From the IMG/VR virus record IMGVR_UViG_3300020583_000224, positions 32,001 to 96,000 of that record: DNA of 64,000 bases. The stretch is one strand, 5' to 3'. Position 1 is the first letter of the stretch. Every line of letters begins with the position of its first letter. Source of the DNA: a virus. The translations under genes and the position numbers were made by a program. The notes under the pieces were generated by a model. The model made no database searches. It was not told the DNA's origin and was given only the letters and a program-made list of their open reading frames with translations. Positions 1-64,000 of the stretch are shown here, in pieces.

Positions 1-147
1 GTCTATACGGGGGATGGGGCGCTCGCCGACATTCGCGGGCTTGAGGTCGATCACATTTACCCGCGAGCCCTGGGCGGCTCCAACGAACTGTCGAACCTGC
101 AGACCCTTTGCTCGGACTGCAACGCGAGGAAGGGGGCGCGGGTCTGA
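1..147 (+). CDS. HNH endonuclease, 3' end (5' truncated by window)
   Basis: Frame 1 reads ...LEVDHIYPRALGGSNELSNLQTLCSDCNARKGARV*, a classic DH-x-P-x-GG...NL-x-LC-x2-CN-x2-K HNH motif; TGATG overlap with the next gene; absent from the ORF track. Confidence 0.9.
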   Translation, partial: VYTGDGALADIRGLEVDHIYPRALGGSNELSNLQTLCSDCNARKGARV

Positions 148-1241
148 TGGCGCGCATCCGCTCCGTGAAGCCAGAGTTCTGGGTCGACAGGTCGTTCGTG
201 CGCAAGGTGCCGGACCGGACCATGCGCATGCTGTACATGGCGCTGTGGAACCTCGCCGACGAGCACGCCCGGCTGATGGCGGACGTGTCGTATCTCAAGG
301 GGCACATCTTCCCGTATCCCGAGGACGCGGACCTGACGCCCGAAGTAATCGACAAGATGCTCGACCACCTCGCTGACGTGGGGAAAGTCGTCCGATACAC
401 GGCCGACGGCGACGACTACCTTTTTCTGCCAACCCTGCACCGGCATCAGCGGCTCGAGGCGAACAAGGTCCCGTCAAGAATTCCACCCCCCCCTGGATTT
501 AATGACGGGCCGCGCGGGGGTGGCGGAAAAAGAAATGGCGCGCACGGCGCTGAATCCATGCAGCTCAGCCTGACGATCGATGATCGCGCAGACGAGTCGG
601 CGCACGGCGCATACGTATATGAGCCCGGCGCAGACGAGTCTTCGCTTTTTTATGGAGCCTGGGACAGGGAGCCTGGTTCTTTTTCGTCGGAGGCTTCGCC
701 CCTCGACGAGGAGCGCGACGAGAGCCTCGCGACCGTCTACGAGTTTCCCGGCGGCGAAGTCGTCCCCGAACCCGCCGAGGAGCCGACGCCGAAACGCGGA
801 CGCCCGAAGATCGCCGACATTCCGCGCCCCGACGCCGATGCCCTGTGCGCCCGCCTTGCCGAACTGATGATCGGCAACGGCTGCAAGCCGCCCGAGGTCA
901 CGAAGAAGTGGCGCGACGCCGCCCGGCTGCTGCTCGACGCCGACAAGCGCGAGTTCGACAAGGCGATGCGACTGCTCGAGTGGTGCCAGAAAGACGAGTT
1001 CTGGCGAACCAACATCCTGTCGATGCCGACGTTCCGCAGGCAGTACGAGCAACTGCGGCTCAAGGCCAACTCCGAGTGGAAACGCGGCAACGTCCCACGC
1101 CAGCGCCCCGACAGCGACCTCGGCACCGCGACGCACATGCAGCGTTTCCGCGCCCGGCAGGCCGAACGCGCCAACGCCGGCATGACCCAACCCGCCCAGC
1201 AACCCGCCTTGGAGGTGTTCCCGTGGGACCGGACGAGCTAG
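147..1241 (+). CDS. phage replication initiator (replisome organiser-like)
   Basis: N-terminus MARIRSVKPEFW...LYMALWNLADEH; C-terminal W-x-QKDEFWRTNILSMPTFRRQYEQL motif; directly upstream of loader and DnaB. Confidence 0.85.
   Translation: MARIRSVKPEFWVDRSFVRKVPDRTMRMLYMALWNLADEHARLMADVSYLKGHIFPYPEDADLTPEVIDKMLDHLADVGKVVRYTADGDDYLFLPTLHRHQRLEANKVPSRIPPPPGFNDGPRGGGGKRNGAHGAESMQLSLTIDDRADESAHGAYVYEPGADESSLFYGAWDREPGSFSSEASPLDEERDESLATVYEFPGGEVVPEPAEEPTPKRGRPKIADIPRPDADALCARLAELMIGNGCKPPEVTKKWRDAARLLLDADKREFDKAMRLLEWCQKDEFWRTNILSMPTFRRQYEQLRLKANSEWKRGNVPRQRPDSDLGTATHMQRFRARQAERANAGMTQPAQQPALEVFPWDRTS
540..690. repeat. candidate iterons/origin inside the initiator gene
   Basis: GCGCAGACGAGTC at 586-598 and 628-640; GCGCACGGCGC at 540-550 and 600-610; T-rich tracts follow. 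Confidence 0.5.
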
Positions 1242-1639
1242 AGCAGATCACGCAAGGCATCAAGGCGCTGTGCCCGGCGCAGAAGTGGGACGAGTACTCG
1301 CCCGACGTGTGGCTGCAAGTGCTGCGCCGCGTGTCGTTCAAGGACGCGTCGCTCGCTTTGGAGCGGCTCGGCGCCAGGCAGCCTTGGATCGGCGCGTCGG
1401 ACATCGCGACCGAGGTGAGGGCGATCCGGCGGGCCCGTGCGGAACGCTTCACGCCGATGCCGAACGACGTCGAGGGTGTCGCGTTCGAGGACGAGTACCG
1501 GGTGCTGCGTGAGGCGGTCGCGGACGGCCGCATGACGCAGGCGGATGTCGCCGCCTATAACCGGTGGGGCGGCTCGCTGTTCCTTGAGCAGCAGCAGCAC
1601 GCGCTCACTGCCGCATCGGTGCGGGGTGAGATCGCGTGA
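1223..1639 (+). CDS. putative helicase loader/inhibitor (G39P-like)
   Basis: GGAGG RBS then GTG; ...DVWLQVLRRVSFKDASLALERL...WIGASDIATEVRAIRRAR; lies between initiator and DnaB. Confidence 0.6.
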   Translation: MGPDELEQITQGIKALCPAQKWDEYSPDVWLQVLRRVSFKDASLALERLGARQPWIGASDIATEVRAIRRARAERFTPMPNDVEGVAFEDEYRVLREAVADGRMTQADVAAYNRWGGSLFLEQQQHALTAASVRGEIA

Positions 1640-2979
1640 ACGACTACGAGCGCGTCCCGCCGCAGGACCCGAACGCGGAGATGGCGGTCCTCGGCGGCGT
1701 ACTGCTGTCGAAGGCCGCGCTCGAGGAAGTCACGGAGATCCTCGACGACGGCTCGGACTTCTACCTGCCGAAGCACCAGAACCTTTACGAGGCGGCTCTC
1801 GCCGTCTACGGCCGGAGCGAGCCCGCGGACGCGGTCACGGTTGCGCGCGAGATGGACCGGCGCGGCGAACTCGTGCGCGCTGGCGGCCCGGGCTACCTGC
1901 ACGAACTGATGGAGTCGGTCCCGAACGCGGCCAGTGCCGGCTACTACGCGGAGATCGTGCACGAGAAGGCGGTGCTGCGGCGGGTCATCCAGGCCGGCAC
2001 CCGGGTCGCACAGATGGGCTACGAGACCGACATCGACGACGTCGGCGAGATCGTCGACCGCGCCCAGGCTGAAGTGTTCGCTCTCTCCCGGGACCGCGAC
2101 AAGCAGCCCGAGTCGTCGAACAGCGACGAACTGGACGCGATGCTCGAGGAGATCGAGCACCCGACCGCGGAAGGCATGCTGACGGGTCTCGCGGACCTGG
2201 ACGCGCTCACGCACGGCCTGCACTCCGGGCAGATGATCGTGGTCGCGGCCAGGCCCGCCCTTGGCAAATCGACCCTGTCAACAGACTGGCATCGGCAGGC
2301 GTCAGTCAAGCGCGGCGAGCACTCCATCCTGTTCTCCCTCGAAATGGGCAAGCGGGAAATCCTCAAGCGCATCCTGTCCGCCGAAGCCCGCATCCCCCTG
2401 CACCACCTGAGCGGCGGCCAGATGGCCGAGCGCGACTGGGACCGCGTCAACGAGCATCGCGGCCGGATCGACTCGGCGCCGCTGCACATCATCGACGACG
2501 CGTACACGCTCAACGACATCCGCGTCAGGGCCCGCAGTATCGCCCGCAAGCACCCCGTGAAGCTGATCACCGTCGACTACCTGCAGCTGATCAGCGGCGC
2601 GAGCAGCAAGCGCAACGGCACCCGCCAAGAGGAGGTCTCTGAGACCTCCCGCAGCCTGAAGCTCCTCGCGAAGGAACTCGGCGTCCCGATCGTCGCCGTC
2701 GCGCAGCTCAACCGGGGACCCGAGCAGCGCACCGACAAGAAGCCGGTCATGTCCGACCTGCGCGAGTCAGGGTCACTGGAGCAGGACGCCGACGTCGTGA
2801 TCCTGATCCACCGCGAAGACGCCCACGAGAAGGAAGGCCCGCGCAGCGGTGAGGCCGACCTGATCGTCGCGAAGCATCGCAACGGGCCGACCGCGATCGT
2901 GGCCGTCGCCTTCCAAGGGCACTATGCCCGCTTCGTGGACCTGGCCAGGCAGTGGTCACCCCACGACGCAGCCCGCTGA
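1636..2979 (+). CDS. dnaB: replicative DNA helicase DnaB
   Basis: PPQD..AE..VLG N-domain; Walker A AARPALGKS; SLEM; DYLQL; QLNR; DLRESGSLEQDAD; AKHRNGP. Confidence 0.97.
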   Translation: MNDYERVPPQDPNAEMAVLGGVLLSKAALEEVTEILDDGSDFYLPKHQNLYEAALAVYGRSEPADAVTVAREMDRRGELVRAGGPGYLHELMESVPNAASAGYYAEIVHEKAVLRRVIQAGTRVAQMGYETDIDDVGEIVDRAQAEVFALSRDRDKQPESSNSDELDAMLEEIEHPTAEGMLTGLADLDALTHGLHSGQMIVVAARPALGKSTLSTDWHRQASVKRGEHSILFSLEMGKREILKRILSAEARIPLHHLSGGQMAERDWDRVNEHRGRIDSAPLHIIDDAYTLNDIRVRARSIARKHPVKLITVDYLQLISGASSKRNGTRQEEVSETSRSLKLLAKELGVPIVAVAQLNRGPEQRTDKKPVMSDLRESGSLEQDADVVILIHREDAHEKEGPRSGEADLIVAKHRNGPTAIVAVAFQGHYARFVDLARQWSPHDAAR

Positions 2980-3112
2980 CACCCCAGCCGACCGGACCAA
3001 TCCGTTAAATGGCCTGGTGGCCATACCAATTTTCGTCTCGACCGGACCAACCGATCACTGGAGGAATCATGACAGATCAGACATCGCAGCCGGACGACTT
3101 TGGCGGCGCGGC

Positions 3113-3469
3113 GTGAGCGGGGCCGTGAGCGCCGCCGAGCGTGCGGCGGGCATCCGTAGACCAGGAAGCGCCGTGCGGCCCTCAGCGCCTCTCGTTGGTG
3201 CCGTCTCGGGGGCGCCTGGGTCTGAGCCCGGTTCGCGGGATGCTGCGAGTACTGCTCGGCGCCCTGCCCCGCGGAAGCCCGACAAGCGCGTGCGTGAACT
3301 GCTGGCTCACCCGGCGGGCACGATCCTCGCGGACCGTTTCGGCCGGGCCGTGCAGCGCATGGAGTCGGGCGGGTTTTGGATGCTGGGCGAGCAGTGGCCG
3401 CATCTGGCGTCGGAGATTGTGGATCTGGGGCCGTTCGAGGTTCTGCGCCGGCCGGGCGGTGCGTCATGA
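3113..3469 (+). CDS. hypothetical protein
   Basis: GTGA-coupled to a 15-codon ORF (3069-3116) and ATGA-coupled to the next gene. Confidence 0.55.
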   Translation: MSGAVSAAERAAGIRRPGSAVRPSAPLVGAVSGAPGSEPGSRDAASTARRPAPRKPDKRVRELLAHPAGTILADRFGRAVQRMESGGFWMLGEQWPHLASEIVDLGPFEVLRRPGGAS

Positions 3470-3900
3470 CGCTGCTTGCCGAGTCGCCGCCGCTGCTGTC
3501 GCGTCGCATGCTGCCGGTCGAGCGCCGGATCCTGCTCGCTCTCGCCCGCGGCCGAACCCGTGCACAGATCGAGGCGCATGAGTGCCTGTCGCGCACGGTG
3601 TTGAGTGCGCGCATCACGGACCTGCACAGGCTGTTCGGGGTGTCGTCGAGCGCGCACATGGTGGCGCGGGCGCATGCCGCCGGGCTGCTGGAGCGGGACC
3701 GGGTTCTGCGGCCGGCGCTGCGTGACGTGGATCTGCGGCGTTTGCGGCTGATCGCGGACGGGGCGCCGGATCGTGAGATCGGGCCGCGGTCGACTTCGAG
3801 GGTCGCGTCGTCGGATCTGTACCGGCGGCTGGGTGCGAAGAACCGGCCTAATGCCGTTCACCTGGCGTTTTGCGCTGGCCTGCTGGGCGGTGCGTCGTGA
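3466..3900 (+). CDS. tandem LuxR-type HTH regulator
   Basis: Two LuxR-like repeats: ERRILLALARGRTRAQI...LHRLFGV...AHAAGLL and LRLIADGAPDREI...LYRRLGAKNRPNAVHLAFCAGLL. Confidence 0.8.
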   Translation: MTLLAESPPLLSRRMLPVERRILLALARGRTRAQIEAHECLSRTVLSARITDLHRLFGVSSSAHMVARAHAAGLLERDRVLRPALRDVDLRRLRLIADGAPDREIGPRSTSRVASSDLYRRLGAKNRPNAVHLAFCAGLLGGAS

Positions 3901-4271
3901 CGGCGTCGTTGAAGCTGCGCCCCGCAGTGGGCCGCCGCTCCCTCGTGGACCGGTTGAAATTCCTGGTGGACGAGGCGCGGCGCCTGCCGAACCGCGCGCT
4001 GGGCGAGGCGTTCCGGCTGCAGTTGGAGACGGCCTTGGCTGCGGCGGAGACGGGTGCGGACGAGACGGCGATCCTGCGTGCCGAGGCCGCGGACCGCGAG
4101 CACGCCCGTGGCGCGTTGCAGTCGGCTCGTGCGGATGTCGCGGCCCTGACGGTTTCGATCGAGGGCATGGATCCGTCGCTGCTGTCGAAGGCGTGGCTGG
4201 TGGAGCGCCTGCAAGGCGTGGTTTCGCGGGTGGATGAGTCGTTGAAATCGAAGGAGTCGACAGGTGTCTGA
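3897..4271 (+). CDS. hypothetical coiled-coil protein
   Basis: Coupled overlaps at both ends, GC3-rich codons. Confidence 0.6.
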   Translation: MTASLKLRPAVGRRSLVDRLKFLVDEARRLPNRALGEAFRLQLETALAAAETGADETAILRAEAADREHARGALQSARADVAALTVSIEGMDPSLLSKAWLVERLQGVVSRVDESLKSKESTGV

Positions 4272-4617
4272 GGTCGTGTTGGACCGGTTCGGTCGGCCGT
4301 TGGGTAAGCGCGCGCAAGAGACCCGTGGGCGAGTGTTGGACGCGCTACGGCTGCTGATCGAGAAGCCCGGCCGGGACGCGGCTTGGTCGCGCCTGACGCC
4401 GATCGCGGTGGCACGGGAGGCGGGCGCGAGTCCGGCGTCGTTCTACGGCTATTTCGACGATCTGGAGGACGCGGTGATCGAACTGGCGGTGCACCTGGAG
4501 GACGCGGGGGAGAAGTTCCCTGATCACCTGTCGGGGATCCTCGGACTGCTCGCGATCGAGGGTTGGGAACTCCCCGAGTTTCCTAAGCGGGCCGAGGCGG
4601 TGGCCGTCGATGCTTGA
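4264..4617 (+). CDS. TetR-family HTH protein (short)
   Basis: RAQETRGRVLDA...LTPIAVAREAGASPASFYGYFDDLEDAV. Confidence 0.8.
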   Translation: MSEVVLDRFGRPLGKRAQETRGRVLDALRLLIEKPGRDAAWSRLTPIAVAREAGASPASFYGYFDDLEDAVIELAVHLEDAGEKFPDHLSGILGLLAIEGWELPEFPKRAEAVAVDA

Positions 4618-5212
4618 GATCCCCTGCGCCGCCTGCACCCGCCGCGCGGCGAACCCGGAGGCCCCGTGGTGGCGCGACCTGCTCGCCGAACTCGACCTCG
4701 GCCATGACCAGATTGCGCACCGCACGTACTGGGCGCTGATCCAACGCGGCATCACCGGGCGTCGCCTGGAGACGGTGACGGACGCGGAACTGCTTGCGCT
4801 GCCTAGCTTCGGCGCGGGGATGCTCGCTCGTCTTCGCGGTGCCATGCCCGCCCCGGCTTCGGGGTGCGTGTTCTGCGACATCGCCACCGGCCGGAAACCT
4901 GCGACGGTGGTGCGGGATTGGCCCGACGTGTTCGCGATCGTGCCGCTCAACCCTGTGGTCGAGGGGCACACGCTGGTGATCCCGAAGGCGCATGTGCGGG
5001 ACGCGACGGTGAATCCGGCGGTGACCGGCGCTGTGATGCGTAGGGCGGCCCAGTTCGCCCGTGAGGCCGGTGGCGACTGCAACCTGATCACGTCCATGGG
5101 TCCGGCGGCGACACAGAGCGTGCCGCACCTGCATGCGCATGTGGTGCCTCGTTCCGCAGGTGACGGACTGCCGCTGCCGTGGACGCCGCAGCAGACGGGA
5201 GTTGCGTCGTGA
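4610..5212 (+). CDS. HIT-family nucleotide hydrolase with N-terminal RNAP alpha-CTD-like domain
   Basis: CVFC zinc motif, PLNPVVEGHTLVIPKAH and QSVPHLHAHVVPR histidine triad; N-terminus LAELDL..RTYWALIQRGI...TDAELLALPSFGAGML resembles alphaCTD. Confidence 0.85.
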   Translation: MLEIPCAACTRRAANPEAPWWRDLLAELDLGHDQIAHRTYWALIQRGITGRRLETVTDAELLALPSFGAGMLARLRGAMPAPASGCVFCDIATGRKPATVVRDWPDVFAIVPLNPVVEGHTLVIPKAHVRDATVNPAVTGAVMRRAAQFAREAGGDCNLITSMGPAATQSVPHLHAHVVPRSAGDGLPLPWTPQQTGVAS

Positions 5213-5676
5213 GCAACCGGAAGATCCCCCTGCCGGGCGGCGTCCTGAACCCGGTCGTCGCCGAGTTGAAGGCCCGCCGTATCCGCGCGGGCCTGACTCA
5301 GCGCGCTGTTGCGGAGCGTATGGGGTGCACGCAGGTCGCGTTCAGCCGCTGGGAGTCAGGCACGCGCGACCCGGACCTGCCGACGACCCAGCGTTGGGCC
5401 ACAGTGCTCGGCCTGGGGCTGTACGTGGAGTCGCTGGATGTCCTCGGCGCCGGGGACATGGCGGAGGCGTACGGCCGGGGCTGGGAGGCGTGTGCCGCGG
5501 CGGTTGCGGCAGCAGTGAAGCGGGGCGACGCCACGCCTGCATGCTCCGAGTGCGGCGGCCGTCCGAAGCGCGGCCTGGTCAAGTCCGAGAACGACCAGAC
5601 GTGGCAGTGCGACGGCTGCTACACGGACTTGGCCGGGCGGCTGCCGGACCACACGAGCTCGGATGGTGCGTCATGA
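5209..5676 (+). CDS. XRE-family HTH protein with C-terminal CxxC...CxxC
   Basis: LKARRIRAGLTQRAVAERMGCTQVAFSRWESGTRDP. Confidence 0.85.
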   Translation: MSNRKIPLPGGVLNPVVAELKARRIRAGLTQRAVAERMGCTQVAFSRWESGTRDPDLPTTQRWATVLGLGLYVESLDVLGAGDMAEAYGRGWEACAAAVAAAVKRGDATPACSECGGRPKRGLVKSENDQTWQCDGCYTDLAGRLPDHTSSDGAS

Positions 5677-5999
5677 CCTGGACCGCGCTGGTCGGCGCTG
5701 CGGGCGCGTGGATCGGGACGTTCGCGTGCATCCCGCCGACGTGGCGGGTCGTGCGGCGCCAGTCCGCCCGCGACTACTCGTGGTGGGGGGCTGCGGGCTC
5801 AATGCTGGCGATGACGTGCACCCTCATCTACCTGGGATCGCTCGGCAACTGGCTTGCCGTGACCGCGCAGGCCGCGTGCTACGTCGCGTATCTCGTGATC
5901 GTGGTGGTGAAGTGGCGCACCGAGCGGGCGCGCAAGGCTTCGGAGTCGGCCGGCGAGTTGCGGCCGGTCGCGGACGACAGCGCGGCAGTGACAGCGTGA
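5673..5999 (+). CDS. PQ-loop/SemiSWEET-like 3-TM membrane protein
   Basis: GAWIGTFACIPPTWRVVRRQSARDYSWW...LIY.G...W, three hydrophobic helices, ending VVKWR. Confidence 0.65.
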   Translation: MTWTALVGAAGAWIGTFACIPPTWRVVRRQSARDYSWWGAAGSMLAMTCTLIYLGSLGNWLAVTAQAACYVAYLVIVVVKWRTERARKASESAGELRPVADDSAAVTA

Positions 6000-6473
6000 T
6001 CGGCCTCGAGTCGTACTGCCTGGCCTGCGACCGCCAGCTCGCCCCGCCCGCCGTGTACCGCCGCGAGCGTGGGCCATTCCTGCACGTGCCGGTAATCCTC
6101 GGCTTGCTGTGGGTCGCGGTCGTGCTCGGGATTCCGGCGCTGATCGTCGCCGAGGTGATGTCGTGACGCGCTACTGCAACGAATGCGGCCACAGGCTGAC
6201 CGCCGTCGAAGCCGCCCGTGCGGACAAGTACGAGAAGACCATCCTGCGGCGCGTGGCCGCCTTGGCGGTCGTGTCCGTCGGCCTCGGGATGACCCTGGCG
6301 TCCCTGATCATCCTCGTGGCCGTTGCGTGGTCGCGATGACCCGCCGCCGCGCGTCCTACAAGATCCGCTGCTGGCAGATGATCGGGACCGCAGTCGCGGT
6401 CGCGCTGCTCGGGTGCACGGTCACGCTCGCGGCGCACCTGCTCGGGTGGCTTGTCAGCGGGCGATGGTCATGA
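5996..6473 (+). other. three small coupled single-TM proteins (5996-6166, 6163-6339, 6336-6473)
   Basis: GTGA/ATGA overlaps; each has one hydrophobic helix; two start with CxxC. Confidence 0.6.
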
Positions 6474-6475
6474 AC

Positions 6476-7018
6476 CTACGGCTCCTGCGGATACAGGTCG
6501 CGTTCGGGCACGAGGCTCGCGTCTCGGGCATGCTCGATGAGGCGGTACGGCCAGAGCGCCGGATCGTCGTCTGGGTACTGGCTGAGCACCTCGCTGACCC
6601 ACTGGGCGCCTTTGCGCTTCTGGAGGCCTGCAGCAAGGTTCTCGACGTGCGCTTTCGGCAGCCCGGCGATGTCGGCAGCCACAGGCGCATGCGTTGCCTC
6701 GGCGGGCGCGGGCTCCGGGACTGTCGAGGATGCGGCTACCGCTTGGCGCGGCGAGCCGGCCGCAATCTTCGGCTTTGCGTCGCGGCCGACGGTCGGTTCG
6801 CGGAGTCGTTCGATGCCGTGGTTGCGACCCAGGCGCCGGAAGACCTCATCCGCGAGTCCGGTGAGTTCGGCCATGTCGGAGACGGTGGCGCCGTTGCGCA
6901 TGTCGCGGACCGCGCGCTCGTCGATCCCCTTGCGCATCTGCTTCACGGTTTCGTGGGCGCGCTTGTATCGCCGGTAGTAGTCGGCGTCTTCGGGGGCGGG
7001 CGTGTACTCGGTGGCCAT
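6476..7018 (-). CDS. HTH DNA-binding protein, probable local repressor
   Basis: DMRNGATVSDMAELTGLADEVFRRL helix-turn-helix; divergent from 7163. Confidence 0.65.
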   Translation of the reverse strand: MATEYTPAPEDADYYRRYKRAHETVKQMRKGIDERAVRDMRNGATVSDMAELTGLADEVFRRLGRNHGIERLREPTVGRDAKPKIAAGSPRQAVAASSTVPEPAPAEATHAPVAADIAGLPKAHVENLAAGLQKRKGAQWVSEVLSQYPDDDPALWPYRLIEHARDASLVPERDLYPQEP

Positions 7019-7078
7019 GGCCACCAGTTTCGCATAACAACTAGGCCAACGCCAGGGGCGACGCCTTGGGCAAATCGT

Positions 7079-7126
7079 TGGCCAACATCTGGGCCTATTG
7101 ACAGGCCAACGCGTGGGCCTGACAAT
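7079..7126 (+). promoter_or_regulatory. sigma70-type promoter with two imperfect palindromic operators
   Basis: TTGACA (7098-7103), 17 bp, GACAAT (7121-7126); TGGCCAACATCTGGGCCT (7079-7096) and AGGCCAACGCGTGGGCCT (7103-7120). Confidence 0.75.
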
Positions 7127-7162
7127 GGAGGTGTCAGGGAATGCGAGACCGAGGAGCCGACC

Positions 7163-8716
7163 ATGCTGATCCACCAGATCGCCCGCCACATCGCCACCCA
7201 GGCCAGCCGGCGCGCCAACCGGACCCGCATCGGCTCGCACAAGTCCGTGGGCCGCCTGCGTGCCGTCCTCGCCAGCCTGGCCGCCCGCTGGAACCGCGCA
7301 CACCACCCAGCGCCCTACCTCACCGTCGCCGACTACATGACCGACACCCTGCGTATGGACCGCGAAGACGCCCGCCGCTACGCACCCCCGCTCGGCGGCC
7401 ACGTCCGCAAGGCCTACGCCGCGAAGTTCGGCCACGCCCCGACCGACACCGTTCTCGTCGTCGTCGGACGCGGACCGGCGCTTGCCCACCCCAGGATCGT
7501 GACCGCGACCGCGTACGAGCCGGGCGACATCGCCGTCCTCAACGCCGGGGCTCGTAACTACAAGCGCACCGCCGCCCTCCTGAACGGAGCCTCCTGATGA
7601 CCAACACCAGCGTGGCGCCCTACGCCGTCGGCGATCGCGTGTCCGTCGCCTACGAGGCCGACGACGTCTGCGACATTCTGCGCACCGAAGCCACTGTCGT
7701 CGAAGTCAGGCCGGTGACGCCTGCATGGAACCTCAGCCTGCAATGGTGGGAGGTCCGCTGTGCCGGGGTGCCGAACCGCCGCACGGTGACGTGGCTCGTG
7801 GACGCTTCCGGTCGCGATGTCTACCCCTTCCCGAACGCCCAGACACCGGACGGCCTGCCGTGGATCGCCAAGGCCGACCCGATCGGAGCCTCCAATGACT
7901 GAGAACCTGCCCGAGCTGGTCCCGCACTGCGAGAAGCACGGCCCGATGACGCTGCGCCCTGCCGCCGTTCAGACGAAAGAGCAACTGTGGTGCGGCGCCT
8001 GGTACGACTGCACGTCCGTCGAGTTCGGCCAGCGGTGCGGCGTCTCGGCCCTGACCGAGTCGAAGGCGTTGCGTGCGCAGCTCGACGAGAAGCGTGCAGC
8101 ACGGGCCGCTCGCGTGGCTGCGGGCACCAACATGCGCACTGCGCTGATCGGAGCCTGACCGTGCGCAAGCGCATCGATGTCTTCTGCGACATGTCGTCGC
8201 TCGCCCACCGCATGTCCGACATGCGCGACCGTTCCTGCCCCGAATACCTCGCGGCCGTCCAGGAGATGAACCGGCTGCGCGGCGAACTGTGCCGCGTGCA
8301 GGGCGTCGCCGAGCGGGATATCACGCCGGACGGCTACAACATCTCGGACAGCGCCTACGAGTCGGTCCGGGCGGACTGGATCTACAACCTGAACCAGATC
8401 GACGGCCACAAGTACCTGGACGGCGCGCGGGCGGCATACGCGAAGTGGATCGGGCTGCGCCCCGACCTCACCGAGGGCGACGACTGGTTCGCTGAAGTCG
8501 AGGTGTCCGAGGATGCCTGAAAACGAGCCCTTGACCCGCGACGCCTACCTCTATCCGCTTCAGCTGGACATGATGCGCGACCGTCTCGTCGAGCAGGGCG
8601 ACTACCCGGCTGGCATGACGCTGTGCGAGGTCGCGGGGATGAACGGTGACGCCCCGGCCGGGGTGGGCTGCCCGTTCTACGGCGAGGACTTCTGCACCTG
8701 CGACCCGGTCGACTGA
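7163..8716 (+). other. operon of five hypothetical genes (7163-7597, 7597-7902, 7895-8158, 8161-8520, 8513-8716)
   Basis: GAGGAG RBS before 7163; overlapping starts and stops; GC3-rich codons. Confidence 0.7.
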
Positions 8717-8750
8717 CCACTACTTCCACACCATCTAGGAGGACTTGACC

Positions 8751-9005
8751 ATGAGCGACTGGCGGCACGACGCCGCATGTGTAAATACGGACCCTGAGTT
8801 GTTCTATCCGATTGGATCTACAGGGCCGGCACTTCTTCAGATCGAGGACGCCAAGGCTGTCTGCCGCAGGTGCGTCTCGATCGATGCTTGCCTCCAGTTC
8901 GCTTTGGAGGCCGGGATCAACGAGGGCGTCTGGGGCGGCATGAGCGAGACGGAGCGAAGCGCCTTGAAGCGCCGCGCCGCCCGCGCCCGATCGCGGATGG
9001 CCTGA
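8751..9005 (+). CDS. whiB: WhiB-family Fe-S transcription factor, WhiB1/WblE-like
   Basis: DWRHDAAC..DPELFYPIGSTGPALLQIEDAKAVCRRC..C..GVWGG..ER; four Cys; AGGAGG RBS. Confidence 0.95.
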   Translation: MSDWRHDAACVNTDPELFYPIGSTGPALLQIEDAKAVCRRCVSIDACLQFALEAGINEGVWGGMSETERSALKRRAARARSRMA

Positions 9006-9006
9006 C

Positions 9007-9601
9007 ATGGCGTCGATCACCCGCGATTTCCCGCTCGCCCAACTTGTGGATTGGGACGTCCCATACTCGGACGACGCGATCCACACGACGAGTGAGTGGT
9101 GCGTGTTCCGCGCGCCTGACGACGGCTTGGTCTACCGGATCGACCTGAGTCCGCAGGCCGCCGAGTGCAACGACATGTACTGGTACGACGACATGCCCCG
9201 GGTGGTGACGGCCGAGCGTGTCGAACTGCGTCAGGCGCTTACCGACGCGTGGACGCCGGTCGAGACCGAGAACGGAGTTTGACATGCCTGACTGGACCCC
9301 GGCCGGCACTGACGCGGATCTCGACACGATCCTGGACGGCGAGTTCGCGTGTACTCGCGTGTGGGAGGCGTGGCAGGTCGGCACGATGACGCAGGACGAC
9401 TTCACGCCGATGGCCGAGACCGAGATCGTGAGCGACTTGCTCGCCTGGCGTGACGCGGCTGTGCACGCCGCCATCGAGCGCGCCGTGCAGCGGTTCCGCG
9501 AGAACCCCATGTGGGCCACCGCAGCCTCTTGGAACGGCGCCCAGCAGGCGGCCGAGTGGTTCGCGGCGCTCGCTACTGACCTGAATGGAGACGACCAGTG
9601 A
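9007..9601 (+). other. two hypothetical genes (9007-9282, 9284-9601)
   Basis: Adjacent ORFs with phage-like composition, coupled to the next gene. Confidence 0.65.
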
Positions 9602-10408
9602 CCCTCACCGACCGCCGCGCCGAAATCGCGGCACGCATTCCCGCAGGCGAGCACCCCTGGCGCCTCGAACCGCGCATCGTAGCCTCCGGGCTCGACGAGT
9701 GGGAGGAAGGGTTCGAGATCTGGACGGCGATCGAGGACGGCGACCACCTTGTTACCGAAGTCCACCACGAGTTCGACCCCGACGATGAGGAGTGCGACGG
9801 CGAGTCGGGCATCGTCTCCGTCCAGATCGACGCCACGCACGACATCCACCCGCAGGCCTCGGCGATCGCGCAATTCATCCTCCACGCCCGCGACGACATG
9901 ACGTGGCTGCTCGCCGAGGTCCAGCGCCTCACCGACGAACTCGACGCCCGCGAGTCGAGCAGCGACCTGGCGGCCACGCGGGAGATCGACCTCCGCGCTG
10001 ACCGCGACGCCCTTGAGGCGAAGCTTGACTCCGCGCTCTCCACCGTCACGGCGCTGACTCAGACGATCCGTGCCATCCCTGACGCCGTCGCGAATGACGC
10101 CGCGAACCTCCGCGCATGCCAGGGCGCAGCGCGACCGCCTCGCTGTCGAACGCAACCAGGCGTTGAGCGACCTTGCCGGCGCGAACGAGCAGCTCGACCA
10201 CCTCGCGGAGCGCGTTGCCGAAGTCAAAGCCGAGCGCGACGAAGCCCGCAAGGTCGCCGCCAGCCTGCTCCACGGCATCGAACTGCACGCCGGCTTCGAC
10301 GCCATCAAGACGCTCAACGTCACCGATCTCCCGGCCTGGGCCACGCCGTGGCTCGCTGCTGAGCGTTACGCCCGTGCCCGTGCCGCCACCGAGGAGACCG
10401 TGTCATGA
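9598..10408 (+). pseudogene. Ead/Ea22-like coiled-coil protein with apparent +1 frameshift near 10122-10124
   Basis: AQFILHARDDMTWLLAEVQRL motif; protein-like heptads continue in the next frame (AQRDRLAVERNQALSDL...) to an ATGA coupling at 10405. Confidence 0.6.
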
Positions 10409-11705
10409 CCGACCTGCCGTTCGACCCCGGCGCCCGGAAGCGTGTCGCCGCGTTCCTTGCAGCCCATGCAGCGCGCAGTGCCGACTATCCGTCAGCCACG
10501 CGTCCCGCCACGAAGCGGCTCGCCACCGTCAGCGCGCCCGGCTCGGATGTCGAGCACGTCTTGACCGACGACGACCTGGACGAGGTTCTGCGCCAGTTGG
10601 CGGACGCGAAGGACCGGGCCGAGATGCTCGCGGAGGCGAGCGCCGTGCACCGCGGGACGATCGACGACCTCGAAGAAGCGCTCGTCGAGGCGCGCGAGGC
10701 CCGAGACGTCTGGCTCGACACGGCGATGAAGCTCAAGGATCGCTGCGCCGATGCTCAGGCCGGGCGCAAGGCGGCCGCGACGGAACTCGCCGCGCTGAAG
10801 GCGACGCGCCCGTGCGGCCGGTCGGCGACGCATCCGCCGCACATGTGGATGAGCGCGCGGCGCGGGGTTCAGTGCGCGGGCTTCGGCGAGTGCGACGTTG
10901 CGCCTGCCGTGGCTGTGGAGCCCGCCCCGAAGCCAGCGCATGCCCCGACCCCGAACGGTCTGCTCTGCACGTGCGGCGAGCCGTTCGGGCACGACGAGCC
11001 GCTGGGTGATCTCGATGTCTGACCTGGACCTGCTCGCCGCGTCCCTCAATGACACGACCCGGCATTTGGCCGAGCACATTCAGCGGCGCGCGGAGGAGAT
11101 CGCTGATCCGCAGATCCTCGCGGTCCGGCTGGACGCGAAGGACAAGATCGACCGGTTGCGCAGCGACCACAAGTTTGAGAACCAGCGGAAGGACGACCTG
11201 ATCCGGGAGTTGCGGCGGCAGTTGGATGCGGCTGTCCGCTCCGTTGAGCGCCTGCATACCGAGGTCAAGGAGACCCGCGGAGCCGTGCGCCGTGTCGAGG
11301 TGCTGCATGTGTGGACGAACGAGGACGGCAAGAAGTTCGTGTTCGCCGACGAGTTGTGGACCGCGCTTGCCGAGGCGGGCAGTCCGGCCGCACGGGCGCT
11401 CGCGGAGATCCAGCAGCGGAGGGCCGACGCCGATGCCTGAGCCGTCCATCCAGTTCGCCACGATATTCAGGGGCCTGATCCGGTTCTTCGTCCCGGTCGT
11501 GCTCGCCACCGCGGGGGCCGGGTTCGCCGCCCGCGCGATTTACCACAACACGTCGGCGCAGGCCGTGCTCCTGGTCGTCGCCGGGACTGTCGCGGGCGCG
11601 ATCCTCGGCGCGATCTGGGTGATCAAGCACGTCGAGCAGGACCCCCGGGCCACCGACCGCGAGCAGTGCAACGTACCCGAAACCACCACCAACGAAGGGA
11701 ACTGA
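10405..11705 (+). other. hypothetical genes (10405-11022, 11015-11440 coiled-coil; 11433-11705 two-TM)
   Basis: Coupled ORFs. Confidence 0.65.
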
Positions 11706-11707
11706 CC

Positions 11708-12088
11708 GTGTCCGCAGACAACTCCTGGTCGGGCCGCGTCACTATCACGCCGCCGTTGACTTGGCAGGAGTGCAAGGTCTCGCCCGGCGTCGAGGACGTG
11801 AAACTCGACATCCACGAGGAAGACGGGCCCGACGGCCGCATCCTGACTGCCGTAGCCGTGGTTCCCGCGCGCCGGAGCGACTCGTGGTCGGCGCATACCG
11901 GGCAGGAGCTTCAGTTCCTCATCGACTCGCATCCGGGCCACGAGTTCGACGGCTACCTGAGGGTCGACTGGAAGCCCGTGTACGGCGACGGCCAGGTGCT
12001 CGCTGAGCGCTGGACGGTCGTCGAGCGCACGGTCGTGCACGAGGTGGGGCGGCTGGCCTGGGAGCTCGACGGCGGGGACGGTGCCTGA
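11708..12088 (+). CDS. DUF6205-like actinophage protein
   Basis: G.VTITPPLTWQE...DVKL...AVAVVP...LQFLID.H..HEF.GYL pattern recalled from the family. Confidence 0.5.
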   Translation: MSADNSWSGRVTITPPLTWQECKVSPGVEDVKLDIHEEDGPDGRILTAVAVVPARRSDSWSAHTGQELQFLIDSHPGHEFDGYLRVDWKPVYGDGQVLAERWTVVERTVVHEVGRLAWELDGGDGA

Positions 12089-12889
12089 TGGACAGCGCGA
12101 AGGCGATCGCCGACCTGCGTGCCGCCGTCACGAAGGCGGGCGACACGGCCCGGTTGAACACCCCGATCACGATCACGCTCGACCAGGCGCGGGCGATCCT
12201 GGGCCGCGAGGCGTGGCTGACCGATGCTGTCGTGATGGCGGCAGCGCTGTGGTTCGAGGAGATCAAGGACCCGCGTGAAGCCGACTACGCCTCCGAGTGC
12301 CTGTACGAGACGGCGGAAGACCTCAAGCAGGCCAACCCGCGACTCAAGGGCGGTGCGTGATGCCCGCGAAGTCCGCCCTGGACCGCCTCACCCAGCTCGT
12401 CGCGGAGCACCCGCACTCGCCGGCGTCCACGCGCGTGTCGCTGACGTTGGGTGAGGTGCGGGACCTGAAGTGGCGGCTCGACTGGCTGGCCGCCGAGTGC
12501 GAGTCGGCGACGGAGAAGGAAGGTGTCTGATGGCCCGCGAGTACACGCCGACGCGCCGCTGCCCGCACAGACTGTGCGTGCCGCTGCATATCGGCTTCAT
12601 CCTGCCGACGATCATCTTCGTCGTGCTGCTGTTCATGCACGGCACGGGCGGGCAGTCGCTGGGGCAGGCGAGTTTCCTGTGGGGTTTCCTGATCCTGGTC
12701 GGCGTGGTCTGTTATGCGATCGCTCGGATCGTGCACGGCCGGTCGGATAAGGAGCTCGACCGATTGGAGCGCCGCGACAAGGCGCGTCCCAGGGGGCGCC
12801 GTACCATGGACGCGGTCTGCAACACTTGTTGCGGGTTAGGGCGGCTAAGCCGTTGCCTGCCATCCCCTGGGACGCAGGGTCCAGCCTAA
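12088..12889 (+). other. three small genes (12088-12360, 12360-12530, 12530-12889 two-TM)
   Basis: TGATG couplings. Confidence 0.6.
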
Positions 12890-13030
12890 CGGTCCATGAG
12901 CAGGCTCTCGTCGGAGTACCGGTCGACGAACGAGAGCTGCCAGTTCGCCGGTAGTTGCTCGCCGCAGTCCGGGTCGGTACAGAGCCACGCGATACGGTTG
13001 CCGTCCACGTCAGCGATGGGGCGTTTCCTG

Positions 13031-13138
13031 GGCCAGGCCGCTGCCCGCCTTCCCACCTGCGGCGACGCCAGGTGCCTTGCGGGAAACCGCAGGTCGCGTT
13101 GCGCGGTCGGTCGGGGCGGGGGCAAGCATCGGCCCGCC
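13031..13138. repeat. 108-bp dispersed direct repeat, copy 1
   Basis: Ungapped homology to 35324-35431; the last 56 bp match at 47/56 positions. Confidence 0.8.
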
Positions 13139-13165
13139 CGCGCCCGCTGCCCGTACGCTGTCTGC

Positions 13166-13522
13166 ATGTGCCGCTACGGGATGACCAACTACAAGACCCA
13201 CTACGTGTGCGTCCCGTGTCGCCGGACGCTGAAGTCTGACCCGCTGGACCTTGTCGCCGGATCGACGCCGGGCTGCCCCGAGTGCGCCGGGCCCACGCTC
13301 CATGTCGGCCGTGACTTCGCCGCTCCCCGGCGCCTGGACGACGGCGCGTGGCGCGCTCTCGCTGCTGTCCTCGACGCCGGGTTGCGGTTCGATTCGTGTG
13401 GCTGTGGCGGCCCCGGTGGGCGTCCGCGTACGCCTGCTGCGGCGCGGGCCAGGACTCGGTATGCCCAGCGGACCGGAAAGCCCGCGGCGAAGGCGCTGAG
13501 CGAGCCGTACGGCGTGTACTGA
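13166..13522 (+). CDS. zinc-ribbon protein (KTHYVCVPCR...CPEC...GRDFAAPRR family)
   Basis: CxxC pairs and CGCGGPG motif; TACGCT -10 box just upstream suggests a leaderless mRNA. Confidence 0.7.
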   Translation: MCRYGMTNYKTHYVCVPCRRTLKSDPLDLVAGSTPGCPECAGPTLHVGRDFAAPRRLDDGAWRALAAVLDAGLRFDSCGCGGPGGRPRTPAAARARTRYAQRTGKPAAKALSEPYGVY

Positions 13523-13562
13523 CGGCCGCGTTTATGCTAGACGTGCCCTGTGGCAGGGACTT

Positions 13563-13588
13563 AGGCCCCGGGCTTCGGCTCGGGGCCG
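13563..13588. terminator. hairpin between convergent genes
   Basis: GGCCCCGGGC-TTCG-GCTCGGGGCC. Confidence 0.6.
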
Positions 13589-13602
13589 TTCGCTTTGGCC
13601 TC

Positions 13603-14622
13603 CTACGCGTCGTCTACGGCGTCGAGCGGGTCCGTCAGGCACTTGTGCCACACACCGCTCGCCGAGGTGCACAGGAACGCATTCACGTACATGGCACGGG
13701 CCTTCTCTGGCGTCTCCGGCTCGTAGTAGTGGCCAGTCTCCTTGCTCGTTGGCTCCTTGTAGTCCTTGCGCATCTTGTCGTGCGCCCACTTCCAGACGCC
13801 TGCGCGGACATCCCACAGTTCGTTGAGCACTTCCTGAACCTCATCGACGGAGAGGTGAGGGATCAGCGCGATGTAGCCGTCTCGCTCGGTGCGGTTTTCC
13901 TCCGGGACGTTCGACGTCTTGCGCTGCTTCGGCACGCGTTCAGCTTGGGGAGTTTCCTGCGACTCGGCGGACCTCTTCGCGGTTGGCGCGTGAGCGTCAC
14001 CCCTTGGGCGGTCCCGCCCCGGAGCCGTCGTTCCGACGGCACGCGACGATCGCTCCCTATTACTAGGTACATAGCTAGGTGGCCGTACAACCTTGTCCAC
14101 TGGTTCGATCAAATTTGTACACTGGTCGTCTGGATCGGTGTACAAATCTGACTCCCAGACTTCAAGGTCATCTTCGGGCTCGCGAAGGTGCCAACCGTCC
14201 AGCCCGGGAACGCTCGGCAGCACTTCATCCTGGATCGACGGATCCGGGATCGTCAACTGGTACTCATCCGAGTACTCGCGGTTCACCCCGGCCTTGTACT
14301 CGCGGGCCTTGCGCATCCATCCGGTCTTCACAAGCACTTTGATGTGGCGGCGGATCGTCAGTTCGTTGCAGTGGTGGTCCGACGCCAGTCGCTCGTTGCC
14401 AGGGTGAACCTTGCTGCCGTCCGTGTTGCCGTAGGTCGACATGGTGAAGCCGAGCGCTTTGGGCCCGTCGGGGATGTTCGCGGATCGAAAGGCTTTGCGC
14501 CACGTCTTGACGTCGGCATCGTGCCCCTTGGCTTCGGCGATGATGTGCTGGCTCTTGCCGCGCGGCTTTCGAGTTGCGGGGTCGAACGGGCGACGCTTGT
14601 CGGTGGGTGCTGCTACCGTCAT
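13603..14622 (-). CDS. HTH-domain (HTH_36-like) replication initiator-like protein
   Basis: KALGFTMSTYGNTDGSKVHPGNERLASDHHCNELTIRRHIKVLVKTGWM...EYQLTIP, a winged HTH typical of phage/plasmid initiators; repeats in the linker. Confidence 0.7.
   Translation of the reverse strand: MTVAAPTDKRRPFDPATRKPRGKSQHIIAEAKGHDADVKTWRKAFRSANIPDGPKALGFTMSTYGNTDGSKVHPGNERLASDHHCNELTIRRHIKVLVKTGWMRKAREYKAGVNREYSDEYQLTIPDPSIQDEVLPSVPGLDGWHLREPEDDLEVWESDLYTDPDDQCTNLIEPVDKVVRPPSYVPSNRERSSRAVGTTAPGRDRPRGDAHAPTAKRSAESQETPQAERVPKQRKTSNVPEENRTERDGYIALIPHLSVDEVQEVLNELWDVRAGVWKWAHDKMRKDYKEPTSKETGHYYEPETPEKARAMYVNAFLCTSASGVWHKCLTDPLDAVDDA
14093..14147. repeat. AT-enriched iteron-like repeats within the second initiator gene
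   Basis: Perfect 10-bp inverted repeat ATTTGTACAC (14113-14122)/GTGTACAAAT (14138-14147); TTGTCCACTGG (14093) matches TTGTACACTGG (14115). Confidence 0.6.
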
Positions 14623-14812
14623 AGGTAGTTCTGCTCCTTGCGCGGAGTCGGGTTGGCGAGCGGGAACTCGCTGATCATCACCATTCGGCCCGGTCCTTCT
14701 GGATCGGGCCGAATGCTTGTTCTAAGTGTCCCAGAGCCTGCCGACATCCGGGACGCGACAGCGCATCTGTCGACACGTCGCGGCACACCTCGCGTACGGG
14801 ACACTGGACGGC

Positions 14813-16756
14813 ATGAAGTCCACCGTCGACCAGTTGCCGCCGCGCTGCACCCTCTGCGGCAGGGAGATCTGCTATCGCACTGGCGACGACCTCTGGGCCT
14901 GGCCCAAGGGCTGGTACCACGTCGAATCCGGCCTTCGACACTGCTATCCCTACTCGTCGCACGATCAAGCCGCACCGGCCTTGGACGGGTCCTCGTTCAC
15001 GATCGAGCGCGGCCCGGCCGACCCGAGCACCCACGCGATGGTGGCTGCGGCGACAGGCGGCGGCCCGCGGGCGCGGGAGGTCCGCCCGCAGTTCGCGAAC
15101 GAGGACCCGTTCGAGTTCGCGACCGGCACCGTGCGGTTCGGCGACGGGCCGACGATCCCCGCATCATCGTTCTCGATGGCCACCGAGCCGCCCCGTCCGG
15201 CGTACGGGTTCGAAGCGGGCAGCCTCGAGGCGCACGGCACACTGGAGATGACGCTGGACGAGGACGGCATGGGGTTCGCTGCCGTGCTCCTCGCAGGGAC
15301 AGGCCTGCCACGGCACGACCTGCGCTACGAGTACCCGGACGGCGCGGACAAGTACTGCCCGGTGTGCCATGAGCCCGCCACGGCGCTCAACGTAGAGGGC
15401 GTGGCGTTCTTCCCGTCGGGCGGCGTCAGGGACGGGGACAGCGTCTCGTTCCGGCTCGTCGGCGTGGACCCGGCCGCGTACCGGTGCGAGCCGTGCGGGC
15501 ATCAGTTCGACCGGGACGGGAAGGAGATCGAGCCGTGACTGAACTCGCACTCGACCCGGCCTGCCAGTTCGCAGCCGCCACCGCCAACTCGGACATCACC
15601 CACGACGTTTGCTGCCTCGACGAGGATGCCGAGACCGGCCGCGTCACCATGTGCGGGCTCGCACTCCCCGACGGTGACGACAGTGCCATCGCGGACGGGA
15701 TCGAACCCACCTGCGTGGTCTGCCAGGACCTACTCGGCAAGTGGGCTGAGTACGGCGACCTCTACCACGAAGATCCACGCCAGCCGGTTGTTGAGCCGTG
15801 CCGCGTGTGCCCGCGAAGCCACGGGGAGGGCGAGTGTGGATGATCTGGTGACGCATCATGAGCCCGCCCTGTACCGCTCGGGCCGTCACGGCTGCTGGGC
15901 GACCTGCGGATGCGGGCGTTGGCACTCACGGCGGTGGACGACCGTGGGCGGGGCGCACCTTGAGTTCGGGCGGCATCTCCTCGACATGAATGGCGGGAAC
16001 CGATGAAGCACAGCACCCTGACCATGGGCGACGCGGTCGCCCGCAAGTCCATCCTCCAGGTCGACACCGGCCGCAGCGCGGACCTGGTGAAGGTCAAGGC
16101 ATGCGCCGGGACCGGGCCGTACACGGTGACGGTGCGCCCAGTGACGTGGCTGGACCGGGCGTGGATGCGGCTGGGGGCGTACGTGCGGCGCCCGTGGCGG
16201 GCAGTCCGGCACTGGCGGCTCACCCGATGCGACGCGCGCTTCTGCTGGCGCCCTGAGCGGTTCGTGGACGCGGACTGGAACGGGTACTGCGGGCGGCACA
16301 AGCCCGACGGGGCGCAGGAGTTGCCGTCCCGATGAGCATCCCTGACGAACCGGCCGACTTCCTGAAGGTCCCGATGGCCGACGGCGGCAGCCGGACGCTG
16401 CTCGCGCGGTTCACCGACGGTACGGTCCTGTGCTGCATCTGCTTCGGCCGGTTCCGCATGGACGAGTTGAACCCGGTCGAGGGCGGCAGGGTTGAGGACG
16501 TGTGCAAGCAGTGTGCGGCCGACGAGATGCGGGAACTGGAGCGGCGCGCATGACCGCCGTACAGCCCTTCCCTGACGTGCCAGCCTGGCAGGAACCGCAC
16601 GAGCGCTCACAACGCTGCCTAGAACTGCTCGACAAGCTGCGGCGCGGCCGGTACCAGCCGGCCGAGTCCACGGTGTGGATGGCGGACAGCAAGGCAGCGA
16701 AGCGCGCCGGGGTGCACGAGTGGGAATGGCGCAACATCATCCTGACCAGCCGGTAG
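14813..16756 (+). other. rightward island of six Cys/His-rich small genes (14813-15538, 15535-15843, 15836-16006, 16003-16335, 16332-16553, 16550-16756)
   Basis: GTGA/ATGA couplings; several CxxC motifs. Confidence 0.65.
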
Positions 16757-16873
16757 CAGTCTGGCGGCTCAGCGTTAGGTGGCAGCGTCCCGGTGTGGCA
16801 GAGCACGGTCTTGTCGGCCGCGATACCGCGTGCCGCCGTCGTGATCGGCCTGCCGCAGTGGCCGCAGGTCTCA

Positions 16874-17341
16874 TCAGGCATCGGCTTCCGTCTCCCACCG
16901 CACGTCGTAGCCTTGCCGTTCAACGGCTTCCCGGATCTCGGTGACAAGCATCGCGCCGCCCAGTGTCAGGTATTCGTTCGCGGGATCGTCGTCCAGCGCG
17001 GTCAGGTACAGGTCGCCGACACGGGCCAAGACGGCCAGGTCGCGCTGCATGGCCTCGATCTGGGCGAGCAGGGTTGCCGGGTCGGGTCGGCCGAGGATGT
17101 CCGCGAGGATCTCGTGCTCGCAGCGGCCCGCCATCGCCGCGAACGTCTCGAGCATCCCGTCGAGGTACAGCTTCCAGTCCGGATGCTGCACGTCGGCCGG
17201 GAACGTCATCCCGTCGTCCTCATAGTCGCGCACCGGCTGCCGCCACAGCTCGAAGCCGTCACGACTGGTCGCGCGCTGCTCCCAGCCTGTGCGCAGCAGG
17301 TAGGCGTGCACCTGCTCCAGCGTTGGCGCGGCGTCAGCCAT
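16874..17341 (-). CDS. hypothetical protein
   Basis: MADAAPTLEQVHAYLLRTGW...; overlaps the DUF6221-like gene. Confidence 0.6.
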   Translation of the reverse strand: MADAAPTLEQVHAYLLRTGWEQRATSRDGFELWRQPVRDYEDDGMTFPADVQHPDWKLYLDGMLETFAAMAGRCEHEILADILGRPDPATLLAQIEAMQRDLAVLARVGDLYLTALDDDPANEYLTLGGAMLVTEIREAVERQGYDVRWETEADA

Positions 17342-17846
17342 CGATCCTCCACTCGGGCTTGAAGTCGGGGTGCCCGGCAAAGGGTGCGGCGAGCAGCTTC
17401 TCCTGCACAGCCACTGCCCCGACCGCGAACACGACGAAGGCGGCCACGGTAAGCGGCGCGTCGGCGGGAAGCGCTGCGACAGCCCCTTCCGCGTCGTGGC
17501 GTAGGACTTCCAGGTGGCGCAGCATCTGCCGTTTGGCTGCGATGTCGGCGAGCACCCGGGCCGGATCGTGGTAGGCGATGTGCCGCAGGTTCGCCTCGGC
17601 CTCGTCCTGCCACTCGGCGCTGAACGCGATGATAGGCGTCCCGTTGTACTCGCCCGCCTCGTAGTCGTTCCAATCCTCGCCCTCGTACGGGTCGCGGCCC
17701 TGAATCAGGCGCAGCGGCGTGTCGGCGGCGGCGTGCTTGTCCCGGGTTGCGCACCACTGGCCAGCGACGGGCACCTGTGTCGTCGCTTCGGCGAGTCGCT
17801 GCAGTTCGTCGTAGCGGTCCGAGATGAACCGGATGATCTCGGTCAT
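17334..17846 (-). CDS. DUF6221-family protein
   Basis: FI..RYDE...HIAYHDPARVLADIAAKRQML...LAAPFAGHPDFKPEW. Confidence 0.85.
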   Translation of the reverse strand: MTEIIRFISDRYDELQRLAEATTQVPVAGQWCATRDKHAAADTPLRLIQGRDPYEGEDWNDYEAGEYNGTPIIAFSAEWQDEAEANLRHIAYHDPARVLADIAAKRQMLRHLEVLRHDAEGAVAALPADAPLTVAAFVVFAVGAVAVQEKLLAAPFAGHPDFKPEWRIDG

Positions 17847-20279
17847 CGCCGTCTCCAGATGATGTCCGCGGGTCCGACGACGGACCCGACGCAGTACTTC
17901 GTTGCCGCCCGGCGCCGACGCATCGACCGGTTGACCTCTTGCAGCAGTTCGTCGGCCTGCTGGATCTTCTCGTAGGTCTGCTTCGTGTGCCCGAGTTCGC
18001 GCAGGATCGACCGGTAGTTGTCGGGCAGGTCGGCCCACGGGGTGGCGGGCAGCGAGCGGCGGGTCATCCGCGCATCCATGGCGGACAGGTGTGCGGACGC
18101 CCGTGGATGATCGTGCCGTCCACCTTGCGGCAGCCGTCCAAGAACCGGCCCGGCTTCGGCTGCGGCGTGGGTGTCAGTGCCGTGGCGTACCCTTCGGCCG
18201 CCCTGGCGAGGTTCGCGTTGATCACACGCACGACCTCCTCGCCGCCGGGAAGCGCTTCAAGCACGTCCATTAAGCCTTCGACGTGCGCCGGGACCGGGTC
18301 GCCGGGCAGCGCCCCTAGCACGCCGATCGGCCACGTGGCGGGGATCGTGGCCTCGCCGTACAGCATGAGGTCGGTTTGCGCGTCCGCGATGGCGCGCTGC
18401 ACGGGGGTCATGCCAGCACTCAGTTTCGCGCTCAGTTCGGCCAGTGTCGGCCCCGGTTTCGCATGCTGCCCGGCTGCGGCGATCCGTGCGTCCCGCTGCG
18501 TGTCGGGATGCTCGCGGAGCATCTGGCGGCCCTTGTCGGCGACTTCGAGGTCGCCGCGGCAGCCGCATCCGCAGCCGCTGATCACGCGTCGCCTGTCGAG
18601 CCGCCGGATCTTCGCGAGGATCAGATTCTCCGGGATCTGCGCATAGTCGTCGGGCGTCCCGCCGATGCGGTTCCAGTCGCTGGCGAGGTAGGCGGCCACG
18701 TCCCAGCGGGTGGCCCAGTAGGCGGGTTCGCCGGTTGAGGTGGGGCGGGCGTGGCGGCAGGCTTCGATGGCTTCAAGGAACAGCAGGTCGGGGATGTCGG
18801 AGCACTTGCGGTAGACCGGCACGGTGCCGACTGCGGGCTTCCACTGGGTTTCCAGGTGCCAGATCCACCGCTGGTGTTGCGGGGCGTCGTCGAGCGCGAC
18901 CCGGATGATGAAGACATCGGCGTGCGGGAGGATGCCGCGCACGTATCCTTCGATCGGCTTGCTGGTGGGGAGTATGGATGCGACGCGCTGGCCGACGGTG
19001 AATCTCGGTTCAGGCATCGCGGTCTCCTGGGTGGGCGTGTTCGCAGCCCGGGTCCTGGCAGGCGTGGAGGCCGTGCGCGGGCGCGTAGACCATGGGGAGC
19101 CCGTCGGCGGGACACGCGCAGGCCTCGTCGGCCGGTTCGACGCTCCAGCCGTCGGCAGTGTGGACCGGGGCGTAGCGTCCCCGCTCGGTGGCGGTGAACG
19201 GTTCGGCAAGCGGGAAGCGGTGTTCGCGGTCAGGCATTGAGTCCCCAGAGTGGTGAGTAGGTTGTGCGTTGGGCGATCAGCCCGCTGCGGTAGTACGCGG
19301 CGAAGCTGTCCACGACCGGCGGCGGCTTGAGCGTCTCGGGCATGTCTCGGAGCACCGCAGCCAGCGTCTCGCTGAGCACCTCGACGTCTTCCGTGGTGCC
19401 GTCGTCGTACACGCGCCGCAGGTGCCGCGCGGGAACGTCGTCGTCCTCGATGACGGGAATGCCGAGCAGTGGCGGCGGTTCCCCCGGCTCACGCTTGTTC
19501 GGCTGCAGCTTCAGGGTCAGGTACTGCAGCACGGTCGCGTCGCAGCGCAACTCGCGCAGGAACGGGCCGTGCTCCTCACGCATGCGGTCCATGGCGGCCT
19601 GGAGGTCGAGGACGTTCTGCCAGACGTCGCCAGGGGCTGGGTCAGTCATCGTCTTCGCCCTCCGCCTCGTCGAGGAACGGCCCTTCCGCAGTCTCGACGA
19701 TGATGTTCAACAACGGGCCCTCGTTCGGGTGCGGCTCACCGTACGGCCACGCGACCGAGCCGTACGACATGACGGTCCACGACCGTGCGATCACGACGTA
19801 GTTGCCGGTCAGGTCTTCCTCGTTCGGCGCGTGCTGATGGTTGAGGTAGATCAGGTCTCCGACGACGGGAGGGTGCGGCGTGGCAAGTCGCCCAGGATCC
19901 CATCCGCCGACCCAGACCATGTCGTAGCGGTAGGTCGGGGCGTCGGTGACTTTCGTTCGGCGATAGAAGCCGCACCGGACTTCGGCGGGGGCGGTCTTGC
20001 TCATGCGCTGTCGCCGCCGTTCTCGGCCGGGCATCCGAGCCAGGGGCAGTGCACCAGCTTCAGTTCGATGTGCGTCGGCCCGGTCGCGGGGGACGTCGGA
20101 TGGAAGTAAGCGGACGTGTCGCACCTGGCGCTCTCCAGGCCATACCAATGGCCGTTGAGTGTGACGCAGTTGCCTGCGGTCAGGCCGGTGAGGTCGATGT
20201 CGTGGTGAGCGCCCAGGTGCTCGGCGGCGATGGCGTGCGGTGGGGGCATCGTGGTTTCGGGCACGGGTCCAGTGTCCAC
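17843..20279 (-). other. leftward hypothetical genes (17843-18067, 18064-19017, 19010-19237, 19230-19649, 19642-20004, 20001-20279)
   Basis: Coupled overlaps; 18064-19017 carries a wHTH-like IPENLILAKIRRL...GCGCGCRGD motif. Confidence 0.65.
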
Positions 20280-20410
20280 CAAATGGTCCTACTGGCATGC
20301 CTTTTGCGGCCACGCCGTGGCCTGCGGTTTTCCAGCAACCTTTAACAGGCCGCCGTCGAATTCAAGGTTGGGCGCGTTTCCTTGAATTCCGCAGGTCGGG
20401 CCGCTGCCGC

Positions 20411-20470
20411 CTGACGGTTCCTGACGAAAGCTGACGGTCTCGGACAGCGCCGGACAGTCTCGGACACCCG
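20411..20470 (+). repeat. six tandem 10-bp-period repeats (C[T/G]GAC[G/A]N4)
   Basis: ctgacggttc ctgacgaaag ctgacggtct cggacagcgc cggacagtct cggacacccg; extra cggacagtct at 20488. Confidence 0.85.
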
Positions 20471-20667
20471 TCCGGGTTTCCTGCTCACGGACAGTCTGGC
20501 GGCGCGCTGCGGGTAGCGTGGAAGCGTTCCGGTCGTCCTTCTCGGGCACGCGCTGGAGCAGGTCGAGGTTGCCTGGTACTCCGACACGCACGCAAGCGGT
20601 CCCTCCGGCAAGAGGGGCCGCTTCGCCGTACCGGACAACCGTGCGTGGTGCGACGTCTTAGAGGGGT

Positions 20668-20877
20668 ATGGACGAACTTCGCACGCAGTTCCACGACGCT
20701 CGCCGCGCCATGATCGACGCGTTCATCGATCTTCTTACGCTCGCGCATGAGGCAGGCGTCGCCTGGGACGTCCAATCGCAGATCCAAGGCCAGTTCTGGG
20801 ACGGCAACGTCGAACTCAAGGACGCATTCGAGGCGACCAACTTCGCCGCCAAGTTTGGGCTCTGGCGACGGCCCTAA
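20668..20877 (+). CDS. small hypothetical protein
   Basis: GAGGGG RBS, 69 aa. Confidence 0.55.
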   Translation: MDELRTQFHDARRAMIDAFIDLLTLAHEAGVAWDVQSQIQGQFWDGNVELKDAFEATNFAAKFGLWRRP

Positions 20878-21386
20878 GCCGCGATTCGCTGCAACACGAC
20901 GGTCGGCGGGTCCTCGGCATGGCTGGCCACTGACGCGGCGCCGATCGACAGCGACGCCCACACCCGCTTGCCGTGACCGACGGGTTCCGTACCCCAATCG
21001 GCTGCGAGCGCGTCCACGAGCAGCAGGCCGCGACCGCCCAGTTCGTCGTCGGTGGCTTCGCGCTGCTCGGGCATGTGCTCGCCTCCGTCCTCGACCTCGA
21101 TGAACAGCAGTCCGCCATCCGCCTCACGGTCCGTGTAGATGGCGAGCAGCGCGGGCTCGTCACCGTGCTCCACAGCGTTCGTCACCAGTTCGGACATGAT
21201 GATGTCCGCCGAGTCGGCGAGATACCCCAAGCCCCATTCGGCGAGCGCGTCGTCAAGGATCCGACGGGCCTGCCGCGGCGCCGTCAACGTCAACGCCAGG
21301 CCGGTCGTGCGGCGTTCGCTGATCGTGCCGTGCTCGCCCGTGATGATGTGCATCCCGGCGTTCGGCGAGGAGTAGTAGCGGCTCAC
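20874..21386 (-). CDS. HATPase_c (RsbW/AbaA-like anti-sigma) ATP-binding protein
   Basis: SELVTNAVEHG N-box, EVEDGG, GGRGLLLVDALAADWG...GKRVW. Confidence 0.92.
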   Translation of the reverse strand: MSRYYSSPNAGMHIITGEHGTISERRTTGLALTLTAPRQARRILDDALAEWGLGYLADSADIIMSELVTNAVEHGDEPALLAIYTDREADGGLLFIEVEDGGEHMPEQREATDDELGGRGLLLVDALAADWGTEPVGHGKRVWASLSIGAASVASHAEDPPTVVLQRIAA

Positions 21387-21637
21387 CGGGTCGCCGCCGC
21401 GAGTAACTCGGTGACACGTGCGATGTCGTCTCGGACAAGCGGCGCGACCAGGCCGCCCGTGGACGGGTCCGCGTCGGCGAGGAGCACGGTCTGCAACGCC
21501 GCGAGGGCGGTGCACGCTATTTCGCGGCAGAGTTCCGCAGTGTCGCTGCCGAGGCTGAACGTACGCAGGCGTTCGGATGCGTCGGCCAGGTCCCGCCGCA
21601 GGTTCGTGTAGCCGGGCGGGGCTTGGGTCGCGCGCAT
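21383..21637 (-). CDS. hypothetical protein
   Basis: GTGA-coupled to the ATPase gene. Confidence 0.55.
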   Translation of the reverse strand: MRATQAPPGYTNLRRDLADASERLRTFSLGSDTAELCREIACTALAALQTVLLADADPSTGGLVAPLVRDDIARVTELLAAATR

Positions 21638-21844
21638 GGCGTCTCGTTTCGGCTGGCTGCTGTTGTTCCTTCGAGGAAACCGCTTGATCGGTGATGCGGC
21701 AATCGTTGGAGAAGCCCGCGCGTGTGTGAATCAGGGTGTGCGAATCGGCGCCCTGTGTATCGATGCAGTGAATCGGCTGTCGACGTGCAGGTCGGGCGCT
21801 TAGACTCCCGTGCATAAGGCCCCGGCTGAGGGAGTGTCAGCGTC

Positions 21845-23206
21845 ATGGCGCACAGCACGGCACCGAACGAGAAGCTAGCGGCGGTCCTCGTCGAAACGGG
21901 GTTCAGCGCGGCCGGTCTCGCCCGGCGCGTGAAGGATCTCGCCAAGCACGAAGGCAAGCCGGCGCCGCATGCCGACCACACCTCCGTCGCCCGCTGGCTC
22001 GCCGGGCAGCGCCCCCGTGCAGCTACGGCCTCTCTGATCGCCGGGGTGTTCACGCAGGCGCTCGGCCGCCGCATCACCGAAACCGACCTCGGATTCGCCG
22101 CGGCGCCGCCGGACCCGGACGCGGCACTCACCTACCAACCCGACCTCGCGGCGACCCTGGCGGCGAGCACCGACCTGACCGGGAGCGACACGCACGTGCA
22201 CCGACGTAGGTTCCTGACTGCCGCTGCGGCGACCGCGACCGTGTTCGCGGTGCCCGCGATCCGCTACCTGACGGCTCCCGACGCGCCGCCGCCCGTGCAG
22301 GCGGCCGGGCGCACGGTGGGCATGGAGGAGGCCGCGGCGGTACGTGTCGTCACCAACACTTTCCGCAAGCTCGACAACCAGTTCGGCGGCGCCCACGGCC
22401 GCACCTCGATCGTCGCCTACCTGCGGGACGAGGCGATGCCGCTGCTCAAGCACGGCTCGTATACGGCAGTCGTGGGGGCGGCCCTGTTCAGCGCCGTGTC
22501 GGAACTGATGCTGCTCGCCGGGTGGATGGCGTTCGACCTCGAACAGCATCCGGTGGCGATGCGCTATCTGATCCAGGCGCTCAAGCTGTCCGAGGTCGCG
22601 GGGGACAGACCGCTCGGCGCGGAGATCCTGAACGGCATGTCGCATCAGGCCGCGTACCTCCGCCAAGGCGCGGAGGCGGTCGATATGGCGCGTGCGGCGG
22701 CGCAGGTGGCACGCAGGGCCGGGCAGCCTGTCCTGGTGGCTGAGTCGCTCGCGTCGGAGGCTGGCGGGCATGCTCTGGCCGCCGCGCCCCGCTCGGCTGC
22801 GGTGGCGCTCCTCGGCGCGGAGGATGCGCTCGCCAAGGCGGACCGGGTGCAGGCGCCGGACTGGCTCGGGTTCTTCGACGAGAAGTACCTGCACGCCCGC
22901 ACCGGCCGCGTCCTGCTCGACGCCAAAGACCCGAAGGCCGCAGCGAACGCGATGACTGCGGCGCTCGTGATGAAACCCGGCTTCGACCGGGGCAAGGTGT
23001 TCAACCTCGCGGTGCTCGCCCAAGCCCAGGTGCACGCCGGGGACGTGGATCGCGGCTGCGTGACCGCGGCAACTGCAGCGAAGGCTGCTGCGACGGTGAA
23101 CTCGAAGCGCGCTGTGCGCGAGCTCGCGGCCGTCGCCCGGAGCCTCGAGCCGTACCGGTCCTCGGAGCCGGCACGGAACGCGCTCGCGCTGCTGCCCGCT
23201 ATTTGA
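21845..23206 (+). CDS. NsdA-like HTH + TPR transcriptional regulator
   Basis: PNEKLAAVL...GLARRV...DHTSVARWLAGQRPR N-domain; RRRFL; DNQFGGAHGR; AGWMAFD; helical repeats. Confidence 0.85.
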   Translation: MAHSTAPNEKLAAVLVETGFSAAGLARRVKDLAKHEGKPAPHADHTSVARWLAGQRPRAATASLIAGVFTQALGRRITETDLGFAAAPPDPDAALTYQPDLAATLAASTDLTGSDTHVHRRRFLTAAAATATVFAVPAIRYLTAPDAPPPVQAAGRTVGMEEAAAVRVVTNTFRKLDNQFGGAHGRTSIVAYLRDEAMPLLKHGSYTAVVGAALFSAVSELMLLAGWMAFDLEQHPVAMRYLIQALKLSEVAGDRPLGAEILNGMSHQAAYLRQGAEAVDMARAAAQVARRAGQPVLVAESLASEAGGHALAAAPRSAAVALLGAEDALAKADRVQAPDWLGFFDEKYLHARTGRVLLDAKDPKAAANAMTAALVMKPGFDRGKVFNLAVLAQAQVHAGDVDRGCVTAATAAKAAATVNSKRAVRELAAVARSLEPYRSSEPARNALALLPAI

Positions 23207-23753
23207 CCCCCAGCCGGTCGCGCGCGGCCAGTAGGCCGACGACTGAGGCCGCCCCGAGCACGGTGCCCAGGATGAGCGCGGGAACGTCGGAGAGCGGCAT
23301 CCAGCGGGTTTCCTGCGTCTCGTTGATGTCGAGCACGTCCGAGACCTTCACGGGGCCCTGGCCGAGGTAGACGTGGTTGAGCGCATCGGCGTTCCCGGTC
23401 ATCGGCTGGAACGAGCAGAGGCACTCGACGCGGCTGGGCCGCCAGCCGGTTTCTTCCTCGGCTTCGCGAGCGGCGCACTCGGCGGGGTCTTCGCCTTCGT
23501 CCACATATCCACCGGGCAGTTCCCAGACCCACAGGCTGGGGATGAACCTATGGCGCCGGAGCATCAGCGCTCGCTGCTGGTCGTCCACGAGGACGCACAT
23601 CGCGGCCGGCGCGACACGCAGCACGGCCTGTTCGAACTCGACGCCGTCCGGCAACGTCACGTGGGCGATCGACAGGGCGGTGCGCTTCGTGGTCGCGAGG
23701 GTCGGCAGGTCGAGGGGGCGTTCTTCGACGGTCCAGCGGGTGTCGTTGGTCAC
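23199..23753 (-). CDS. NUDIX hydrolase
   Basis: Nudix box WELPGGYVDEGEDPAECAAREAEEETGW. Confidence 0.95.
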   Translation of the reverse strand: MTNDTRWTVEERPLDLPTLATTKRTALSIAHVTLPDGVEFEQAVLRVAPAAMCVLVDDQQRALMLRRHRFIPSLWVWELPGGYVDEGEDPAECAAREAEEETGWRPSRVECLCSFQPMTGNADALNHVYLGQGPVKVSDVLDINETQETRWMPLSDVPALILGTVLGAASVVGLLAARDRLGVK

Positions 23754-23786
23754 CCGCCGAACCTTAGCGAACCGCGCCAGGCGCGA

Positions 23787-23936
23787 TCAGAGGGACGAGT
23801 TGAACGCGGCCACGACGACCTTGGCACCGGTCGGCCGCAGTCGGTCGAGGATCCCGGGCGCGGCGACGCGGCCGAGCGGGGCAGTACGCACGTCGGTGAG
23901 CGTGGATGTCATGACGGTGTCGGCGGGCTCGTTCAC
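23787..23936 (-). CDS. FxSxx-COOH RiPP precursor-like peptide (49 aa)
   Basis: AGGAGA RBS then GTG; MNEPADTVMTSTLTDVRTAPLGRVAAPGILDRLRPTGAKVVVAAFNSSL-stop, with terminal F-N-S-S-L. Confidence 0.8.
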   Translation of the reverse strand: MNEPADTVMTSTLTDVRTAPLGRVAAPGILDRLRPTGAKVVVAAFNSSL

Positions 23937-23999
23937 GGGGTCTCCTGGCTGGTTCGGGCCGGCGCTGCTTAACGCCAAGGATACGGCCATCGGTGCTGG

Positions 24000-24428
24000 T
24001 TACGTGCGGTTTCTGGTCTGCCACCCCTCGTCGCGGGTCCAGACGGCGCGCTTGCCATACGGCGCCAGCAGTTGCTCCAGGATGTCATCCGCGACCTGCC
24101 TAGCGTCCGGGGAATAGACGCCGGAATCGATCTTCTGCCATAGCGCGAGCAGCGCACGCTTGGCCGCGACGTCGGCGAACACGAACCCAGGATCGTTCGC
24201 AACGACATGGTTGGCGATCGCATCGCCGAGGAAGCCATGCGGGCCGACGGCGAGAGTCGCCTCCTCGCAGGAGACGTACTCGCCGTCGACGCTGCGCCAG
24301 TGCGTACCGTCCACGTCGTGGCGGGGCCTGGCGTCGGCCGCAGCGGCTACAGCGAGCAGTTGGCGGTCGTCCAGGCGCGCGGTGATGAACGCGACGATGC
24401 TGGGTGGTTCGACGGGAGAAGTCGTCAT
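24000..24428 (-). CDS. DUF6221-family protein (second copy)
   Basis: IVAFITARLDD...HVVANDPGFVFADVAAKRALL...LLAPY. Confidence 0.8.
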   Translation of the reverse strand: MTTSPVEPPSIVAFITARLDDRQLLAVAAAADARPRHDVDGTHWRSVDGEYVSCEEATLAVGPHGFLGDAIANHVVANDPGFVFADVAAKRALLALWQKIDSGVYSPDARQVADDILEQLLAPYGKRAVWTRDEGWQTRNRT

Positions 24429-27400
24429 GGCCGCAGTGTCCCACCGTGCGCGTCCAGCCTGTCCGCGATAGCCCGCGCGGTCCGCAGGTCGATGCAGACG
24501 GTCGTGTCGTCCCGGGCGCCGCGGCACTTCTCCTGCACGTACGCGACGAACGCGGCGACATCGTCCTCCTCGCGGCAGTCGCATTCGGGATGGTTGCAGT
24601 ACCAGCCGCCAGCGGTGTCGCGTTCTTCGACGGTCTCGAGGATGAGCGGCTGCGTGACGAAACTGACCGTCTGCGCCTCAACCAGTGCGGCGGCCACGGC
24701 GTTCATCGGGCACGCCTCGGTGCAGTCGCTCTCGAGGTGCGGTTCCTGGCCGATCGCGAAATGGTAGAGGCCCGTGACGGGCGCGGTGAAGCGCTCAGGC
24801 ATCGCCGGTCCTTTGCGGTTCGCTGTCGGGGTACGCGAGGGCGGCCAGCCAGTCGTCGGCCATCAGCCCCGCATGGAGCCCGGCTTCGGGCGTCGGTCGC
24901 CCAGCGTCCGGGCCGTACGTGGCGATCAGGTCGACGATCGGGCCCGTGTCGAACAGCGGGTGGTCCGCGGGGATCGGGCCGATAGCTACCGGGCGGTAAG
25001 GCGACGCGTCGTCAGGCACGGGGCGACTCGATTCTGAGAGTCAGGGATTCCTGGCGTTCGAACGCTTCGCGTGCCCAGTGTCCCCGCTCGCGTTCGCCGC
25101 GGCGCGCTTCGATCAGTTCTTGCACGTACTCCTCGACACGATGGGCGCCGTGGATGTGCTCGTGGATCTCGCCGCCCGGGTGCCCGAACGCTTCGATGGC
25201 GATATCCGGGTAGCGCGAGAACGCGGCCCTGCACTCGCTCTCGGTGCCCTCGTAGGTCCAGACGCATGTCCGGAGCGGGCACTGCCATTGGAACCGGTCG
25301 TCAGGCATCAGCGTGCTCCTTCGCCGCGGTCTCGGACTCGTGGCACGGCGCGCAGATCGGCATTGACCGCGTCCCGCCCGACGGCAGCTTGTAGACGAGC
25401 CGCGTCGTGGCGCGGGCCTGGCAGCGGTGATCAGGATCGGCGCCGCAGATATGGGCGCACGTGTCGCCCTGGCTCGGCCAGTTCGCGTCCGATTCGCTGA
25501 GCGGGTCGCCCCAATCCAGTTGGCCTACGCTCGCGCCGTATTCCGCCCGAGACGGCGACGGGTACACCGCCCTGTCCATGCTGGCGATAATGCCGTCGAA
25601 TCCGGGGCGCCGGTTCGCTTCGTCGAGGATGCCCTCCATCGCGGCATAGTCGGCGAACGACACGCCCGCGGTCGCTGTGCGCAGCCACAAGATCGCGGCC
25701 TCGACGTGTGCCGAAGCCAGCGCCCGCAACTCCTCGTATCGGCGCGACGGCACGAACTCGGTCCGCCACCCGCACGGGCAATGACCGCGGATCTCCCGGG
25801 TGGCCTCGTCCATCTGCATGTGGTCCGCGCATTGGAGCGCTGGCCCGCTGCCGGTTTCGAGGACCCGGATCGGCTGGTCGTCTGCAGGGTCGGCTGGCCA
25901 GAGGATCGTGCCTGCGGGCATCAGGTCGGGGTGTTCGAGCAGCGCGGCGCGGACATGACACCGCAGCAGTATTTCGTCGGGTTCGGCGCCCTCGGACCAG
26001 CCTATGCGGCGCCTGAAGTGCGCGGGCTCGCCCCTGCTGCGTGTCGGCAGGGTGATGCCGTACTCGGTTATCCGGTACAGGATCGACTGGAGGGGCGTCC
26101 AATTGCCGAGGTCTAGCGGCGATATGCAGACGACGGCCTCGAGCGGCTTCGCGACGTGCCAGGCGGTGGCGAGCTCGTCCGTGTAGATGACCTGCCCGGC
26201 GGAAGGTCCGTCGACCAGGATCACGGGAACGCCGACCGGCCTAGGCATGTCCGGCCGCCCTCGGGTGATCCGGATGCAGCCGAGGCCAATACTGCGACAC
26301 GGGGATGCCGTGGCCGCGCAGGTGCGACTGGGTCAGCGTCATCACCTCGGCGACCGTGCCGCCCATGTGCAGGCCGCCGCACGAGCAGTCGATGCCGAAC
26401 AGCACCGGCTCGCTGGACGCGAGGCTGCGGAAGTCGAGGTGCGGGGTGACGGTGAGCGTGTGGTTGCGGCACTCACGGCGGATCGCGTCTTCATCGGTGA
26501 GCAGGTCAGGCATCGTCACTCCGTCGGCGGCGGTAGGAGTTGGTCCAGCGTGGGCACCACGATCGGCTCGACCCGCCATCCTTCGGCCGCGAGCAGGTCG
26601 AGGAACAGGCCCGCGCCGTGATCGCTGGAGATGACGCCGTGAAGGCGCCGGTTCCAATCGTCCAGCACGCACGCGACCGTGTACGCGGGGCCGTCGAGTT
26701 CCGCAAGGTCGCTGCGACGGAGGGCGTCGAGGTCTTCGTGCTCGTCCTCACTCATTGCCGCCGCCTTCCGTTCCTGCGCTGTCGAGCGTGTCGTTGCTGA
26801 TCCAGCTATACCCGCAACGACCGCAGCCCCGGTGGAAGTGATTCCGATCCTGCCCGGAGCACATTCCATGACGGAGGCTGTAGCCGCCGTCACACCAGCG
26901 CATCGTCGTGTCGGACTCGCCGCACTTCGGGCACGCCAGGATCGGCACGCGCGGCGGGGTGTCCTGTGGTTCTTGGGTCGCCATGCCGAGTCCGGGTCGG
27001 AGCAGCACTTCGGGGACAGACAGTTCGCTTACCGTCGTGTCGCCAGACACGTAGCCGCCCTTGGTCTTACCGTCGCCCATCGCCGTCTCCGATCGGTTCG
27101 AGTTCGATGGTCGCCTCAAGGGGCCTGTCCGACCAGGCGGCGAGAAGGGTGTGCAGAACAGCACCCCGTTCGGCCTCCCGGGTCTCTCCGTCCACGTAGT
27201 TGCCTGTGGCGTCGTACCACTTCACGACCGCTCGCACTCGGGCGTCGCGCGTATCGCCACCCCCGCGCTTGACCACGGCCGTGCGGCCTGTGGCCAGGTC
27301 GAGGACGCCGATGTTGTCTGCGCTGACCGCGAAAGCCGTGCTGGGCGGTACGCGGTTGTCCTCGTGGATCAGGCGCGCCCATTCGGGACCAGCCTCGGCC

Positions 27401-28273
27401 GCGAGCGCTTCCTCGGCGAGTACGCATGCGGCTTCGTCGCGCAGTTCGTTGTACCGGTTGAGGATGTCGGCGAGGCAGCGCCGCACTGACCCGGTCGCGG
27501 AGTGCACGATCCCGGCCTGCTCGTCGAGGATCGCGGCGAGTTCGGGCGGGACGGTTTCAGCAGTGAAGGGCACGCGTCCAGTATGAGGCTCGCGGCGGTC
27601 GGGCAATCAGCCATTCGTCGCAGTGTCGTCGGCCGCGAGCCCGGCGAGCAGTTCGTACGTCCAGCACGGCCAGCCGCCCCACTTCTCGCCGTCTTCGGCC
27701 TGGAACTCGCACGCTTCGCAGTAGACGCCGGGCATGCGGATCGCCCAACCGCCGCCCGAATCGAGCCGGGGTTCGTGGCCGCCCAGCACTTCGTATGCGG
27801 GCTCGTTCGCGCGGTAGTGCTCGCGCAGCCGCACCCACTCGGCGTGGGCTTGCTCGAACTTGACCTTGAGTACGGCGAGCCGTTCGAGGCGCTGCTGCTC
27901 CAGGCGCTGGCGCCGACGCCACGATTCGCGGCCCTGCTCGGTGAGGTGATCGGGCGGCTCGCTGGCCGTGGCCGACTCAGTCACCGGCCTGCTCGCACTC
28001 GGGCACCGACGCGTGGTGATACAGCCGTTCCCCGGCCGCGCCGAGCATGCTGGCGAGGTCGCGTGCGGACGCGCCCGGGTTGGCGTTGAACACGTTGGTC
28101 GCGAACGCTGCCGCGCGCAGCAGCACCGCGCCGATCTGCTCGGCGGGGATGCCTTCGAGGTCGCGGCGGAAATCACCGGCGTTCTGCTTGGCTTGCTTGC
28201 GCATCGCCGGGGTCGCGGCGCCCAAGCGCTGGCGGATCGCGGCGGCGTACTGGTCGAGTTCTGGGCTGTTCAC
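24425..28273 (-). other. leftward coupled hypothetical genes (24425-24802, 24795-25019, 25012-25308, 25301-26248, 26241-26513, 26516-26755, 26748-27080, 27067-27606, 27607-27984, 27977-28273)
   Basis: Chain of overlapping starts and stops; several zinc-finger-like C/H motifs. Confidence 0.65.
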
Positions 28274-28856
28274 GCGGCCATCATCTCGCAGCGCAAATGG
28301 ACTGCAATGTGGACCATTTATCCGACTGGCACGCTCCGGGCCGCCGCAAGCCGGGCCTGTGCGGCTTCGGTGAGCGCCCGGTCGGCCGCAGCGCGGTCGG
28401 TCTGCGTCCGCCACCACGGGTGCGCCTGGATTGCCTTGCCGAGGTTGATGCGCCGGGCGAACGCCTCGTGGGACGCGGCGGCCTGCTCGTCGGCGACCGG
28501 CGCGAGTCCGTCCCGGATGAGAGCGACGATCTGCTCTCCGCTGGGGAAGTCGGCGTGGATCCGCTCGTAGTCGGCGTCGGCCTCGAGGTAGCGCGCCTTA
28601 AGGTCGATCAGGCCAGGTGGCGGCGGTGTCGCGGTAATGGGAACCCCCGGGGTTTGGATGTAGTGGTGCGCGCCATGATGCCAGCGGCCACCGACAATTC
28701 CGGGGGAGGCGGGCAGTCCCACCGCTTTTGCAGGGAACAACGCGCACTGATCAGCGTTGGACCGCGACGAGACTGCCCAGGCCGATCGTACGGGAGGCTG
28801 ACGGGCCGTCACAAAAGCGCTAGCGTGACCCTCACGAATCGCGGGAGGAGACGGCA

Positions 28857-29270
28857 GTGAGCGACAGCGGCAGCATGCGAGGCGGCCGGGAGGTGCGGCC
28901 GTTCATCGAATCGATCTCCGGCCCGATGCCCGACACCGCCGAGTACAGTGCGATCAAGAACGGGCGCGAACGGCAGTCCAAGTCGTTCCCCGGCGCCGGC
29001 AGCGTCCGGTTCGTCGCCTACCTGTGGCGGGAGATCCAGAAGTACGCGATCATCCGGTCGCTCGAAACCGGCTTCGACGTTCCGAAACAGCACCGGCGGT
29101 TCGTCGTGGAAGGCTTCGAGGACTACGAGACCGCAGTGTCCAACTACGGGCTGGCCGTCGGCTGGCTTGTCGAACTCGTCGAACTGCACGGGCACGGCCT
29201 GTTCGATGAGGAGACGCTCGCGCAGATGGTCGACTCGCTGACGCCCGATGCTGAGGCCGATCCGCGTTAG
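28857..29270 (+). CDS. hypothetical protein, lone rightward gene
   Basis: GGAGGAG RBS, TAGCGT -10-like box upstream. Confidence 0.6.
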   Translation: MSDSGSMRGGREVRPFIESISGPMPDTAEYSAIKNGRERQSKSFPGAGSVRFVAYLWREIQKYAIIRSLETGFDVPKQHRRFVVEGFEDYETAVSNYGLAVGWLVELVELHGHGLFDEETLAQMVDSLTPDAEADPR

Positions 29271-29479
29271 GCCTGCTCGCCGCCGATGTGGTCGAAGTCC
29301 ATGCCGCGCATGCCCGCGCGGAAAGTCGCCCACTCGTCTCGGTCGAACGTGAGCACCGGTCCGTCCGGGTCCTTGCTGTCGCGGATCAGCACGAGCCCGC
29401 CGTGCTCGCCAACCTCGACGCAAGTGGCATTGTTGGGGCACCTCGCGGCCTTGGCCCAGCGAATCTCACTCATCGTCAT
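29267..29479 (-). CDS. DUF397 (BldB-like) protein
   Basis: W.KA..C.NN.TCVEV...VLIRDSKDPDGPVLTFDRDEW.TF..G. Confidence 0.93.
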   Translation of the reverse strand: MTMSEIRWAKAARCPNNATCVEVGEHGGLVLIRDSKDPDGPVLTFDRDEWATFRAGMRGMDFDHIGGEQA

Positions 29480-30240
29480 CTTCCTGTCCGTTGGCTTCGC
29501 GTACCGCCCGGTGGGTAGCCCGCGGTACGTCAATCGCGGCGCAGTGCTTGAGCCGGAACTGTTCGGCAGTCTCCCAGTCGAGACCTTCGGCGTCCTGCCG
29601 TTTCGCGTCGATCAACATGACGAGGGCGTCGCGGACCGCGTCCAACTGCACGGGACTGAGGCCGATCAAGTCGAACGTCGCCGGATTGTGGCGCGCATAG
29701 AGCACTCAACACCTCCAGGTCTGGGTCAATGCTAGAGGTTCGGTACGGCGAGCAGACCTTTTCAGTTGGAAGGTGCCGCGAGCCTGAGGATCCCGGCGGC
29801 CGCCTGCTCGATCTCGGCGGGAGTCGCGCCGGGCGCGGTGGTGATCTGCTCCATGGCGTCGAGGAACTGCCAGCGCGCGGTCAGTGCCCGGGTGAACGCG
29901 AGACTGTCGGCCACCGGTTCGTCGCCCGCGTCGCGTGCCTCGTTGTTGACGCGGGCGATCTCGGCCAGGCCGCTGGCCAACTCGTCGAACCACGGCGGGT
30001 CCGTGGAATCAGTGGATCTCACGGGGCGTCCAGGGCGTTCCTGAGGTCCGCGGCGATCGTGCGCGGGTCGACGCCGGTCGTAGCGAAGCTCTCACGCCAC
30101 ACGTTGACCGCAGTCTCGAACAGCTCGGCGGAACCGGCCAGGCTGTACGCCTCGCGCCAGGTCGCGGCCGGAATGCCGGTCTCCTGGCTGAGGGCGCCCA
30201 TCTGAATGTCGGTGACGGCCTCGGTGTTGCTGCGGGTCAT
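29466..30240 (-). other. hypothetical genes (29466-29705, 29762-30022, 30019-30240)
   Basis: Coupled small ORFs. Confidence 0.55.
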
Positions 30241-30242
30241 GG

Positions 30243-30647
30243 TCAGTTCTCCTCTTCTGTCTGCATTCCGCGCCGGGTGCACGTGGCGCATACGTCGAAG
30301 GGCACGCCGTTGGGGATGGTCGGGTCGGTCGCGGTCGGGGTTCCGGTTGTGCCGCATGCCGTCGTGACGGTGTCGTGGCCGTCGTTCCAGCGGGCACGGT
30401 GTCCGAGCCCGTCGATGATGGCGAGGATCGGGTATCGGTCGGTGCGTGTTCCGCGTCCGGGCCGGTTGGCATGCGCGGCACGGATCTCGTCTGCGGAGTA
30501 CAGCGCCTTGGCGGGCCCTCGCGGGCTGCGCTGGTAGCTGACGGCTTTGACGCCCCAGCGGGACAGGGTGCTGGTCGCGGACTTGTTCGTTGCGGCGCCG
30601 ATGTGCTCGGCGGCTTGCGTGATGGTCCAGAGTTCGGGTTCAGGCAT
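30243..30647 (-). CDS. MerR/Xis-like HTH DNA-binding protein
   Basis: LWTITQAAEHIG...STLSRWGV...ALYSADEIRAAHANRPGRG. Confidence 0.7.
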   Translation of the reverse strand: MPEPELWTITQAAEHIGAATNKSATSTLSRWGVKAVSYQRSPRGPAKALYSADEIRAAHANRPGRGTRTDRYPILAIIDGLGHRARWNDGHDTVTTACGTTGTPTATDPTIPNGVPFDVCATCTRRGMQTEEEN

Positions 30648-30714
30648 GGGCTTCCGTTCGGCGGCGGGGGGACGCGGCCAGGCGCCGGATCGATCCGGCG
30701 CCCGTGCGGTCTGG

Positions 30715-30990
30715 TCAGGCGGAGGCGTACGGGCCCATGATCGCGATCTTCTCGCCGAGTTCGAACTCGCGGACGTCGCCGTCGTTGCGGGTGACGATCA
30801 CCAGCGTCGGGGTGACCATGCCGCCGTCGCGCCAGACCTCGTACTCGGCGAGGCGGATCTCGACCGACTTGATGGTCCAGGCGTTCTCGTAGCCGGGGCG
30901 CACGGCCCAGTAGCGGAATCCGGGGCGCATGTCCTCGACGTTGATGCTCGTGGTCTCGACGATCCCGGCCTGCGTAGCGGTGGCGGTCAT
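30715..30990 (-). CDS. hypothetical protein, first gene after a strong promoter
   Basis: AAGGAG RBS. Confidence 0.65.
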   Translation of the reverse strand: MTATATQAGIVETTSINVEDMRPGFRYWAVRPGYENAWTIKSVEIRLAEYEVWRDGGMVTPTLVIVTRNDGDVREFELGEKIAIMGPYASA

Positions 30991-31027
30991 GTCCGGCTCC
31001 TTCGTTGGCGTCTTCCTGACACTTCTA

Positions 31028-31056
31028 ACTATGACGTATAGACGTGGAAGTGTCAA
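31028..31056 (-). promoter_or_regulatory. sigma70-type promoter
   Basis: Minus strand TTGACA (31056-31051), 17 bp, CATAGT (31033-31028). Confidence 0.7.
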
Positions 31057-31062
31057 GCGTGC

Positions 31063-34000
31063 CTACGAAGATTCCTCAACCATCCCCGGGTCGTCATCCG
31101 CATGCCCGGCAGCATGCGCCTCGGCCTCGCTGACGGCCAGCTCCCGCGTGGGGATCAGGTCTTTCGTCGTGTGCCCGCAGATCAGGCACGTCCAATACCA
31201 GTGATACAGCGTGCCGAGCTGCCTGCTGTACCGGAAGGCGTGCGGCCACACGCGGTACGTGGCGGGCTCGTACGTGACCTCGACGCGCCCATCCGGCCAC
31301 TGTGCGAGCGCTTCGAACCAGACCTCCGTGTAGTCCTGCGCGTGAACGCCTTCGGGCAGTACGGGCCACGCCGGCTTGGGGTTCGCGGCGCGCCAGGCGT
31401 CGATCGCGTCGGACGCGGCGCGGGCGGCATCGTCCTGACTCGTCACGAGCCATCACCGCCCGCCCGGTCAAGCTCTACCAGATCGGGGTGCGTTGCCATC
31501 TCGTCCCACCCGGCGTACAGGCCGAACGCACGCGGAGCATCCCGCCGCGGCACGAGCCATTCGAGGATCGCGCCGCACGGCAGCTTGTGGAGGGACTCGG
31601 CGAGCAGGGCGCCGTACACGGCCTCGCTGAACTGGATGTCGTGCTGCGGGATGTCGATCGCGAGGATCGGGCCGCGCGAGAGCGGGTTCACGGACGCGTG
31701 GAAGTGCACGTAGCAGCGGATCTCGGTGAGGATCCGTTCGCAGTCCGGGCCGCCGCGCATGAGGATGAAGCAGGCGGTGAACGCGGACGGGGCGGTCACG
31801 GCGCTTCCCCCGTCCCGCCGCCGATCCCCTCGATCCGGCCGACGTGGGCTTCGATCTCGCCGTCCGCATTCCGGCCGACCGACACAAGCGCGACCGTGCC
31901 GGGCGGCATGCGCTCATCGACGATGATGCGCCCCGCCCAGTCGACCTTGGCGTTCTCGAGCCCGTAGGTTGGGTCGACCGCGCGGTGGATCTTCGTCGGC
32001 AGTTCGTTCAGCACGTCGGCCGTGTGCGCGGCGAGTTGGTCGCGGAGGTCTTTCGGCACCCGGATGTCGGCGCACACGGTACTGGCGGCGTTCGCGTACT
32101 CGCGCGCCAGGTGCACGAGGATGTCGGTCAGCCGCCGGTTCGTCAGTTCGTCATCGTCCACGGGTTCAGGATCCCACCGTGCAGTCGGGGCACGGGATGC
32201 GCGGTACGGGCTGGACTCGCTGCCACGCCCAGCCGGTAGGCCAGTTCGCCCAGTCGCTGACCCAGCCGAGGTCGAGGCATCGGTGGCAGCGGAACGGCTC
32301 GATCGGCCGGCGCGGCAGGCCGACGGTCACGGCAGCCACGGCGCGTCCGTTAACGGCCGGTGGAAGAACGGCGTGCGCGGATCGGCAGTGGCACACCGGA
32401 CGCACTGGAGCACGGACGCGGTCTCGCCGCAGTAGCCGACCGCGAACACGGCTGGCGCGCCGCAAGCGCACGTGGGCTGTTCGTCGTCCTCGACCGCGTG
32501 CAGCCATCGCGTGCGGGGATGCCCGTCGGGTAGGGCGCTCTGGCTTGCTTCGACCGCGTTGATGGCCCGCGTGACGGCTTGCCGGTGCGCTGGCGTCCCT
32601 GGGTTCGGCCAGTCGAGGGCGAGTTGCTCAGCGGCGACCATGAGGGCGCGGACTGCGGCACCTCGGGCTTCGAGGTCCGGCTCGATCACGGCCATGACGG
32701 CGTCGGCTTGGGCTTCGGGGATCAGGACCCGGCATTCCTCGAGCGCCGCCACGATCCGGGCACGCAGGTCGTCGGTCACGGCGCGTCTCCGTCCTGGTAG
32801 GCGTGGTCGGGCGCGCCGTCGTCGCAGAGCACGCACCGGCCGTCGTGATGCGCAGAGCGCACGTGGTCGCATCCCGCGCACTTCGGTCGGGGTGGCCGGT
32901 CCGCGCCGACGATCGCCCAGCCGTGGCCCGGCCCGCAGTACGTCCACACCTGCCCGTCGTCGTCGGCGTGCTTCTGGTCGTACGCCGGGTCGGTGGGGAA
33001 GTCGCGGAAGTGGTACTCGTGCCACCAGAGCCCGAAGTTGACCTCGTCGCGTACCTTGGCCTGGTCTTCGGGCGCCAGGGAGGCGAACCAGGCTTCGAAA
33101 TCGGTCCCGGTCACGGCGCGATCCCTTCGGGCGTTGGCCGCTCGGTGACTACCGCACGCAGTTCGCGGGTGCCGACGAATCCGCGAGCGATCAACTGGTC
33201 CATGAGCCACTGCACATTGTCGGCCTCGGCGCGGGCCTTGTCGCGCTCGGCCTGCATGTCGTCGAGTTGCTTCAGCGCGGCGGCAATGTCGCTGCCGCGC
33301 AGCTCGTACGCCCGGTCGGCGTGGATGCGTTCGATGACGTCGCGGCCGGGCACGAGCCACACGTTGAGGAACGCCCGGAGACGGTCCACGGGGTCGTCGT
33401 GCAGGTCATCAGTCGCCATCAACGGCCTCTGTTCCACCAGGCGCCGTCGGTCGCGCTGGCATCGGATACGGGTAGCGGTGCCCGTCATGTCCGGCAGGGA
33501 GCGAGCATGGCTTGCAGCCCATCTCGGCGAGCATGTCCTCGGGTACGGCGCCGCAGATGGGCTCTTCACCGCGCCACGTGTAGTCAACGCGCACTGCCTT
33601 GATCTGCTCGATCGTCGCGTCGATCAGGTTCGGGTCGGGGTCGCCGGCGAGTGCGGTCTCGAGAAAGACGGCTGTTGCGACCTCGCGCCGGTTGATAGTG
33701 CGTATGAGCGCCTGGTGTTCGCGGGCCAAGAAACGGCGTGCGGCGGCGCGCGCGGGTTCCACCTGGTCCGGCGTCAGGCTTGCGGGCTGCAGGTCAGTCA
33801 TCGTTAGTCTCCGGTTCGGCGGTGAGCCAGTCGGGCAGCGCGTCAAGGCTCGCATGGCGCCCGACGAGCCAGTTCGCGCATGGGACGCCCGTGTAGTTGA
33901 TGAACATCCGCGCGATGTCGCGTGCGTGGTCCCGTTGCGCTTCGGTGACATCGGCGCGGACCGCTTCCGCCGTGGCCTCGCCGCGGGCGTCCACGATCTC

Positions 34001-34668
34001 CTGCCGCAGCCGGGCGACCTCGGTGTCCTGGCGTGCGAGCGAGTTGAGCAGTTCCCGGTTGGCGTCGAACGCGTAGGTGCGTTGACGGTCCGATATGTCG
34101 AGGTCGTCGAGCAGTTCGCTGACGGTCTTGCTGGGCCACGACATGTTGCCGGGGTCGTTCGCTATGGCCTGGCGCAGGCCGACGCGCTCATCGGGAGTCA
34201 CGACTCGTCCTCCCCAAGCGGCTTCCACGTGCCGTCAAGATACTTCCAGGCCAGCCGGACCGCCGTGTACAGCGACGACGCGGGAATCTCCTGGATCGAG
34301 ACGAGCTCCTTCGACCCGTCGCGGCCCGCTCGCAGCGCCTTGCGGATGTCCTGCCCGGTTATGGCCTTGGTGCGCGGGTTCTCGGGCTTGCGCGGCTCGA
34401 CTGGCGGAGGGTCGTAGGCGAGGGTCGCGGTCTGCCCGCACTCAGTGCATTCGACGCGCGTCGTGGACCAGGACAGGGTGCGCGGTTCGGTGCCGGGCGG
34501 GTCGCCGGTGTATTCGCTGGTCCAGTCGTGGGCGCCTTCGTCGCAGCCGGGGATGTGGATGGCGTCGGCGAGGTCGAGGAGCCGCCCGAACAGGACGGCG
34601 CGGTCCCATTCGGGGGACGGGGTTGCAGCTTTCTCGGCGCGGTCGGCCTCGGGGTCGGCGTTGGTCAT
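31063..34668 (-). other. leftward coupled hypothetical genes (31063-31446, 31443-31799, 31796-32161, 32327-32779, 32776-33114, 33111-33419, 33409-33801, 33794-34201, 34198-34668)
   Basis: GTGA/ATGA overlaps throughout. Confidence 0.65.
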
Positions 34669-34740
34669 GCAGTCCTCCAGGGTCTTGGTCCATGGTCGCG
34701 CGTCACGGCCTGTGCCCGCGCGGGTTTCGCGGCGGATCGT

Positions 34741-35247
34741 CTACGGTCGGCTCTCCGGGTTGATGTTGAGGCCGAGGAGCGCGGGATCAAGTTCGGTCTC
34801 GAACTCGCCCCAGGTGCGCCGTACGGTGACGACGATCTCAAGCTCCCCGGCGCTGGTGTTGTCGCGGATCTCGCCGCGCAGCATCGCAGCCAATTGTGCG
34901 TCGGTGGCGCGTTCGAGCGGCACGTATTCGCCGGTGATGCATTCGGTGCAGCCGCAGCCGTAGGGGTCGATCGCGATCGGCCACGGGGCGTCGTCTTGGA
35001 GGGCGGCGAGGCCGGGCGGGGAGATCAGGTAGTACTTGCGGATCGGCCGGTTGGCGCCAGCGCGGATCCACTCGTCCTGCGTCTCTGAGCGTCGGGCGAC
35101 GAGGCCTTCGGCTTCCATGCGGGCGAGGAGCGGGTAGATGGTGCCGGAGGGGCGGCCGGTGGTTTGGATGAGGTCGTAGCCGGACATTTCGTCGTCGGCG
35201 TTGTAGAGGGCGCGGAGGATGTCGCGGGCTGCGGGGGTCGTGTTCAT
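34741..35247 (-). CDS. PadR-family winged-helix regulator with Cys-rich C-terminal extension
   Basis: SGYDLIQTTGRPSGTIYPLLARMEAEGLV...RKYYLIS; imperfect palindrome CTAC-CTAT-GTAG (35268-35279) upstream. Confidence 0.85.
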   Translation of the reverse strand: MNTTPAARDILRALYNADDEMSGYDLIQTTGRPSGTIYPLLARMEAEGLVARRSETQDEWIRAGANRPIRKYYLISPPGLAALQDDAPWPIAIDPYGCGCTECITGEYVPLERATDAQLAAMLRGEIRDNTSAGELEIVVTVRRTWGEFETELDPALLGLNINPESRP

Positions 35248-35323
35248 CGGGCTCACAACACAGTAGACTACCTATGTAGAGACTTGATCGCCAGTGGATT
35301 CCGGCTACCCACCGCTGCAACTT

Positions 35324-35431
35324 GGCCAGTCCACGGCCCACCCCGTGACCTGCACCAACACAAACCGGGTCTCGCGAAACCGCAGGTGGCACTCCGCGGC
35401 TGGCCGGGCAGGGGGCAAGCATCGGCCCGCC
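35324..35431. repeat. 108-bp dispersed direct repeat, copy 2
   Basis: Ungapped homology to 13031-13138. Confidence 0.8.
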
Positions 35432-35637
35432 TGCGTCAGCCCGTCACCACCGCGGTCTCCGGAGCCGCGGTATCCACCGCTGCACCCGGTTGGCGGCCGA
35501 CACGTGCTCGAGCCACGCCATGTGGTTGTCGCTGCGCGGTACACGCTCGAGCGTGTACCAGGATCCGACCCAGCCGCGGGTCACGTAGTGGATGTGCGCC
35601 TCGGCCGGGCAGGCGCGGGTGCAGCGGGTACGGCCGG

Positions 35638-36984
35638 TCACCAGAGCCCGCACGCCCGCCACAGCCCGACCGCGACAGCCTCCATGCCGTGCTCGACGAG
35701 CCAGCAGCCGATGACGTCCACGCGCCGCGTGGCCCGCAACCGCACCCGGGTCTTCAACGGCAGCGGCAGGCGGCGGGACACCTTGCCGGACGCGTGCAGG
35801 AACAGGTAGGGCGCGGGAGGTCGTCTCACGAGTCGCATGGCTTCAGTGTGCCGCAGACTTGTGCTTGACCTGCCCCGGGTCGAAGTCGGTGACCCACTTC
35901 TCGTCGTTCGGGTCCTCGAACTCGACGTACACGGAGAAGCTGTAGGGCACGCCGTCGAGGCCGATGTTCGGACCGGCCGAAACGACGATGCCGTCGCGCA
36001 CGTCTGCAAGGTAGCCGCCGCCTGCGTACATGGAGACTTCGACCTCGTCGCCTGGGTTGAACTCGGTCACCATGCTGGCCCCTCGCACCTTCCGTAGTAG
36101 ACGTCGTATCCGACCGCGCCCTCAACGGTCAGGATCCCGGCCGCGGCTTCGTCCCCGGCCTGGACGTATCCGACGTAGTTCGGGTCGCTGATCGCGTCGG
36201 GCGTGGGCGGGACACCGAACACGCCGACACCGAGGTCGGTCTCGAGTTCCGCGCGGGTGACGATCCCGCGCTGGCACCGGAGGCGCATCACGTCGTCGGC
36301 CGTCGTCTCGCCGCGATCCGTCCGATGTCGAGCCGGTCACGTTCCAGCCGCTCCTCAAGTTGTACCAGCGTGGACGGGACGAACGCGTCGCAGTCGCACC
36401 GTCCGTAGTGCGTGCCGCCGGGCAGTTCGCGGGCGACGCTGGCCGCGCACGGACCGCGCTCATGGGAGGCGTAGTGGTGGCGGCAGTTCTCGCAGCCGAT
36501 TGGCAGGTACATCGCGCAGTCGGCGCACACGAACCCGCCGCCGGTGAACCGGACGTACGGGTCCTTCAGTTCGCCGCAGCGGAAACAGGCCTCGGTCACG
36601 TCACTCATTGTCGCCGTCGGCGATCTCCCGCTGTCGCCGCTCGCATGCGGCCGTGTCCTTGCACAGCCACCGCGGCCCGGCGTTCGGCCCGTACTGGGGT
36701 CGTTGCGCGGGCATGTACACGTCGGCGACCGTCCAGTCGGCGTCGCACGCACTGCACCGGTAAGTCTTCGGGCGGCTGCCGCTGCGGTCGTGCTTCTCGC
36801 GCCACAGTTCGCTGTAGGCGGCGAGCAGGGCGCGCAGGTACGGGGTGAGGAACGCTTGGGTGAACTGGTCATGGCGCCCGGTCAGGTCCCGGGCTACGTA
36901 CCGGTTGAGGACGTCCACGGCCTGTTCGGGCGTGGGCGGCGGGGCGAGTTCGAACAGTTCGGTGTAGTCGTTGTCGACGGTCAT
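35638..36984 (-). other. leftward small genes (35638-35838, 35843-36073, 36067-36291, 36288-36608, 36601-36984)
   Basis: Coupled ORFs with zinc-finger-like motifs. Confidence 0.6.
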
Positions 36985-37281
36985 AGCTCAGTGTCCCGCG
37001 GCCGCGTCGTGACAGCGGCAGAGGCAGAACCGTGCGCAGTCCGCGCCGAGCGGCGTGAACCCGCCCTGGCAGCCGTGTTCGGCGTCGCCTCTGTCGTGTC
37101 GGCCGAGGACGCAGCGGATCGAGCGGGTGTAATCGAGGCGGATGCGCATGCGCTGATTGTCCCGCCACCGTTACCGGGCCGCCTCGTCGCCTGCCTGGTA
37201 ACGGTTGCGCAGCAAACCGCAGCCAGCCGACACCCCGTCAGTACAGTGCGTCCCGACACACTGACTCACCAGGGGGCAACC

Positions 37282-37788
37282 ATGGCTAAGCGTCCTACCG
37301 CACCATCGAACTCTGTCTCGTTCTGGACCGGGAGCGCGCTCGTGTACTTCGACGGCCACGACCTGACGATCAACCGGCCGTCCGGGTCGATCAAAGGCAT
37401 CGTGTCGTACCCCGTGGACCAGATCTCGGGTATCCAGATCACGAAGCCGCCACTGTCGCTGCACGTGTTCCGGATCCTGGTCGCGGGGGAGTCGGCGCCG
37501 CGCCGGTCGCAGGGGATGCTGGAGGTCGCACGGGACCCGTTCGCGGTCCAGTTCAACTCGAGGTGCAAGGCGGAGGCTGAGGCGGTCGCACAGGCCGTAC
37601 GCGACGCACAGGCGGCGCTGCGTGCCCCGGACCCGGCCGCGCCGCAGCCGGCCTCGGATGGTCTCGCCGGCCAACTTCAGCAGCTCGCCGCCCTCCACGC
37701 GCAGGGCGCGCTGTCCGACGCCGAGTTCGCTGCCGCTAAGGCGCGGCTGATCGGCGGGGCGCAGGACGAGACGCCGGGGGGTTGGTAG
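37282..37788 (+). CDS. DUF4429-like PH domain + SHOCT protein
   Basis: FDGHDLTI...PVDQISGIQITKP...DPFAVQF; C-terminal LAGQLQQLAALHAQGALSDAEFAAAKARLI SHOCT. Confidence 0.8.
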   Translation: MAKRPTAPSNSVSFWTGSALVYFDGHDLTINRPSGSIKGIVSYPVDQISGIQITKPPLSLHVFRILVAGESAPRRSQGMLEVARDPFAVQFNSRCKAEAEAVAQAVRDAQAALRAPDPAAPQPASDGLAGQLQQLAALHAQGALSDAEFAAAKARLIGGAQDETPGGW

Positions 37789-37838
37789 CACTTCGCCGCC
37801 TGGCGCACCTCGGGTAGATGTGCCAGGCGGCGAGTCTT

Positions 37839-38153
37839 CTACAGGGCGAGCGCCGAACGCAGCCCGGCCGCGACGCGCATCATTGTCTGCGGGGTCAGCG
37901 CTCCACCCTCGCGCTTAACCTCGTCCGGGAACAGTTCGAAGATGTCGTCGCACAGCACCCGGCCGACGAGCGGGTCCTGCGGGGCGAGTTCGACGATGCT
38001 CTCCAGCGCAGGCTTGCTGTCGGTCGTCGTGATGCGCACGACCAGCGCGGTGAGGAGCCGAGTGTTGCGCCCGTTGTTGCTCACGACCAGGAACGGCTTA
38101 TCACCCTGGCCGACGTCGGCGTAGTAGACACGCCCGCGCAGCAGCGCCGCCAT
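37839..38153 (-). CDS. mazF: MazF/PemK-family toxin (mycobacterial MazF4-like)
   Basis: RGRVYYADVG.G.KPFLVVSNN.RN...VVRITTT...MMRVAAGLRSALAL. Confidence 0.9.
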   Translation of the reverse strand: MAALLRGRVYYADVGQGDKPFLVVSNNGRNTRLLTALVVRITTTDSKPALESIVELAPQDPLVGRVLCDDIFELFPDEVKREGGALTPQTMMRVAAGLRSALAL

Positions 38154-38156
38154 GGG

Positions 38157-38450
38157 CTAGTCCTTCCCGCCGCGGCGGCGCTGGCGCATGATGGCGTGGA
38201 ACTCCCGGTCTTCGTCGGTTTGCGAGGCTGCAAGGGCGGCGTAGCCGTGTTCGGCGACGCGTTCCTTGATGACGCCGAGGCCGAGGCTGAGGGCGGCGTG
38301 CAGGGTGGCTGCTTCGGAGCGGACGGCGACTGGCCCGACTAGTTCGACGAGTGCCTGGTAGGCGGGGCTGCCCTGGTCGCGGGCGGCTTCGACTATGGCG
38401 AGCTCGTCGGGGTCGATGGGGACGTTCCTTCGGGTAGCATCCGTCTTCAT
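38157..38450 (-). CDS. probable cognate antitoxin
   Basis: Ends 3 bp upstream of the toxin; C-terminal GYAALAAS...RQRRR tail; TGGCACA direct repeats (38462-38468, 38474-38480) in its promoter. Confidence 0.7.
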   Translation of the reverse strand: MKTDATRRNVPIDPDELAIVEAARDQGSPAYQALVELVGPVAVRSEAATLHAALSLGLGVIKERVAEHGYAALAASQTDEDREFHAIMRQRRRGGKD

Positions 38451-38630
38451 GGCTCAAAGTCTGGCACAAATCGTGGCACACTGCTAGCGACATGCCATCA
38501 AAACGGGGGCCATTCTGATATCACCCCTGGTCACCACGGCGGCGTCCAGTCCACCAAGCGGCGCAGTCACGGCGTCTCGCCGTGCTCGAAGCGGGCGGCG
38601 AGGTGGATATTGGTCGGCCGAGTAGCCACG

Positions 38631-39584
38631 TCAGCCTCCGATGAACAGTTGCGGAAGCTGGGCAAGGGCGGAGCGGACTTCGCGGTGCCGCTCGCGACGG
38701 CCAGCCTCCGCGCGCACCGCAGCGTCGTAGGCGGCCTTGGCCGCTTCCCATCCCGCGTCACTCGCCCCGATCTCCTCGTCAAGCTTTGAGAGCCAGTCGA
38801 CGAGTTGAGATCGGGCTTCGACAACGCTCTCGACGTACATGCGCTGCTTCAGCAGCTCGAGGAGTGGTTCGCCGGCCGCGCGGAGTTCAGCCTCCATGAT
38901 CTCGTCGGTCGTGATGATCTGAAAGTCCGAGAAGTCGGGCGCCAGGGAGATCAAGACGCCATCAGAGATGGCCATGAGGATGAGTCTTTCCAGCTCCGAG
39001 GGACGCACCCCACGGTGCGGTGCCGCGCGGTGCTGCGTCAGCGGCTTCGTTGCCTCGGCTTCGGCGTGGGGGATGTCGAAGCCGAGGCAGGCCACCTTTC
39101 GGGCGGCAATCTGCCAGTTGGCCTGGACATGCACGCCGGTCTCGTCGTTGACGCTCTCGTCGATGGAAAGTGTCTCCGAGCGGGTCGTAACGAGGTCGTT
39201 GCAGCGGTTGAGCCGAGTGGACGTCGGCAGACCGTGGGCCATTCGGCTGACATGGTGTGCTAGTAGTGCGTCGGCCTCGGCGCAGATCAAGGTGCCGAAC
39301 GTGGCATCTTTCGCGACATGGGCGCGGCGAAGGTTCTCGCCTCGTTGCCAGACGATGTGCCAGTGGTCGTCACGCGTGCATCCTTCGGGGTGCCAGGTGA
39401 CGTGTCCCCAGGGGACGCCGTTGAGGGTGCCGTCCTCGGCGATCAGCGGCTCCTCGATCAGTTGCTTGAAGATGCCTTGGGTGACCTGCCGTGCTCCGAT
39501 GGTGAGGGTCTTCACCTCGACGGTCATCGTGGTCACGGACGCGTTGTGCACGGTGAGGCGCTTGCCGCTGGCGGGTTCGTTCAT
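38631..39584 (-). CDS. conserved-looking hypothetical protein
   Basis: AAGGAG RBS; VEVKTLTIGARQVTQGIFKQL...PWGHV.WH...LPQLFIGG. Confidence 0.7.
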   Translation of the reverse strand: MNEPASGKRLTVHNASVTTMTVEVKTLTIGARQVTQGIFKQLIEEPLIAEDGTLNGVPWGHVTWHPEGCTRDDHWHIVWQRGENLRRAHVAKDATFGTLICAEADALLAHHVSRMAHGLPTSTRLNRCNDLVTTRSETLSIDESVNDETGVHVQANWQIAARKVACLGFDIPHAEAEATKPLTQHRAAPHRGVRPSELERLILMAISDGVLISLAPDFSDFQIITTDEIMEAELRAAGEPLLELLKQRMYVESVVEARSQLVDWLSKLDEEIGASDAGWEAAKAAYDAAVRAEAGRRERHREVRSALAQLPQLFIGG

Positions 39585-39682
39585 GTCGCTGCTCCTTTGC
39601 TGGTTACGGGTCAGGCTTCTTATGCTGACGGCGCGCGCCGACAACGGCGTTCGCGCGTCAACTTCGACGCGCCCCTTGGGGG

Positions 39683-39921
39683 TGGACCACGAGTCATCCC
39701 CCCTTAGGGGGACCATGTGGTCCAGTGGTCCACCGCAGGTCAGAGGCTTGGATCTGGCAAGTGGTCCGCGAAAAGTGGACCACCCGTGATCGCAACTCTC
39801 TGACCTGGCCATATGGGGTGGTCCAGATCGCCGGTCCACCTGGTCCAAGCCTCTTTCAGTATGAGGGGACTGATTCGCGACGTGTGCTGACCTGCTGGAT
39901 CCCAATTGGCCCAGTGGACCA
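39683..39921. repeat. array of about 11 TGG(A/T)CCA-type motifs, candidate origin iterons
   Basis: Exact copies at 39683, 39718, 39726, 39776, 39819, 39841 and 39915; one-mismatch copies at 39709, 39762, 39832 and 39907; intergenic. Confidence 0.8.
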
Positions 39922-39946
39922 TCCGAGGTCAGGCGGCATATGAGAG

Positions 39947-41299
39947 TCACTCGTTCCCCTCGAATCGCAGGGCGTCCCACTCGGCCTTGTGCTCCTCCAG
40001 CGCCCGCTGAATGCTGCCCTTTGCGGCCTGGAGGATCTCGGCGAGGTCGCGCTGCGAGATCCGCGCCCCGGCCTCGACGCACGTCGCCTTTATGCGCAGC
40101 CAGAGCAGGTCCCTCTCGCGCGTCACGGCGGTCCACGGCCATGCCCCACCCATTTGCAGGATCATCGGCCACTCGCGTTCGTCGCGCTGTCCGCGCCAGT
40201 GCTGCAGCTCGCCCTCGGGGGAGAGGTAGATCCCGAACTCGGGCCAGCGGAGCCACAGGGACGCCCCGTATGGGCGGGTAGGCCGCTTCGCGCCGCCGCT
40301 CGCGTGCGGCGAGTGCGCCTCGAGGATGAGCGCGAACCCGTACTCGGTGCGCAGGCGGTCAAAGAGGCTGGCGGCGTTGCGCGCGGCGGCCTCAGGGTTC
40401 TTCGGGTCCTCGCTGATCAGCTTGTAGAGCGGTCCGCCGATTACGATGTCCGGGTCCACGGCCTTGACAGTCGCCTCGAGAGTTGCCGCATCCTTAGAGT
40501 CGGCTAGGTCGAAGCCAGCCGGGTGGATGACGAGGTGAAGTGCAAGCTTGTCGCTGCCCGTCGCTGCCACGAGAGAACGGATCTTGCGCTTCACTTGGCG
40601 GTCGCTGTTTTCCACGTCAAGCAGCAGCACCCGCAGGGGGGTGATGTCGGGTCCGCCAAACGGGTGGATGCCTGCGGCAAGCTGCACGGCCATCTGTCGC
40701 AGCAGCGTCGACTTTCCCTTGCCTTCCTGGCCCGTGAGGATGACGCGGTCGCCGCGTTCAAGCAGGCCCGGCACCAGCCAGTCGTACGGCTCGTCTTCGC
40801 CAGCGAGGAACTCGTAGATTGAGGGTGCGGGAAGCCCTTTGTGGCGGCGTCCGCCGTCGGTCTCCCGCTGGAAGTCGGCGAGGAACAGCCGCTCGGCCTC
40901 GGGCAGATCCTCGGGTCGGGTCTCCCGGTAGAGCTGAGCCAGCTTCATCGCGCGGCGTTCGCCCTTGCGGAGCTTGTCGGTGTCGCGCACGCGCTCGGCA
41001 TAGGCCCCAGCGTTGGCGGCGAACGGCACTGCCTGAGTGAGGTCGTGCAGGTATGCGGGTCCGCCAATCTTCTGGAGTTCTCCGCAGCGACTCAATTCAC
41101 CCGCGACGGTGACCATGTCCACGGGCTGGCTTTCGCCGTAGAGGTCGAGGATCGCGTTGAAGATCTTCTCGTGGCGGGGGTGGTAGAACTGGTCGCCGTC
41201 TTCGAGGACGCAGATGACCTCCGCGATCGCGTCGCGGCTGAGCATCATGCCGCCGAGCGTCGCCTGCTCAGCCTCGATGTCCTGAGGCGGCTCGTTCAC
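39947..41299 (-). CDS. DnaB N-terminal domain + AAA_25/RepA-type helicase + C-terminal HTH
   Basis: PPQDIEAEQATLGG...FYHPRH N-domain; DWLVPGLLERGDRVILTGQEGKGKS; VLLLDVEN; EAH; PYGAS; C-terminal ISQRDLAEILQAAKGSIQRAL. Confidence 0.85.
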   Translation of the reverse strand: MNEPPQDIEAEQATLGGMMLSRDAIAEVICVLEDGDQFYHPRHEKIFNAILDLYGESQPVDMVTVAGELSRCGELQKIGGPAYLHDLTQAVPFAANAGAYAERVRDTDKLRKGERRAMKLAQLYRETRPEDLPEAERLFLADFQRETDGGRRHKGLPAPSIYEFLAGEDEPYDWLVPGLLERGDRVILTGQEGKGKSTLLRQMAVQLAAGIHPFGGPDITPLRVLLLDVENSDRQVKRKIRSLVAATGSDKLALHLVIHPAGFDLADSKDAATLEATVKAVDPDIVIGGPLYKLISEDPKNPEAAARNAASLFDRLRTEYGFALILEAHSPHASGGAKRPTRPYGASLWLRWPEFGIYLSPEGELQHWRGQRDEREWPMILQMGGAWPWTAVTRERDLLWLRIKATCVEAGARISQRDLAEILQAAKGSIQRALEEHKAEWDALRFEGNE

Positions 41300-41415
41300 A
41301 GGGCGGTCTCCTCTGAAGCCGAGGCGAAGATCACGGGGTGGGTGGTGTTCCTGTTTTCCGGCGGACACGTACACTGACCGCGTAGCAACCGTGCTGCTAC
41401 AGCGGCATTGACACC

Positions 41416-42174
41416 GTGGCGCCACAGTTGATCGAGGAGGCGACCCGCCCAGTGGTACAGGACCCATCCCAGGTGAGCGCTCGGCAGATCGCCGCCGAAA
41501 TGAATGCGCGTATCGACGCAGGTGAACTTCGGCCCGGCGACACGCTGCCGACGGTGCGCGAGTTGATGGAGCAGTTCGGCGCGTCCACAAACACCGTTCA
41601 GCGCGCACTTCGCGAACTGAAGGACCGTGGGCTGATCAGCAAACTTGGACGCAACAACGTCGTTCGGCATCCGGTTCAGTTGGTCGAGCGATCGGCGGAC
41701 TACACGCGCCCGCTCGGCGAGGGCGAGCCGATCCCGCACAGGGACAAGCCTCGAATCACGGAGGTCGGCCCCACGGGCGCACCGGACTACGTTGCGGACC
41801 TCCTCGGCGTTGCGCCAGGCGACGTGGTGCTGGTCAGGCGTCGCACGATGATCCGCAACGAGGTCGAGCCCGTCGAGTTGGTCTCCTCGTTCTACCCGAT
41901 GGAGATTGCAGGCGGCACGGAACTCGCGAAGCGCGCGCTCGTGAAGGGCGGCTCGCCAACGGCGCTTGCCCGCCTGGGCTACTTGTCCGGACCGTCTACC
42001 GAGTGGGTGTTCGGCCGCCTCCCCACGCCGGGAGAAGCGGAGAGACTGAATCTCCCGGCCGGCGCTCCGGTACTCCGGATTCTTCGCCAGATTCGGACGG
42101 CCGAAGGACGCCCGCTCGAGGTGATCGAGATGGTGATGAGTGCCGAGCGGAACGTCTTGAGGTACGAGCTGTAG
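41416..42174 (+). CDS. GntR-family (HutC/UTRA) regulator, KorSA-like
   Basis: IDAGELRPGDTLPTVRELMEQFGASTNTVQRALREL winged HTH plus UTRA domain. Confidence 0.92.
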   Translation: MAPQLIEEATRPVVQDPSQVSARQIAAEMNARIDAGELRPGDTLPTVRELMEQFGASTNTVQRALRELKDRGLISKLGRNNVVRHPVQLVERSADYTRPLGEGEPIPHRDKPRITEVGPTGAPDYVADLLGVAPGDVVLVRRRTMIRNEVEPVELVSSFYPMEIAGGTELAKRALVKGGSPTALARLGYLSGPSTEWVFGRLPTPGEAERLNLPAGAPVLRILRQIRTAEGRPLEVIEMVMSAERNVLRYEL

Positions 42175-42200
42175 CGTCATCCCGCACCCTTCGATTAGAG

Positions 42201-42227
42201 GCCCCGGTCGTTCTGACCGGGGCTTTC
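42201..42227 (+). terminator. intrinsic terminator
   Basis: GCCCCGGTC-gttct-GACCGGGGC-TTT. Confidence 0.7.
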
Positions 42228-42256
42228 GCTGTCTCCAGAAGAATCTTCATCGCCAT

Positions 42257-42288
42257 TGTAGCGCTACAGAGATTGTAGCGCTATAGTC
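42257..42288. promoter_or_regulatory. tandem palindromic operators over the xis promoter
   Basis: TGTAGCGCTACA (42257-42268) and TGTAGCGCTATA (42274-42285) overlapping TATAGT; related GTAGCA-N7-TGCTAC at 41382-41400 upstream of the GntR gene. Confidence 0.75.
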
Positions 42289-42319
42289 GTCACCAGAGCC
42301 ACTAAGACAAGGAGGACCG

Positions 42320-42526
42320 ATGGCGGCGATCACACCGCGACCCGACCTCGGCGTGATGTTCGAGCCTGAGGCGGTAGCCGACGCGTTGCACGTCGGACGC
42401 GGCACGGTCTACCGCCTGATCCGCAGCGGCGAACTGAAGGCCAAGAAGATCGGCCGGCAGTACCGCATCCCCGAGGCGTCGCTGAACGAGTACCTCGGCC
42501 TCGAACAGCTAGAGCAGTCCGCATAA
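42320..42526 (+). CDS. excisionase-like HTH_17 protein
   Basis: AAGGAGG RBS; EAVADALHVGRGTVYRLIRSGELKAKKIGRQYRIPEASL. Confidence 0.9.
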   Translation: MAAITPRPDLGVMFEPEAVADALHVGRGTVYRLIRSGELKAKKIGRQYRIPEASLNEYLGLEQLEQSA

Positions 42527-42582
42527 CCATCCCCGCGGGGTCCGGCGGCTTCCCTCCCCGGCAACCGGACCCCGCACCACAC

Positions 42583-42661
42583 GCCCTCCGTTGGTCGGAG
42601 AGTTCGCTGCCGTGCCGCACCCGGCAGCGAACGGGCACCGGTTCAACTCCGGTGGAGGGCA
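42583..42661 (+). ncRNA. tRNA-like structure lacking canonical D and anticodon arms
   Basis: 7-bp acceptor GCCCTCC/GGAGGGC plus A; T-arm ACCGG-TTCAACT-CCGGT; 11-bp internal stem GTTCGCTGCCG/CGGCAGCGAAC. Confidence 0.6.
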
Positions 42662-42733
42662 CGTAAAAGCCCGGCTGACGGGTCGAGTCCGACAGCCGGG
42701 CAAGCCAAACCCTCCAGCGAAGAGGATCCAGAC

Positions 42734-44830
42734 ATGGACCAGGTTACAGCGACCAGCCGACAGGCCGCGTACGACTACGACCACGCGTTCCTCATGATCG
42801 CCGCAGTCGACCAGGCCGCCGCGTCCGACGACTTCCACGCCGGGATCATCGCCGGATACAACCTGCTCCGGCACCCGTCCGGGGCCGCGAAGTTCACCGC
42901 CGCCGTCGAGGCGCAGCGCCAGCGCATCCAGGACGACGCCGAGCTCGGCGACGACACCGACGGGAGCGCACTCTGATGACGCTGCGGAACGGCAACCACT
43001 GCTACGGCTACCGGTGCACCTGCGGCGCCACCGGCTCCGGCTACCCGTCCGAGTCCGCCGCCGCGCGGGCCGAGCGGCACCACGCCGAACGCAACCCGAT
43101 CGTGCACAAGCCGAAGGCGGACGCGCGATGAACCTGACGGACTACGTCCTGGACCGCACCCTGTGCACCCGCTGCGGCAACGAAGGCACGCTCAAGCACG
43201 AAGGCAAGTACGAGGGCTGCCCCGACTGCCCGCGAGGCCAGGAAGTCAACCGGCAACTCGCCGAGATCAAGACCGAGCAGGACCGCACCAACGCCGACCA
43301 CGACGAGTCGGACGAGCCGTACGGCTTCTGCTTCCTGCACGGCGAGGAATGGGGCAAAGGCGGCGGCTGCGAAGGCTGCTCCGACGAGAACCGCGACACG
43401 CGCCGCGCCGCCTACGCAGAAAGGCGGGCCGCGTCATGAACGCCGACCAGCAGCACGCCAAGAACGCGCCCCTGACGGCGCTCGCCCACTGCGGCATCGA
43501 CACCGACACCGCCGACCAGTACGTTGCGGACGCGATCCCGAGTGTCCACTCCGAGACCGTCGCCCGCTGGATCACCCTCGCCTACCAGGCTGGGCAAGGC
43601 GCCCTCGCCGCCGACGTCCGCGCCCTGAAACTCCGCGTCACGGCGATCGAGGCGGCCGGCGCCGACCACGCCCCGCCGATGGCCGTCGACTTCGACGCGC
43701 TACGCCCGATCGCCGAACGGAGGACCAACTCGTGAACCGCCTCACCGCCTGGATCAAGACCGTCATCGTCGGTCACCGCAAGCACCTCACCGACGAGCAG
43801 CTCGCGGGAGACGACTGCGCCCTGTGCGGTCGCCGGTTCCTCACCTACCGCACCTCGTACGGCTGGATCGGGCTGCCGTTCCTCGGCCGCCGCGCCTGGG
43901 CGTGCGAAACCGCGTGCACCATCACCGCAGTCGAAGACATCGAGGCACTGTTCCGTGCGGCGATCCCGGCCCAGCAGCGCGTGGACTTCTACCACCTCGG
44001 CATCGACGACATCCAACTCGTCACCGCCCCGGACGGCAGCGACATGGTCGACGAGGACTACGTGGCGGGGATCGCCGCACAGCCCCACGTCGAGGTCGAG
44101 ATCGTCCACGCGGGCGGGATCCTGACCACGCGCCCACTGCCCGAGCAGTACGCCGGATACATCGCCGTACAGGCGCAGAAGCTCGGGTTCACGGCCATGA
44201 TCAGCGAGGGGGCAGTGCGATGAGCGCGGCAACCAAGACCCGGCACCTCGTGGCCGTCCCCGACGCGCCCGCCCCGACCGCGCCCAGCGACGTGGAAGTC
44301 GCCCGGTTCTACGTCGAGCAGCAGGCGACGCTCACCGAGCAGCACCAGGCCGCGCATGTTGCGCTCGCAGTACCCGACGTGGAGCAGGATCTGCTCGACG
44401 CTGTAGCGGACACCGTGCGTGCGCTCGAGCAGCCCGGCGCCAACCGTCACGCGCTCCTGGCCGATCTCGCCCGGCGCATGTACCGGCACGGGCACGTCGA
44501 CGGGGCAGCAGACCGGAAGCCCGGCGAACGGCACCTGAAGCTCGCCGACAGCGTGCTCGCCGAAGTCGTCGTCCTCGAGCAGCGCGACCGGCAGGCGTTG
44601 CGCGCCACCGAGCACGCGATCAAGCGCGGGACGGTGAAGGCGTGAGCAGCCGGACCGCCACCCAGACCGCCGACCACGCGCAGCTCAGCCGCGCCTACTA
44701 CGAGCACTGCCAGAACTGCCCCTGCTGCCGCCGCGGCCAGACCTGGTGCGAGACCGGCACCGCGATCCTCGCCGCCATAGCCACCACCCGCGCCGACAGC
44801 GACCTGCCCGGCTACGGAGAAGGAGCCTGA
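42734..44830 (+). other. rightward small genes (42734-42976, 42976-43131, 43128-43439, 43436-43735, 43732-44223, 44220-44645, 44642-44830)
   Basis: Translational coupling; AICE/plasmid-type small Cys-rich ORFs. Confidence 0.65.
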
Positions 44831-44831
44831 C

Positions 44832-45065
44832 ATGCGCCGACTACTCCTCGCCGCGACAGCCGCGCTGCTCCTTGCTACGGCCGGCTGCAACCTGAGCCTT
44901 GACCCGACCAACGTCACCGGCACCGTCACCTCCCACGATGTCAGGTACAACCCCGCAACCAAGGTCAACAACTACTACCTCACCATCGCGGGCACCGAGT
45001 ACCGCGTCAACTACGACACCTACAACCACTGCCGCGACGGCCAGCAGTACCCCAAGTGCAAGTGA
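44832..45065 (+). CDS. small lipoprotein
   Basis: MRR, hydrophobic stretch, lipobox LATAG-C; AAGGAG RBS. Confidence 0.75.
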   Translation: MRRLLLAATAALLLATAGCNLSLDPTNVTGTVTSHDVRYNPATKVNNYYLTIAGTEYRVNYDTYNHCRDGQQYPKCK

Positions 45066-45090
45066 CCCGCATCAAGAAGGAGAACTGACC

Positions 45091-47814
45091 ATGGCCCTGC
45101 GCATCAGCTGGTCCAACCGAGGCGGACTCCGCCTCACCGAACGCAAGCGGATCGGACGCCTCAGCGTCGGTGAGTCGATCCCACTCACGAAGTCGAAGAA
45201 CGGCCGCAAGCGACGCACCCGCCGCTGGATCTCGTTCCGGCTCTAACCCCAACCCGCCAGCCGAAACCAATGAAGGGGCAGTGCATGCCGTCCGAAGCCG
45301 ATTTCAACACTGCCAGCAGGCGCCTCGACCGCCTCGAGGCCGCGGGCGCGCCACCCGCGGACATCGCGGCCGCCCGCGCCGAATACGACCGCATCGACGA
45401 GCAACTCACCATCCAGCAACTCAACGCGCCCCGAACCAGGGCCGGGCAGTCCTGACCGGACGGCCCCGCTACCCCGAAAGGAACACCATGACCGACGCGT
45501 CCACCACCCCGCTCGACATCGTCGCCAGCCCCGACGACGACGAGTTCTACGAGCCCAGCGACGAACTCGTCAAGCACCTCGCCGACCACGTCACCGAGGT
45601 CTACGGCGCCAGCGCCCGGCTCCCCGAAGTCGGGATGCTCATGGATACCTGGCCCGAGACCCGGAACCTCGACGACGGGCAGCAGGAGGCCCTCGCCGAA
45701 GCGCTCGTCGACGAACTCGCCGCCCGCGACAACGGAAGGCGCCGGTAACCGCCATGCGCAACCCGTTCCGCACCGACCCCGACGTCCAAGCCGCCCGAGG
45801 CGACCTCGCCGAGTACATGGACACCGCCAAGCGCTTCGGCAACTACGAGGAGACCCCCGAGTTCGCCGCCGCCAACCGCGCCGTCATCGACGCCGAGAAC
45901 CGCGCTAAGGCGCGCCGCCGCTGACCGGACGGGCCAGGTCGAGCAGCGACCACGCGGACGCTGCTCACCTAGTCCGGCCGGACCGGACCGCAGACCAAGC
46001 CGACCCCACCGAAGGAGAACCAGCCATGGCCAAGAAGACCCAGGAAGAGCTGATCGTCGCCTACTCCGGCGCCGCAGCCCGAACCGGACAGCCCGCCTAC
46101 AACCCCAACTCCACCGAGCAGCAGGTCCAGCAGGCCACAGACAACATGCGCGCCGCCGAGCGGAACCTCGAGCGGCTGCGCAACGGGCACATCGAGTAGC
46201 AGCGGTCGGCGGACCACGATCGCCGGCGGCCCTGAGCTCTCTCCAGGACCGCCGGTCCGCGCGGCCAACCGGCCCGAACCCAACCACTACGCCGAAGGAG
46301 GCGCCCAATGCTCGCGATCACCGTTCTACTACTCGCCGTCGGGGCACTGCTCGCCGCCCTCGGCACCATCGGGTTCGCCCTCGTCTGGCAGGCCCCGTCG
46401 CACGACGACCTCGCCATGGCGCGCAAGACCGCCACGATCGGGCGATGGCTTACCGTCCCCGGACTGTGCCTGTTCGCCGGACACTACGCGGCGGCCGGCC
46501 CGGGCCTGTACGCGCTCATGCTCGTCGTCGCCTTGACCGTAGCCAGCTTCATCACCAAGTCCACGACCCGGCCCGTCGCCGCGACAGGAGCAGCCCGGTG
46601 AACCCCCGCGAGCAAGCCCAAGCCATCACCGACCTCGCAGGCATCGAGGGCGGCGGCAAAAACACCGAAGCGTTCACCCGGTTCTTCCGCAGGGGATCGC
46701 GGACCGGCTGGAACAGCCTCACCCAGGACGACTTCGCCATGGTCGAGGACGCGTTCGCCGACGCCGCGGGCGGGCCCCGTCGCAAGCGCAAGCACCCGCT
46801 CGTCTGGAAGATCGGCTTCTGGTGGCACTGGCACGTCACCTCGCCGATCATCTACCCGCTCATCGAGGCGCCCTTTACCGCCTGCCGCAAGATCTACTGG
46901 CACGCCTGGAGGAAACGCCACGGCGGCGAAGTCATGGTCCCCGACTGGCGCGACGACGGCGAGGCGTACATCGCATTCATGCCCTGGGTCGAGGCCAACG
47001 CCCAGCGCCGCCAACTCGTCGCGAACCTGCCGCTGCGCCACCGCATAGCCGACCGTCTCAATCGCCTGCACGTCGCCTGGGGCTGGTGCTGCCCCGACTG
47101 CGGCATTGACTTCGCCGAGCCCGAGCACCTCGAGCCGCGCGACGTCCGGGCGTTCGCGGCCCTCGACGCCCACGTCGCAGAAGCCCACGGAGGTGCGGCA
47201 CCCGAAGAAGCCGAGGCCGCCCAACTGTTCTGGATCTAGCGCGCCTAGACCTCAAGCCGACCAACCACCACGAAGGAGACCACGACCATGGCATGGCGAA
47301 CGAAGAACGGGCAGACCAGCGAGCCCAACTACGACCGGCGCGGCACCGACGTGCGCCACGGCGTCGAGATCAAGGACTACAGCGAGCCCTGGCGCCAGGC
47401 CGAGCGCATCAACAAGCGCGAAGCCATGACCCCCGAAGAGCGGCAGGCCGAGAGCCGCGAGATCTCGCGCAGGCTGTTCTCCCGCGACGACTGACCACAC
47501 GAACTCCGCCTACCCAAGAGCACGTCACCACCGAGAGGACCGCGGCCATGCATGAGCCGCACGCACCGTTCTGCACCAACCATGCCGAAGGTATCTGCCG
47601 GGCCGATGACCTCACGTCCGGCAAGTGGGAGATCGGGCTGTCCGAGGTGGACGGCGAGGCCACCGTGTACGTGTGGCATCCCGAGATCATCCCCGACGAG
47701 ACGAGCGGCACATTGCGCCCCGCCGAAGCTATCGAACTCGGACGCGCCCTCGTCGCGCAGGGCACTCGGGGCTTACTCCAAGGCGGCGCCGCCGCCTCAG
47801 CGGATGCCGTGTAG
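45091..47814 (+). other. cassette of small genes (45091-45246, 45285-45455, 45488-45748, 45754-45924, 46026-46199, 46308-46601, 46598-47239, 47288-47494, 47548-47814)
   Basis: Most have their own (GA)AGGAG-type RBS; several are separated by hairpin-forming spacers. Confidence 0.65.
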
Positions 47815-48705
47815 GGCCTTCGTGATCCACCGCACCACCGCCCTGCTTGCCGCGCCCAGGCCGAAGACGGCAAGCAGACCATCGGACCGGGTGTACTGCG
47901 CGAGATGGACGGCGGTCGTGATGCAAATGCCCAACAGGACGAAGATGTCGACTTCCAGCACCGCCACTGCTATCCGGAGTCCATCCACCTTCGCCCTGCG
48001 CCGGCGCCACCACGGCAGGCCGACAACTTCGACGGGCGGGGCATCTGGGGCAACCCAAACTTCGAGGTTCGGCTCAGGGCAACCGTCCGGGTCGTGAAGG
48101 CTGAGTGTGAAGGACCCTGGGGCAAGCCCGTAGTCCTCCGTCAGGATGCTGCCCGCCACGTCGTAGATCTCACTCTTAGATCCCGGCTTGACCAGTGGTC
48201 CGCACGTCCAATAGCCGAGCTCGGTGATCTGCGGAAACCATATCCGTACGCAATCCGGATCGAGCCCCTCCTGATTCGACGAGACGACTGCCGCATAATG
48301 CGGCGCGGCATTCCCGCGAGCCCAGCCCCCGCCCCGATGCTGCATGGCGGACGCGAGCAGCCCCAGCCTCCACGGCCGCGGTTCGTGATGCCCCGGACTG
48401 CTGCTCGGCTCCCAACCCAACCGGTAGTCGTAGTCCCGACTCTTGTTGTAGATCGGGTTCTCGTACTTGAACGCGCAGTACTCCTCGATCGCCGCGCCAA
48501 GCCGGGACGTGTGCCAAACCGCCGTGCGCCAGTGGACCTCATTCCACCAGTCCTTGTCGCGCGCATGCTCGCGCCAGCGCTTGTCCGTGTCGTGGGCGAT
48601 ACCTACGTAGAGCAGACGCCCGGTGCGATCGTAGAACCGGTAGACGGCCGTCTTGCGCGCCGGTCCACAGTGCAGCGATGAACAGATCCCCACTACTCCC
48701 ACCAC
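47797..48705 (-). CDS. GIY-YIG nuclease with central HicB-like segment and C-terminal TM helices (start uncertain)
   Basis: TAVYRFYDRTGRLLYVGI...KRWREH..K.WW...E..A...ENP.YN; hydrophobic C-terminus. Confidence 0.75.
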   Translation of the reverse strand: MVGVVGICSSLHCGPARKTAVYRFYDRTGRLLYVGIAHDTDKRWREHARDKDWWNEVHWRTAVWHTSRLGAAIEEYCAFKYENPIYNKSRDYDYRLGWEPSSSPGHHEPRPWRLGLLASAMQHRGGGWARGNAAPHYAAVVSSNQEGLDPDCVRIWFPQITELGYWTCGPLVKPGSKSEIYDVAGSILTEDYGLAPGSFTLSLHDPDGCPEPNLEVWVAPDAPPVEVVGLPWWRRRRAKVDGLRIAVAVLEVDIFVLLGICITTAVHLAQYTRSDGLLAVFGLGAASRAVVRWITKALHGIR

Positions 48706-48732
48706 CTGGTGGCACCCGGCGCGATTTGAAGC

Positions 48733-48993
48733 TCAGCCGCGAGTTTCGCGCCCCTCTGCGATCCGCTGTGCGGCTGACCGCTTGATCCCGAGCAGCCGGG
48801 CGACGGTTGCATGCGAGTCGCCGCGCTCCCGCATTTCGAGCACGCCTGACCTGCGCACTTCCGCGGCGGCGATGACGTCGTCTTGCAGCTCACGCAGGAT
48901 GTCCTGCGCCTTGAGGGCGCGCTCGGCCGGATCCTCGATGGCGCGTACCGCCTCGAGCCTGTCTCTGATCTCACGCATCTCTTCATCCGGCAC
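48733..48993 (-). CDS. small HTH repressor divergent from the transfer genes
   Basis: LEMRERGDSHATVARLLGIKRSAAQRI; TACACT box just upstream (leaderless); GTACAG direct repeats in the divergent spacer. Confidence 0.7.
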   Translation of the reverse strand: MPDEEMREIRDRLEAVRAIEDPAERALKAQDILRELQDDVIAAAEVRRSGVLEMRERGDSHATVARLLGIKRSAAQRIAEGRETRG

Positions 48994-49080
48994 GAGTCGT
49001 AGTGTAAGCCCATGAGCAAAGTGTACAGGGAGGGGGTACAGTAGAGATCGACGTATTCGAACACGAAGGAGCGAACCGCC

Positions 49081-50127
49081 ATGGACGGCGAGACCCCCAC
49101 CACCCCGGCGCCCCCCACGCCGCTCGGGGGATGGTGGATCGCGGCCGTCGCCGTGATCGGCACGATGGCCGCGCTCATCGCGATCGGCGGCATGATCCTG
49201 TCTTTCCGCGCCGTCTCCCAAGAGATGACCCCTGCGTTCGGCACCCAGTGGGCATGGCTCGTACCCGTCGTCATCGACCTGTCCGTGTTCGTGTTCTCCG
49301 GCGTCGACCTCGTCCTGAACCGGCTCCGCATGAACCACCCGCTCGCCCGGTTCACCGTGTACGGTGCGACGTTCGGAACCGTCTGGCTGAACTACTCCGC
49401 CGGCGGTTCGGTCGCTGGCCGAACCGCCCACATCCTCATGCCGAGCATCTGGGTCGTGTTCGTCGAACTCATGCGGCACGTGGTTCGGCGGCTAACCGGC
49501 CTGGCCGACGGATCCCTGCGCGAACCCGTCCCGACGGTTCGATGGATCCTCGCCCCGTGGCGAACCGTGAACCTCTGGCGGCGCATGGTCCTGTGGGGCA
49601 CGAACTCCTACCCGAAGGCCCTCGCGCAGGAGAAGGGGCGCCTGGCCGCTATCGCGGTTCTGCGAACCGAACACGGGCCGTTCTGGCGCTGGCGCGTCGC
49701 GCCACTGGTTCGCCTGCAGCTCAGTCTTGGCGAACCCGTTCAGGCTCCCGAACTTGCTGCGGCCGAACCTGCCGAACCGGACCGCGAGGCCGAACCGGAG
49801 ACCCCGAACCTTCCCGCAGTTCCGAACCGAACCACCGCCGCCGGTCGCGCCGAACGTTCTGCGCCGCGCCGAACCAGCCCGCGCCCGAACGGTTCCGGGA
49901 GCGTCTCCCCGCTCATGTCGCGACCCGAACGCGTCGAGATCATCCGGCAGTGGATCGACCAGGCGGGCGGCCTCGAGGCCGTGCCGCTCAGCCGAATCAT
50001 GACCGAATTCGGGTGCGCCAAGTCCACCGCCTCCGGCCTGCGCGCCGAGGCAGATCCCAGCCCTGCAACCCAAAGCGCGACGACGCCTAACGAAGACGAC
50101 GAAGCTGATCGAGAGGACGCCGCCTGA
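49081..50127 (+). CDS. DUF2637-like (Spd-type) membrane protein with C-terminal HTH
   Basis: LSF.AV...AWLVPVVID..., TVWLN...HILMP...ELMRH, RWILAPWRT.NLWRRMVLW; C-terminal LSRIMTEFGCAKSTAS. Confidence 0.8.
   Translation: MDGETPTTPAPPTPLGGWWIAAVAVIGTMAALIAIGGMILSFRAVSQEMTPAFGTQWAWLVPVVIDLSVFVFSGVDLVLNRLRMNHPLARFTVYGATFGTVWLNYSAGGSVAGRTAHILMPSIWVVFVELMRHVVRRLTGLADGSLREPVPTVRWILAPWRTVNLWRRMVLWGTNSYPKALAQEKGRLAAIAVLRTEHGPFWRWRVAPLVRLQLSLGEPVQAPELAAAEPAEPDREAEPETPNLPAVPNRTTAAGRAERSAPRRTSPRPNGSGSVSPLMSRPERVEIIRQWIDQAGGLEAVPLSRIMTEFGCAKSTASGLRAEADPSPATQSATTPNEDDEADREDAA
49370..49932. repeat. about 20 (C)CGAAC/GTTCG repeats inside the DUF2637-like gene, candidate clt
   Basis: Dense from 49731 to 49932 (49731, 49748, 49763, 49772, 49790, 49804, 49822 twice, 49850, 49869, 49885, 49925), in more than one reading frame. 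Confidence 0.75.
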
Positions 50128-52343
50128 TGGCACGACACGACACGACACGCGGCTACCTCGAGGCTCAGCCGCTCCAAATTCCCGATAGCGCCCAGCAATC
50201 CACCCTTCCCGTCGCGTGGCATGGCGCGCCTCCGGCCGTCACGCAACATGGAGAACTCGCAGCTCAGGCGCCGAATCAGGCTGCTCCGCAGTCGTACTAC
50301 TCGGTCAGTCCGGGCCAGATCCTCCCACACGCGCAGGCCCACGACCTCCCCTGGCACATGGCCGGACTGCTCGACCACGAACTGCCCCGCCCGAAGCCCG
50401 AATGGGTCAAACTCCTCAACGACTACCACGTGCCCGGGGTCGCCGGGACGCTCGTGTTCACGGCGTTCGGGTGGATGGCGCACAAGGAGCCGATGCACCC
50501 GTGGATGGCCGGGCTGTTCATCGGCGTGGGCGTCACCGGGCTCGTCGGCGCCTGGTGGGCGCACCACGAGCACGGCCAGGACGCGGACCCGCACTTCACC
50601 AAGGGCCTGGCGGGTCTTGGCGTTGCCGCCATCTGCGGCGGTGCCGCCGTTGGCGCCGGGCCCACGGGGATCTCGTTCATGCTGGCGTTCGCGCTGGCGG
50701 TCGGCGCCGTCGTCGGCGTTCACCAGTACCGCGAGCACAAGCGCCACGTGAAGGCGGTGACGGCAGTCGAGTTCCACGCTGCCGTCAACCAGGGGAAGGT
50801 TCACGTGGTCGGCCCCGGGCCGGCGGCGGCAACGTCGAACATTGTGGACGGTCGGGTGCTATCCCAGGAGGAGGCGCTGCTGCACCGGGCGTTCGCGGAC
50901 ATGGGCATCGAGCCGATCACGCTGCGCGGGTTCGAGCGCCTCGACAAGGACGCGTTCAACGTGATCGTCGGACTGCCGGGTACTTCCACGAACGACCCGG
51001 AGACGGTGATCGGCAAGCGGGAGGTGCTCAAGTCGAACCTGCGCGCCCGGCAGATCGCGGTGGAGGCGAGCTCCGAGCACGGCCACGAGATCAAGCTCAT
51101 GGTGCGCTACGGCGCGACCAACCCGCTGCTCGAGACCATCGCCTGGAAGGGCCCCAACACCGACGACGTCGCCGAGCCGATCAGGACCAGCGTCGATTTG
51201 CACGGCGACGAAGTCATGGTGCGATTCGCCAACCGGCACACCCTCTACGCGGGTAAGACCCGGCGCGGAAAGTCGGCCGGCATCGCCTCGGCCATTTGCT
51301 CAATCGGCGCCACGAAGAATGCTCAGCTCTGGCTAATGGATTTGAAGCCGGGTCAGGTCTCGCTCGGCCCGTTCGCCGCGATGGCGGCCCAGTCGGTCGA
51401 GGGCAGGAACCAGCAGGAGTGCGTGGAAAGGGCGTCCCTGATGATTCTCGCCGCCGTCGCGGCGATGGAGGAGAACGGGCAAATCCTCAAGGACGAGCGG
51501 GAGTCGACCGGGAAGCCGGTGTACGAGTGGGATGTCAACAGGCACGGCGCGGCGATCGTCCTGGTCATCGACGAGCTTGCCTACCTGCTGCGGCTGGACC
51601 CGGAGATCTACGAGGGCTGGGTTACGATCATGCAGGTCGGGGCGGGCCTCGGCGTGTGGGTGATCGGCGCTACGCAGTCTCCGTCGGCGAAGGCCCTCGG
51701 CGGCACCACTGACGGCTCCAGTCAGTTCGGCAACGTGTTCTGCTACCAGTGCAAGGGCGCGACCCAGGCCGGGATCATCCTGGGCCAGGGGTCGTGGAGT
51801 GAGGGTTGGAAGCCGAACGAGCGGAACCTGCCGCTGCAGGGCATGCACCTGCTGCGCACCCCGGAGCACATCCACCCCGTGGTCATGCGGAACGAGTTCG
51901 TCGAGCCGGGCGACGCGATGGACATTGCCGACCGGTACGCCGACTCCATTCCGGCGCTGCATCCGCGGACGGCGGCGGCGGTCGATCGCGTACTGAACAT
52001 GGGGCTGCCGACGAAGAGCGGGCCGGGCCCTGGTCGCGGCGGGAAGCCGTCCGGGCCCGTCGACAGCGAGATCGTGTACACGCGCCCGTATCTCGTGCCG
52101 GAGTATCCCGACGGCGACGTGGTCGAGGCGCACCACCGCGCGGCGTGGGAGGCCTTCAAGGAGATGGGTTCGGCAACGATCGACGAGCTCAAGGCACTCC
52201 GACTCGACCAGCACCGTTCACGCGAGTCGTGCAAGACCGCCTTGCAGGTGTTCGTCAGGCACGGCGGCGCGACCTCAGAGATGGACGGCCGTACCGAGCG
52301 ATTCCACTGCCTTGTCGGTTCCGAGCGCCGCAAGGAGGCGTGA
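50127..52343 (+). CDS. traB: TraB-like FtsK/SpoIIIE conjugative DNA translocase
   Basis: N-terminal TM helices; Walker A GKTRRGKS; DLK; Walker B VLVIDE; ATQ; C-terminal wHTH-like region; TGATG-coupled to the DUF2637-like gene. Confidence 0.85.
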   Translation: MARHDTTRGYLEAQPLQIPDSAQQSTLPVAWHGAPPAVTQHGELAAQAPNQAAPQSYYSVSPGQILPHAQAHDLPWHMAGLLDHELPRPKPEWVKLLNDYHVPGVAGTLVFTAFGWMAHKEPMHPWMAGLFIGVGVTGLVGAWWAHHEHGQDADPHFTKGLAGLGVAAICGGAAVGAGPTGISFMLAFALAVGAVVGVHQYREHKRHVKAVTAVEFHAAVNQGKVHVVGPGPAAATSNIVDGRVLSQEEALLHRAFADMGIEPITLRGFERLDKDAFNVIVGLPGTSTNDPETVIGKREVLKSNLRARQIAVEASSEHGHEIKLMVRYGATNPLLETIAWKGPNTDDVAEPIRTSVDLHGDEVMVRFANRHTLYAGKTRRGKSAGIASAICSIGATKNAQLWLMDLKPGQVSLGPFAAMAAQSVEGRNQQECVERASLMILAAVAAMEENGQILKDERESTGKPVYEWDVNRHGAAIVLVIDELAYLLRLDPEIYEGWVTIMQVGAGLGVWVIGATQSPSAKALGGTTDGSSQFGNVFCYQCKGATQAGIILGQGSWSEGWKPNERNLPLQGMHLLRTPEHIHPVVMRNEFVEPGDAMDIADRYADSIPALHPRTAAAVDRVLNMGLPTKSGPGPGRGGKPSGPVDSEIVYTRPYLVPEYPDGDVVEAHHRAAWEAFKEMGSATIDELKALRLDQHRSRESCKTALQVFVRHGGATSEMDGRTERFHCLVGSERRKEA

Positions 52344-53812
52344 TGGCGCGCCGTAAGCGTTCGACCCTCGACCGGATGGCTTTTCACATGAAGCCGAACC
52401 GGGTCCTGGCGCGCTATCTGAGCGGCGGCAGGCACCAGACCTTCAAGTCGATCGCGAAGTCGCCGTTCAAGGAGCGCACGGTCCACACCGCGAAGTCGGG
52501 TCGGCACGCGTATCAGCAGCAGATGGCCCGGGAGCGGAAGGCGCGGGCGGCCACCGCCGCAAGGCAGCGCAAGCAGGCAGTAGCGGACCAGCGGGGCGCT
52601 CGCGCCCAGATGCGCCAGCAGCAGCCGAAGCCGCCGCGCACTTCCCGGCAGCCGATCGCGGTCGACCCGCGCACCGGCAAGCCGATCACCTGGGCGCAGG
52701 CGCAGAAAGCCGCCCGGGACGCGAACGCGCGCGCCGACCGGCTCGCGGCCGGGCACGACGGCGACGCCCCGGCACGCCGCCCGCGCCGGCCGAAGCCCGA
52801 ACCGGCCACGCCGCTCGCCCGCGCGATTGCCGAGGTGCAGAAGAACAAGAAGAAGCCGGCCAAACCCGCACCGAAGAAGCAGCCCCGGAAGAAGCCGACC
52901 TCAGCCAAGCGCGCGACGGCGAAGCGGCGTCCCGCGAAGAAGGGGAAGGGTGTCGCGGCGACGGTCGCGGACCTGATCCCCGGCCAGGCGATCCTCGCCG
53001 CGACGATGCCCGGTCGCGACACGCCCGGCGCCGGGCCGAAGCCCGTGAACCCTCGGACCCGCGCCTCCCGCACCGCACGCAGGGGCATCTACGGGGAGGT
53101 GCTCAAGCGCACCTGCGAATGCGGCGGCACCGGCCGCATCCCGATCTATAACAATCAGGGCGACCCGGCGGGCTCCACCTCGTGCCCCGAGCACGGCCGC
53201 GCCGGGGACGCCCGTGGCGCGAAGCGTTGGACGGCGAAGCGGGCGATCCGCGACTCGGGACTGCCGGGGCTCGGCGCGTGGCTCGAGAAGCGGCGCACGA
53301 AGAAGCGCGGCAACTCCGACGCGCGGCAGCACAGGGCATGGGAACTGGCTCAGGGCGAACTCAGAATGGCCGGGCCAACCCTCGAATGCGAATGGTGCGA
53401 GGACGGCCTGGTGAACCGGCAGTTGACCGACCGGCTGCGCAAACAGCACATCATGAAGGCCCGCGCCGACGCTGCGGCCCTGATCCGTGCCGCGCAAGCC
53501 CACAACGCCGAGGTCGCCGACACCGGTGAGGGCAGGCAGGTGAAGGTCCCGAAGATGCCGACGGAGAAGCAGTTGCAGACTGATGCGCGCCGCACCTTCC
53601 CGTACGATCACTGCTCCGTCTGCAAGGGCCTGGGCCGTGTCGCGACCGGTGTACGGCTGCTGCAGGACGGGTCCCAGCCGGTGGCCGAGTGGCGTGCTGC
53701 GGCTGGGTTGAAGGACGGTCACCGGTCGACGGCGCGGCAGCGGTCGACGGGACGGCGCCCGACGGAGAATGCGGCGCGGGTGGAGCGGCGCCGGATCGTG
53801 CCTCGACTGTAG
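52343..53812 (+). CDS. very basic protein with DnaJ-like CxxCxGxG zinc motifs
   Basis: AAGGAGG RBS, TGATG coupling; K/R-rich; CECGGTG, CEWCEDG, CSVCKGLG. Confidence 0.75.
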   Translation: MARRKRSTLDRMAFHMKPNRVLARYLSGGRHQTFKSIAKSPFKERTVHTAKSGRHAYQQQMARERKARAATAARQRKQAVADQRGARAQMRQQQPKPPRTSRQPIAVDPRTGKPITWAQAQKAARDANARADRLAAGHDGDAPARRPRRPKPEPATPLARAIAEVQKNKKKPAKPAPKKQPRKKPTSAKRATAKRRPAKKGKGVAATVADLIPGQAILAATMPGRDTPGAGPKPVNPRTRASRTARRGIYGEVLKRTCECGGTGRIPIYNNQGDPAGSTSCPEHGRAGDARGAKRWTAKRAIRDSGLPGLGAWLEKRRTKKRGNSDARQHRAWELAQGELRMAGPTLECEWCEDGLVNRQLTDRLRKQHIMKARADAAALIRAAQAHNAEVADTGEGRQVKVPKMPTEKQLQTDARRTFPYDHCSVCKGLGRVATGVRLLQDGSQPVAEWRAAAGLKDGHRSTARQRSTGRRPTENAARVERRRIVPRL

Positions 53813-53839
53813 GAAAATATTTAGCATTGCTAAGCATCT

Positions 53840-53873
53840 GGGTCGGGGTGGCGCTGTGCCACCCCGACCCTTT
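53840..53873 (+). terminator. intrinsic terminator ending the transfer operon
   Basis: 13-bp stem GGGTCGGGGTGGC/GCCACCCCGACCC plus TTT; palindrome TTAGCA-T-TGCTAA at 53821-53833 just upstream. Confidence 0.8.
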
Positions 53874-53946
53874 CCGTGTGCTGCGGCGTGGGGTGACGTG
53901 CCGCCAGGGCTTGGCGAAGTCTCTAGAAGAATCTTGAGCTACACCC

Positions 53947-53978
53947 TTGACGATACCACCGGGGGGTGGCATCATAGT
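53947..53978 (+). promoter_or_regulatory. promoter with palindromic spacer
   Basis: TTGACG (53947-53952), then CATCAT/CATAGT; spacer contains CCACC-gggg-GGTGG. Confidence 0.55.
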
Positions 53979-54014
53979 ACTTAGAGGGAGACGCCGACCG
54001 GAAGGAAACCAGAA

Positions 54015-54927
54015 ATGACCGCCACCGCCACCAAGATCCAGCCGGAGATCGAAGACGGAGAGTGCGTCAACTGCGGAGTCCCGGAAGACGAGATCTGCGA
54101 GCGGTGTGGATGCGACTGCGGCCACGGCCCTGACGGGCTGAAGCTCTTCGGGGGCCCCGATAGCGAGTACTGCCCGCACGGCTGCAAGACCGCCTACGGC
54201 GACGGCGAGGAGACCTGGGCTGCGGACGAAGCCCAGCGGCGGGAGCTGGAAGGATGGCAGGCCTGATGGGCGGGCAGGACGCCGGGGCGCGGGGAGTACC
54301 CGGCCCCACCCTGGGGTCGATCTTGGGAGATGCCGACGCCGCCCTCACGCACCTCGCCGCCACCCACACCCCGCTCGCCCGCGCCCAAGAACTCAAGCGC
54401 TGGACCGAAGCCGTCCAAGCCCTCAGCAAGCGCATCGGCGACGACACCACCGAAGCCGTCTGGCAAGCCGCGCAATCGCAGCCCTCCGCCGACGTGGCCG
54501 CCGCACTCGGCGTCTCCAAGTCCGCCGTCGACAACCGGGTCAACGCGTACCGCAAAGCGCACCCGGACGCGCCCCGAAAGGACCCCCGACCGTGAACGCT
54601 CCCAGCCTCGCTGCCGACCACGCCTACTACTGCGCCCCGGCCGAACGCCACGACACGTACGACACGTGGGCCGAGTTCGCCGACCTGGAAGCAGGCGCCG
54701 ACCACGACCGGAACCTGCTGTTCCGCTGGGACTGGATCCCGGGCGACGGGTACGGCGCGGCCAGCCTCGAACTGTTCTTCGCCCTACAGGGCAAGGGCGA
54801 GCTGCGGTCCGTCACGGTCGCGGTGCTCGCCGAGGACGAGACGGCGGTCCGCGCGTACCTGCAGCCGCGGCTCGAGCACCTGGCGGGCCTGTGGGCGCCG
54901 CTCTCGCTGTCGGCCGCCGGGGCATGA
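54015..54927 (+). other. three genes (54015-54266 Cys-rich; 54254-54595 HTH; 54592-54927 hypothetical)
   Basis: SADVAAALGVSKSAVDNRV HTH in the middle gene; couplings. Confidence 0.65.
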
Positions 54928-54978
54928 CAGGGTGACCCGATAGCTACGCTAAGTATTTCCCCCACCTAAACTGACCCC

Positions 54979-55539
54979 ATGGACGGCGAGTCGACGCGCG
55001 CCAGAATCCGCGAACTCGTAGGCGACGGCGCGGCCACCCTCCAGCAGATCGCCGACAGCCTCGGGATCCGCATGCAGACTGTCGCCGGGCACATCGCGCG
55101 CATGCCGGATGCGGCCGGGATCCGCGCGGCTATGGACCGCAACAAGCCGGCGCCGCGCACCCTGACTGCGTTCGGCGAGGCCAAGACCGTGACCGCCTGG
55201 TCGAGGGACCCGCGCAGCCGCATATCACGGAACACGCTGCGCACGCGGCTCGCCGATGGCTGGAGTCTCGAGGACGCGCTCACCACCGGACCCAGGAGGC
55301 GCGGGCAGACGGTGACGCTCACCGTCGAGGAGGCTGCCGCGTTGAAGGCCGCGGCAGGCCGGGTGCGTGCACTGCCGCAGGTGCACAGGAACACGACCGC
55401 CGACGCGCCGGAACGGGCTGCGACCAGAGAGCTGCGCGAGCTGATCCGGCAGGCAGCCGAGCGGGCGTCCATCGGCGAGATCGCGCGGGCGGCCGGGCTT
55501 AGCTACCAGCAGGCGTGGCGGCACCTTCGGCGCGCATAA
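54979..55539 (+). CDS. multi-HTH DNA-binding protein
   Basis: ATLQQIADSLGIRMQTV and SIGEIARAAGLSY HTHs flank an HNH-associated LTAFGEAKTV..W...TLRTRL..GWSLEDALT module. Confidence 0.7.
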   Translation: MDGESTRARIRELVGDGAATLQQIADSLGIRMQTVAGHIARMPDAAGIRAAMDRNKPAPRTLTAFGEAKTVTAWSRDPRSRISRNTLRTRLADGWSLEDALTTGPRRRGQTVTLTVEEAAALKAAAGRVRALPQVHRNTTADAPERAATRELRELIRQAAERASIGEIARAAGLSYQQAWRHLRRA

Positions 55540-55716
55540 GGTCCGTAGGGCCGCACTTCGACACCGAAGGAAACTGACTCCAAGGTTAGGAAACAGGAAA
55601 CCCCTTCCGCCCGCTGTCGGCGGGCGAGAGAATCAGAACAAGAAGACGGGTCGCCACCGACGCTACGGCGACGACCCAGCCCCCTCCGTACCAGACACGA
55701 AGGAGACACGCACATC

Positions 55717-56160
55717 ATGACCGACCCCAAGCCCCGGGCCAAGCCCCGGGTTTTGATCACCAGCTACGGCGTGCTGCACGGCGTCCCGCCCGCACCCCGG
55801 CATCACGCGATGCCCGTCGAGGTCGACCTCGCCGACGCGCTGCGCAACCCGCACGACGACCCCGGCATGCGGTACCTGACCGGGCTCGACCCCAAGGTCG
55901 CCGCGCACGTCATGACGACCCCCGGCGCTACTGACTACCGCGACCAGGCCGTCCACGAGATCCAGGTGCGCATCAGCCTCGGCGTGGACCCTGTCGAAGT
56001 GTTCGTCTACTGCCGCGGCGGACGCCACCGTTCCGTCGCGATGGCCGAAGCGATCGGTTCCGCGCTATCGGCCCGGGCCGTCCGCGTGACCATCGAGCAC
56101 CGCGACATCGACAAGCCCGTCGTCCAAGCCATCCCCGCAACCAGCGCCAAGGAGGCGTGA
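55717..56160 (+). CDS. RapZ C-terminal-domain-like protein
   Basis: ITSYG..HG.P...LRNPHDDP.MRYLTGLD...CRGGRHRSVAMAE...IEHRDI. Confidence 0.85.
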   Translation: MTDPKPRAKPRVLITSYGVLHGVPPAPRHHAMPVEVDLADALRNPHDDPGMRYLTGLDPKVAAHVMTTPGATDYRDQAVHEIQVRISLGVDPVEVFVYCRGGRHRSVAMAEAIGSALSARAVRVTIEHRDIDKPVVQAIPATSAKEA

Positions 56161-56348
56161 CCATGTCGAGGCGCAGCCGGAACGAGGAGAACAACGAGCG
56201 CTGGGAGAACATGGTCACCCAGGCAGGCAGCTTCGTCGCCGCGGCAAGCGACGCCCGCGCCCGCGGCGACAACCGGAACGCCGACCACTGGACGCACATG
56301 GCCGACGTGTCCCTGAACCTCGCAGAAACGGTCCGCGAGGACCGGTAG
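56157..56348 (+). CDS. small hypothetical protein
   Basis: AAGGAGG RBS, GTGA coupling. Confidence 0.55.
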   Translation: MTMSRRSRNEENNERWENMVTQAGSFVAAASDARARGDNRNADHWTHMADVSLNLAETVREDR

Positions 56349-56567
56349 TCCGGCAGGCCATTCGACCGCTCCTCGTGATCCCGGTTGCCCGCGTGGTGCC
56401 GGGATCACGCGCGTCAGGGGGCGCACTTCGAGACAACTTGCGCCCCGCGCCCCGTAGCCCCACAATCGCGCTAGACGATCACGCCCGCCCCGATGACCAG
56501 TCAGGGCGGGCTACGCGGATCACGGGCGTCTCCCCAAATGCTAACGCGCACCATCGGGAGCCGCCGC

Positions 56568-57443
56568 ATGCCCAGAGACCACCGCGCCGCACGACCCTAC
56601 TGGGTGCACAGCGACCCCGAACCGGCCCCCGAAACCACCGCGCCGGACGCCACCCCTTGCGTAGGACGATGCAACGCAGCCTGGCGCGCCGCGGAGCAGC
56701 GCAAGGCCGACAGGGGGACCGAGCACACCCTCAAGCCGCGCGCCGGCTATCCGATCTGGTGCCCGCCCTGCGCCACCTCCATCCGCGGCGCCCTCGGCGA
56801 CATGCCCGAACTCGCGGTACGCCTCCACGTCGAGATCTCCGCGGGCGCCAGCGCCACCGCCCTCGACGACGACCTGAACGTCACCGGCTCCCGCGAACGC
56901 GCCCTGCACGAGCACGAGGCCATTGTGTTCACCCTCGAAGAAGCCGCCGGATTCCTCACCGACTGGGAAGACACCGTCCGTGCCCAGCGAGACCTGCCGC
57001 CGCGCACCAGCGGCCACCAGCAATCGAAGCAGGCGAAAGCAGTAGAGACCTCAAGCCGGTTCCTCCAACGCCACCTCGCATGGCTGCTCGACGAACACCC
57101 CGACACCGCGCCCGAAGGCGACGAGCGGCTCGCGAGCGAAGGCTTCGGACTCGACCTGCTCGCCATGCACCGCAAAGCCCAAGCCATGACCAAGACCGGC
57201 GAGGTGCGCCCCGAACCCTGCGAAGGCGTCTTCTGCCCCAGTTGCGACCTGCGCTCCCTCGAGTGGGAAGTCGATCCGGACACGAACGCCGCGACCGGCT
57301 ACGTCCGGTGCCGCGTGTGCCGGCCCCGCTTCGTAATGACAGCCGACGAATACCACCAGTGGACGAAGATGGAAGACCACGACGCACGCAAGCGCGGCCT
57401 CGCGACCCCGGCGGTGCTCGCGAAGGCGGGGCTCGCGCGGTGA
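56568..57443 (+). CDS. zinc-finger phage protein, putative late-transcription regulator
   Basis: CxxC motifs at both ends, L..HL.WL motif; immediately upstream of the late promoter and leader. Confidence 0.55.
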   Translation: MPRDHRAARPYWVHSDPEPAPETTAPDATPCVGRCNAAWRAAEQRKADRGTEHTLKPRAGYPIWCPPCATSIRGALGDMPELAVRLHVEISAGASATALDDDLNVTGSRERALHEHEAIVFTLEEAAGFLTDWEDTVRAQRDLPPRTSGHQQSKQAKAVETSSRFLQRHLAWLLDEHPDTAPEGDERLASEGFGLDLLAMHRKAQAMTKTGEVRPEPCEGVFCPSCDLRSLEWEVDPDTNAATGYVRCRVCRPRFVMTADEYHQWTKMEDHDARKRGLATPAVLAKAGLAR

Positions 57444-57703
57444 CCAGGCCCGAGTTCGATCCGGATGATCCGCTATTCCGGCCGATCAGCATCAAGCAGG
57501 CCATGGAGTTGACGCGCCGGTCCGACGACACGATCAACCGGTGGATCAAGGACGGGCATCTGCGCGTCATCCACCTCAAGGACCCGCCGGAGGAAGCGCT
57601 GATCGAGCGCGAGGTCGTGGACACCGCGATTCAGAAGCGGAAGAACGCCCACCGCGGCAGGCCCCGCCCGAAGCGCGGTGAAGCCACTGGCGACACGGCT
57701 TGA
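57440..57703 (+). CDS. HTH_17-like DNA-binding protein
   Basis: ISIKQAMELTRRSDDTINRWIKDGHL. Confidence 0.75.
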   Translation: MTRPEFDPDDPLFRPISIKQAMELTRRSDDTINRWIKDGHLRVIHLKDPPEEALIEREVVDTAIQKRKNAHRGRPRPKRGEATGDTA

Positions 57704-57860
57704 CTCGCAGGTCACTCGCGTGCGACATTCTCGGTGCGGGAGTATGTCCGCACGCAAGTTCGCCCGGCCAGCGTGGCCGGGGAAGTGGTGCTCGTCCAGG
57801 GTCCGGCCGGACCGGATCGAGCGCCCAGCCTTGAGAGCCCCGCCAAGCGCGGGGCTTTCG
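57700..57860 (+). promoter_or_regulatory. putative late promoter followed by a terminator-like hairpin
   Basis: TTGACT (57700), 18 bp, GACATT (57724); AGCCCCGC...GCGGGGCT-TT at about 57836-57858. Confidence 0.55.
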
Positions 57861-57879
57861 GCTTCCGCAGTATTCTGCA

Positions 57880-57921
57880 CGTGTCGGCGGAGGCGAGGGT
57901 TCGAATCCCTACCGCCACACG
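57880..57921 (+). ncRNA. tRNA minihelix-like element (acceptor + T-arm only)
   Basis: GTGT-c-GGCGG...AGGG-TTCGAAT-CCCT-a-CCGCC-ACAC. Confidence 0.5.
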
Positions 57922-58025
57922 GTAACCAATCCGTAGTGGCGCAGCTCGCCCTGGTCGAGCGCCGCCGACCTCCAGTCAGGCCTGGGCTGCCGTCCGCGAG
58001 GACCGCGGCCCATCGCCCTTTTCGG

Positions 58026-58093
58026 GCCGTGGGTGCGCCGCGACCATGGCTATCCGCGCGCACCAGGAACAGCGGTTCGAACCCGCACACGGC
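58026..58093 (+). ncRNA. tRNA-like element without D arm
   Basis: GCCGTG/CACGGC acceptor; GGTGCG/CGCACC internal stem; GCGG-TTCGAAC-CCGC T-arm. Confidence 0.5.
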
Positions 58094-58147
58094 GCTAAGG
58101 ATCGCGGTCCCGACCCGGGTCTGACCGCCCGCAGTCGGAGGCGAGCC

Positions 58148-58669
58148 ATGGCCGACGAGTGGACCGTAGACACGCTGAAGCTGTACGCGGACGCGGCCAT
58201 CGCGCACGCCAGCGACGTTGCCCGCATCGCGATCGAAGCAGCGGAGAAGCTCTCCAGTCAACGCTTCGAGGACCAGCAGATCGCGGTCACTGCGGCGCTG
58301 GCTGCGCAGAAGGAAGCCGTCGCTGCGGCGCTTACGGCCGCAGACCGGGCTGTCGCGAAAGCGGAAACCGCAGCTGAGAGACGCTTCGCCTCAGTGAACG
58401 AGTTCCGAGCTCAACTGAGCGACCAGGCGTCGACGTTCATGTCCCGCGCTGAGGCCCTGCTGCAGATCAACGCGAACGCCGAGAAGATCGACGCGTTGTC
58501 TGCGCGCATGGACCGCGGTGAAGGCGGCCACGCCGGCGCAGCGGAGTCTCGTAGCGAGCAGCGCCAGTCGCAGGCCGCAGGGATCAGCCAGGGCGTACTG
58601 GTGTCCATGGGGATCGCGATCTTAATCTCGCTTGCGGCGCTCATCACTTCGATCGTGATGCACCACTGA
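58148..58669 (+). CDS. coiled-coil protein with C-terminal TM (possible lysis accessory)
   Basis: GGAGG RBS; AVAKAETAAERRFASVNEFRAQLSDQ motif; C-terminal hydrophobic helix. Confidence 0.7.
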   Translation: MADEWTVDTLKLYADAAIAHASDVARIAIEAAEKLSSQRFEDQQIAVTAALAAQKEAVAAALTAADRAVAKAETAAERRFASVNEFRAQLSDQASTFMSRAEALLQINANAEKIDALSARMDRGEGGHAGAAESRSEQRQSQAAGISQGVLVSMGIAILISLAALITSIVMHH

Positions 58670-58679
58670 GGCGGGTGTC

Positions 58680-58970
58680 GTGACCGTCACCGACCACCTG
58701 CCCGGCGATGACCCGGTCCGGCTCGATGCGGACAACGCGTACCGGCTGTACTGGCGCGCCGATCGTCCCGGCCCGGCCGGGCTCGTCTGGTCGCACCGTC
58801 TCGACGACGGCCGCTGGTGCTCGGTCGAGATCCCGCTCCGAGGCCACGGTCACGGACGCGGCGAGTGGACCGTGATCCTCGACGAACCGCTCACTGTCAC
58901 CCCAGCACTCCGATGCGCGTGTGGCCGCAAGGGCTGGCTGGACGGCGGGACGTGGAGGCCAGCGAAGTGA
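58680..58970 (+). CDS. DUF6527-like protein
   Basis: H...C...W.V...EPLTVTPALRCACGRKGWLDGGTWRPA. Confidence 0.55.
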   Translation: MTVTDHLPGDDPVRLDADNAYRLYWRADRPGPAGLVWSHRLDDGRWCSVEIPLRGHGHGRGEWTVILDEPLTVTPALRCACGRKGWLDGGTWRPAK

Positions 58971-59218
58971 CCGACAAGCCACTTCCTCGAGTCGAGCGCG
59001 ATCCAGACGACGACCACCCCGTGTTCTTCCACCACTGCACGGCGCCCTGGCTTCGCGATGACTCACCGTCCAGGCGCCTCGGCGGGAAGCTGCCGCTCGG
59101 CCCGAACGGCTGGGAATGGCAGGACGATGGGTCGCTTCGGCCGTCGATCCAGTGCCTTGAGGGCTGCGGCACGCACGGTTTCTGGGACGGTCCAGAGCGA
59201 GGCTGGCGGCCGGCGTGA
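58967..59218 (+). CDS. DUF6527-like protein (tandem paralog)
   Basis: FFHHC...WEW...SLRPSIQC..CGTHGFWDG..GWRPA. Confidence 0.55.
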   Translation: MTDKPLPRVERDPDDDHPVFFHHCTAPWLRDDSPSRRLGGKLPLGPNGWEWQDDGSLRPSIQCLEGCGTHGFWDGPERGWRPA

Positions 59219-59453
59219 GCCGCTCGGGAAGACGCGGGCGGCCTTGTGCCGCGTCGTCCTGCACCTCCTGATCCCGATCTTGGTCCTCACCGTGGTTTGC
59301 GAGGGGCTCGTCGTCCTGACGCTGCTGCGTATCGCCACGGCGCTCCTGAACTTCCTGGCCAGCAACTGAACCATCCACGCACCAAAAAGGACCAGCGCCA
59401 TCAGCACCGCACTGCTCGACAGGCCCACCCGAGCCGACGCCGGGGACCGAACC

Positions 59454-61114
59454 ATGCGATACCGGCCCCCGCGCCCCGGCGACCTCCTCACCGTCCGCAG
59501 CAGCAACCCGTACCTCGACGAGGCGCAAGTGGTCGTCGAGACGGTGGCAGACAACGGCGGGTTCTTACTCATCTCCGGCACCTGGGGCACGCACGACCTC
59601 GAGGTCGTCCTGCGCAGGGTTGGCGAACCGCACCTTCAACCACAGGAGAACTAAATGTCCTTCCTCACTCCCGTCATCGACGAGCTCCACGCCATCTGGG
59701 CGAAGCTCGAGGCCGAGGGCCACGCGGTCGCGGCCGACGTCAAGTCCGTGCTCGACAAGCTGAAGGCGGACGCCCCGGCCGTCGAGCAGGAGGCCGTCGC
59801 GGACGCCGAGAAGGTGGCTGCCGACGCGGAGACCGCGGCCAAGCCCGTCGTCGCCGAAGCCGTCAAGGCCGCCGAGACCGTCGCGTCCGAGGCCGCGGCC
59901 GACGTCGCCAAGTCCGCCTGAGCGACCGCCGCACACCACCCACCAAGGAACGAGACACCATGAGCGAGACCCAAGACAGGCGCTACCGCGTCACCTGGCG
60001 CAGCACCACACCGGCTGGCATCGGTAGCACCAGCCTCGAATTCCTCGAAGAGCGCACGATCATCGCCGCCTACTACCGGCGGGACGAAGACCGAATGGTG
60101 TTCAAGCGCGCCGACGGCATGCAGGCGTTCGACGTGGCCGCGGACCTCGTCGAGACGATCGAGGTCGTCGAGGACGCGGCGGTGAGCGCGTAATGCTTAC
60201 TGGCCGTGCCGCGCTTCTGCGCCCCGACATCAACGACCTCCACGTCACCGAGGTCGTGCTCGTCGCGCCCGAGGACGCCACCCAGCCCTACATGACTGAC
60301 GGCGAGTACGCGCTACTGCTACGCCAGTGGTCCCGGCAGAGCAACACCAAGCGGGTCAACGCGTCCCGTGCACGCAACGCCAGCCGGGACATCCCCACCT
60401 CCGGGGCCGAACGCCGCCGGGCGAAGAACCACCGGCAGCGCGGCCTCTGCCTCGAACACGTCGCCGCCACTACGCGGTGCACGCACGCGGCGGTCGACGG
60501 AACCGGCCGCTGCGAGCGGCACGCCCCGGACGAGGACGCGTGAACGCCGTGATGCTCGACGACAAGAACTTCCGCCGCGTCATCATCACCTGGCCCGCCC
60601 CGACCACTGCGGGCGTGCTGCCGATCTACGGCGTGACGCTGACCGACGCGGACAGCGGCGAACAGATCGTCTCCGGCCTGAAGCTGGCCCTCACCCTGGG
60701 CACCGACACCAGTTACGACGGCAACATCATCGAGGCCGAAGTCACCGCACTGGTCGACGAAGACGGCCACTTGCTGCCCGCTGGCAAGCGGCCCGTCATC
60801 ACCGAGGAATACGCGGCCCACCGCGCCGCGGCGCCAGAGAAGTTCACCGACGCGTACGGCGAGCACGAAGCCGCATTCAAGGGCCAAGAGCTCCGTACCG
60901 GGGTCTTCAAGTTCGCGGTCGCCGAGATGCGCATCCAGGAGGCCTGATGCTCGCCATTATTGCCGCAGTCCTGTTCGGAGTCGGCTTTGTGCTCGACGGC
61001 GCGGGCGACCACACGAACACGTGGCTCTCGCCCGGCGCGCTCGTCCTCGCCGGACTCGCGCTGCTCGCACTACACCTCAGTGGGGTGACATGGACGCGCA
61101 GGCCTCCGCAGTAG
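59454..61114 (+). other. late small genes (59454-59654, 59655-59921 Ala/Glu-rich, 59960-60193, 60193-60543, 60540-60947, 60947-61114 two-TM)
   Basis: RBSs and couplings. Confidence 0.65.
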
Positions 61115-61599
61115 AGCCGCAGCCTGGGGACATCGGCGTAACTCAGATCGGCGGCGACGTCGGCCGACTCATCCGCTTCGGCCAGTGGCTCAACGGCGAC
61201 GGGTTCGCCAACTACGAGCATTGCTTCGTGTTCGTCGGCGATGGCCAGATCGTGGAAGCAGAGCCCGACGGCGCGCGGATCGCTGATCTAGCCGAGTACG
61301 ACGCACGCACCACTGTGTGGGTCCGTTGCCCCGACCAATACCGGACCGCAGTCGCCGAAGCGGCACGCGCCTTCATCGGACGCCCGTACGGGTTCCTCGA
61401 CTACGCGGTCATCGCCGCCCACCACTGGCACCTGCCGATCCCGGGCCTAAGTCGGGTCGCAGCCAGCACCCGGACGATCATCTGCTCGGCGCTCGCCGTC
61501 GCAGCCGCGCGCGCTGGCGGATGGGACCTGCTCGGCACAGAACCCGCCGGGTACATCACACCCGCAGACCTTGCGGCGCTCGCCGACCCGCTGAGCTGA
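61090..61599 (+). CDS. permuted papain-like NlpC/P60 (YiiX/YebB-type) enzyme
   Basis: PQPGD...YEH.FVFVGDGQIVEA...GRPY...ICSAL...ITPADL; His precedes Cys. Confidence 0.85.
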   Translation: MDAQASAVEPQPGDIGVTQIGGDVGRLIRFGQWLNGDGFANYEHCFVFVGDGQIVEAEPDGARIADLAEYDARTTVWVRCPDQYRTAVAEAARAFIGRPYGFLDYAVIAAHHWHLPIPGLSRVAASTRTIICSALAVAAARAGGWDLLGTEPAGYITPADLAALADPLS

Positions 61600-61634
61600 C
61601 GGCCGTTCACCGATCGCAGCAAGGGCGGTGACCC

Positions 61635-64000
61635 GTGCCGCTGCCCGGCGACCTCAACAAGATCAGCGTCACGGCGACCTATCAGGACGCTGCGGGCAAC
61701 CCGCTCGCCGGGACCGTCACGTTCACCCCGTCGGCAGACCTCGCTGACTCGACCGGACGCGTCATCCTGCGTGCCGAGCCGATCCCCGCACAGGTCGTTG
61801 GCGGCGTCATGAGCCCGCCATCGCTCGCCTGCACGGATAACGCAAATATCGCCCCGACCGGGTGGACTTGGGCCGTCGTCGAGTACATCTCCGGCGCCAG
61901 CGCGAACGTCGCCACCCGCTCCTACTCGGTCCTGCTGCCGCACACTCTCGGTAGCACCGTGGATCTTTCGACGCTCTCCCCGGTCGTGCCGCAGCCCGGC
62001 GTCACCAACTACCTGCTCGCGACGAACAACCTCAGCGACCTGTCGAATGCGGCGACCGCCCGCACAAACCTGGGCCTCGGCACCGCCGCGACATCTGCCG
62101 CGACGGCGTTCGCGCAGACCGCGAACAACCTCTCGGATCTGGCCTCGGCGTCCACGGCGCGCACGAACCTGGGGCTCGGGGGAGCGGCCACCGAGAACGT
62201 CGGAACCGGCGCGGGCACTGTCGCGGCCGGGAATGACAGTCGGATCACCGGGGCGCTGCAAACGACCGGCGGCACGATGTCCGGGCCGATCGCCATGGGC
62301 AGCAACAAGGTCACCGGCTTGGCGAATGGCACCGCCGGGTCTGATGCGGCGGCGTTCGGGCAGATTCCCACCTCGGCCAGCGGCATCGGCGGCCTGCTCG
62401 CCGCGAACAACCTGAGCGACGTTGCGAACGTCACGACGGCGCGCGGGAACCTCTCGGCCGCCGCGTCCGGCTCGAACTCGGACATTACCGCGCTCACCGG
62501 TCTGACCACGGCGCTGCCTGTCTCCGAGGGTGGTACCGGGTCCACGACCGGCCCTGCGGCTCAGGTCGCGCTCGGCGGCGTGTCCTGGTTCAACGTCCAA
62601 GCCCCCGCCTACGGGGCCAAGGGCGACGGCAACATGGTCGCCGACGCGGCGATGACCGCGACGAGCGCGACGCTCACCTCCGCGACCGCGAACTTCACCG
62701 CAGGGGATGTCGGCAAGCTGGTCCAGGTGCGCGGCGCCGGCGCCGCGGGCGCCGACCTGAACACGACGATCAGCGGGTTCACCAACTCGACGACCGTCAC
62801 GCTCACGGTCGCCGCTGGAACCACCGTCAGCGCGGCCACGGCCGTGTACGCCACGGACTCCGCCGCAGCCTGCCAGTCCGCGTTCACCGCCGCGCAGGGC
62901 GTGTACTACGGCACGACCTACGTGCCGCCGGGCATCTACATGTGGTCGACGTTCGTGTCGATCAGCAAATGCATGCGGATCATGGCGAACGGCGCGCTGA
63001 TCATCACGACGAACTCCGGCGCCCTGAACCTCACCAACACGTTCTTGAGCCCCACGCCCGGGGTGTTCGGGCGCGGCAACGGCCTGGTCATCGAGGGCCT
63101 GGAGCTCGACTGCACCGGCGGCCACAACATCTACAACGTCAACCTGAGCAACTTCAGTTGGCGCGACATGGTCCTCACGCAGCGCTCCTCGAACTTCAGC
63201 GCCGTCTGGCACGACACGACCGGCACGAACTTCATCGGCGGCGACATCCGCAACGTCCTGACGTACGTGTACGGCTCGGCGCGCACTATCCAGGCCTGGC
63301 ACCTCGTCTCCCACGTCGGCGGCGGCCTCGCCCTGACGAAATGGACCAGGTGCCTGTTCCAGAACCAGGGCGCCGACACCGCGCAGTTCCTGCTGTGGAC
63401 CGAGGCACGCGGCGGCACGAACTACACCAACGGGCTCGAGCTCGACAGCTGCGTGTTCACTTCCGCCACTGGCGGCGGCGCCGCGTTCTGGAGCGCGCAG
63501 GGCGTCGTGCTCGTCAACTGCCGGGTCGTCAACTCGAACAACACTGTCAACGGCAACTCGATCTACCGGGTCGGCACCAACACCGGCTCCGGCGTGTCCA
63601 CGTACACCAGTCAGGGCGTCACGATCGTCGGCTGCGGCAGGGACCTGCCCGGTCCTGACGGCTCGACCACGTGGGACGTGCACCTCGACTCGACCGTCGA
63701 CCAGGTCGTCATCGAGGCCTACGAGTGCAGGTTCCGCAGCACGGACGCGGCGAAGACCCCGTTCTTCAACCTCAACTCGGCGACCCACGTGCTCGTGCTC
63801 GACTGCCCGACCGCGGTCATCACCAACCCGGGCAACGCCATCCAGATCCCGGTCACCGGCGACGGCAACACGCCCGGCACCGGCGACGGCGCGGTCAGCA
63901 TCCCGTCGCTCACCCTCGGCGCGGCGCTCCCGATCGGGTCCGGCGGCACCGGACAGGCCACCCCGCAGGCCGCGATCAACGCGCTCACGGGCACGCAGTC
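61635..64000 (+). CDS. tail fibre/tailspike-like protein with pectate-lyase-like beta-helix (3' truncated)
   Basis: Frame from GTG 61635 appears open to the window end; three NNLSD..TAR.NL fibre repeats; FNVQAPAYGAKGDG...DSAAACQSAF...YVPPGIY beta-helix cap; T/G/S/N-rich. Confidence 0.85.
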   Translation, partial: MPLPGDLNKISVTATYQDAAGNPLAGTVTFTPSADLADSTGRVILRAEPIPAQVVGGVMSPPSLACTDNANIAPTGWTWAVVEYISGASANVATRSYSVLLPHTLGSTVDLSTLSPVVPQPGVTNYLLATNNLSDLSNAATARTNLGLGTAATSAATAFAQTANNLSDLASASTARTNLGLGGAATENVGTGAGTVAAGNDSRITGALQTTGGTMSGPIAMGSNKVTGLANGTAGSDAAAFGQIPTSASGIGGLLAANNLSDVANVTTARGNLSAAASGSNSDITALTGLTTALPVSEGGTGSTTGPAAQVALGGVSWFNVQAPAYGAKGDGNMVADAAMTATSATLTSATANFTAGDVGKLVQVRGAGAAGADLNTTISGFTNSTTVTLTVAAGTTVSAATAVYATDSAAACQSAFTAAQGVYYGTTYVPPGIYMWSTFVSISKCMRIMANGALIITTNSGALNLTNTFLSPTPGVFGRGNGLVIEGLELDCTGGHNIYNVNLSNFSWRDMVLTQRSSNFSAVWHDTTGTNFIGGDIRNVLTYVYGSARTIQAWHLVSHVGGGLALTKWTRCLFQNQGADTAQFLLWTEARGGTNYTNGLELDSCVFTSATGGGAAFWSAQGVVLVNCRVVNSNNTVNGNSIYRVGTNTGSGVSTYTSQGVTIVGCGRDLPGPDGSTTWDVHLDSTVDQVVIEAYECRFRSTDAAKTPFFNLNSATHVLVLDCPTAVITNPGNAIQIPVTGDGNTPGTGDGAVSIPSLTLGAALPIGSGGTGQATPQAAINALTGTQ

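What the first reader, a model, noticed from the sequence alone, without database searches (positions are those of the whole stretch)
23787..23936. Orphan FxSxx-COOH RiPP precursor-like peptide on a phage: candidate decoy or hijacker of a host peptide-modifying conflict system
Seen: a 49-codon ORF with an AGGAGA RBS ending VVVAAFNSSL-stop, with a leader-like L.D.R..PL....L.RL pattern, between a DUF6221-like gene and a NUDIX gene. No radical SAM, HEXXH, TIR or NB-ARC/TPR gene is recognisable in the 64 kb. Known: actinobacterial FxSxx-COOH peptides are normally encoded beside FxsB radical SAM/SPASM enzymes, which crosslink the F-x-S motif into a cyclophane, and beside HEXXH, TIR-like FxsC and STAND/TPR proteins. 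These loci have been proposed to be conflict or defence systems. Inference: the phage carries only the substrate, either to titrate or jam host FxsB/STAND signalling (anti-defence mimic) or to have the host mature a phage signalling peptide.
Basis: partly seen in the sequence, partly recalled or inferred. Interest (0 to 1): 0.82.

Follow-up and report, generated by a model that had tools for sequence, protein, structure and literature searches.

The report
Phage-borne orphan FxsA peptide precursor
A 123-kb soil actinomycete phage carries a stand-alone copy of a small peptide gene that bacteria keep beside a ring-forming enzyme in a predicted suicide-type immune locus, so the phage probably has the host enzyme mature a look-alike peptide.

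Summary
A 49-codon ORF (window 23787-23936, minus strand, AGGAGA-N4-GTG) lies between a DUF6221 gene and a NUDIX gene in a complete, integrase-bearing 122.7-kb phage record.

It is a true FxsA (FxSxx-COOH) homolog. It is 65-81% identical to peptides lying directly upstream of FxsB radical SAM genes: 8 of 8 strong genome hits and 6 of 7 metagenome loci. One such locus was verified as FxsA, FxsB-HExxH, FxsC and FxSxx-TPR. Its TIGR04268 score (17.7 bits) is under the 28-bit cut-off, but so are three FxsB-adjacent controls (17.4-21.5).

The phage has no FxsB, FxsC, HExxH or FxSxx-TPR gene. Seven more IMG/VR phage records carry 11 further FxsA-like genes, some in tandem. None of the 8 records has FxsB.

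New here: in 4 of 9 orphan contexts the peptide lies within 1.5 kb of a highly divergent NsdA-family HTH/TPR-like regulator, in a different arrangement each time.

Best reading: the host FxsB matures the phage peptide into a mimic of the host Fxs peptide, to steer or silence the FxsC/FxsT TIR-ParA system. The purpose is untested.

This scan has found the same phenomenon on other DNA (27 notes, at least 22 genomes). I found no paper describing it.

The parts
23787..23936 (-). FxsA-like (FxSxx-COOH family) precursor peptide gene: 49 codons plus stop. Leader motif D-V-R-x-A-P-L ... L-D-R-L-R-P; core ...AKVVVAAFNSSL.
   Evidence: (TIGR04268 17.7 bits, the only hit).
23941..23946 (-). Shine-Dalgarno AGGAGA, 4 nt before the GTG start.
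   Evidence: AGGAGAC plus GTG is conserved in L007.
23781..24013 (-). 234-nt mobile block: about 78 nt of upstream leader, the peptide ORF and the stop. It is 83.8% identical to metagenome contig L007, whose flanks are unrelated.
   Evidence: blastn; alignment A2. The upstream part differs from the conserved upstream region of FxsB-linked copies.
23199..23753 (-). NUDIX hydrolase gene, 33 nt downstream of the peptide gene on the same strand, probably co-transcribed.
   Evidence: PF00293, 81.3 bits. A 75%-identical homolog sits convergent to the NsdA-like gene in phage record G408.
21845..23206 (+). NsdA-family HTH/TPR-like regulator, convergent with NUDIX and overlapping it by 8 nt. It is the only NsdA-family match in the 122.7-kb record.
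   Evidence: (NF053720, 378.7 bits), (homologs down to 32% identity, some named Actinocrinis MAG proteins).
24000..24584 (-). DUF6221 gene upstream on the same strand. The true start is probably internal to the listed ORF.
   Evidence: PF19730, 49.2 bits, residues 62-180.

Best explanation
The ORF is an intact, phage-borne member of the FxsA precursor lineage. It was captured from an actinomycete host, probably Actinospica/Actinocrinis-like, and now travels as a small cassette with its own ribosome-binding site and upstream leader. The phage encodes no maturase. The peptide keeps both the leader residues and the C-terminal core that FxsB-linked copies keep. It is therefore most likely translated in the infected or lysogenic cell and cross-linked at the C-terminal F-N-S by the host's FxsB (fused to an HExxH hydroxylase domain in the one locus scanned). 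The product would match, or closely resemble, the host's own Fxs peptide. By supplying that peptide under phage control, the phage would steer the host FxsC/FxsT TIR-ParA locus. The options are to keep it silent (antitoxin-mimic or decoy logic), to pre-empt its peptide signal, or to swamp it. Shown: gene anatomy, homology, orphan status, recurrence in phages, and presence of FxsB in most genomes of the likely host order. Inferred: translation, maturation by host FxsB, and the effect on the Fxs system.
For: (1) Homology. In an Actinospica MAG, a peptide 65% identical lies directly upstream of FxsB with an HExxH domain (TIGR04269, 522.7 bits; TIGR04267, 161 bits). FxsC (NF040588 157.5, TIGR04276 133.6) and FxSxx_TPR (957 bits) follow. 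(2) In 201 genomes of that order, all 8 strong peptide hits have FxsB about 200-350 nt downstream. One of them, G042, is an unpublished genome; without it the count is 7 of 7. Six of 7 metagenome loci show the same by reading the translations; L009 duplicates L006. The best such match, L008b, is 81% identical over 43 residues. (3) The host core in L006 is identical to the phage core over the last 12 residues. D15, L21, R32 and V42-F45 are invariant in all 19 phage-borne and host-linked rows of A4. Both the recognition part and the substrate part are thus retained. (4) No FxsB, FxsC, HExxH or FxSxx_TPR in the record. (5) Recurrence. IMG/VR records G202 (3 tandem genes), G203 (2), G204, G205, G206, G207 and G408 also carry FxsA-like genes. 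FxsB is found in 0 of 8 records including this one, four of which CheckV rates at 98-100% complete. (6) The phage copy has its own upstream block, shared with L007 and different from the conserved upstream region of FxsB-linked copies. (7) FxsB is above its cut-off in 125 of 201 genomes of the order. The genome with the closest portal (65% identity, G052) has FxsB with its own FxsA. (8) Passages of preprint 10.64898/2026.10.19.760177 read FxsC as an active NAD+-degrading TIR and FxsT as a ParA switch. They read the FxsAB peptide as a possible antiviral molecule or diffusible alarm.
Against: There is no evidence of transcription, translation or modification. The host is unknown. The one phage-type pair with DNA available (phage vs L007) gives dN/dS 0.90 from 21 differences, so purifying selection within the phage lineage is not shown. 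Phage vs host-linked copies give 0.26-0.40, but those values include host branches. The TIGR04268 score is below its cut-off. The function of Fxs loci is itself only predicted. A phage carrying an alarm or antiviral peptide could equally be helping its lysogen. With FxsB in 62% of the order's genomes, finding it in G052 is weak support. Four of 9 contexts have an adjacent NsdA-family regulator, which points to a phage-internal partner rather than, or besides, the host system.
Confidence: 0.45

Rival explanations
1. Phage-owned signalling or eavesdropping circuit. The peptide, matured by host FxsB or not, is the ligand of the neighbouring NsdA-family HTH/TPR-like regulator. This would work like peptide/HTH-TPR pairs such as arbitrium AimP-AimR (recalled from knowledge). 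The regulator would then set lysis-lysogeny, transfer or counter-defence genes according to the peptide level, possibly also sensing the host's own Fxs peptide.
For: An NsdA-family gene lies within 1.5 kb of the peptide in 4 of 9 orphan contexts. In G000 it is convergent, 0.58 kb away. In L007 it is 183 nt downstream on the same strand (NF053720, 84.6 bits, over the cut-off). In G204 it is 187 nt downstream (24.1 bits, E 2e-5). In G408 the peptide lies 1.4 kb upstream of a 51%-identical NsdA-like gene. In G000 and G204 this is the only NsdA-family match in 122.7 and 132.8 kb. The arrangement differs each time. The L007 regulator shows no BLASTP similarity to the G000 one, although the peptide cassettes are 84% identical in DNA. 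This suggests more than inherited synteny.
Against: Five of 9 contexts (G202, G203, G205, G206, G207) have no NsdA-family match in the record. From the regulator's side, only 1 of 18 viral NsdA-like loci has an FxsA-like gene within 5 kb. G000, G204 and G408 are related phages, so the cases are not independent. The peptide has no N-terminal hydrophobic signal sequence (by reading). The regulator profile shows no similarity to FxsT (hhalign probability 0.1%). Morons often sit near regulators, so adjacency could reflect shared expression in lysogeny.
Confidence: 0.2
2. Lysogenic conversion. The prophage adds extra or variant FxsA substrates so that its lysogen makes more, or different, Fxs peptides. 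This would benefit the host and prophage against other phages or competitors.
For: The phage has an integrase. In the 40-kb record G205 the peptide ends a rightward block that begins with a gene I read as an integrase (not scanned against any family), just before the convergent tail genes and a gene I read as an endolysin. That is a typical moron position. Tandem, diverged copies in G202 (cores FQSSI, FNSSL, FNASL) and G203 look like repertoire expansion. The preprint passages allow an antiviral role for the peptide. A bioRxiv listing (10.1101/2024.06.26.600839, title and abstract only) reports lanthipeptides with anti-phage function.
Against: No expression data in lysogens. No prophage-borne copy was found in the 201 genomes searched, where all 8 strong hits were FxsB-linked. 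The host already encodes the same core.
Confidence: 0.15
3. Neutral passenger. This would be a recently captured host fragment with no function in the phage.
For: dN/dS of 0.90 between the phage copy and L007. The gene is short. No expression evidence exists.
Against: All six phage-type sequence variants keep the frame, the stop position and the core. Twelve intact FxsA-like genes lie in 8 viral records spanning several size classes (40-202 kb) with mostly unrelated neighbouring genes; five of them (G000, G203, G204, G207, G408) share some homologs. The gene has a strong SD and a conserved private upstream block. Tandem duplication occurs in two phages.
Confidence: 0.08
4. The peptide acts unmodified and independently of Fxs, for example as a small regulatory or inhibitory protein of the adjacent NUDIX or DUF6221 products.
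For: It sits 33 nt upstream of the NUDIX gene, probably in one transcript.
Against: NUDIX and DUF6221 adjacency is not seen in the other 8 orphan contexts. In G408 the homologous NUDIX is separated from the peptide by the regulator. Retention of the FxsA leader and core across phages argues for use of the Fxs machinery.
Confidence: 0.07

Closest known systems
FxsA / FxSxx-COOH precursors with the FxsB (MscB) radical SAM/SPASM cyclophane synthase (NCBIfam TIGR04268, TIGR04269; SjiA family NF040585)
   Same: Small size. Leader D-x-R-x-x-P-L ... L-x-R-[LIV]. C-terminal V-A-A-F-N-S-S-L-COOH. 65-81% identity to FxsB-adjacent copies. A review passage (PMC11002830, section 16) states that MscB links Phe C4 to Ser C-beta, i.e. 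the F-x-S triad present here.
   Different: No FxsB, HExxH, FxsC or FxsT gene in the same replicon. The gene is carried by a phage and has its own upstream region. It scores below the curated HMM cut-off. Many relatives have Ala in place of the motif Ser.
TIR-ParA 'apoptosis' systems (FxsC/FxsT) as read in preprint 10.64898/2026.10.19.760177 (passages seen)
   Same: The host loci holding the closest relatives have exactly this composition. This is the system the phage peptide would touch.
   Different: The phage carries none of the TIR or ParA components. The passages I read do not mention phage-borne FxsA. I could not see the supplementary figures.
Phage-encoded antitoxin mimics, such as pseudo-ToxI RNA of phage PhiTE and T4 Dmd
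   Same: The logic: a phage carries only the small neutralising or regulating component of a host suicide-type system. It is sometimes amplified in tandem, as in G202 and G203.
   Different: Here the component is a RiPP precursor that would need a host enzyme. No antitoxin role of FxsA has been shown.
Arbitrium AimP-AimR and other peptide/HTH-TPR (RRNPP) pairs (recalled from knowledge)
   Same: A short phage peptide gene next to an HTH/TPR-like regulator in 4 of 9 contexts.
   Different: The regulator is NsdA-family, not RRNPP. The peptide has no signal sequence. It is homologous to a radical-SAM-modified RiPP. In two contexts the peptide gene lies upstream of the regulator. Five contexts have no such regulator.

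Membership tests
FxsA / FxSxx-COOH precursor (TIGR04268) | Short peptide ending F-x-S-x-x-COOH | tested here: met
   Ends F-N-S-S-L then stop. Relatives end FNSSL, FNSAL or FNASL.
FxsA / FxSxx-COOH precursor (TIGR04268) | Score at or above the curated cut-off of the family HMM (28 bits) | tested here: not met
   17.7 bits, E 0.0032, the only family hit. The same failure is seen in FxsB-adjacent controls: L006 21.5, L008b 19.4, L008a 17.4 bits. The cut-off therefore does not separate this subfamily.
FxsA / FxSxx-COOH precursor (TIGR04268) | Sequence homology to peptides encoded directly beside FxsB | tested here: met
   65% identity to the L006 peptide and 81% to L008b. FxsB lies downstream in 8 of 8 genome hits and 6 of 7 metagenome loci.
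Fxs system (complete locus) | Precursor encoded next to FxsB, with FxsC and FxsT | tested here: not met
   TIGR04269, NF040588, TIGR04267 and NF040586 gave no match in the 122,712-bp record. It is an orphan, not a locus member.
FxsA / FxSxx-COOH precursor (TIGR04268) | Phe-to-Ser cyclophane installed by FxsB | not testable with these tools
   Needs co-expression and mass spectrometry. The chemistry is known for MscB (review passage).
Peptide/HTH-TPR quorum pairs (RRNPP, arbitrium) | Adjacent HTH-TPR receptor gene | tested here: inconclusive
   An NsdA-family HTH/TPR-like gene is adjacent in 4 of 9 contexts. Pfam gives only weak TPR hits. No RRNPP model was tested.
Peptide/HTH-TPR quorum pairs (RRNPP, arbitrium) | Pro-peptide with an N-terminal secretion signal | tested here: not met
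   By reading the sequence: the N-terminus is polar or acidic with no hydrophobic stretch. No signal-peptide predictor was available.

The most novel reading that the evidence does not exclude
Large temperate actinophages run a peptide circuit that borrows the host's radical SAM maturase. The phage-encoded FxsA is cross-linked by host FxsB, and the phage's own NsdA-family HTH/TPR-like regulator reads it. The phage could then both imitate and listen to the alarm peptide of the host's TIR-ParA suicide system, and decide between lysis, lysogeny or transfer. This would be an actinomycete counterpart of arbitrium built on a hijacked RiPP pathway.
Probability: 0.15. Interest if true: 0.9.

Novelty: new variant of a known kind. 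Interest (0 to 1): 0.72.

Why it matters
Fxs loci are present in 125 of 201 genomes of this actinomycete order, yet their biology is unknown. Only the ring-forming chemistry of one enzyme and a comparative-genomics prediction of a TIR-ParA suicide system are in print.

Phages that repeatedly carry only the peptide are natural experiments. They suggest that the peptide is the lever phages use on the system. They also give a direct handle for testing what the Fxs peptide does: express the phage copy in an fxs+ host and look at maturation, TIR activity and phage plating.

It would also be the first case, as far as my searches reach, of a virus depending on a host RiPP maturase for one of its own gene products. 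The link to NsdA-family regulators suggests a ligand class for a large family of Streptomyces regulators with no known signal.

Tried and rejected
Cultured phages: tblastn of three phage-borne peptides against 50,697 GenBank phage records gave nothing credible. One search gave 9 records, all E 0.7 or more, in coliphages, Microviridae and one Xylophilus phage. Searches gave no match. No cultivable example was found. BLAST's low-complexity filter may hide some.

Local DNA: blastn of window 21000-27000 against the same collection gave no match.

Tree: a tree of 25 peptides was unresolved, with 19 of 22 inner branches open. I make no claim on the number or direction of captures beyond pairwise identities.

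Promoters: the sigma-70 consensus scan found 0 sites around the gene. This is uninformative for actinomycete promoters.

FxsT-like sensor idea: the NsdA-like profile compared with FxsT gave probability 0.1%. Rejected.

Pairwise BLASTP among the three NsdA-like neighbours showed only HTH-level similarity. Their family assignment rests on NF053720.

Complex prediction (regulator alignment A5 with peptide alignment A3): no verdict, score 0.00. This is not evidence either way.

The look-up of sequencing runs: no RNA holder listed. The two full holders may be the source samples.

Papers: the search for SjiA/SjiB returned only arthritis papers. PMC11118758 (passages only) does not treat phage-encoded precursors. 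PMC12912966 (abstract, sections 5 and 11) describes an ADP-ribosylated triceptide. I considered a link to the NUDIX gene and dropped it, because that cluster is not Fxs-type and NUDIX adjacency is not conserved. Supplementary figures of the preprint may show Fxs neighbourhoods that bear on phage copies.

Full report
THE GENE. On the minus strand of the window, AGGAGA (23941-23946) is followed after 4 nt by GTG (23936-23934). An open frame of 49 codons ends ...VVVAAFNSSL with a stop at 23789-23787. A longer 67-codon form from ATG 23990 is unlikely. Its extra codons include several that are rare at this G+C content (my reading). The ATG reads ACG in the nearest DNA relative, while AGGAGAC and GTG are kept. 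The gene lies between a DUF6221 gene (PF19730) and a NUDIX gene (PF00293) that starts 33 nt downstream on the same strand. An NsdA-family HTH/TPR-like regulator (NF053720, 378.7 bits) converges on the NUDIX gene and overlaps it by 8 nt.

THE ELEMENT. The window is bases 32001-96000 of a 122,712-bp IMG/VR virus record rated 100% complete, with 68.5% G+C. PHROG hits give a tail-spike-like protein at bases 19-2025 and an integrase at 10440-11954. They also give a DnaB helicase, an FtsK/SpoIIIE-like protein, a portal at 101530-104757 and a tape-measure protein at 115839-119585. Tail genes at both ends mean the record is a circular permutation (inference). The peptide gene is therefore inside the phage, not in a host flank. 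A second assembly of 122,642 bp encodes the same peptide (P0002).

IS IT AN FxsA? TIGR04268 is the only NCBIfam hit, at 17.7 bits against a cut-off of 28. Homology settles what the HMM leaves open. A scan of one genome per species found one relative, in an Actinospica MAG. It is a 50-aa peptide, 65% identical, with the same last 12 residues. It lies about 210 nt upstream of a 793-aa protein that scores 522.7 bits on TIGR04269 (FxsB) and 161 bits on the HExxH hydroxylase domain. An AAC(3)-like gene, FxsC (both domains) and the FxSxx-COOH system TPR protein (957 bits) follow. That bona fide FxsA scores only 21.5 bits, and two more FxsB-adjacent peptides score 19.4 and 17.4. The curated cut-off therefore misses this whole subfamily.

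A profile of 12 peptides was searched in 201 genomes of the same order. It found 8 strong matches, all with an FxsB homolog (48-100% identical to the verified one) about 200-350 nt downstream. One of the eight, G042, is an unpublished genome. Of 7 metagenome loci, 6 have the FxsB N-terminus directly downstream, one of them after two tandem peptide genes. I read this from translations, and L009 is the same sequence as L006. The closest FxsB-linked peptide, L008b, is 81% identical to the phage peptide over 43 residues. Across 19 phage-borne and host-linked peptides, D15, L21, R32 and V42-A-A-F45 are invariant. The motif Ser is not strict: 8 of 13 distinct FxsB-linked peptides end FNASL. For the one characterised enzyme of this family, MscB, a review passage states a Phe C4 to Ser C-beta link (PMC11002830, section 16).

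ORPHAN STATUS AND RECURRENCE. FxsB, the FxsC N-terminal domain, the HExxH domain and FxSxx_TPR all give no match in the whole record. A degenerate DNA pattern for the C-terminal codons, a profile scan and a scan from the regulator's side together found seven more IMG/VR records with FxsA-like genes:
- G202: 119.8 kb, terminal repeats, 100% complete, three tandem genes.
- G203: 45.8 kb, 37% complete, two tandem genes.
- G204: 132.8 kb, 89% complete.
- G205: 40 kb, 87% complete.
- G206: 63.6 kb, 63% complete.
- G207: 202 kb, 98% complete.
- G408: 128.8 kb, 100% complete.

None has FxsB, so the count is 0 of 8 records including this one. The seven of these peptides that I scanned (those of G202-G205) hit TIGR04268 as best or second-best family, at 10.8-27.4 bits. 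G203, G204, G207 and G408 share other homologs with this phage. G202, G205 and G206 share few such homologs with it or none listed. The phage-type clade (this phage, L007, P0003-P0006) is 77-88% identical internally.

A MOBILE CASSETTE. The phage and metagenome contig L007 share 83.8% nucleotide identity over just 234 nt: about 78 nt upstream, the ORF and the stop. Their flanks are unrelated. FxsB-linked copies share a different upstream region with an inverted repeat. The phage copy is therefore expressed from its own signals.

SELECTION. Nei-Gojobori dN/dS is 0.26-0.40 between the phage and host-linked copies and 0.39-0.43 among host-linked copies. It is 0.90 between the phage and L007, based on 6.5 synonymous and 14.5 non-synonymous differences, most of them in the N-terminal part. 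Purifying selection inside the phage lineage is therefore not demonstrated by this test. The case for function rests on intact frames, the conserved leader and core in 12 genes of 8 records, and tandem duplication.

HOST. Homologs of the regulator include proteins named as Actinocrinis MAG proteins (53% identity). The nearest FxsB-linked peptide in a genome is from Actinospica. A portal search in 401 genomes of the order found 7 matches, the best at 65% identity in G052. G052 has FxsB above the cut-off, with its own divergent FxsA. Because FxsB is above the cut-off in 125 of 201 genomes of the order, this is only weak support. It does show that a phage of these bacteria will usually meet an Fxs system.

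THE REGULATOR LINK. The 430-aa gene 183 nt downstream of the L007 peptide is NsdA-family (84.6 bits, over the cut-off). The 408-aa gene 187 nt downstream of the G204 peptide gives a weak NsdA-family hit (24.1 bits, E 2e-5). In G408 the peptide lies 1.4 kb upstream of a 51%-identical NsdA-like gene. That gene is again convergent with a NUDIX gene, 75% identical to this phage's. In G000 and G204 these are the only NsdA-family matches in the records. The other five records searched have none.

Four of nine orphan contexts therefore have this neighbour, in four different arrangements. The L007 and G000 regulators are not detectably similar by BLASTP, although their peptide cassettes are near-identical. 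Against a tight coupling, only 1 of 18 viral NsdA-like loci has the peptide within 5 kb. Three of the four phage cases are related phages, and morons tend to sit near regulators.

WHAT IT MOST LIKELY DOES. The phage keeps the leader and the core but no enzyme. The cores match host cores, and hosts of this order commonly have FxsB. The most economical reading is that the host FxsB matures the phage peptide into a copy of the host's Fxs peptide.

Passages of a 2026 preprint (10.64898/2026.10.19.760177) read FxsC as an active NAD+-degrading TIR. They read FxsT as a ParA-based switch of a suicide-type system that is enriched in multicellular bacteria. They suggest that the FxsAB peptide is an antiviral molecule or an alarm for neighbouring cells. 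A phage that makes this peptide itself could keep the system quiet, blunt the alarm, use it as its own signal, or arm its lysogen. I rank these at 0.45 for steering or silencing the host system, 0.2 for a phage circuit with the NsdA-like regulator, and 0.15 for lysogenic conversion. A neutral passenger and an Fxs-independent role are both below 0.1. None has been tested.

KNOWN OR NEW. Full-text searches returned no paper describing a phage-borne FxsA or any virus relying on a host RiPP maturase. The searches covered FxsA/FxsB/FxsC/FxSxx-COOH and triceptide/cyclophane/FxsB. They also covered RiPP precursor with phage genome and anti-defense and MscA/MscB/triceptide. Subscription journals and supplements were not covered.

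Within this scan the same phenomenon has been noted 27 times in at least 22 genomes, and other follow-up agents have confirmed it on other phages. Their three-tandem-copy, 120-kb phage is probably my G202.
- The direct link to verified fxs loci at up to 81% identity.
- The 0-of-8 FxsB count.
- The 234-nt cassette.
- The base rate of FxsB in the host order.
- The recurrent NsdA-family neighbour.

Noticed in passing
L008:910-1000, L010:1040-1130, L011:1950-2040, L006:9900-9990 (alignment A2, columns 1-100): FxsB-linked fxsA genes share a conserved upstream region with an inverted repeat (GATCATTGG ... TCAGTGATC) and a GAGAGGAG ribosome-binding site. The phage and L007 copies lack it. It may be an operator or RNA element controlling host fxsA.
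   Followed up: no
window 21845-23753; L059 5001-6900: The convergent NsdA-like/NUDIX gene pair is conserved between this phage and record G408 (NUDIX 75% identical, regulator 51%), while the peptide sits on opposite sides of the pair. This phage also has an FtsK/TraB-like gene (window 50127-52343).
   Followed up: partly
L035 9501-10069; L036 9692-10236: Tandem arrays of diverged FxsA-like genes in phages. G202 has three, with cores FQSSI, FNSSL and FNASL. G203 has two, with long N-terminal extensions (96 and 75 aa) that share a start motif.
   Followed up: partly
L006 12737-13522: An AAC(3)-like N-acetyltransferase gene (NF033082, 125 bits, below the cut-off) sits between FxsB-HExxH and FxsC in the Actinospica-type fxs locus. 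It is also present in L008. It may be a further peptide-modifying step.
   Followed up: no
L049 (G052:C200) upstream of FxsB: A divergent FxsA ends ...VAASFNSAV next to FxsB in the genome with the closest portal homolog. The G408 phage peptide ends similarly (...VASFNSAL). This hints at host-matched cores.
   Followed up: no
window 29267-29533; L037 6075-6428: A DUF397/BldB-like small gene (my reading of the sequence; 33% identity between the two phages) lies in the same leftward block of small genes, together with several HTH genes.
   Followed up: no
G000 101530-104757 (L004 5530-8757): The 1075-aa portal protein carries extra C-terminal regions that hit RNA-ligase-like and minor-head/protease PHROGs. 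This is an unusually long fusion.
   Followed up: no
order of G001: FxsB-family genes are above the cut-off in 125 of 201 genomes, with up to 4 copies per genome. There are two size classes, about 400-560 aa and about 720-990 aa, the latter presumably the HExxH fusions.
   Followed up: no

Follow-up and report, generated by a model that had tools for sequence, protein, structure and literature searches.

TraB, the plasmid translocase, is described as consisting of a membrane part at its N-terminus, a translocase and, at its C-terminus, a winged helix-turn-helix domain whose helix 3 reads 8-bp clt repeats (PMC3583192, PMC4447253), and the clt sites published are arrays of 7- to 9-bp repeats adjoining tra (PMC3583192). 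Spreading has been treated as a stability function, and spdB2 is reported to stabilise the linear plasmid SLP2 (PMC4170104). The idea that a phage might spread without virions has precedents in the literature: published accounts of the Streptomyces plasmid-phages pZL12 and pFP4 describe them as both conjugating and forming particles, and SpdB2 homologues occur in phiC31 and VWB.

The locus analyzed here lies in a stretch of 64 kb (the window), which is part of a 122.7 kb tailed-phage genome, a virus record rated 100% complete by CheckV. The element, a large phage from soil whose hosts are filamentous actinobacteria, is a genuine tailed phage and encodes a large terminase, a portal/MuF fusion, a minor tail protein, a tail spike and an integrase-like protein. 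As reported in the first-pass annotation, the locus is flanked on the left by phage replication genes (initiator at 108-1241 and DnaB at 1636-2979 of the window) and on the right by a tail fibre, which is of the pectin-lyase type and starts at 61635. The supposed late regulator could not be upheld: the gene at 56538-57443 contains Cys pairs, and its sole match is to a PHROG family annotated "DNA binding protein". That no integrase is visible holds for the window but not for the genome, which carries a divergent tyrosine-type integrase gene at genome positions 10524-11954, about 62 kb from the block (phrog_1, E 2e-20; Atlas feature score 0.98; structural TM 0.62-0.79 to integrase clusters; no match to PF00589).

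Table 1. Features of the block and its left border, in window coordinates
Feature	Position	Strand	Evidence and remarks
TGGWCCA array	39683..39921	.	7 exact sites and degenerate copies, both orientations; intergenic, beside second DnaB-like helicase
Second DnaB-type helicase, divergent	39947..41299	-	PF00772 (DnaB N-terminal domain) 104.8 bits; PF13481 (AAA_25) 88.7 bits
GntR/HutC-type regulator (GntR HTH and UTRA), Kor/TraR-like	41416..42174	+	PF00392 63.1 bits; PF07702 52.6 bits; phrog_10724 E 2.5e-38
Terminator-like hairpin	42201..42223	+	9-bp G+C stem, 5-nt loop; closes GntR gene; read from sequence
Two tandem 12-bp palindromes	42257..42285	.	TGTAGCGCTACA then TGTAGCGCTATA; promoter region of next operon; candidate GntR operators
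Xis-like, excisionase-family HTH_17, 68 aa	42320..42526	+	PF12728 56.8 bits; TIGR01764 51.1 bits (cut-off 28.8); phrog_66
About 17 small orphan genes	42734..47814	+	GC3-based gene calls; between regulator and pump operon
GIY-YIG homing-endonuclease-like gene	47797..48693	-	PF01541 24.4 bits; phrog_16880 and phrog_3312 "endonuclease"
HTH gene	48733-48993		adjoins GIY-YIG gene
DUF2637/SpdB2-like membrane protein, 348 aa	49081..50127	+	PF10935 66.5 bits (cut-off 22.8); two strong hydrophobic segments
Embedded clt-like repeat array, CCGAACC	49405..49875	.	7 copies at 49763-49875 in all three codon phases; further copies: one direct at 49419, two inverted at 49405 and 49482
FtsK/TraB-like dsDNA translocase (pump), 738 aa	50127..52343	+	domains, profile and structure matches
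Basic 7-Cys protein, 490 aa, pI 11.6	52340..53812	+	CxC, CxxC and CxxCxGxG motifs
Terminator-like hairpin	53840..53870	+	13-bp stem, 5-nt loop; closes pump operon; read from sequence
Stand-alone RapZ C-terminal-domain protein	55717..56160	+	PF22740 77.9 bits; phrog_18111; next transcription unit

The core of the block is an operon of three translationally coupled genes, encoding an SpdB2-like DUF2637 protein, an FtsK-like pump and a basic 7-Cys protein of the zinc-ribbon type. The stop codon of the first gene overlaps the ATG of the pump gene (TGATG), and the start of the third overlaps the pump stop codon. The pump comprises a disordered N-terminus, a hydrophobic helical membrane region (residues ~102-221), an alpha/beta motor (~247-625), a linker and a C-terminal winged helix (~660-730). 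Its Walker A (GKTRRGKS) and Walker B (VLVIDE) motifs are invariant across 19 aligned homologues. Taken singly, its sequence falls slightly short of the PF01580 cut-off (23.2 versus 24 bits); the family profile matches the FtsK motor 2IUU (E 1.8e-17) and the pCW3 coupling protein TcpA (E 1.5e-13), and the AF2 model matches structures of the FtsK motor on dsDNA (E 8e-14, target TM 0.64). The C-terminal 100 residues adopt a winged-helix fold in the model (pLDDT 80), the nearest folds being MecI/BlaI, ArsR and the AspA centromere binder (TM ~0.5, rmsd 2.1-2.5 A); no fold match reached E ≤ 0.001 and FtsK gamma was absent among the matches listed, so that as modeled this domain is a generic winged helix only. 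We infer DNA binding by this domain, as well as the cargo, direction and timing of pumping.

In layout, the pump is like TraB as that protein has been described, with an N-terminal membrane part, a motor and a C-terminal winged helix. In sequence, however, it differs from plasmid TraB, with 26.6 bits on NF041214 against a cut-off of 800, although this test is a weak one because a genuine AICE Tra reaches no more than 25.5 bits. The profile of the phage pump family did not match a canonical TraB-type protein and gave AICE Tra 24.9 bits, which is not significant, and the pump is unrelated to the Tra of pZL12. Judged by sequence, the pump is therefore not of the plasmid or AICE types. All of its relatives that we found are phage-borne. 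Eleven viral contigs and one MAG contig encode the pump (27-53% identity), and Streptomyces phage Gilgamesh belongs to the clade, known so far from phages only, as do linear phage-plasmids of the Gilgamesh type. The five plasmids matched by the pump all carry a Gilgamesh-type terminase (76-92% identity).

At least 10 further genomes of uncultivated phages, with different terminases, contain the operon as well, as a comparison of related phages suggested by the first-pass annotation has now established; of the nine viral records examined, six reach 90% completeness or more and four have terminal repeats. An ORF of 273-396 aa overlaps or abuts the pump gene upstream in nine of 10 loci with upstream DNA (the gap in L010 is 68 nt). 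These ORFs are weakly DUF2637-like, with Pfam matches in two of seven, one of them above the cut-off, and an hhalign probability of 44%. Downstream of the pump, 10 of the 11 loci examined, the window among them, encode a basic protein (pI 11.5-11.8) with exactly 7 Cys. The DUF2637 protein of the window has relatives in 340 plasmid records versus two distinct phages, and is 40% identical (E 2e-36) to a homologue on an 18.4 kb circular AICE-like plasmid that carries genes for GntR, NUDIX, DUF2637, FtsK, Prim-Pol, HTH and Int. On a 79 kb linear plasmid, a DUF2637 gene lies directly 3' of a TraB-type gene (308.8 bits on NF041214), and gp24 of VWB scores 123 bits on the DUF2637 profile.

What is new here is an array of 7- to 8-nt repeats concealed in the membrane-protein gene, within its 3' half. 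The top 7-mer cluster lies, for the window and nine of 10 relatives alike, either in the second half of the ORF preceding the pump gene or where the two genes meet; no array was found in L018. The copies occupy two or three codon phases, and both orientations occur in eight of 10 loci. The array of the window is modest, with seven copies of a 7-mer. None of 500 synonymous-codon permutations of the DUF2637 gene reached seven copies, and at the 8-mer level 19 of 500 reached the observed count; overall, the observed count was reached by 0/500 permutations in eight loci and by 1/500 in two. As a negative control, 12 other genes of the window had no repeat excess. The positive control, a plasmid with a canonical TraB-type gene, has GGGGACC 14 times at the equivalent place (0/500 permutations reach 14). 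The array is a feature of the DNA level, and it resembles a clt site, because an equivalent feature adjoins canonical plasmid traB; by analogy, it may be the clt equivalent of the phage. It is DUF2637 genes that the arrays follow, and not strictly the pump: an array of 15 copies, five of them in hexamer tandem, lies in gp24 of VWB, where no pump was found by the queries used, and no repeat excess is seen in Gilgamesh gp9/gp10 or in L018. It is therefore possible that the array is read by something other than the pump or has another cause.

The gene at the left end of the block, noted earlier as a KorSA-like GntR, does encode a GntR regulator, of the Kor/TraR-like type. Its relatives occur in 272 plasmid records (238 from Streptomyces) versus two distinct phages, pZL12 among them; it is 36% identical to pZL12-80, and in pZL12 the GntR gene faces an operon containing an FtsK-like gene. 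The operators claimed for it correspond to tandem palindromes located 3' of the GntR terminator hairpin and 5' of the next operon. By position and tandem arrangement, which are the whole argument, they are candidate GntR operators; their count, two in the window, is within chance, since 28 of 100 shuffles gave at least two matches. About 6.9 kb of small orphan genes and the homing-endonuclease gene separate the GntR gene from the pump operon, and the palindromes precede a different operon, so that control of the pump operon by this regulator is putative. Among 12 related loci, four have a GntR homologue upstream of the pump, which in L009 and L017 is coupled to the operon.

Considering that the phage carries a pump, a membrane partner and a repressor of the Streptomyces plasmid type, we therefore suggest that it may spread without virus particles too. 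The best explanation, to which we assign a probability of about 0.5, is that the block, a long-resident part of a large temperate actinophage and not an inserted AICE, encodes a plasmid-type system for translocating dsDNA, by which the phage would spread through hyphae without virions. Heading the pump operon in relatives, the GntR/HutC repressor would hold it off in kil-kor fashion. Upon expression, the pump, a membrane-anchored motor of the FtsK-like hexameric type, would assemble at cross-walls, or where hyphae touch, in the membrane. The repeat array would serve as a clt equivalent on which its winged helix docks, and the pump would drive double-stranded phage or prophage DNA into the neighboring compartment or mycelium, with help from its SpdB2-like channel partner and from the basic protein, which would bind DNA. 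If this is true, the phage gains a virion-independent route of spread, or of recolonizing phage-free compartments. The proposal of two routes, by virions and by the pump, had been made in the first-pass annotation, which also identified the DUF2637-like gene, the TraB-like FtsK/SpoIIIE protein with intact Walker motifs and the coupled basic Zn protein; with such a transfer gene set in a tailed-phage genome, it appears reasonable.

It could also be proposed that the pump and its partners are an FtsK-like segregation or stability device working within one mycelium only, where they clear or distribute the DNA of the phage or prophage as cross-walls and sporulation septa close. All compartments and spores would then inherit the element, with no passage to other individuals. 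The pump motor is structurally closest to chromosomal FtsK, which also supplies the next sequence relatives beyond the phage clade (~95 bits). Moreover, the extended family is carried by Gilgamesh-like phages whose prophages are maintained as linear plasmids of ~125-133 kb, neither ParA nor ParB was found in the genome, and the effect of spdB2 on SLP2 cited above points the same way. However, chromosomal FtsK lacks the three hallmarks of the transfer and spread system, namely a partner resembling SpdB2, a repressor of the kil-kor type and a local repeat array, and the phage has an integrase-like gene, so that an integrated prophage would be segregated with the chromosome. We consider segregation as the function rather unlikely, and it overlaps with spread because intramycelial spreading is both.

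A role in exclusion, defense or host takeover, in which a membrane ATPase and a pore-forming partner block or expel competing plasmid or phage DNA, or manipulate host chromosome segregation or development during infection, seems to us improbable. In PHROGs, the category of FtsK/SpoIIIE-like phage proteins is "moron, auxiliary metabolic gene and host takeover" (match to phrog_1358 at E 5.6e-20), and FtsK-like genes are listed beside WhiB-like and Lsr2-like host-development regulators in published descriptions of Streptomyces phages. The pump also weakly matches the defense component mad8 (27.1 bits), but this match spans the P-loop region only and is obtained by an unrelated helicase as well, and no other defense-system component was found among 10 proteins scanned. 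Such a role would leave unexplained both the proposed sequence-specific winged helix with its cis repeat array and why the partner is homologous to spread proteins of plasmids.

Recent insertion of a discrete AICE or plasmid fragment, or an assembly chimera of phage and AICE DNA, is extremely improbable, even though plasmid relatives outnumber phage ones for GntR and DUF2637 and the GIY-YIG gene, itself probably an insertion, is a sign that the region accepted insertions. Inspection of the flanking sequence, as had been advised, revealed the terminase and the integrase-like gene elsewhere in the genome and no att-like direct repeats bounding the block; there is no adjacent integrase, Prim-Pol was not found, RepAM was not found in a search whose control was likewise silent, and G+C is 0.67-0.70 across the block, as in the rest of the window, with no break. 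In L008, L010 and L011, synteny with the operon extends to the genes that lie 3' of it in the window (56538-57703, 59655-59921 and 61090-61599). In a second assembly of the probable source run, which is not an independent sample, one 107.6 kb contig spans both borders with 0 differences, which speaks against a chimera, and short pieces of the block, identical or nearly so, are present in two further soil samples. Of the earlier label "phage-AICE hybrid", what stands is a plasmid-type transfer gene set within a genuine tailed phage; the AICE part, with its att repeats, Rep and adjacent integrase, does not. An integrase-less AICE domesticated by a phage is likewise not supported, the pump being of a phage clade and its operon kept across phages.

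The Xis-like and RapZ genes, both correctly named before, had been counted in the module, of which they are not demonstrably members: they lie in separate transcription units and are without synteny in relatives, except for one RapZ_C homologue near the pump in 12 loci (L010). The Xis-like protein may be either a recombination directionality factor or a regulator. No family was found for the small orphan genes scanned (five with Pfam, eight with PHROG). As context of the module, the second DnaB-type helicase, whose NCBIfam matches are limited to the DnaB N-terminal part, is transcribed away from the GntR gene. The TGGWCCA array beside it could be an iteron or operator cluster, and its membership in the module is uncertain; this and the CCGAACC array are the only places in the window where 300 nt contain six or more copies of a 7-mer.

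Every domain that the first-pass annotation had named in the block at 41416-56160 was recovered, and its interpretation as a Streptomyces-type conjugation module in a phage-AICE hybrid stands in one part and falls in the other: plasmid-type transfer genes do lie in a phage genome, but they are not an inserted AICE. At the core of the block is an operon of three genes, encoding a DUF2637 membrane protein, an FtsK/TraB-like pump and a basic protein with seven cysteines, in which the ATG of the pump gene overlaps the stop codon of the DUF2637 gene (TGATG) and the pump stop codon overlaps the start of the gene for the basic protein. Closing hairpins follow the GntR gene and the pump operon, and the block is therefore composed of at least four transcription units. 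The regulator contains both a GntR HTH and a UTRA domain, and its candidate operators precede an operon other than the pump operon. A scan for consensus promoters and terminators returned little more than expected, with 1 promoter (0.8 expected) and 9 terminators (8.3 expected). The 16-nt motif TCTCYAGAAGAATCTT occurs twice, ahead of the promoter regions for the operons starting at 42320 and 54015, with no further site in the genome at up to two mismatches; the pair was considered as an att site and rejected, as its position upstream of two promoters marks a regulatory motif. The rightward gene array is broken immediately before the pump operon by two opposite-strand genes, one resembling GIY-YIG homing endonucleases and one for a small HTH protein. 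The unit after the pump operon begins with a gene for an acidic protein (83 aa, pI 4.2) with 8 Cys in CxxC-type pairs, which matched no family.

Features of the block, the phage contig and the loci compared with it (positions without a prefix count within the window, which spans bases 32001-96000 of the contig; "genome" positions count along the whole contig)
Feature	Position	Details
Full DnaB helicase	1636-2979	439.5 bits on TIGR00665
TGGWCCA cluster	39683-39921	7 exact plus degenerate copies, both orientations; intergenic between a 361-aa unknown gene and the second DnaB-type helicase
Second DnaB-type helicase	39947-41299	DnaB N-terminal domain fused to AAA_25 ATPase; leftward transcription from a switch point at ~41.3 kb
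GntR/UTRA regulator	41416-42174	unit 1, GntR alone
Hairpin closing the GntR gene	42201-42223	
TCTCYAGAAGAATCTT, first copy	42232-42247	
Candidate GntR operators	42257-42285	
Xis-like HTH gene	42320-42526	unit 2, with about 17 small orphan genes
GIY-YIG endonuclease-like gene and HTH gene	47797-48993	minus strand
DUF2637 (SpdB2-like) gene	49081-50127	unit 3 (pump operon, 49081-53812), preceded by the opposite-strand GIY-YIG and HTH genes
Pump gene	50127-52343	unit 3
Basic 7-Cys protein gene	52340-53812	unit 3
Hairpin closing the pump operon	53840-53870	
TCTCYAGAAGAATCTT, second copy	53920-53935	
Acidic protein gene	54015-54266	first gene of the unit after the pump operon
RapZ C-terminal-domain gene	55717-56160	unit 4
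Integrase-like gene	genome 10524-11954	476 aa
Opposite-strand ORF	genome 99251-99982	
Terminase fragment (gene calls)	genome 100216-101517	
Repeated contig end	genome 122587-122712	last 126 nt; duplicates genome 17-142
Array word, window		CCGAACC
Array word, related loci L011, L012, L013, L016		GTGCCGAC
Array word, related loci L010, L015		CGCCGAC
Array word, related loci L008, L009		GGCGGCAG
Array in gp24 of phage VWB (L022)	L022 6652-7066	GCACCCG x15
Array in AICE-like plasmid NZ_CP107792.1 (L020)	L020 14539-14788	GACAGAAC x8

The carrier of these genes is a phage. The source contig is a single sequence of 122,712 bp with about 211 genes as called from third-position G+C, and the virus record is rated 100% complete by CheckV. 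Inspection of the flanking sequence for virion genes, as the first-pass annotation had proposed, located a large terminase and a portal/MuF-type fusion, as well as a minor tail protein and a tail spike, on the contig outside the window; within the window, the left end carries genes for a replication initiator and a full DnaB, and a tail fibre of the pectin-lyase type is encoded at the right. Among sequenced phages, the portal is closest to that of Arthrobacter phage Sonali, with 44.5% identity over 43% of its length, and Megablast of the block against phages and plasmids returned zero matches. The element is therefore an unsequenced kind of large actinophage, with soil metagenomes as its source.

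AICEs are defined by a Tra protein with an FtsK/SpoIIIE domain, a Rep of the RepSA, RepAM (DUF3631) or Prim-Pol type, and an integrase at one end of an element of about 9-60 kb that has att direct repeats as its bounds (PMC3218068, PMC9513070). The pump is such a Tra protein, as judged from the PF01580 matches of its family members, its profile and its fold. The combination of Int, Rep and Tra within 9-60 kb that would mark a discrete AICE is absent, as the sole integrase-like gene of the genome lies ~62 kb from the block, and around 36-60 kb we found no convincing att-like direct repeats, only low-identity chance pairs. The product of that gene is a divergent tyrosine-type integrase, an assignment that we keep on the evidence of PHROG (phrog_1, E 2e-20) and of the Atlas (feature score 0.98, structural TM 0.62-0.79 to integrase clusters); it has no match to Pfam PF00589 and no PDB sequence match. 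Genome-wide, the PF00589 and PF07508 profiles gave no match and no serine recombinase was found. The Prim-Pol profile PF09250 was likewise blank across the genome, with its control positive in 3 genomes, and the RepAM profile PF12307 was equally blank, as was its control.

Evidence against an assembly chimera comes from a second assembly of the probable source run, which is not an independent sample and in which one 107.6 kb contig crosses the block with 0 differences. The G+C content is 0.65-0.71 all along the contig, with no break at the block, and in three related loci (L008, L010 and L011) the genes that follow the block on its right keep synteny with the pump. Two other soil samples contain identical or near-identical short pieces of the block, none of which spans a border; of the apparent assembly joints listed, all save one had sides of 20-31 nt (one of 53) and were dismissed as spurious. 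We conclude that the block is neither an inserted AICE nor a chimera.

The pump is a protein of 738 aa; a shorter start was rejected because homologues of 732-747 aa align from their first residues. As a single protein it scores 23.2 bits on PF01580, for which the cut-off is 24, and this domain is precomputed on 16 of 20 family members; a profile of the family finds the FtsK motor at 1.8e-17 and the conjugative coupling protein TcpA at 1.5e-13. The marks of the FtsK/SpoIIIE superfamily are present, namely Walker A and Walker B motifs and an alpha/beta motor fold. The AF2 model (mean pLDDT 63) consists of a disordered N-terminus, a long helical hydrophobic region (residues 102-221, with hydrophobic segments at 160-200), an alpha/beta motor (247-625) and a C-terminal domain, and Foldseek places the motor on FtsK-dsDNA complexes (E 8e-14, target TM 0.64). 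When the last 100 residues were modelled alone from 10 sequences, a winged helix was predicted with a pLDDT of 80 (wHTH at about 660-730), the closest folds being MecI/BlaI, ArsR and the centromere binder AspA. A fold search with the C-terminal domain returned nothing at E <= 0.001, and FtsK gamma was absent from the hits listed. By its predicted fold, the C-terminal domain thus appears to be a generic winged helix. A membrane part followed by an FtsK-like motor and a C-terminal winged helix is the architecture of TraB, as described in PMC3583192 and PMC4447253, and the pump as modelled would have this functional TraB-type layout from its N-terminal membrane part onward. Complex prediction with pump residues 60-250 and residues 1-235 of the DUF2637 protein scored 0.00 against a mark of 0.32.

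By sequence, the relatives of the pump are found in phages. A word-indexed search recovered 20 close relatives (39-88% identity, mostly metagenomic), and an exhaustive HMMER search over 1.84 billion representatives gave 136 at E <= 1e-30; 27 among the 150 matches listed reach at least 250 bits over the full length, and ten mid-range representatives bore no informative names. Pump loci are present on 11 IMG/VR viral contigs, and among 185,579 species genomes on only 1 contig (a MAG). In annotated collections, the pump matches only gp10 of phage Gilgamesh and proteins of five Streptomyces "plasmids" of 129.6-132.6 kb, all five of which also encode a large terminase of the Gilgamesh type (76-92% identity), so they are phage-plasmids. 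A profile of the phage family scores 321 bits on Gilgamesh gp10 and 365 bits on one phage-plasmid protein; a canonical TraB-type protein gave no match, and the Tra of an AICE gave 24.9 bits, which is not significant. In the opposite direction, a TraB-type query detected no canonical TraB-type gene in 50,697 phage records. On sequence grounds, the pump belongs to an FtsK-like clade that is known so far only from phages and is distinct from plasmid TraB. The best NCBIfam match of the pump is the TraB model NF041214 (26.6 bits, E 2e-6), far from its curated cut-off of 800; the same model gives 25.5 bits for the AICE Tra, 54.4 for Gilgamesh gp10 and 308.8 for a TraB-type protein from a linear plasmid. 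As a genuine AICE Tra also fails, the model is narrow and the failure of the pump says little about its function. The pump could be classed otherwise by the HMMs for TraB and RepSA from PMC9513070 and PMC3218068.

A large terminase of the Gilgamesh type (76-95% identity) is encoded on at least seven Streptomyces "plasmids" of 125-133 kb (the related locus L006 and plasmid records), five of which carry a relative of the pump. Given this terminase on replicons of that size, sequenced isolates seem to harbour Gilgamesh-like phages that persist as linear plasmid prophages.

The partners of the pump point toward plasmids. The DUF2637 protein (PF10935, 66.5 bits against a cut-off of 22.8; hydrophobic segments 14-46 and 57-80) has relatives in 340 plasmid records, 319 of them from Streptomyces, and only two in phages, VWB and Gilgamesh. 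It is 40% identical (E 2e-36) to the DUF2637 protein of a circular plasmid of 18.4 kb whose layout is that of a textbook AICE, and on a 79 kb linear plasmid a TraB-type gene is immediately followed by one for a DUF2637 protein. VWB gp24 matches DUF2637 strongly, and VWB and phiC31 are the phages cited for SpdB2 homologues by Thoma et al.; because of this, we read DUF2637 as probably the SpdB2 family. Relatives of the GntR regulator were found in 272 plasmid records compared with two phages, one of which is pZL12. These two partners, the DUF2637 protein and the GntR regulator, tie the phage pump to the plasmid system. As for the third partner, 0 of 7 phage basic proteins match the plasmid RRQRL zinc-protein family NF041638, on which both plasmid controls score 136-150 bits, and an Atlas look-up of the basic protein gave no usable match.

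The operon recurs across phage loci. Upstream DNA is available for 10 loci, and in 9 of them the pump gene overlaps or abuts a preceding ORF of 273-396 aa; in 10 of 11 loci, the window included, it is followed by a gene for a protein with a pI of 11.5-11.8, 20-24% Arg+Lys and exactly 7 Cys. These basic proteins fall into two sequence classes unconnected by BLAST, and the upstream ORFs of the relatives are weakly DUF2637-like (Pfam match in 2 of 7; 44% probability in hhalign against DUF2637 proteins). Upstream of the pump, 4 of 12 loci encode a GntR homologue, and in two of these relatives (L009 and L017) its gene is coupled to the operon, which suggests an ancestral cassette of four genes, split here by orphan genes and the homing-endonuclease gene. 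Of the nine pump-bearing viral records examined, six, with lengths of 60-95 kb, reach a completeness of 90% or more; terminal repeats are present in four. Homologues of the window phage's terminase turned up in no more than 4 of the 10 records searched; the cassette is therefore combined with different packaging modules. In the literature within reach (subscription papers and supplements lay beyond it), we found no account of the phage cassette or of arrays inside DUF2637 genes, and none of the mentions of DUF2637 concerned DNA transfer.

Clusters of 7-mers were scored in each locus and evaluated by synonymous-codon permutation within each gene (500 trials). For the window and nine of ten relatives, the 7-mer cluster that ranks first in the locus falls within the ORF preceding the pump gene, in its 3' half, or where the two genes meet; the tenth relative (L018) has no array. 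The copies occupy two or three codon phases, and they are in both orientations in 8 of 10 loci, among them the window; in one related locus (L013), a single 8-mer encodes Val-Pro-Thr or Gly-Ala-Asp depending on the phase. The observed count was reached by 0 of 500 permutations in 8 loci and by 1 of 500 in 2 loci. The array of the window, which lies 260-720 nt ahead of the start of the pump gene, is modest when 8-mers are counted, as 19 of 500 permutations attain the observed number. As a negative control, 12 other genes of the window showed no repeat excess. The view of the GGTTCGGC cluster as a mere coding repeat was rejected after the codon-phase and permutation tests. Outside the phage family, a plasmid with a TraB-type gene has, as a positive control, 14 copies of GGGGACC within the DUF2637 gene, in its 3' half (14 copies reached in 0 of 500 permutations), and VWB gp24 has an array in its 3' part, with 5 copies in hexamer tandem, 10 dispersed and two codon phases in use, in a phage in which the queries run found no FtsK-like pump. 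No array was detected in the DUF2637 gene of the AICE (NZ_CP107792.1), and no repeat-array excess in Gilgamesh gp9 and gp10 or in the pZL12 genes. When winged-helix residues were compared with the array word, two related loci, L010 and L015, had the same word but a different helix 3. Since published clt sites, the cis-acting sites read by plasmid TraB, are arrays of 7-9 bp repeats adjoining tra (PMC3583192), the embedded arrays are, by analogy, good candidates for clt. The array in VWB, the genes and loci that lack a repeat excess and the modest 8-mer signal of the window speak against a simple form of this reading. They are notable in their own right as DNA-level motifs overlaid on coding sequence, and their position, common to phages and a classical TraB plasmid, is a candidate for the general location of clt sites.

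For the function of the operon, we consider plasmid-type translocation of the phage's own dsDNA through the mycelium the most likely, with a probability of about one half. Its main rivals are a purely intramycelial role in segregation or stability, which we regard as unlikely, and a role in exclusion or takeover, which is less likely still. The FtsK gamma domain (PF09397) has no match in the pump, and a genome-wide search for KOPS-like motifs found no over-represented skewed 8-mer (top z 3.4). ParA and ParB were not found, PF02195 and PF13614 being blank genome-wide with both controls positive. The sole PADLOC match was mad8, at the level of the P-loop.

Among known systems, the operon is close to the TraB-clt-SpdB2-TraR (KorA) systems of pSVH1, pIJ101, pWTY27 and pJV1. 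Both have a GntR-type regulator (in the phage a candidate repressor), an SpdB2-type membrane protein, an FtsK-like pump with an N-terminal membrane part and a C-terminal winged helix, translationally coupled genes, and a 7-8 nt repeat array adjoining the pump gene, which in one TraB-type plasmid has the same position in the 3' half of DUF2637. However, the carrier here is a tailed phage of 122.7 kb, the pump is of a separate sequence clade, and the basic 7-Cys protein replaces the small Spd proteins. With AICEs such as pSAM2, SLP1 and pMEA300, and with the inspected NZ_CP107792.1 (18.4 kb), the phage shares the GntR regulator, an excisionase-family HTH, DUF2637 and an FtsK-domain Tra, as well as a NUDIX gene elsewhere in the genome (a single one, 18 kb left of the block), but it differs in its size of 122.7 kb, its virion genes and its pump clade, and no AICE Rep, adjoining integrase or att site, or bounding repeats were found in it.

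Streptomyces plasmid-phages that conjugate have already been published, namely pZL12/phiZL12 (Zhong et al. 2010) and pFP4 (Chen et al. 2012), according to papers that cite them. As in pZL12, virion genes and an FtsK-like tra locus are united in the window phage, and in the pZL12 record the gene for GntR is opposed to an operon that encodes an FtsK-like protein and a membrane protein. Identity between the two GntR proteins is 36%, whereas the Tra and membrane proteins of pZL12 have no detectable similarity, so that GntR alone is related. pZL12 is described as a circular plasmid prophage with ParA and ParB (PMC4487206); the window phage has an integrase-like gene and neither Par protein. Gilgamesh gp10, annotated as "FtsK-like DNA translocase", and the linear phage-plasmids have the same extended pump family over the full length (27-29% identity). 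They too are large Streptomyces phages (125-133 kb), and Gilgamesh also has a DUF2637 gene; this gene (gp79) is ~68 kb from gp10, unlike that of the window, and the virion genes of the two phages are unrelated. No published function for gp10 was found in the literature searched, and several Streptomyces phage papers mention FtsK-like genes to which they assign no function. VWB and phiC31, both cited for SpdB2 homologues, are further temperate Streptomyces phages, and the DUF2637/SpdB2-like gene of VWB (gp24) likewise has an embedded array; in contrast to VWB, the SpdB2-like gene of the window is coupled to a phage pump and a basic Zn protein in a conserved operon.

Tentatively, these comparisons could be extended to a whole lineage of large temperate actinophages, including the Gilgamesh-like linear phage-plasmids, which would keep a phage-specific pump operon (repressor, SpdB2-like channel, winged-helix FtsK-like pump and basic zinc protein) with its docking site, a 7-8 nt array, inside the channel gene. 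The naked dsDNA genome would then cross hyphal cross-walls, and possibly pass between mycelia, and dual transmission by virions and by a conjugation-like route might be an evolved, conserved strategy in filamentous bacteria and not an occasional plasmid-phage accident. Should the operon move phage DNA from one compartment or cell to another, a second route, independent of virions, would be open to temperate phages of filamentous, multigenomic bacteria for spread and for lysogenisation of the colony. This would revise the view of phage spread, immunity, pock-like zones and gene flow in Streptomyces soil populations, and would give a testable function to many actinophage genes annotated as "FtsK-like DNA translocase". 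Because conjugating plasmid-phages (pZL12, pFP4) and phage SpdB2 homologues are already described, the advance is one of breadth and mechanism, not of concept.

Several minor features of the sequences deserve mention. In the AICE-like plasmid NZ_CP107792.1, an array of GACAGAAC is intergenic between a YfjI-family gene and the HTH and integrase genes, and is probably the origin or an att-proximal binding array of that element. The window phage has two DnaB-type helicases, the second of which adjoins the TGGWCCA cluster; this cluster may represent the iterons of an origin, or operators that serve the HutC-type GntR nearby. An opposite-strand ORF immediately precedes the terminase fragment. The contig ends in 126 nt that duplicate the 5' end of the tail-spike gene, which reflects either self-closure of the assembly or a second spike gene with the same N-terminus that starts at the contig end.
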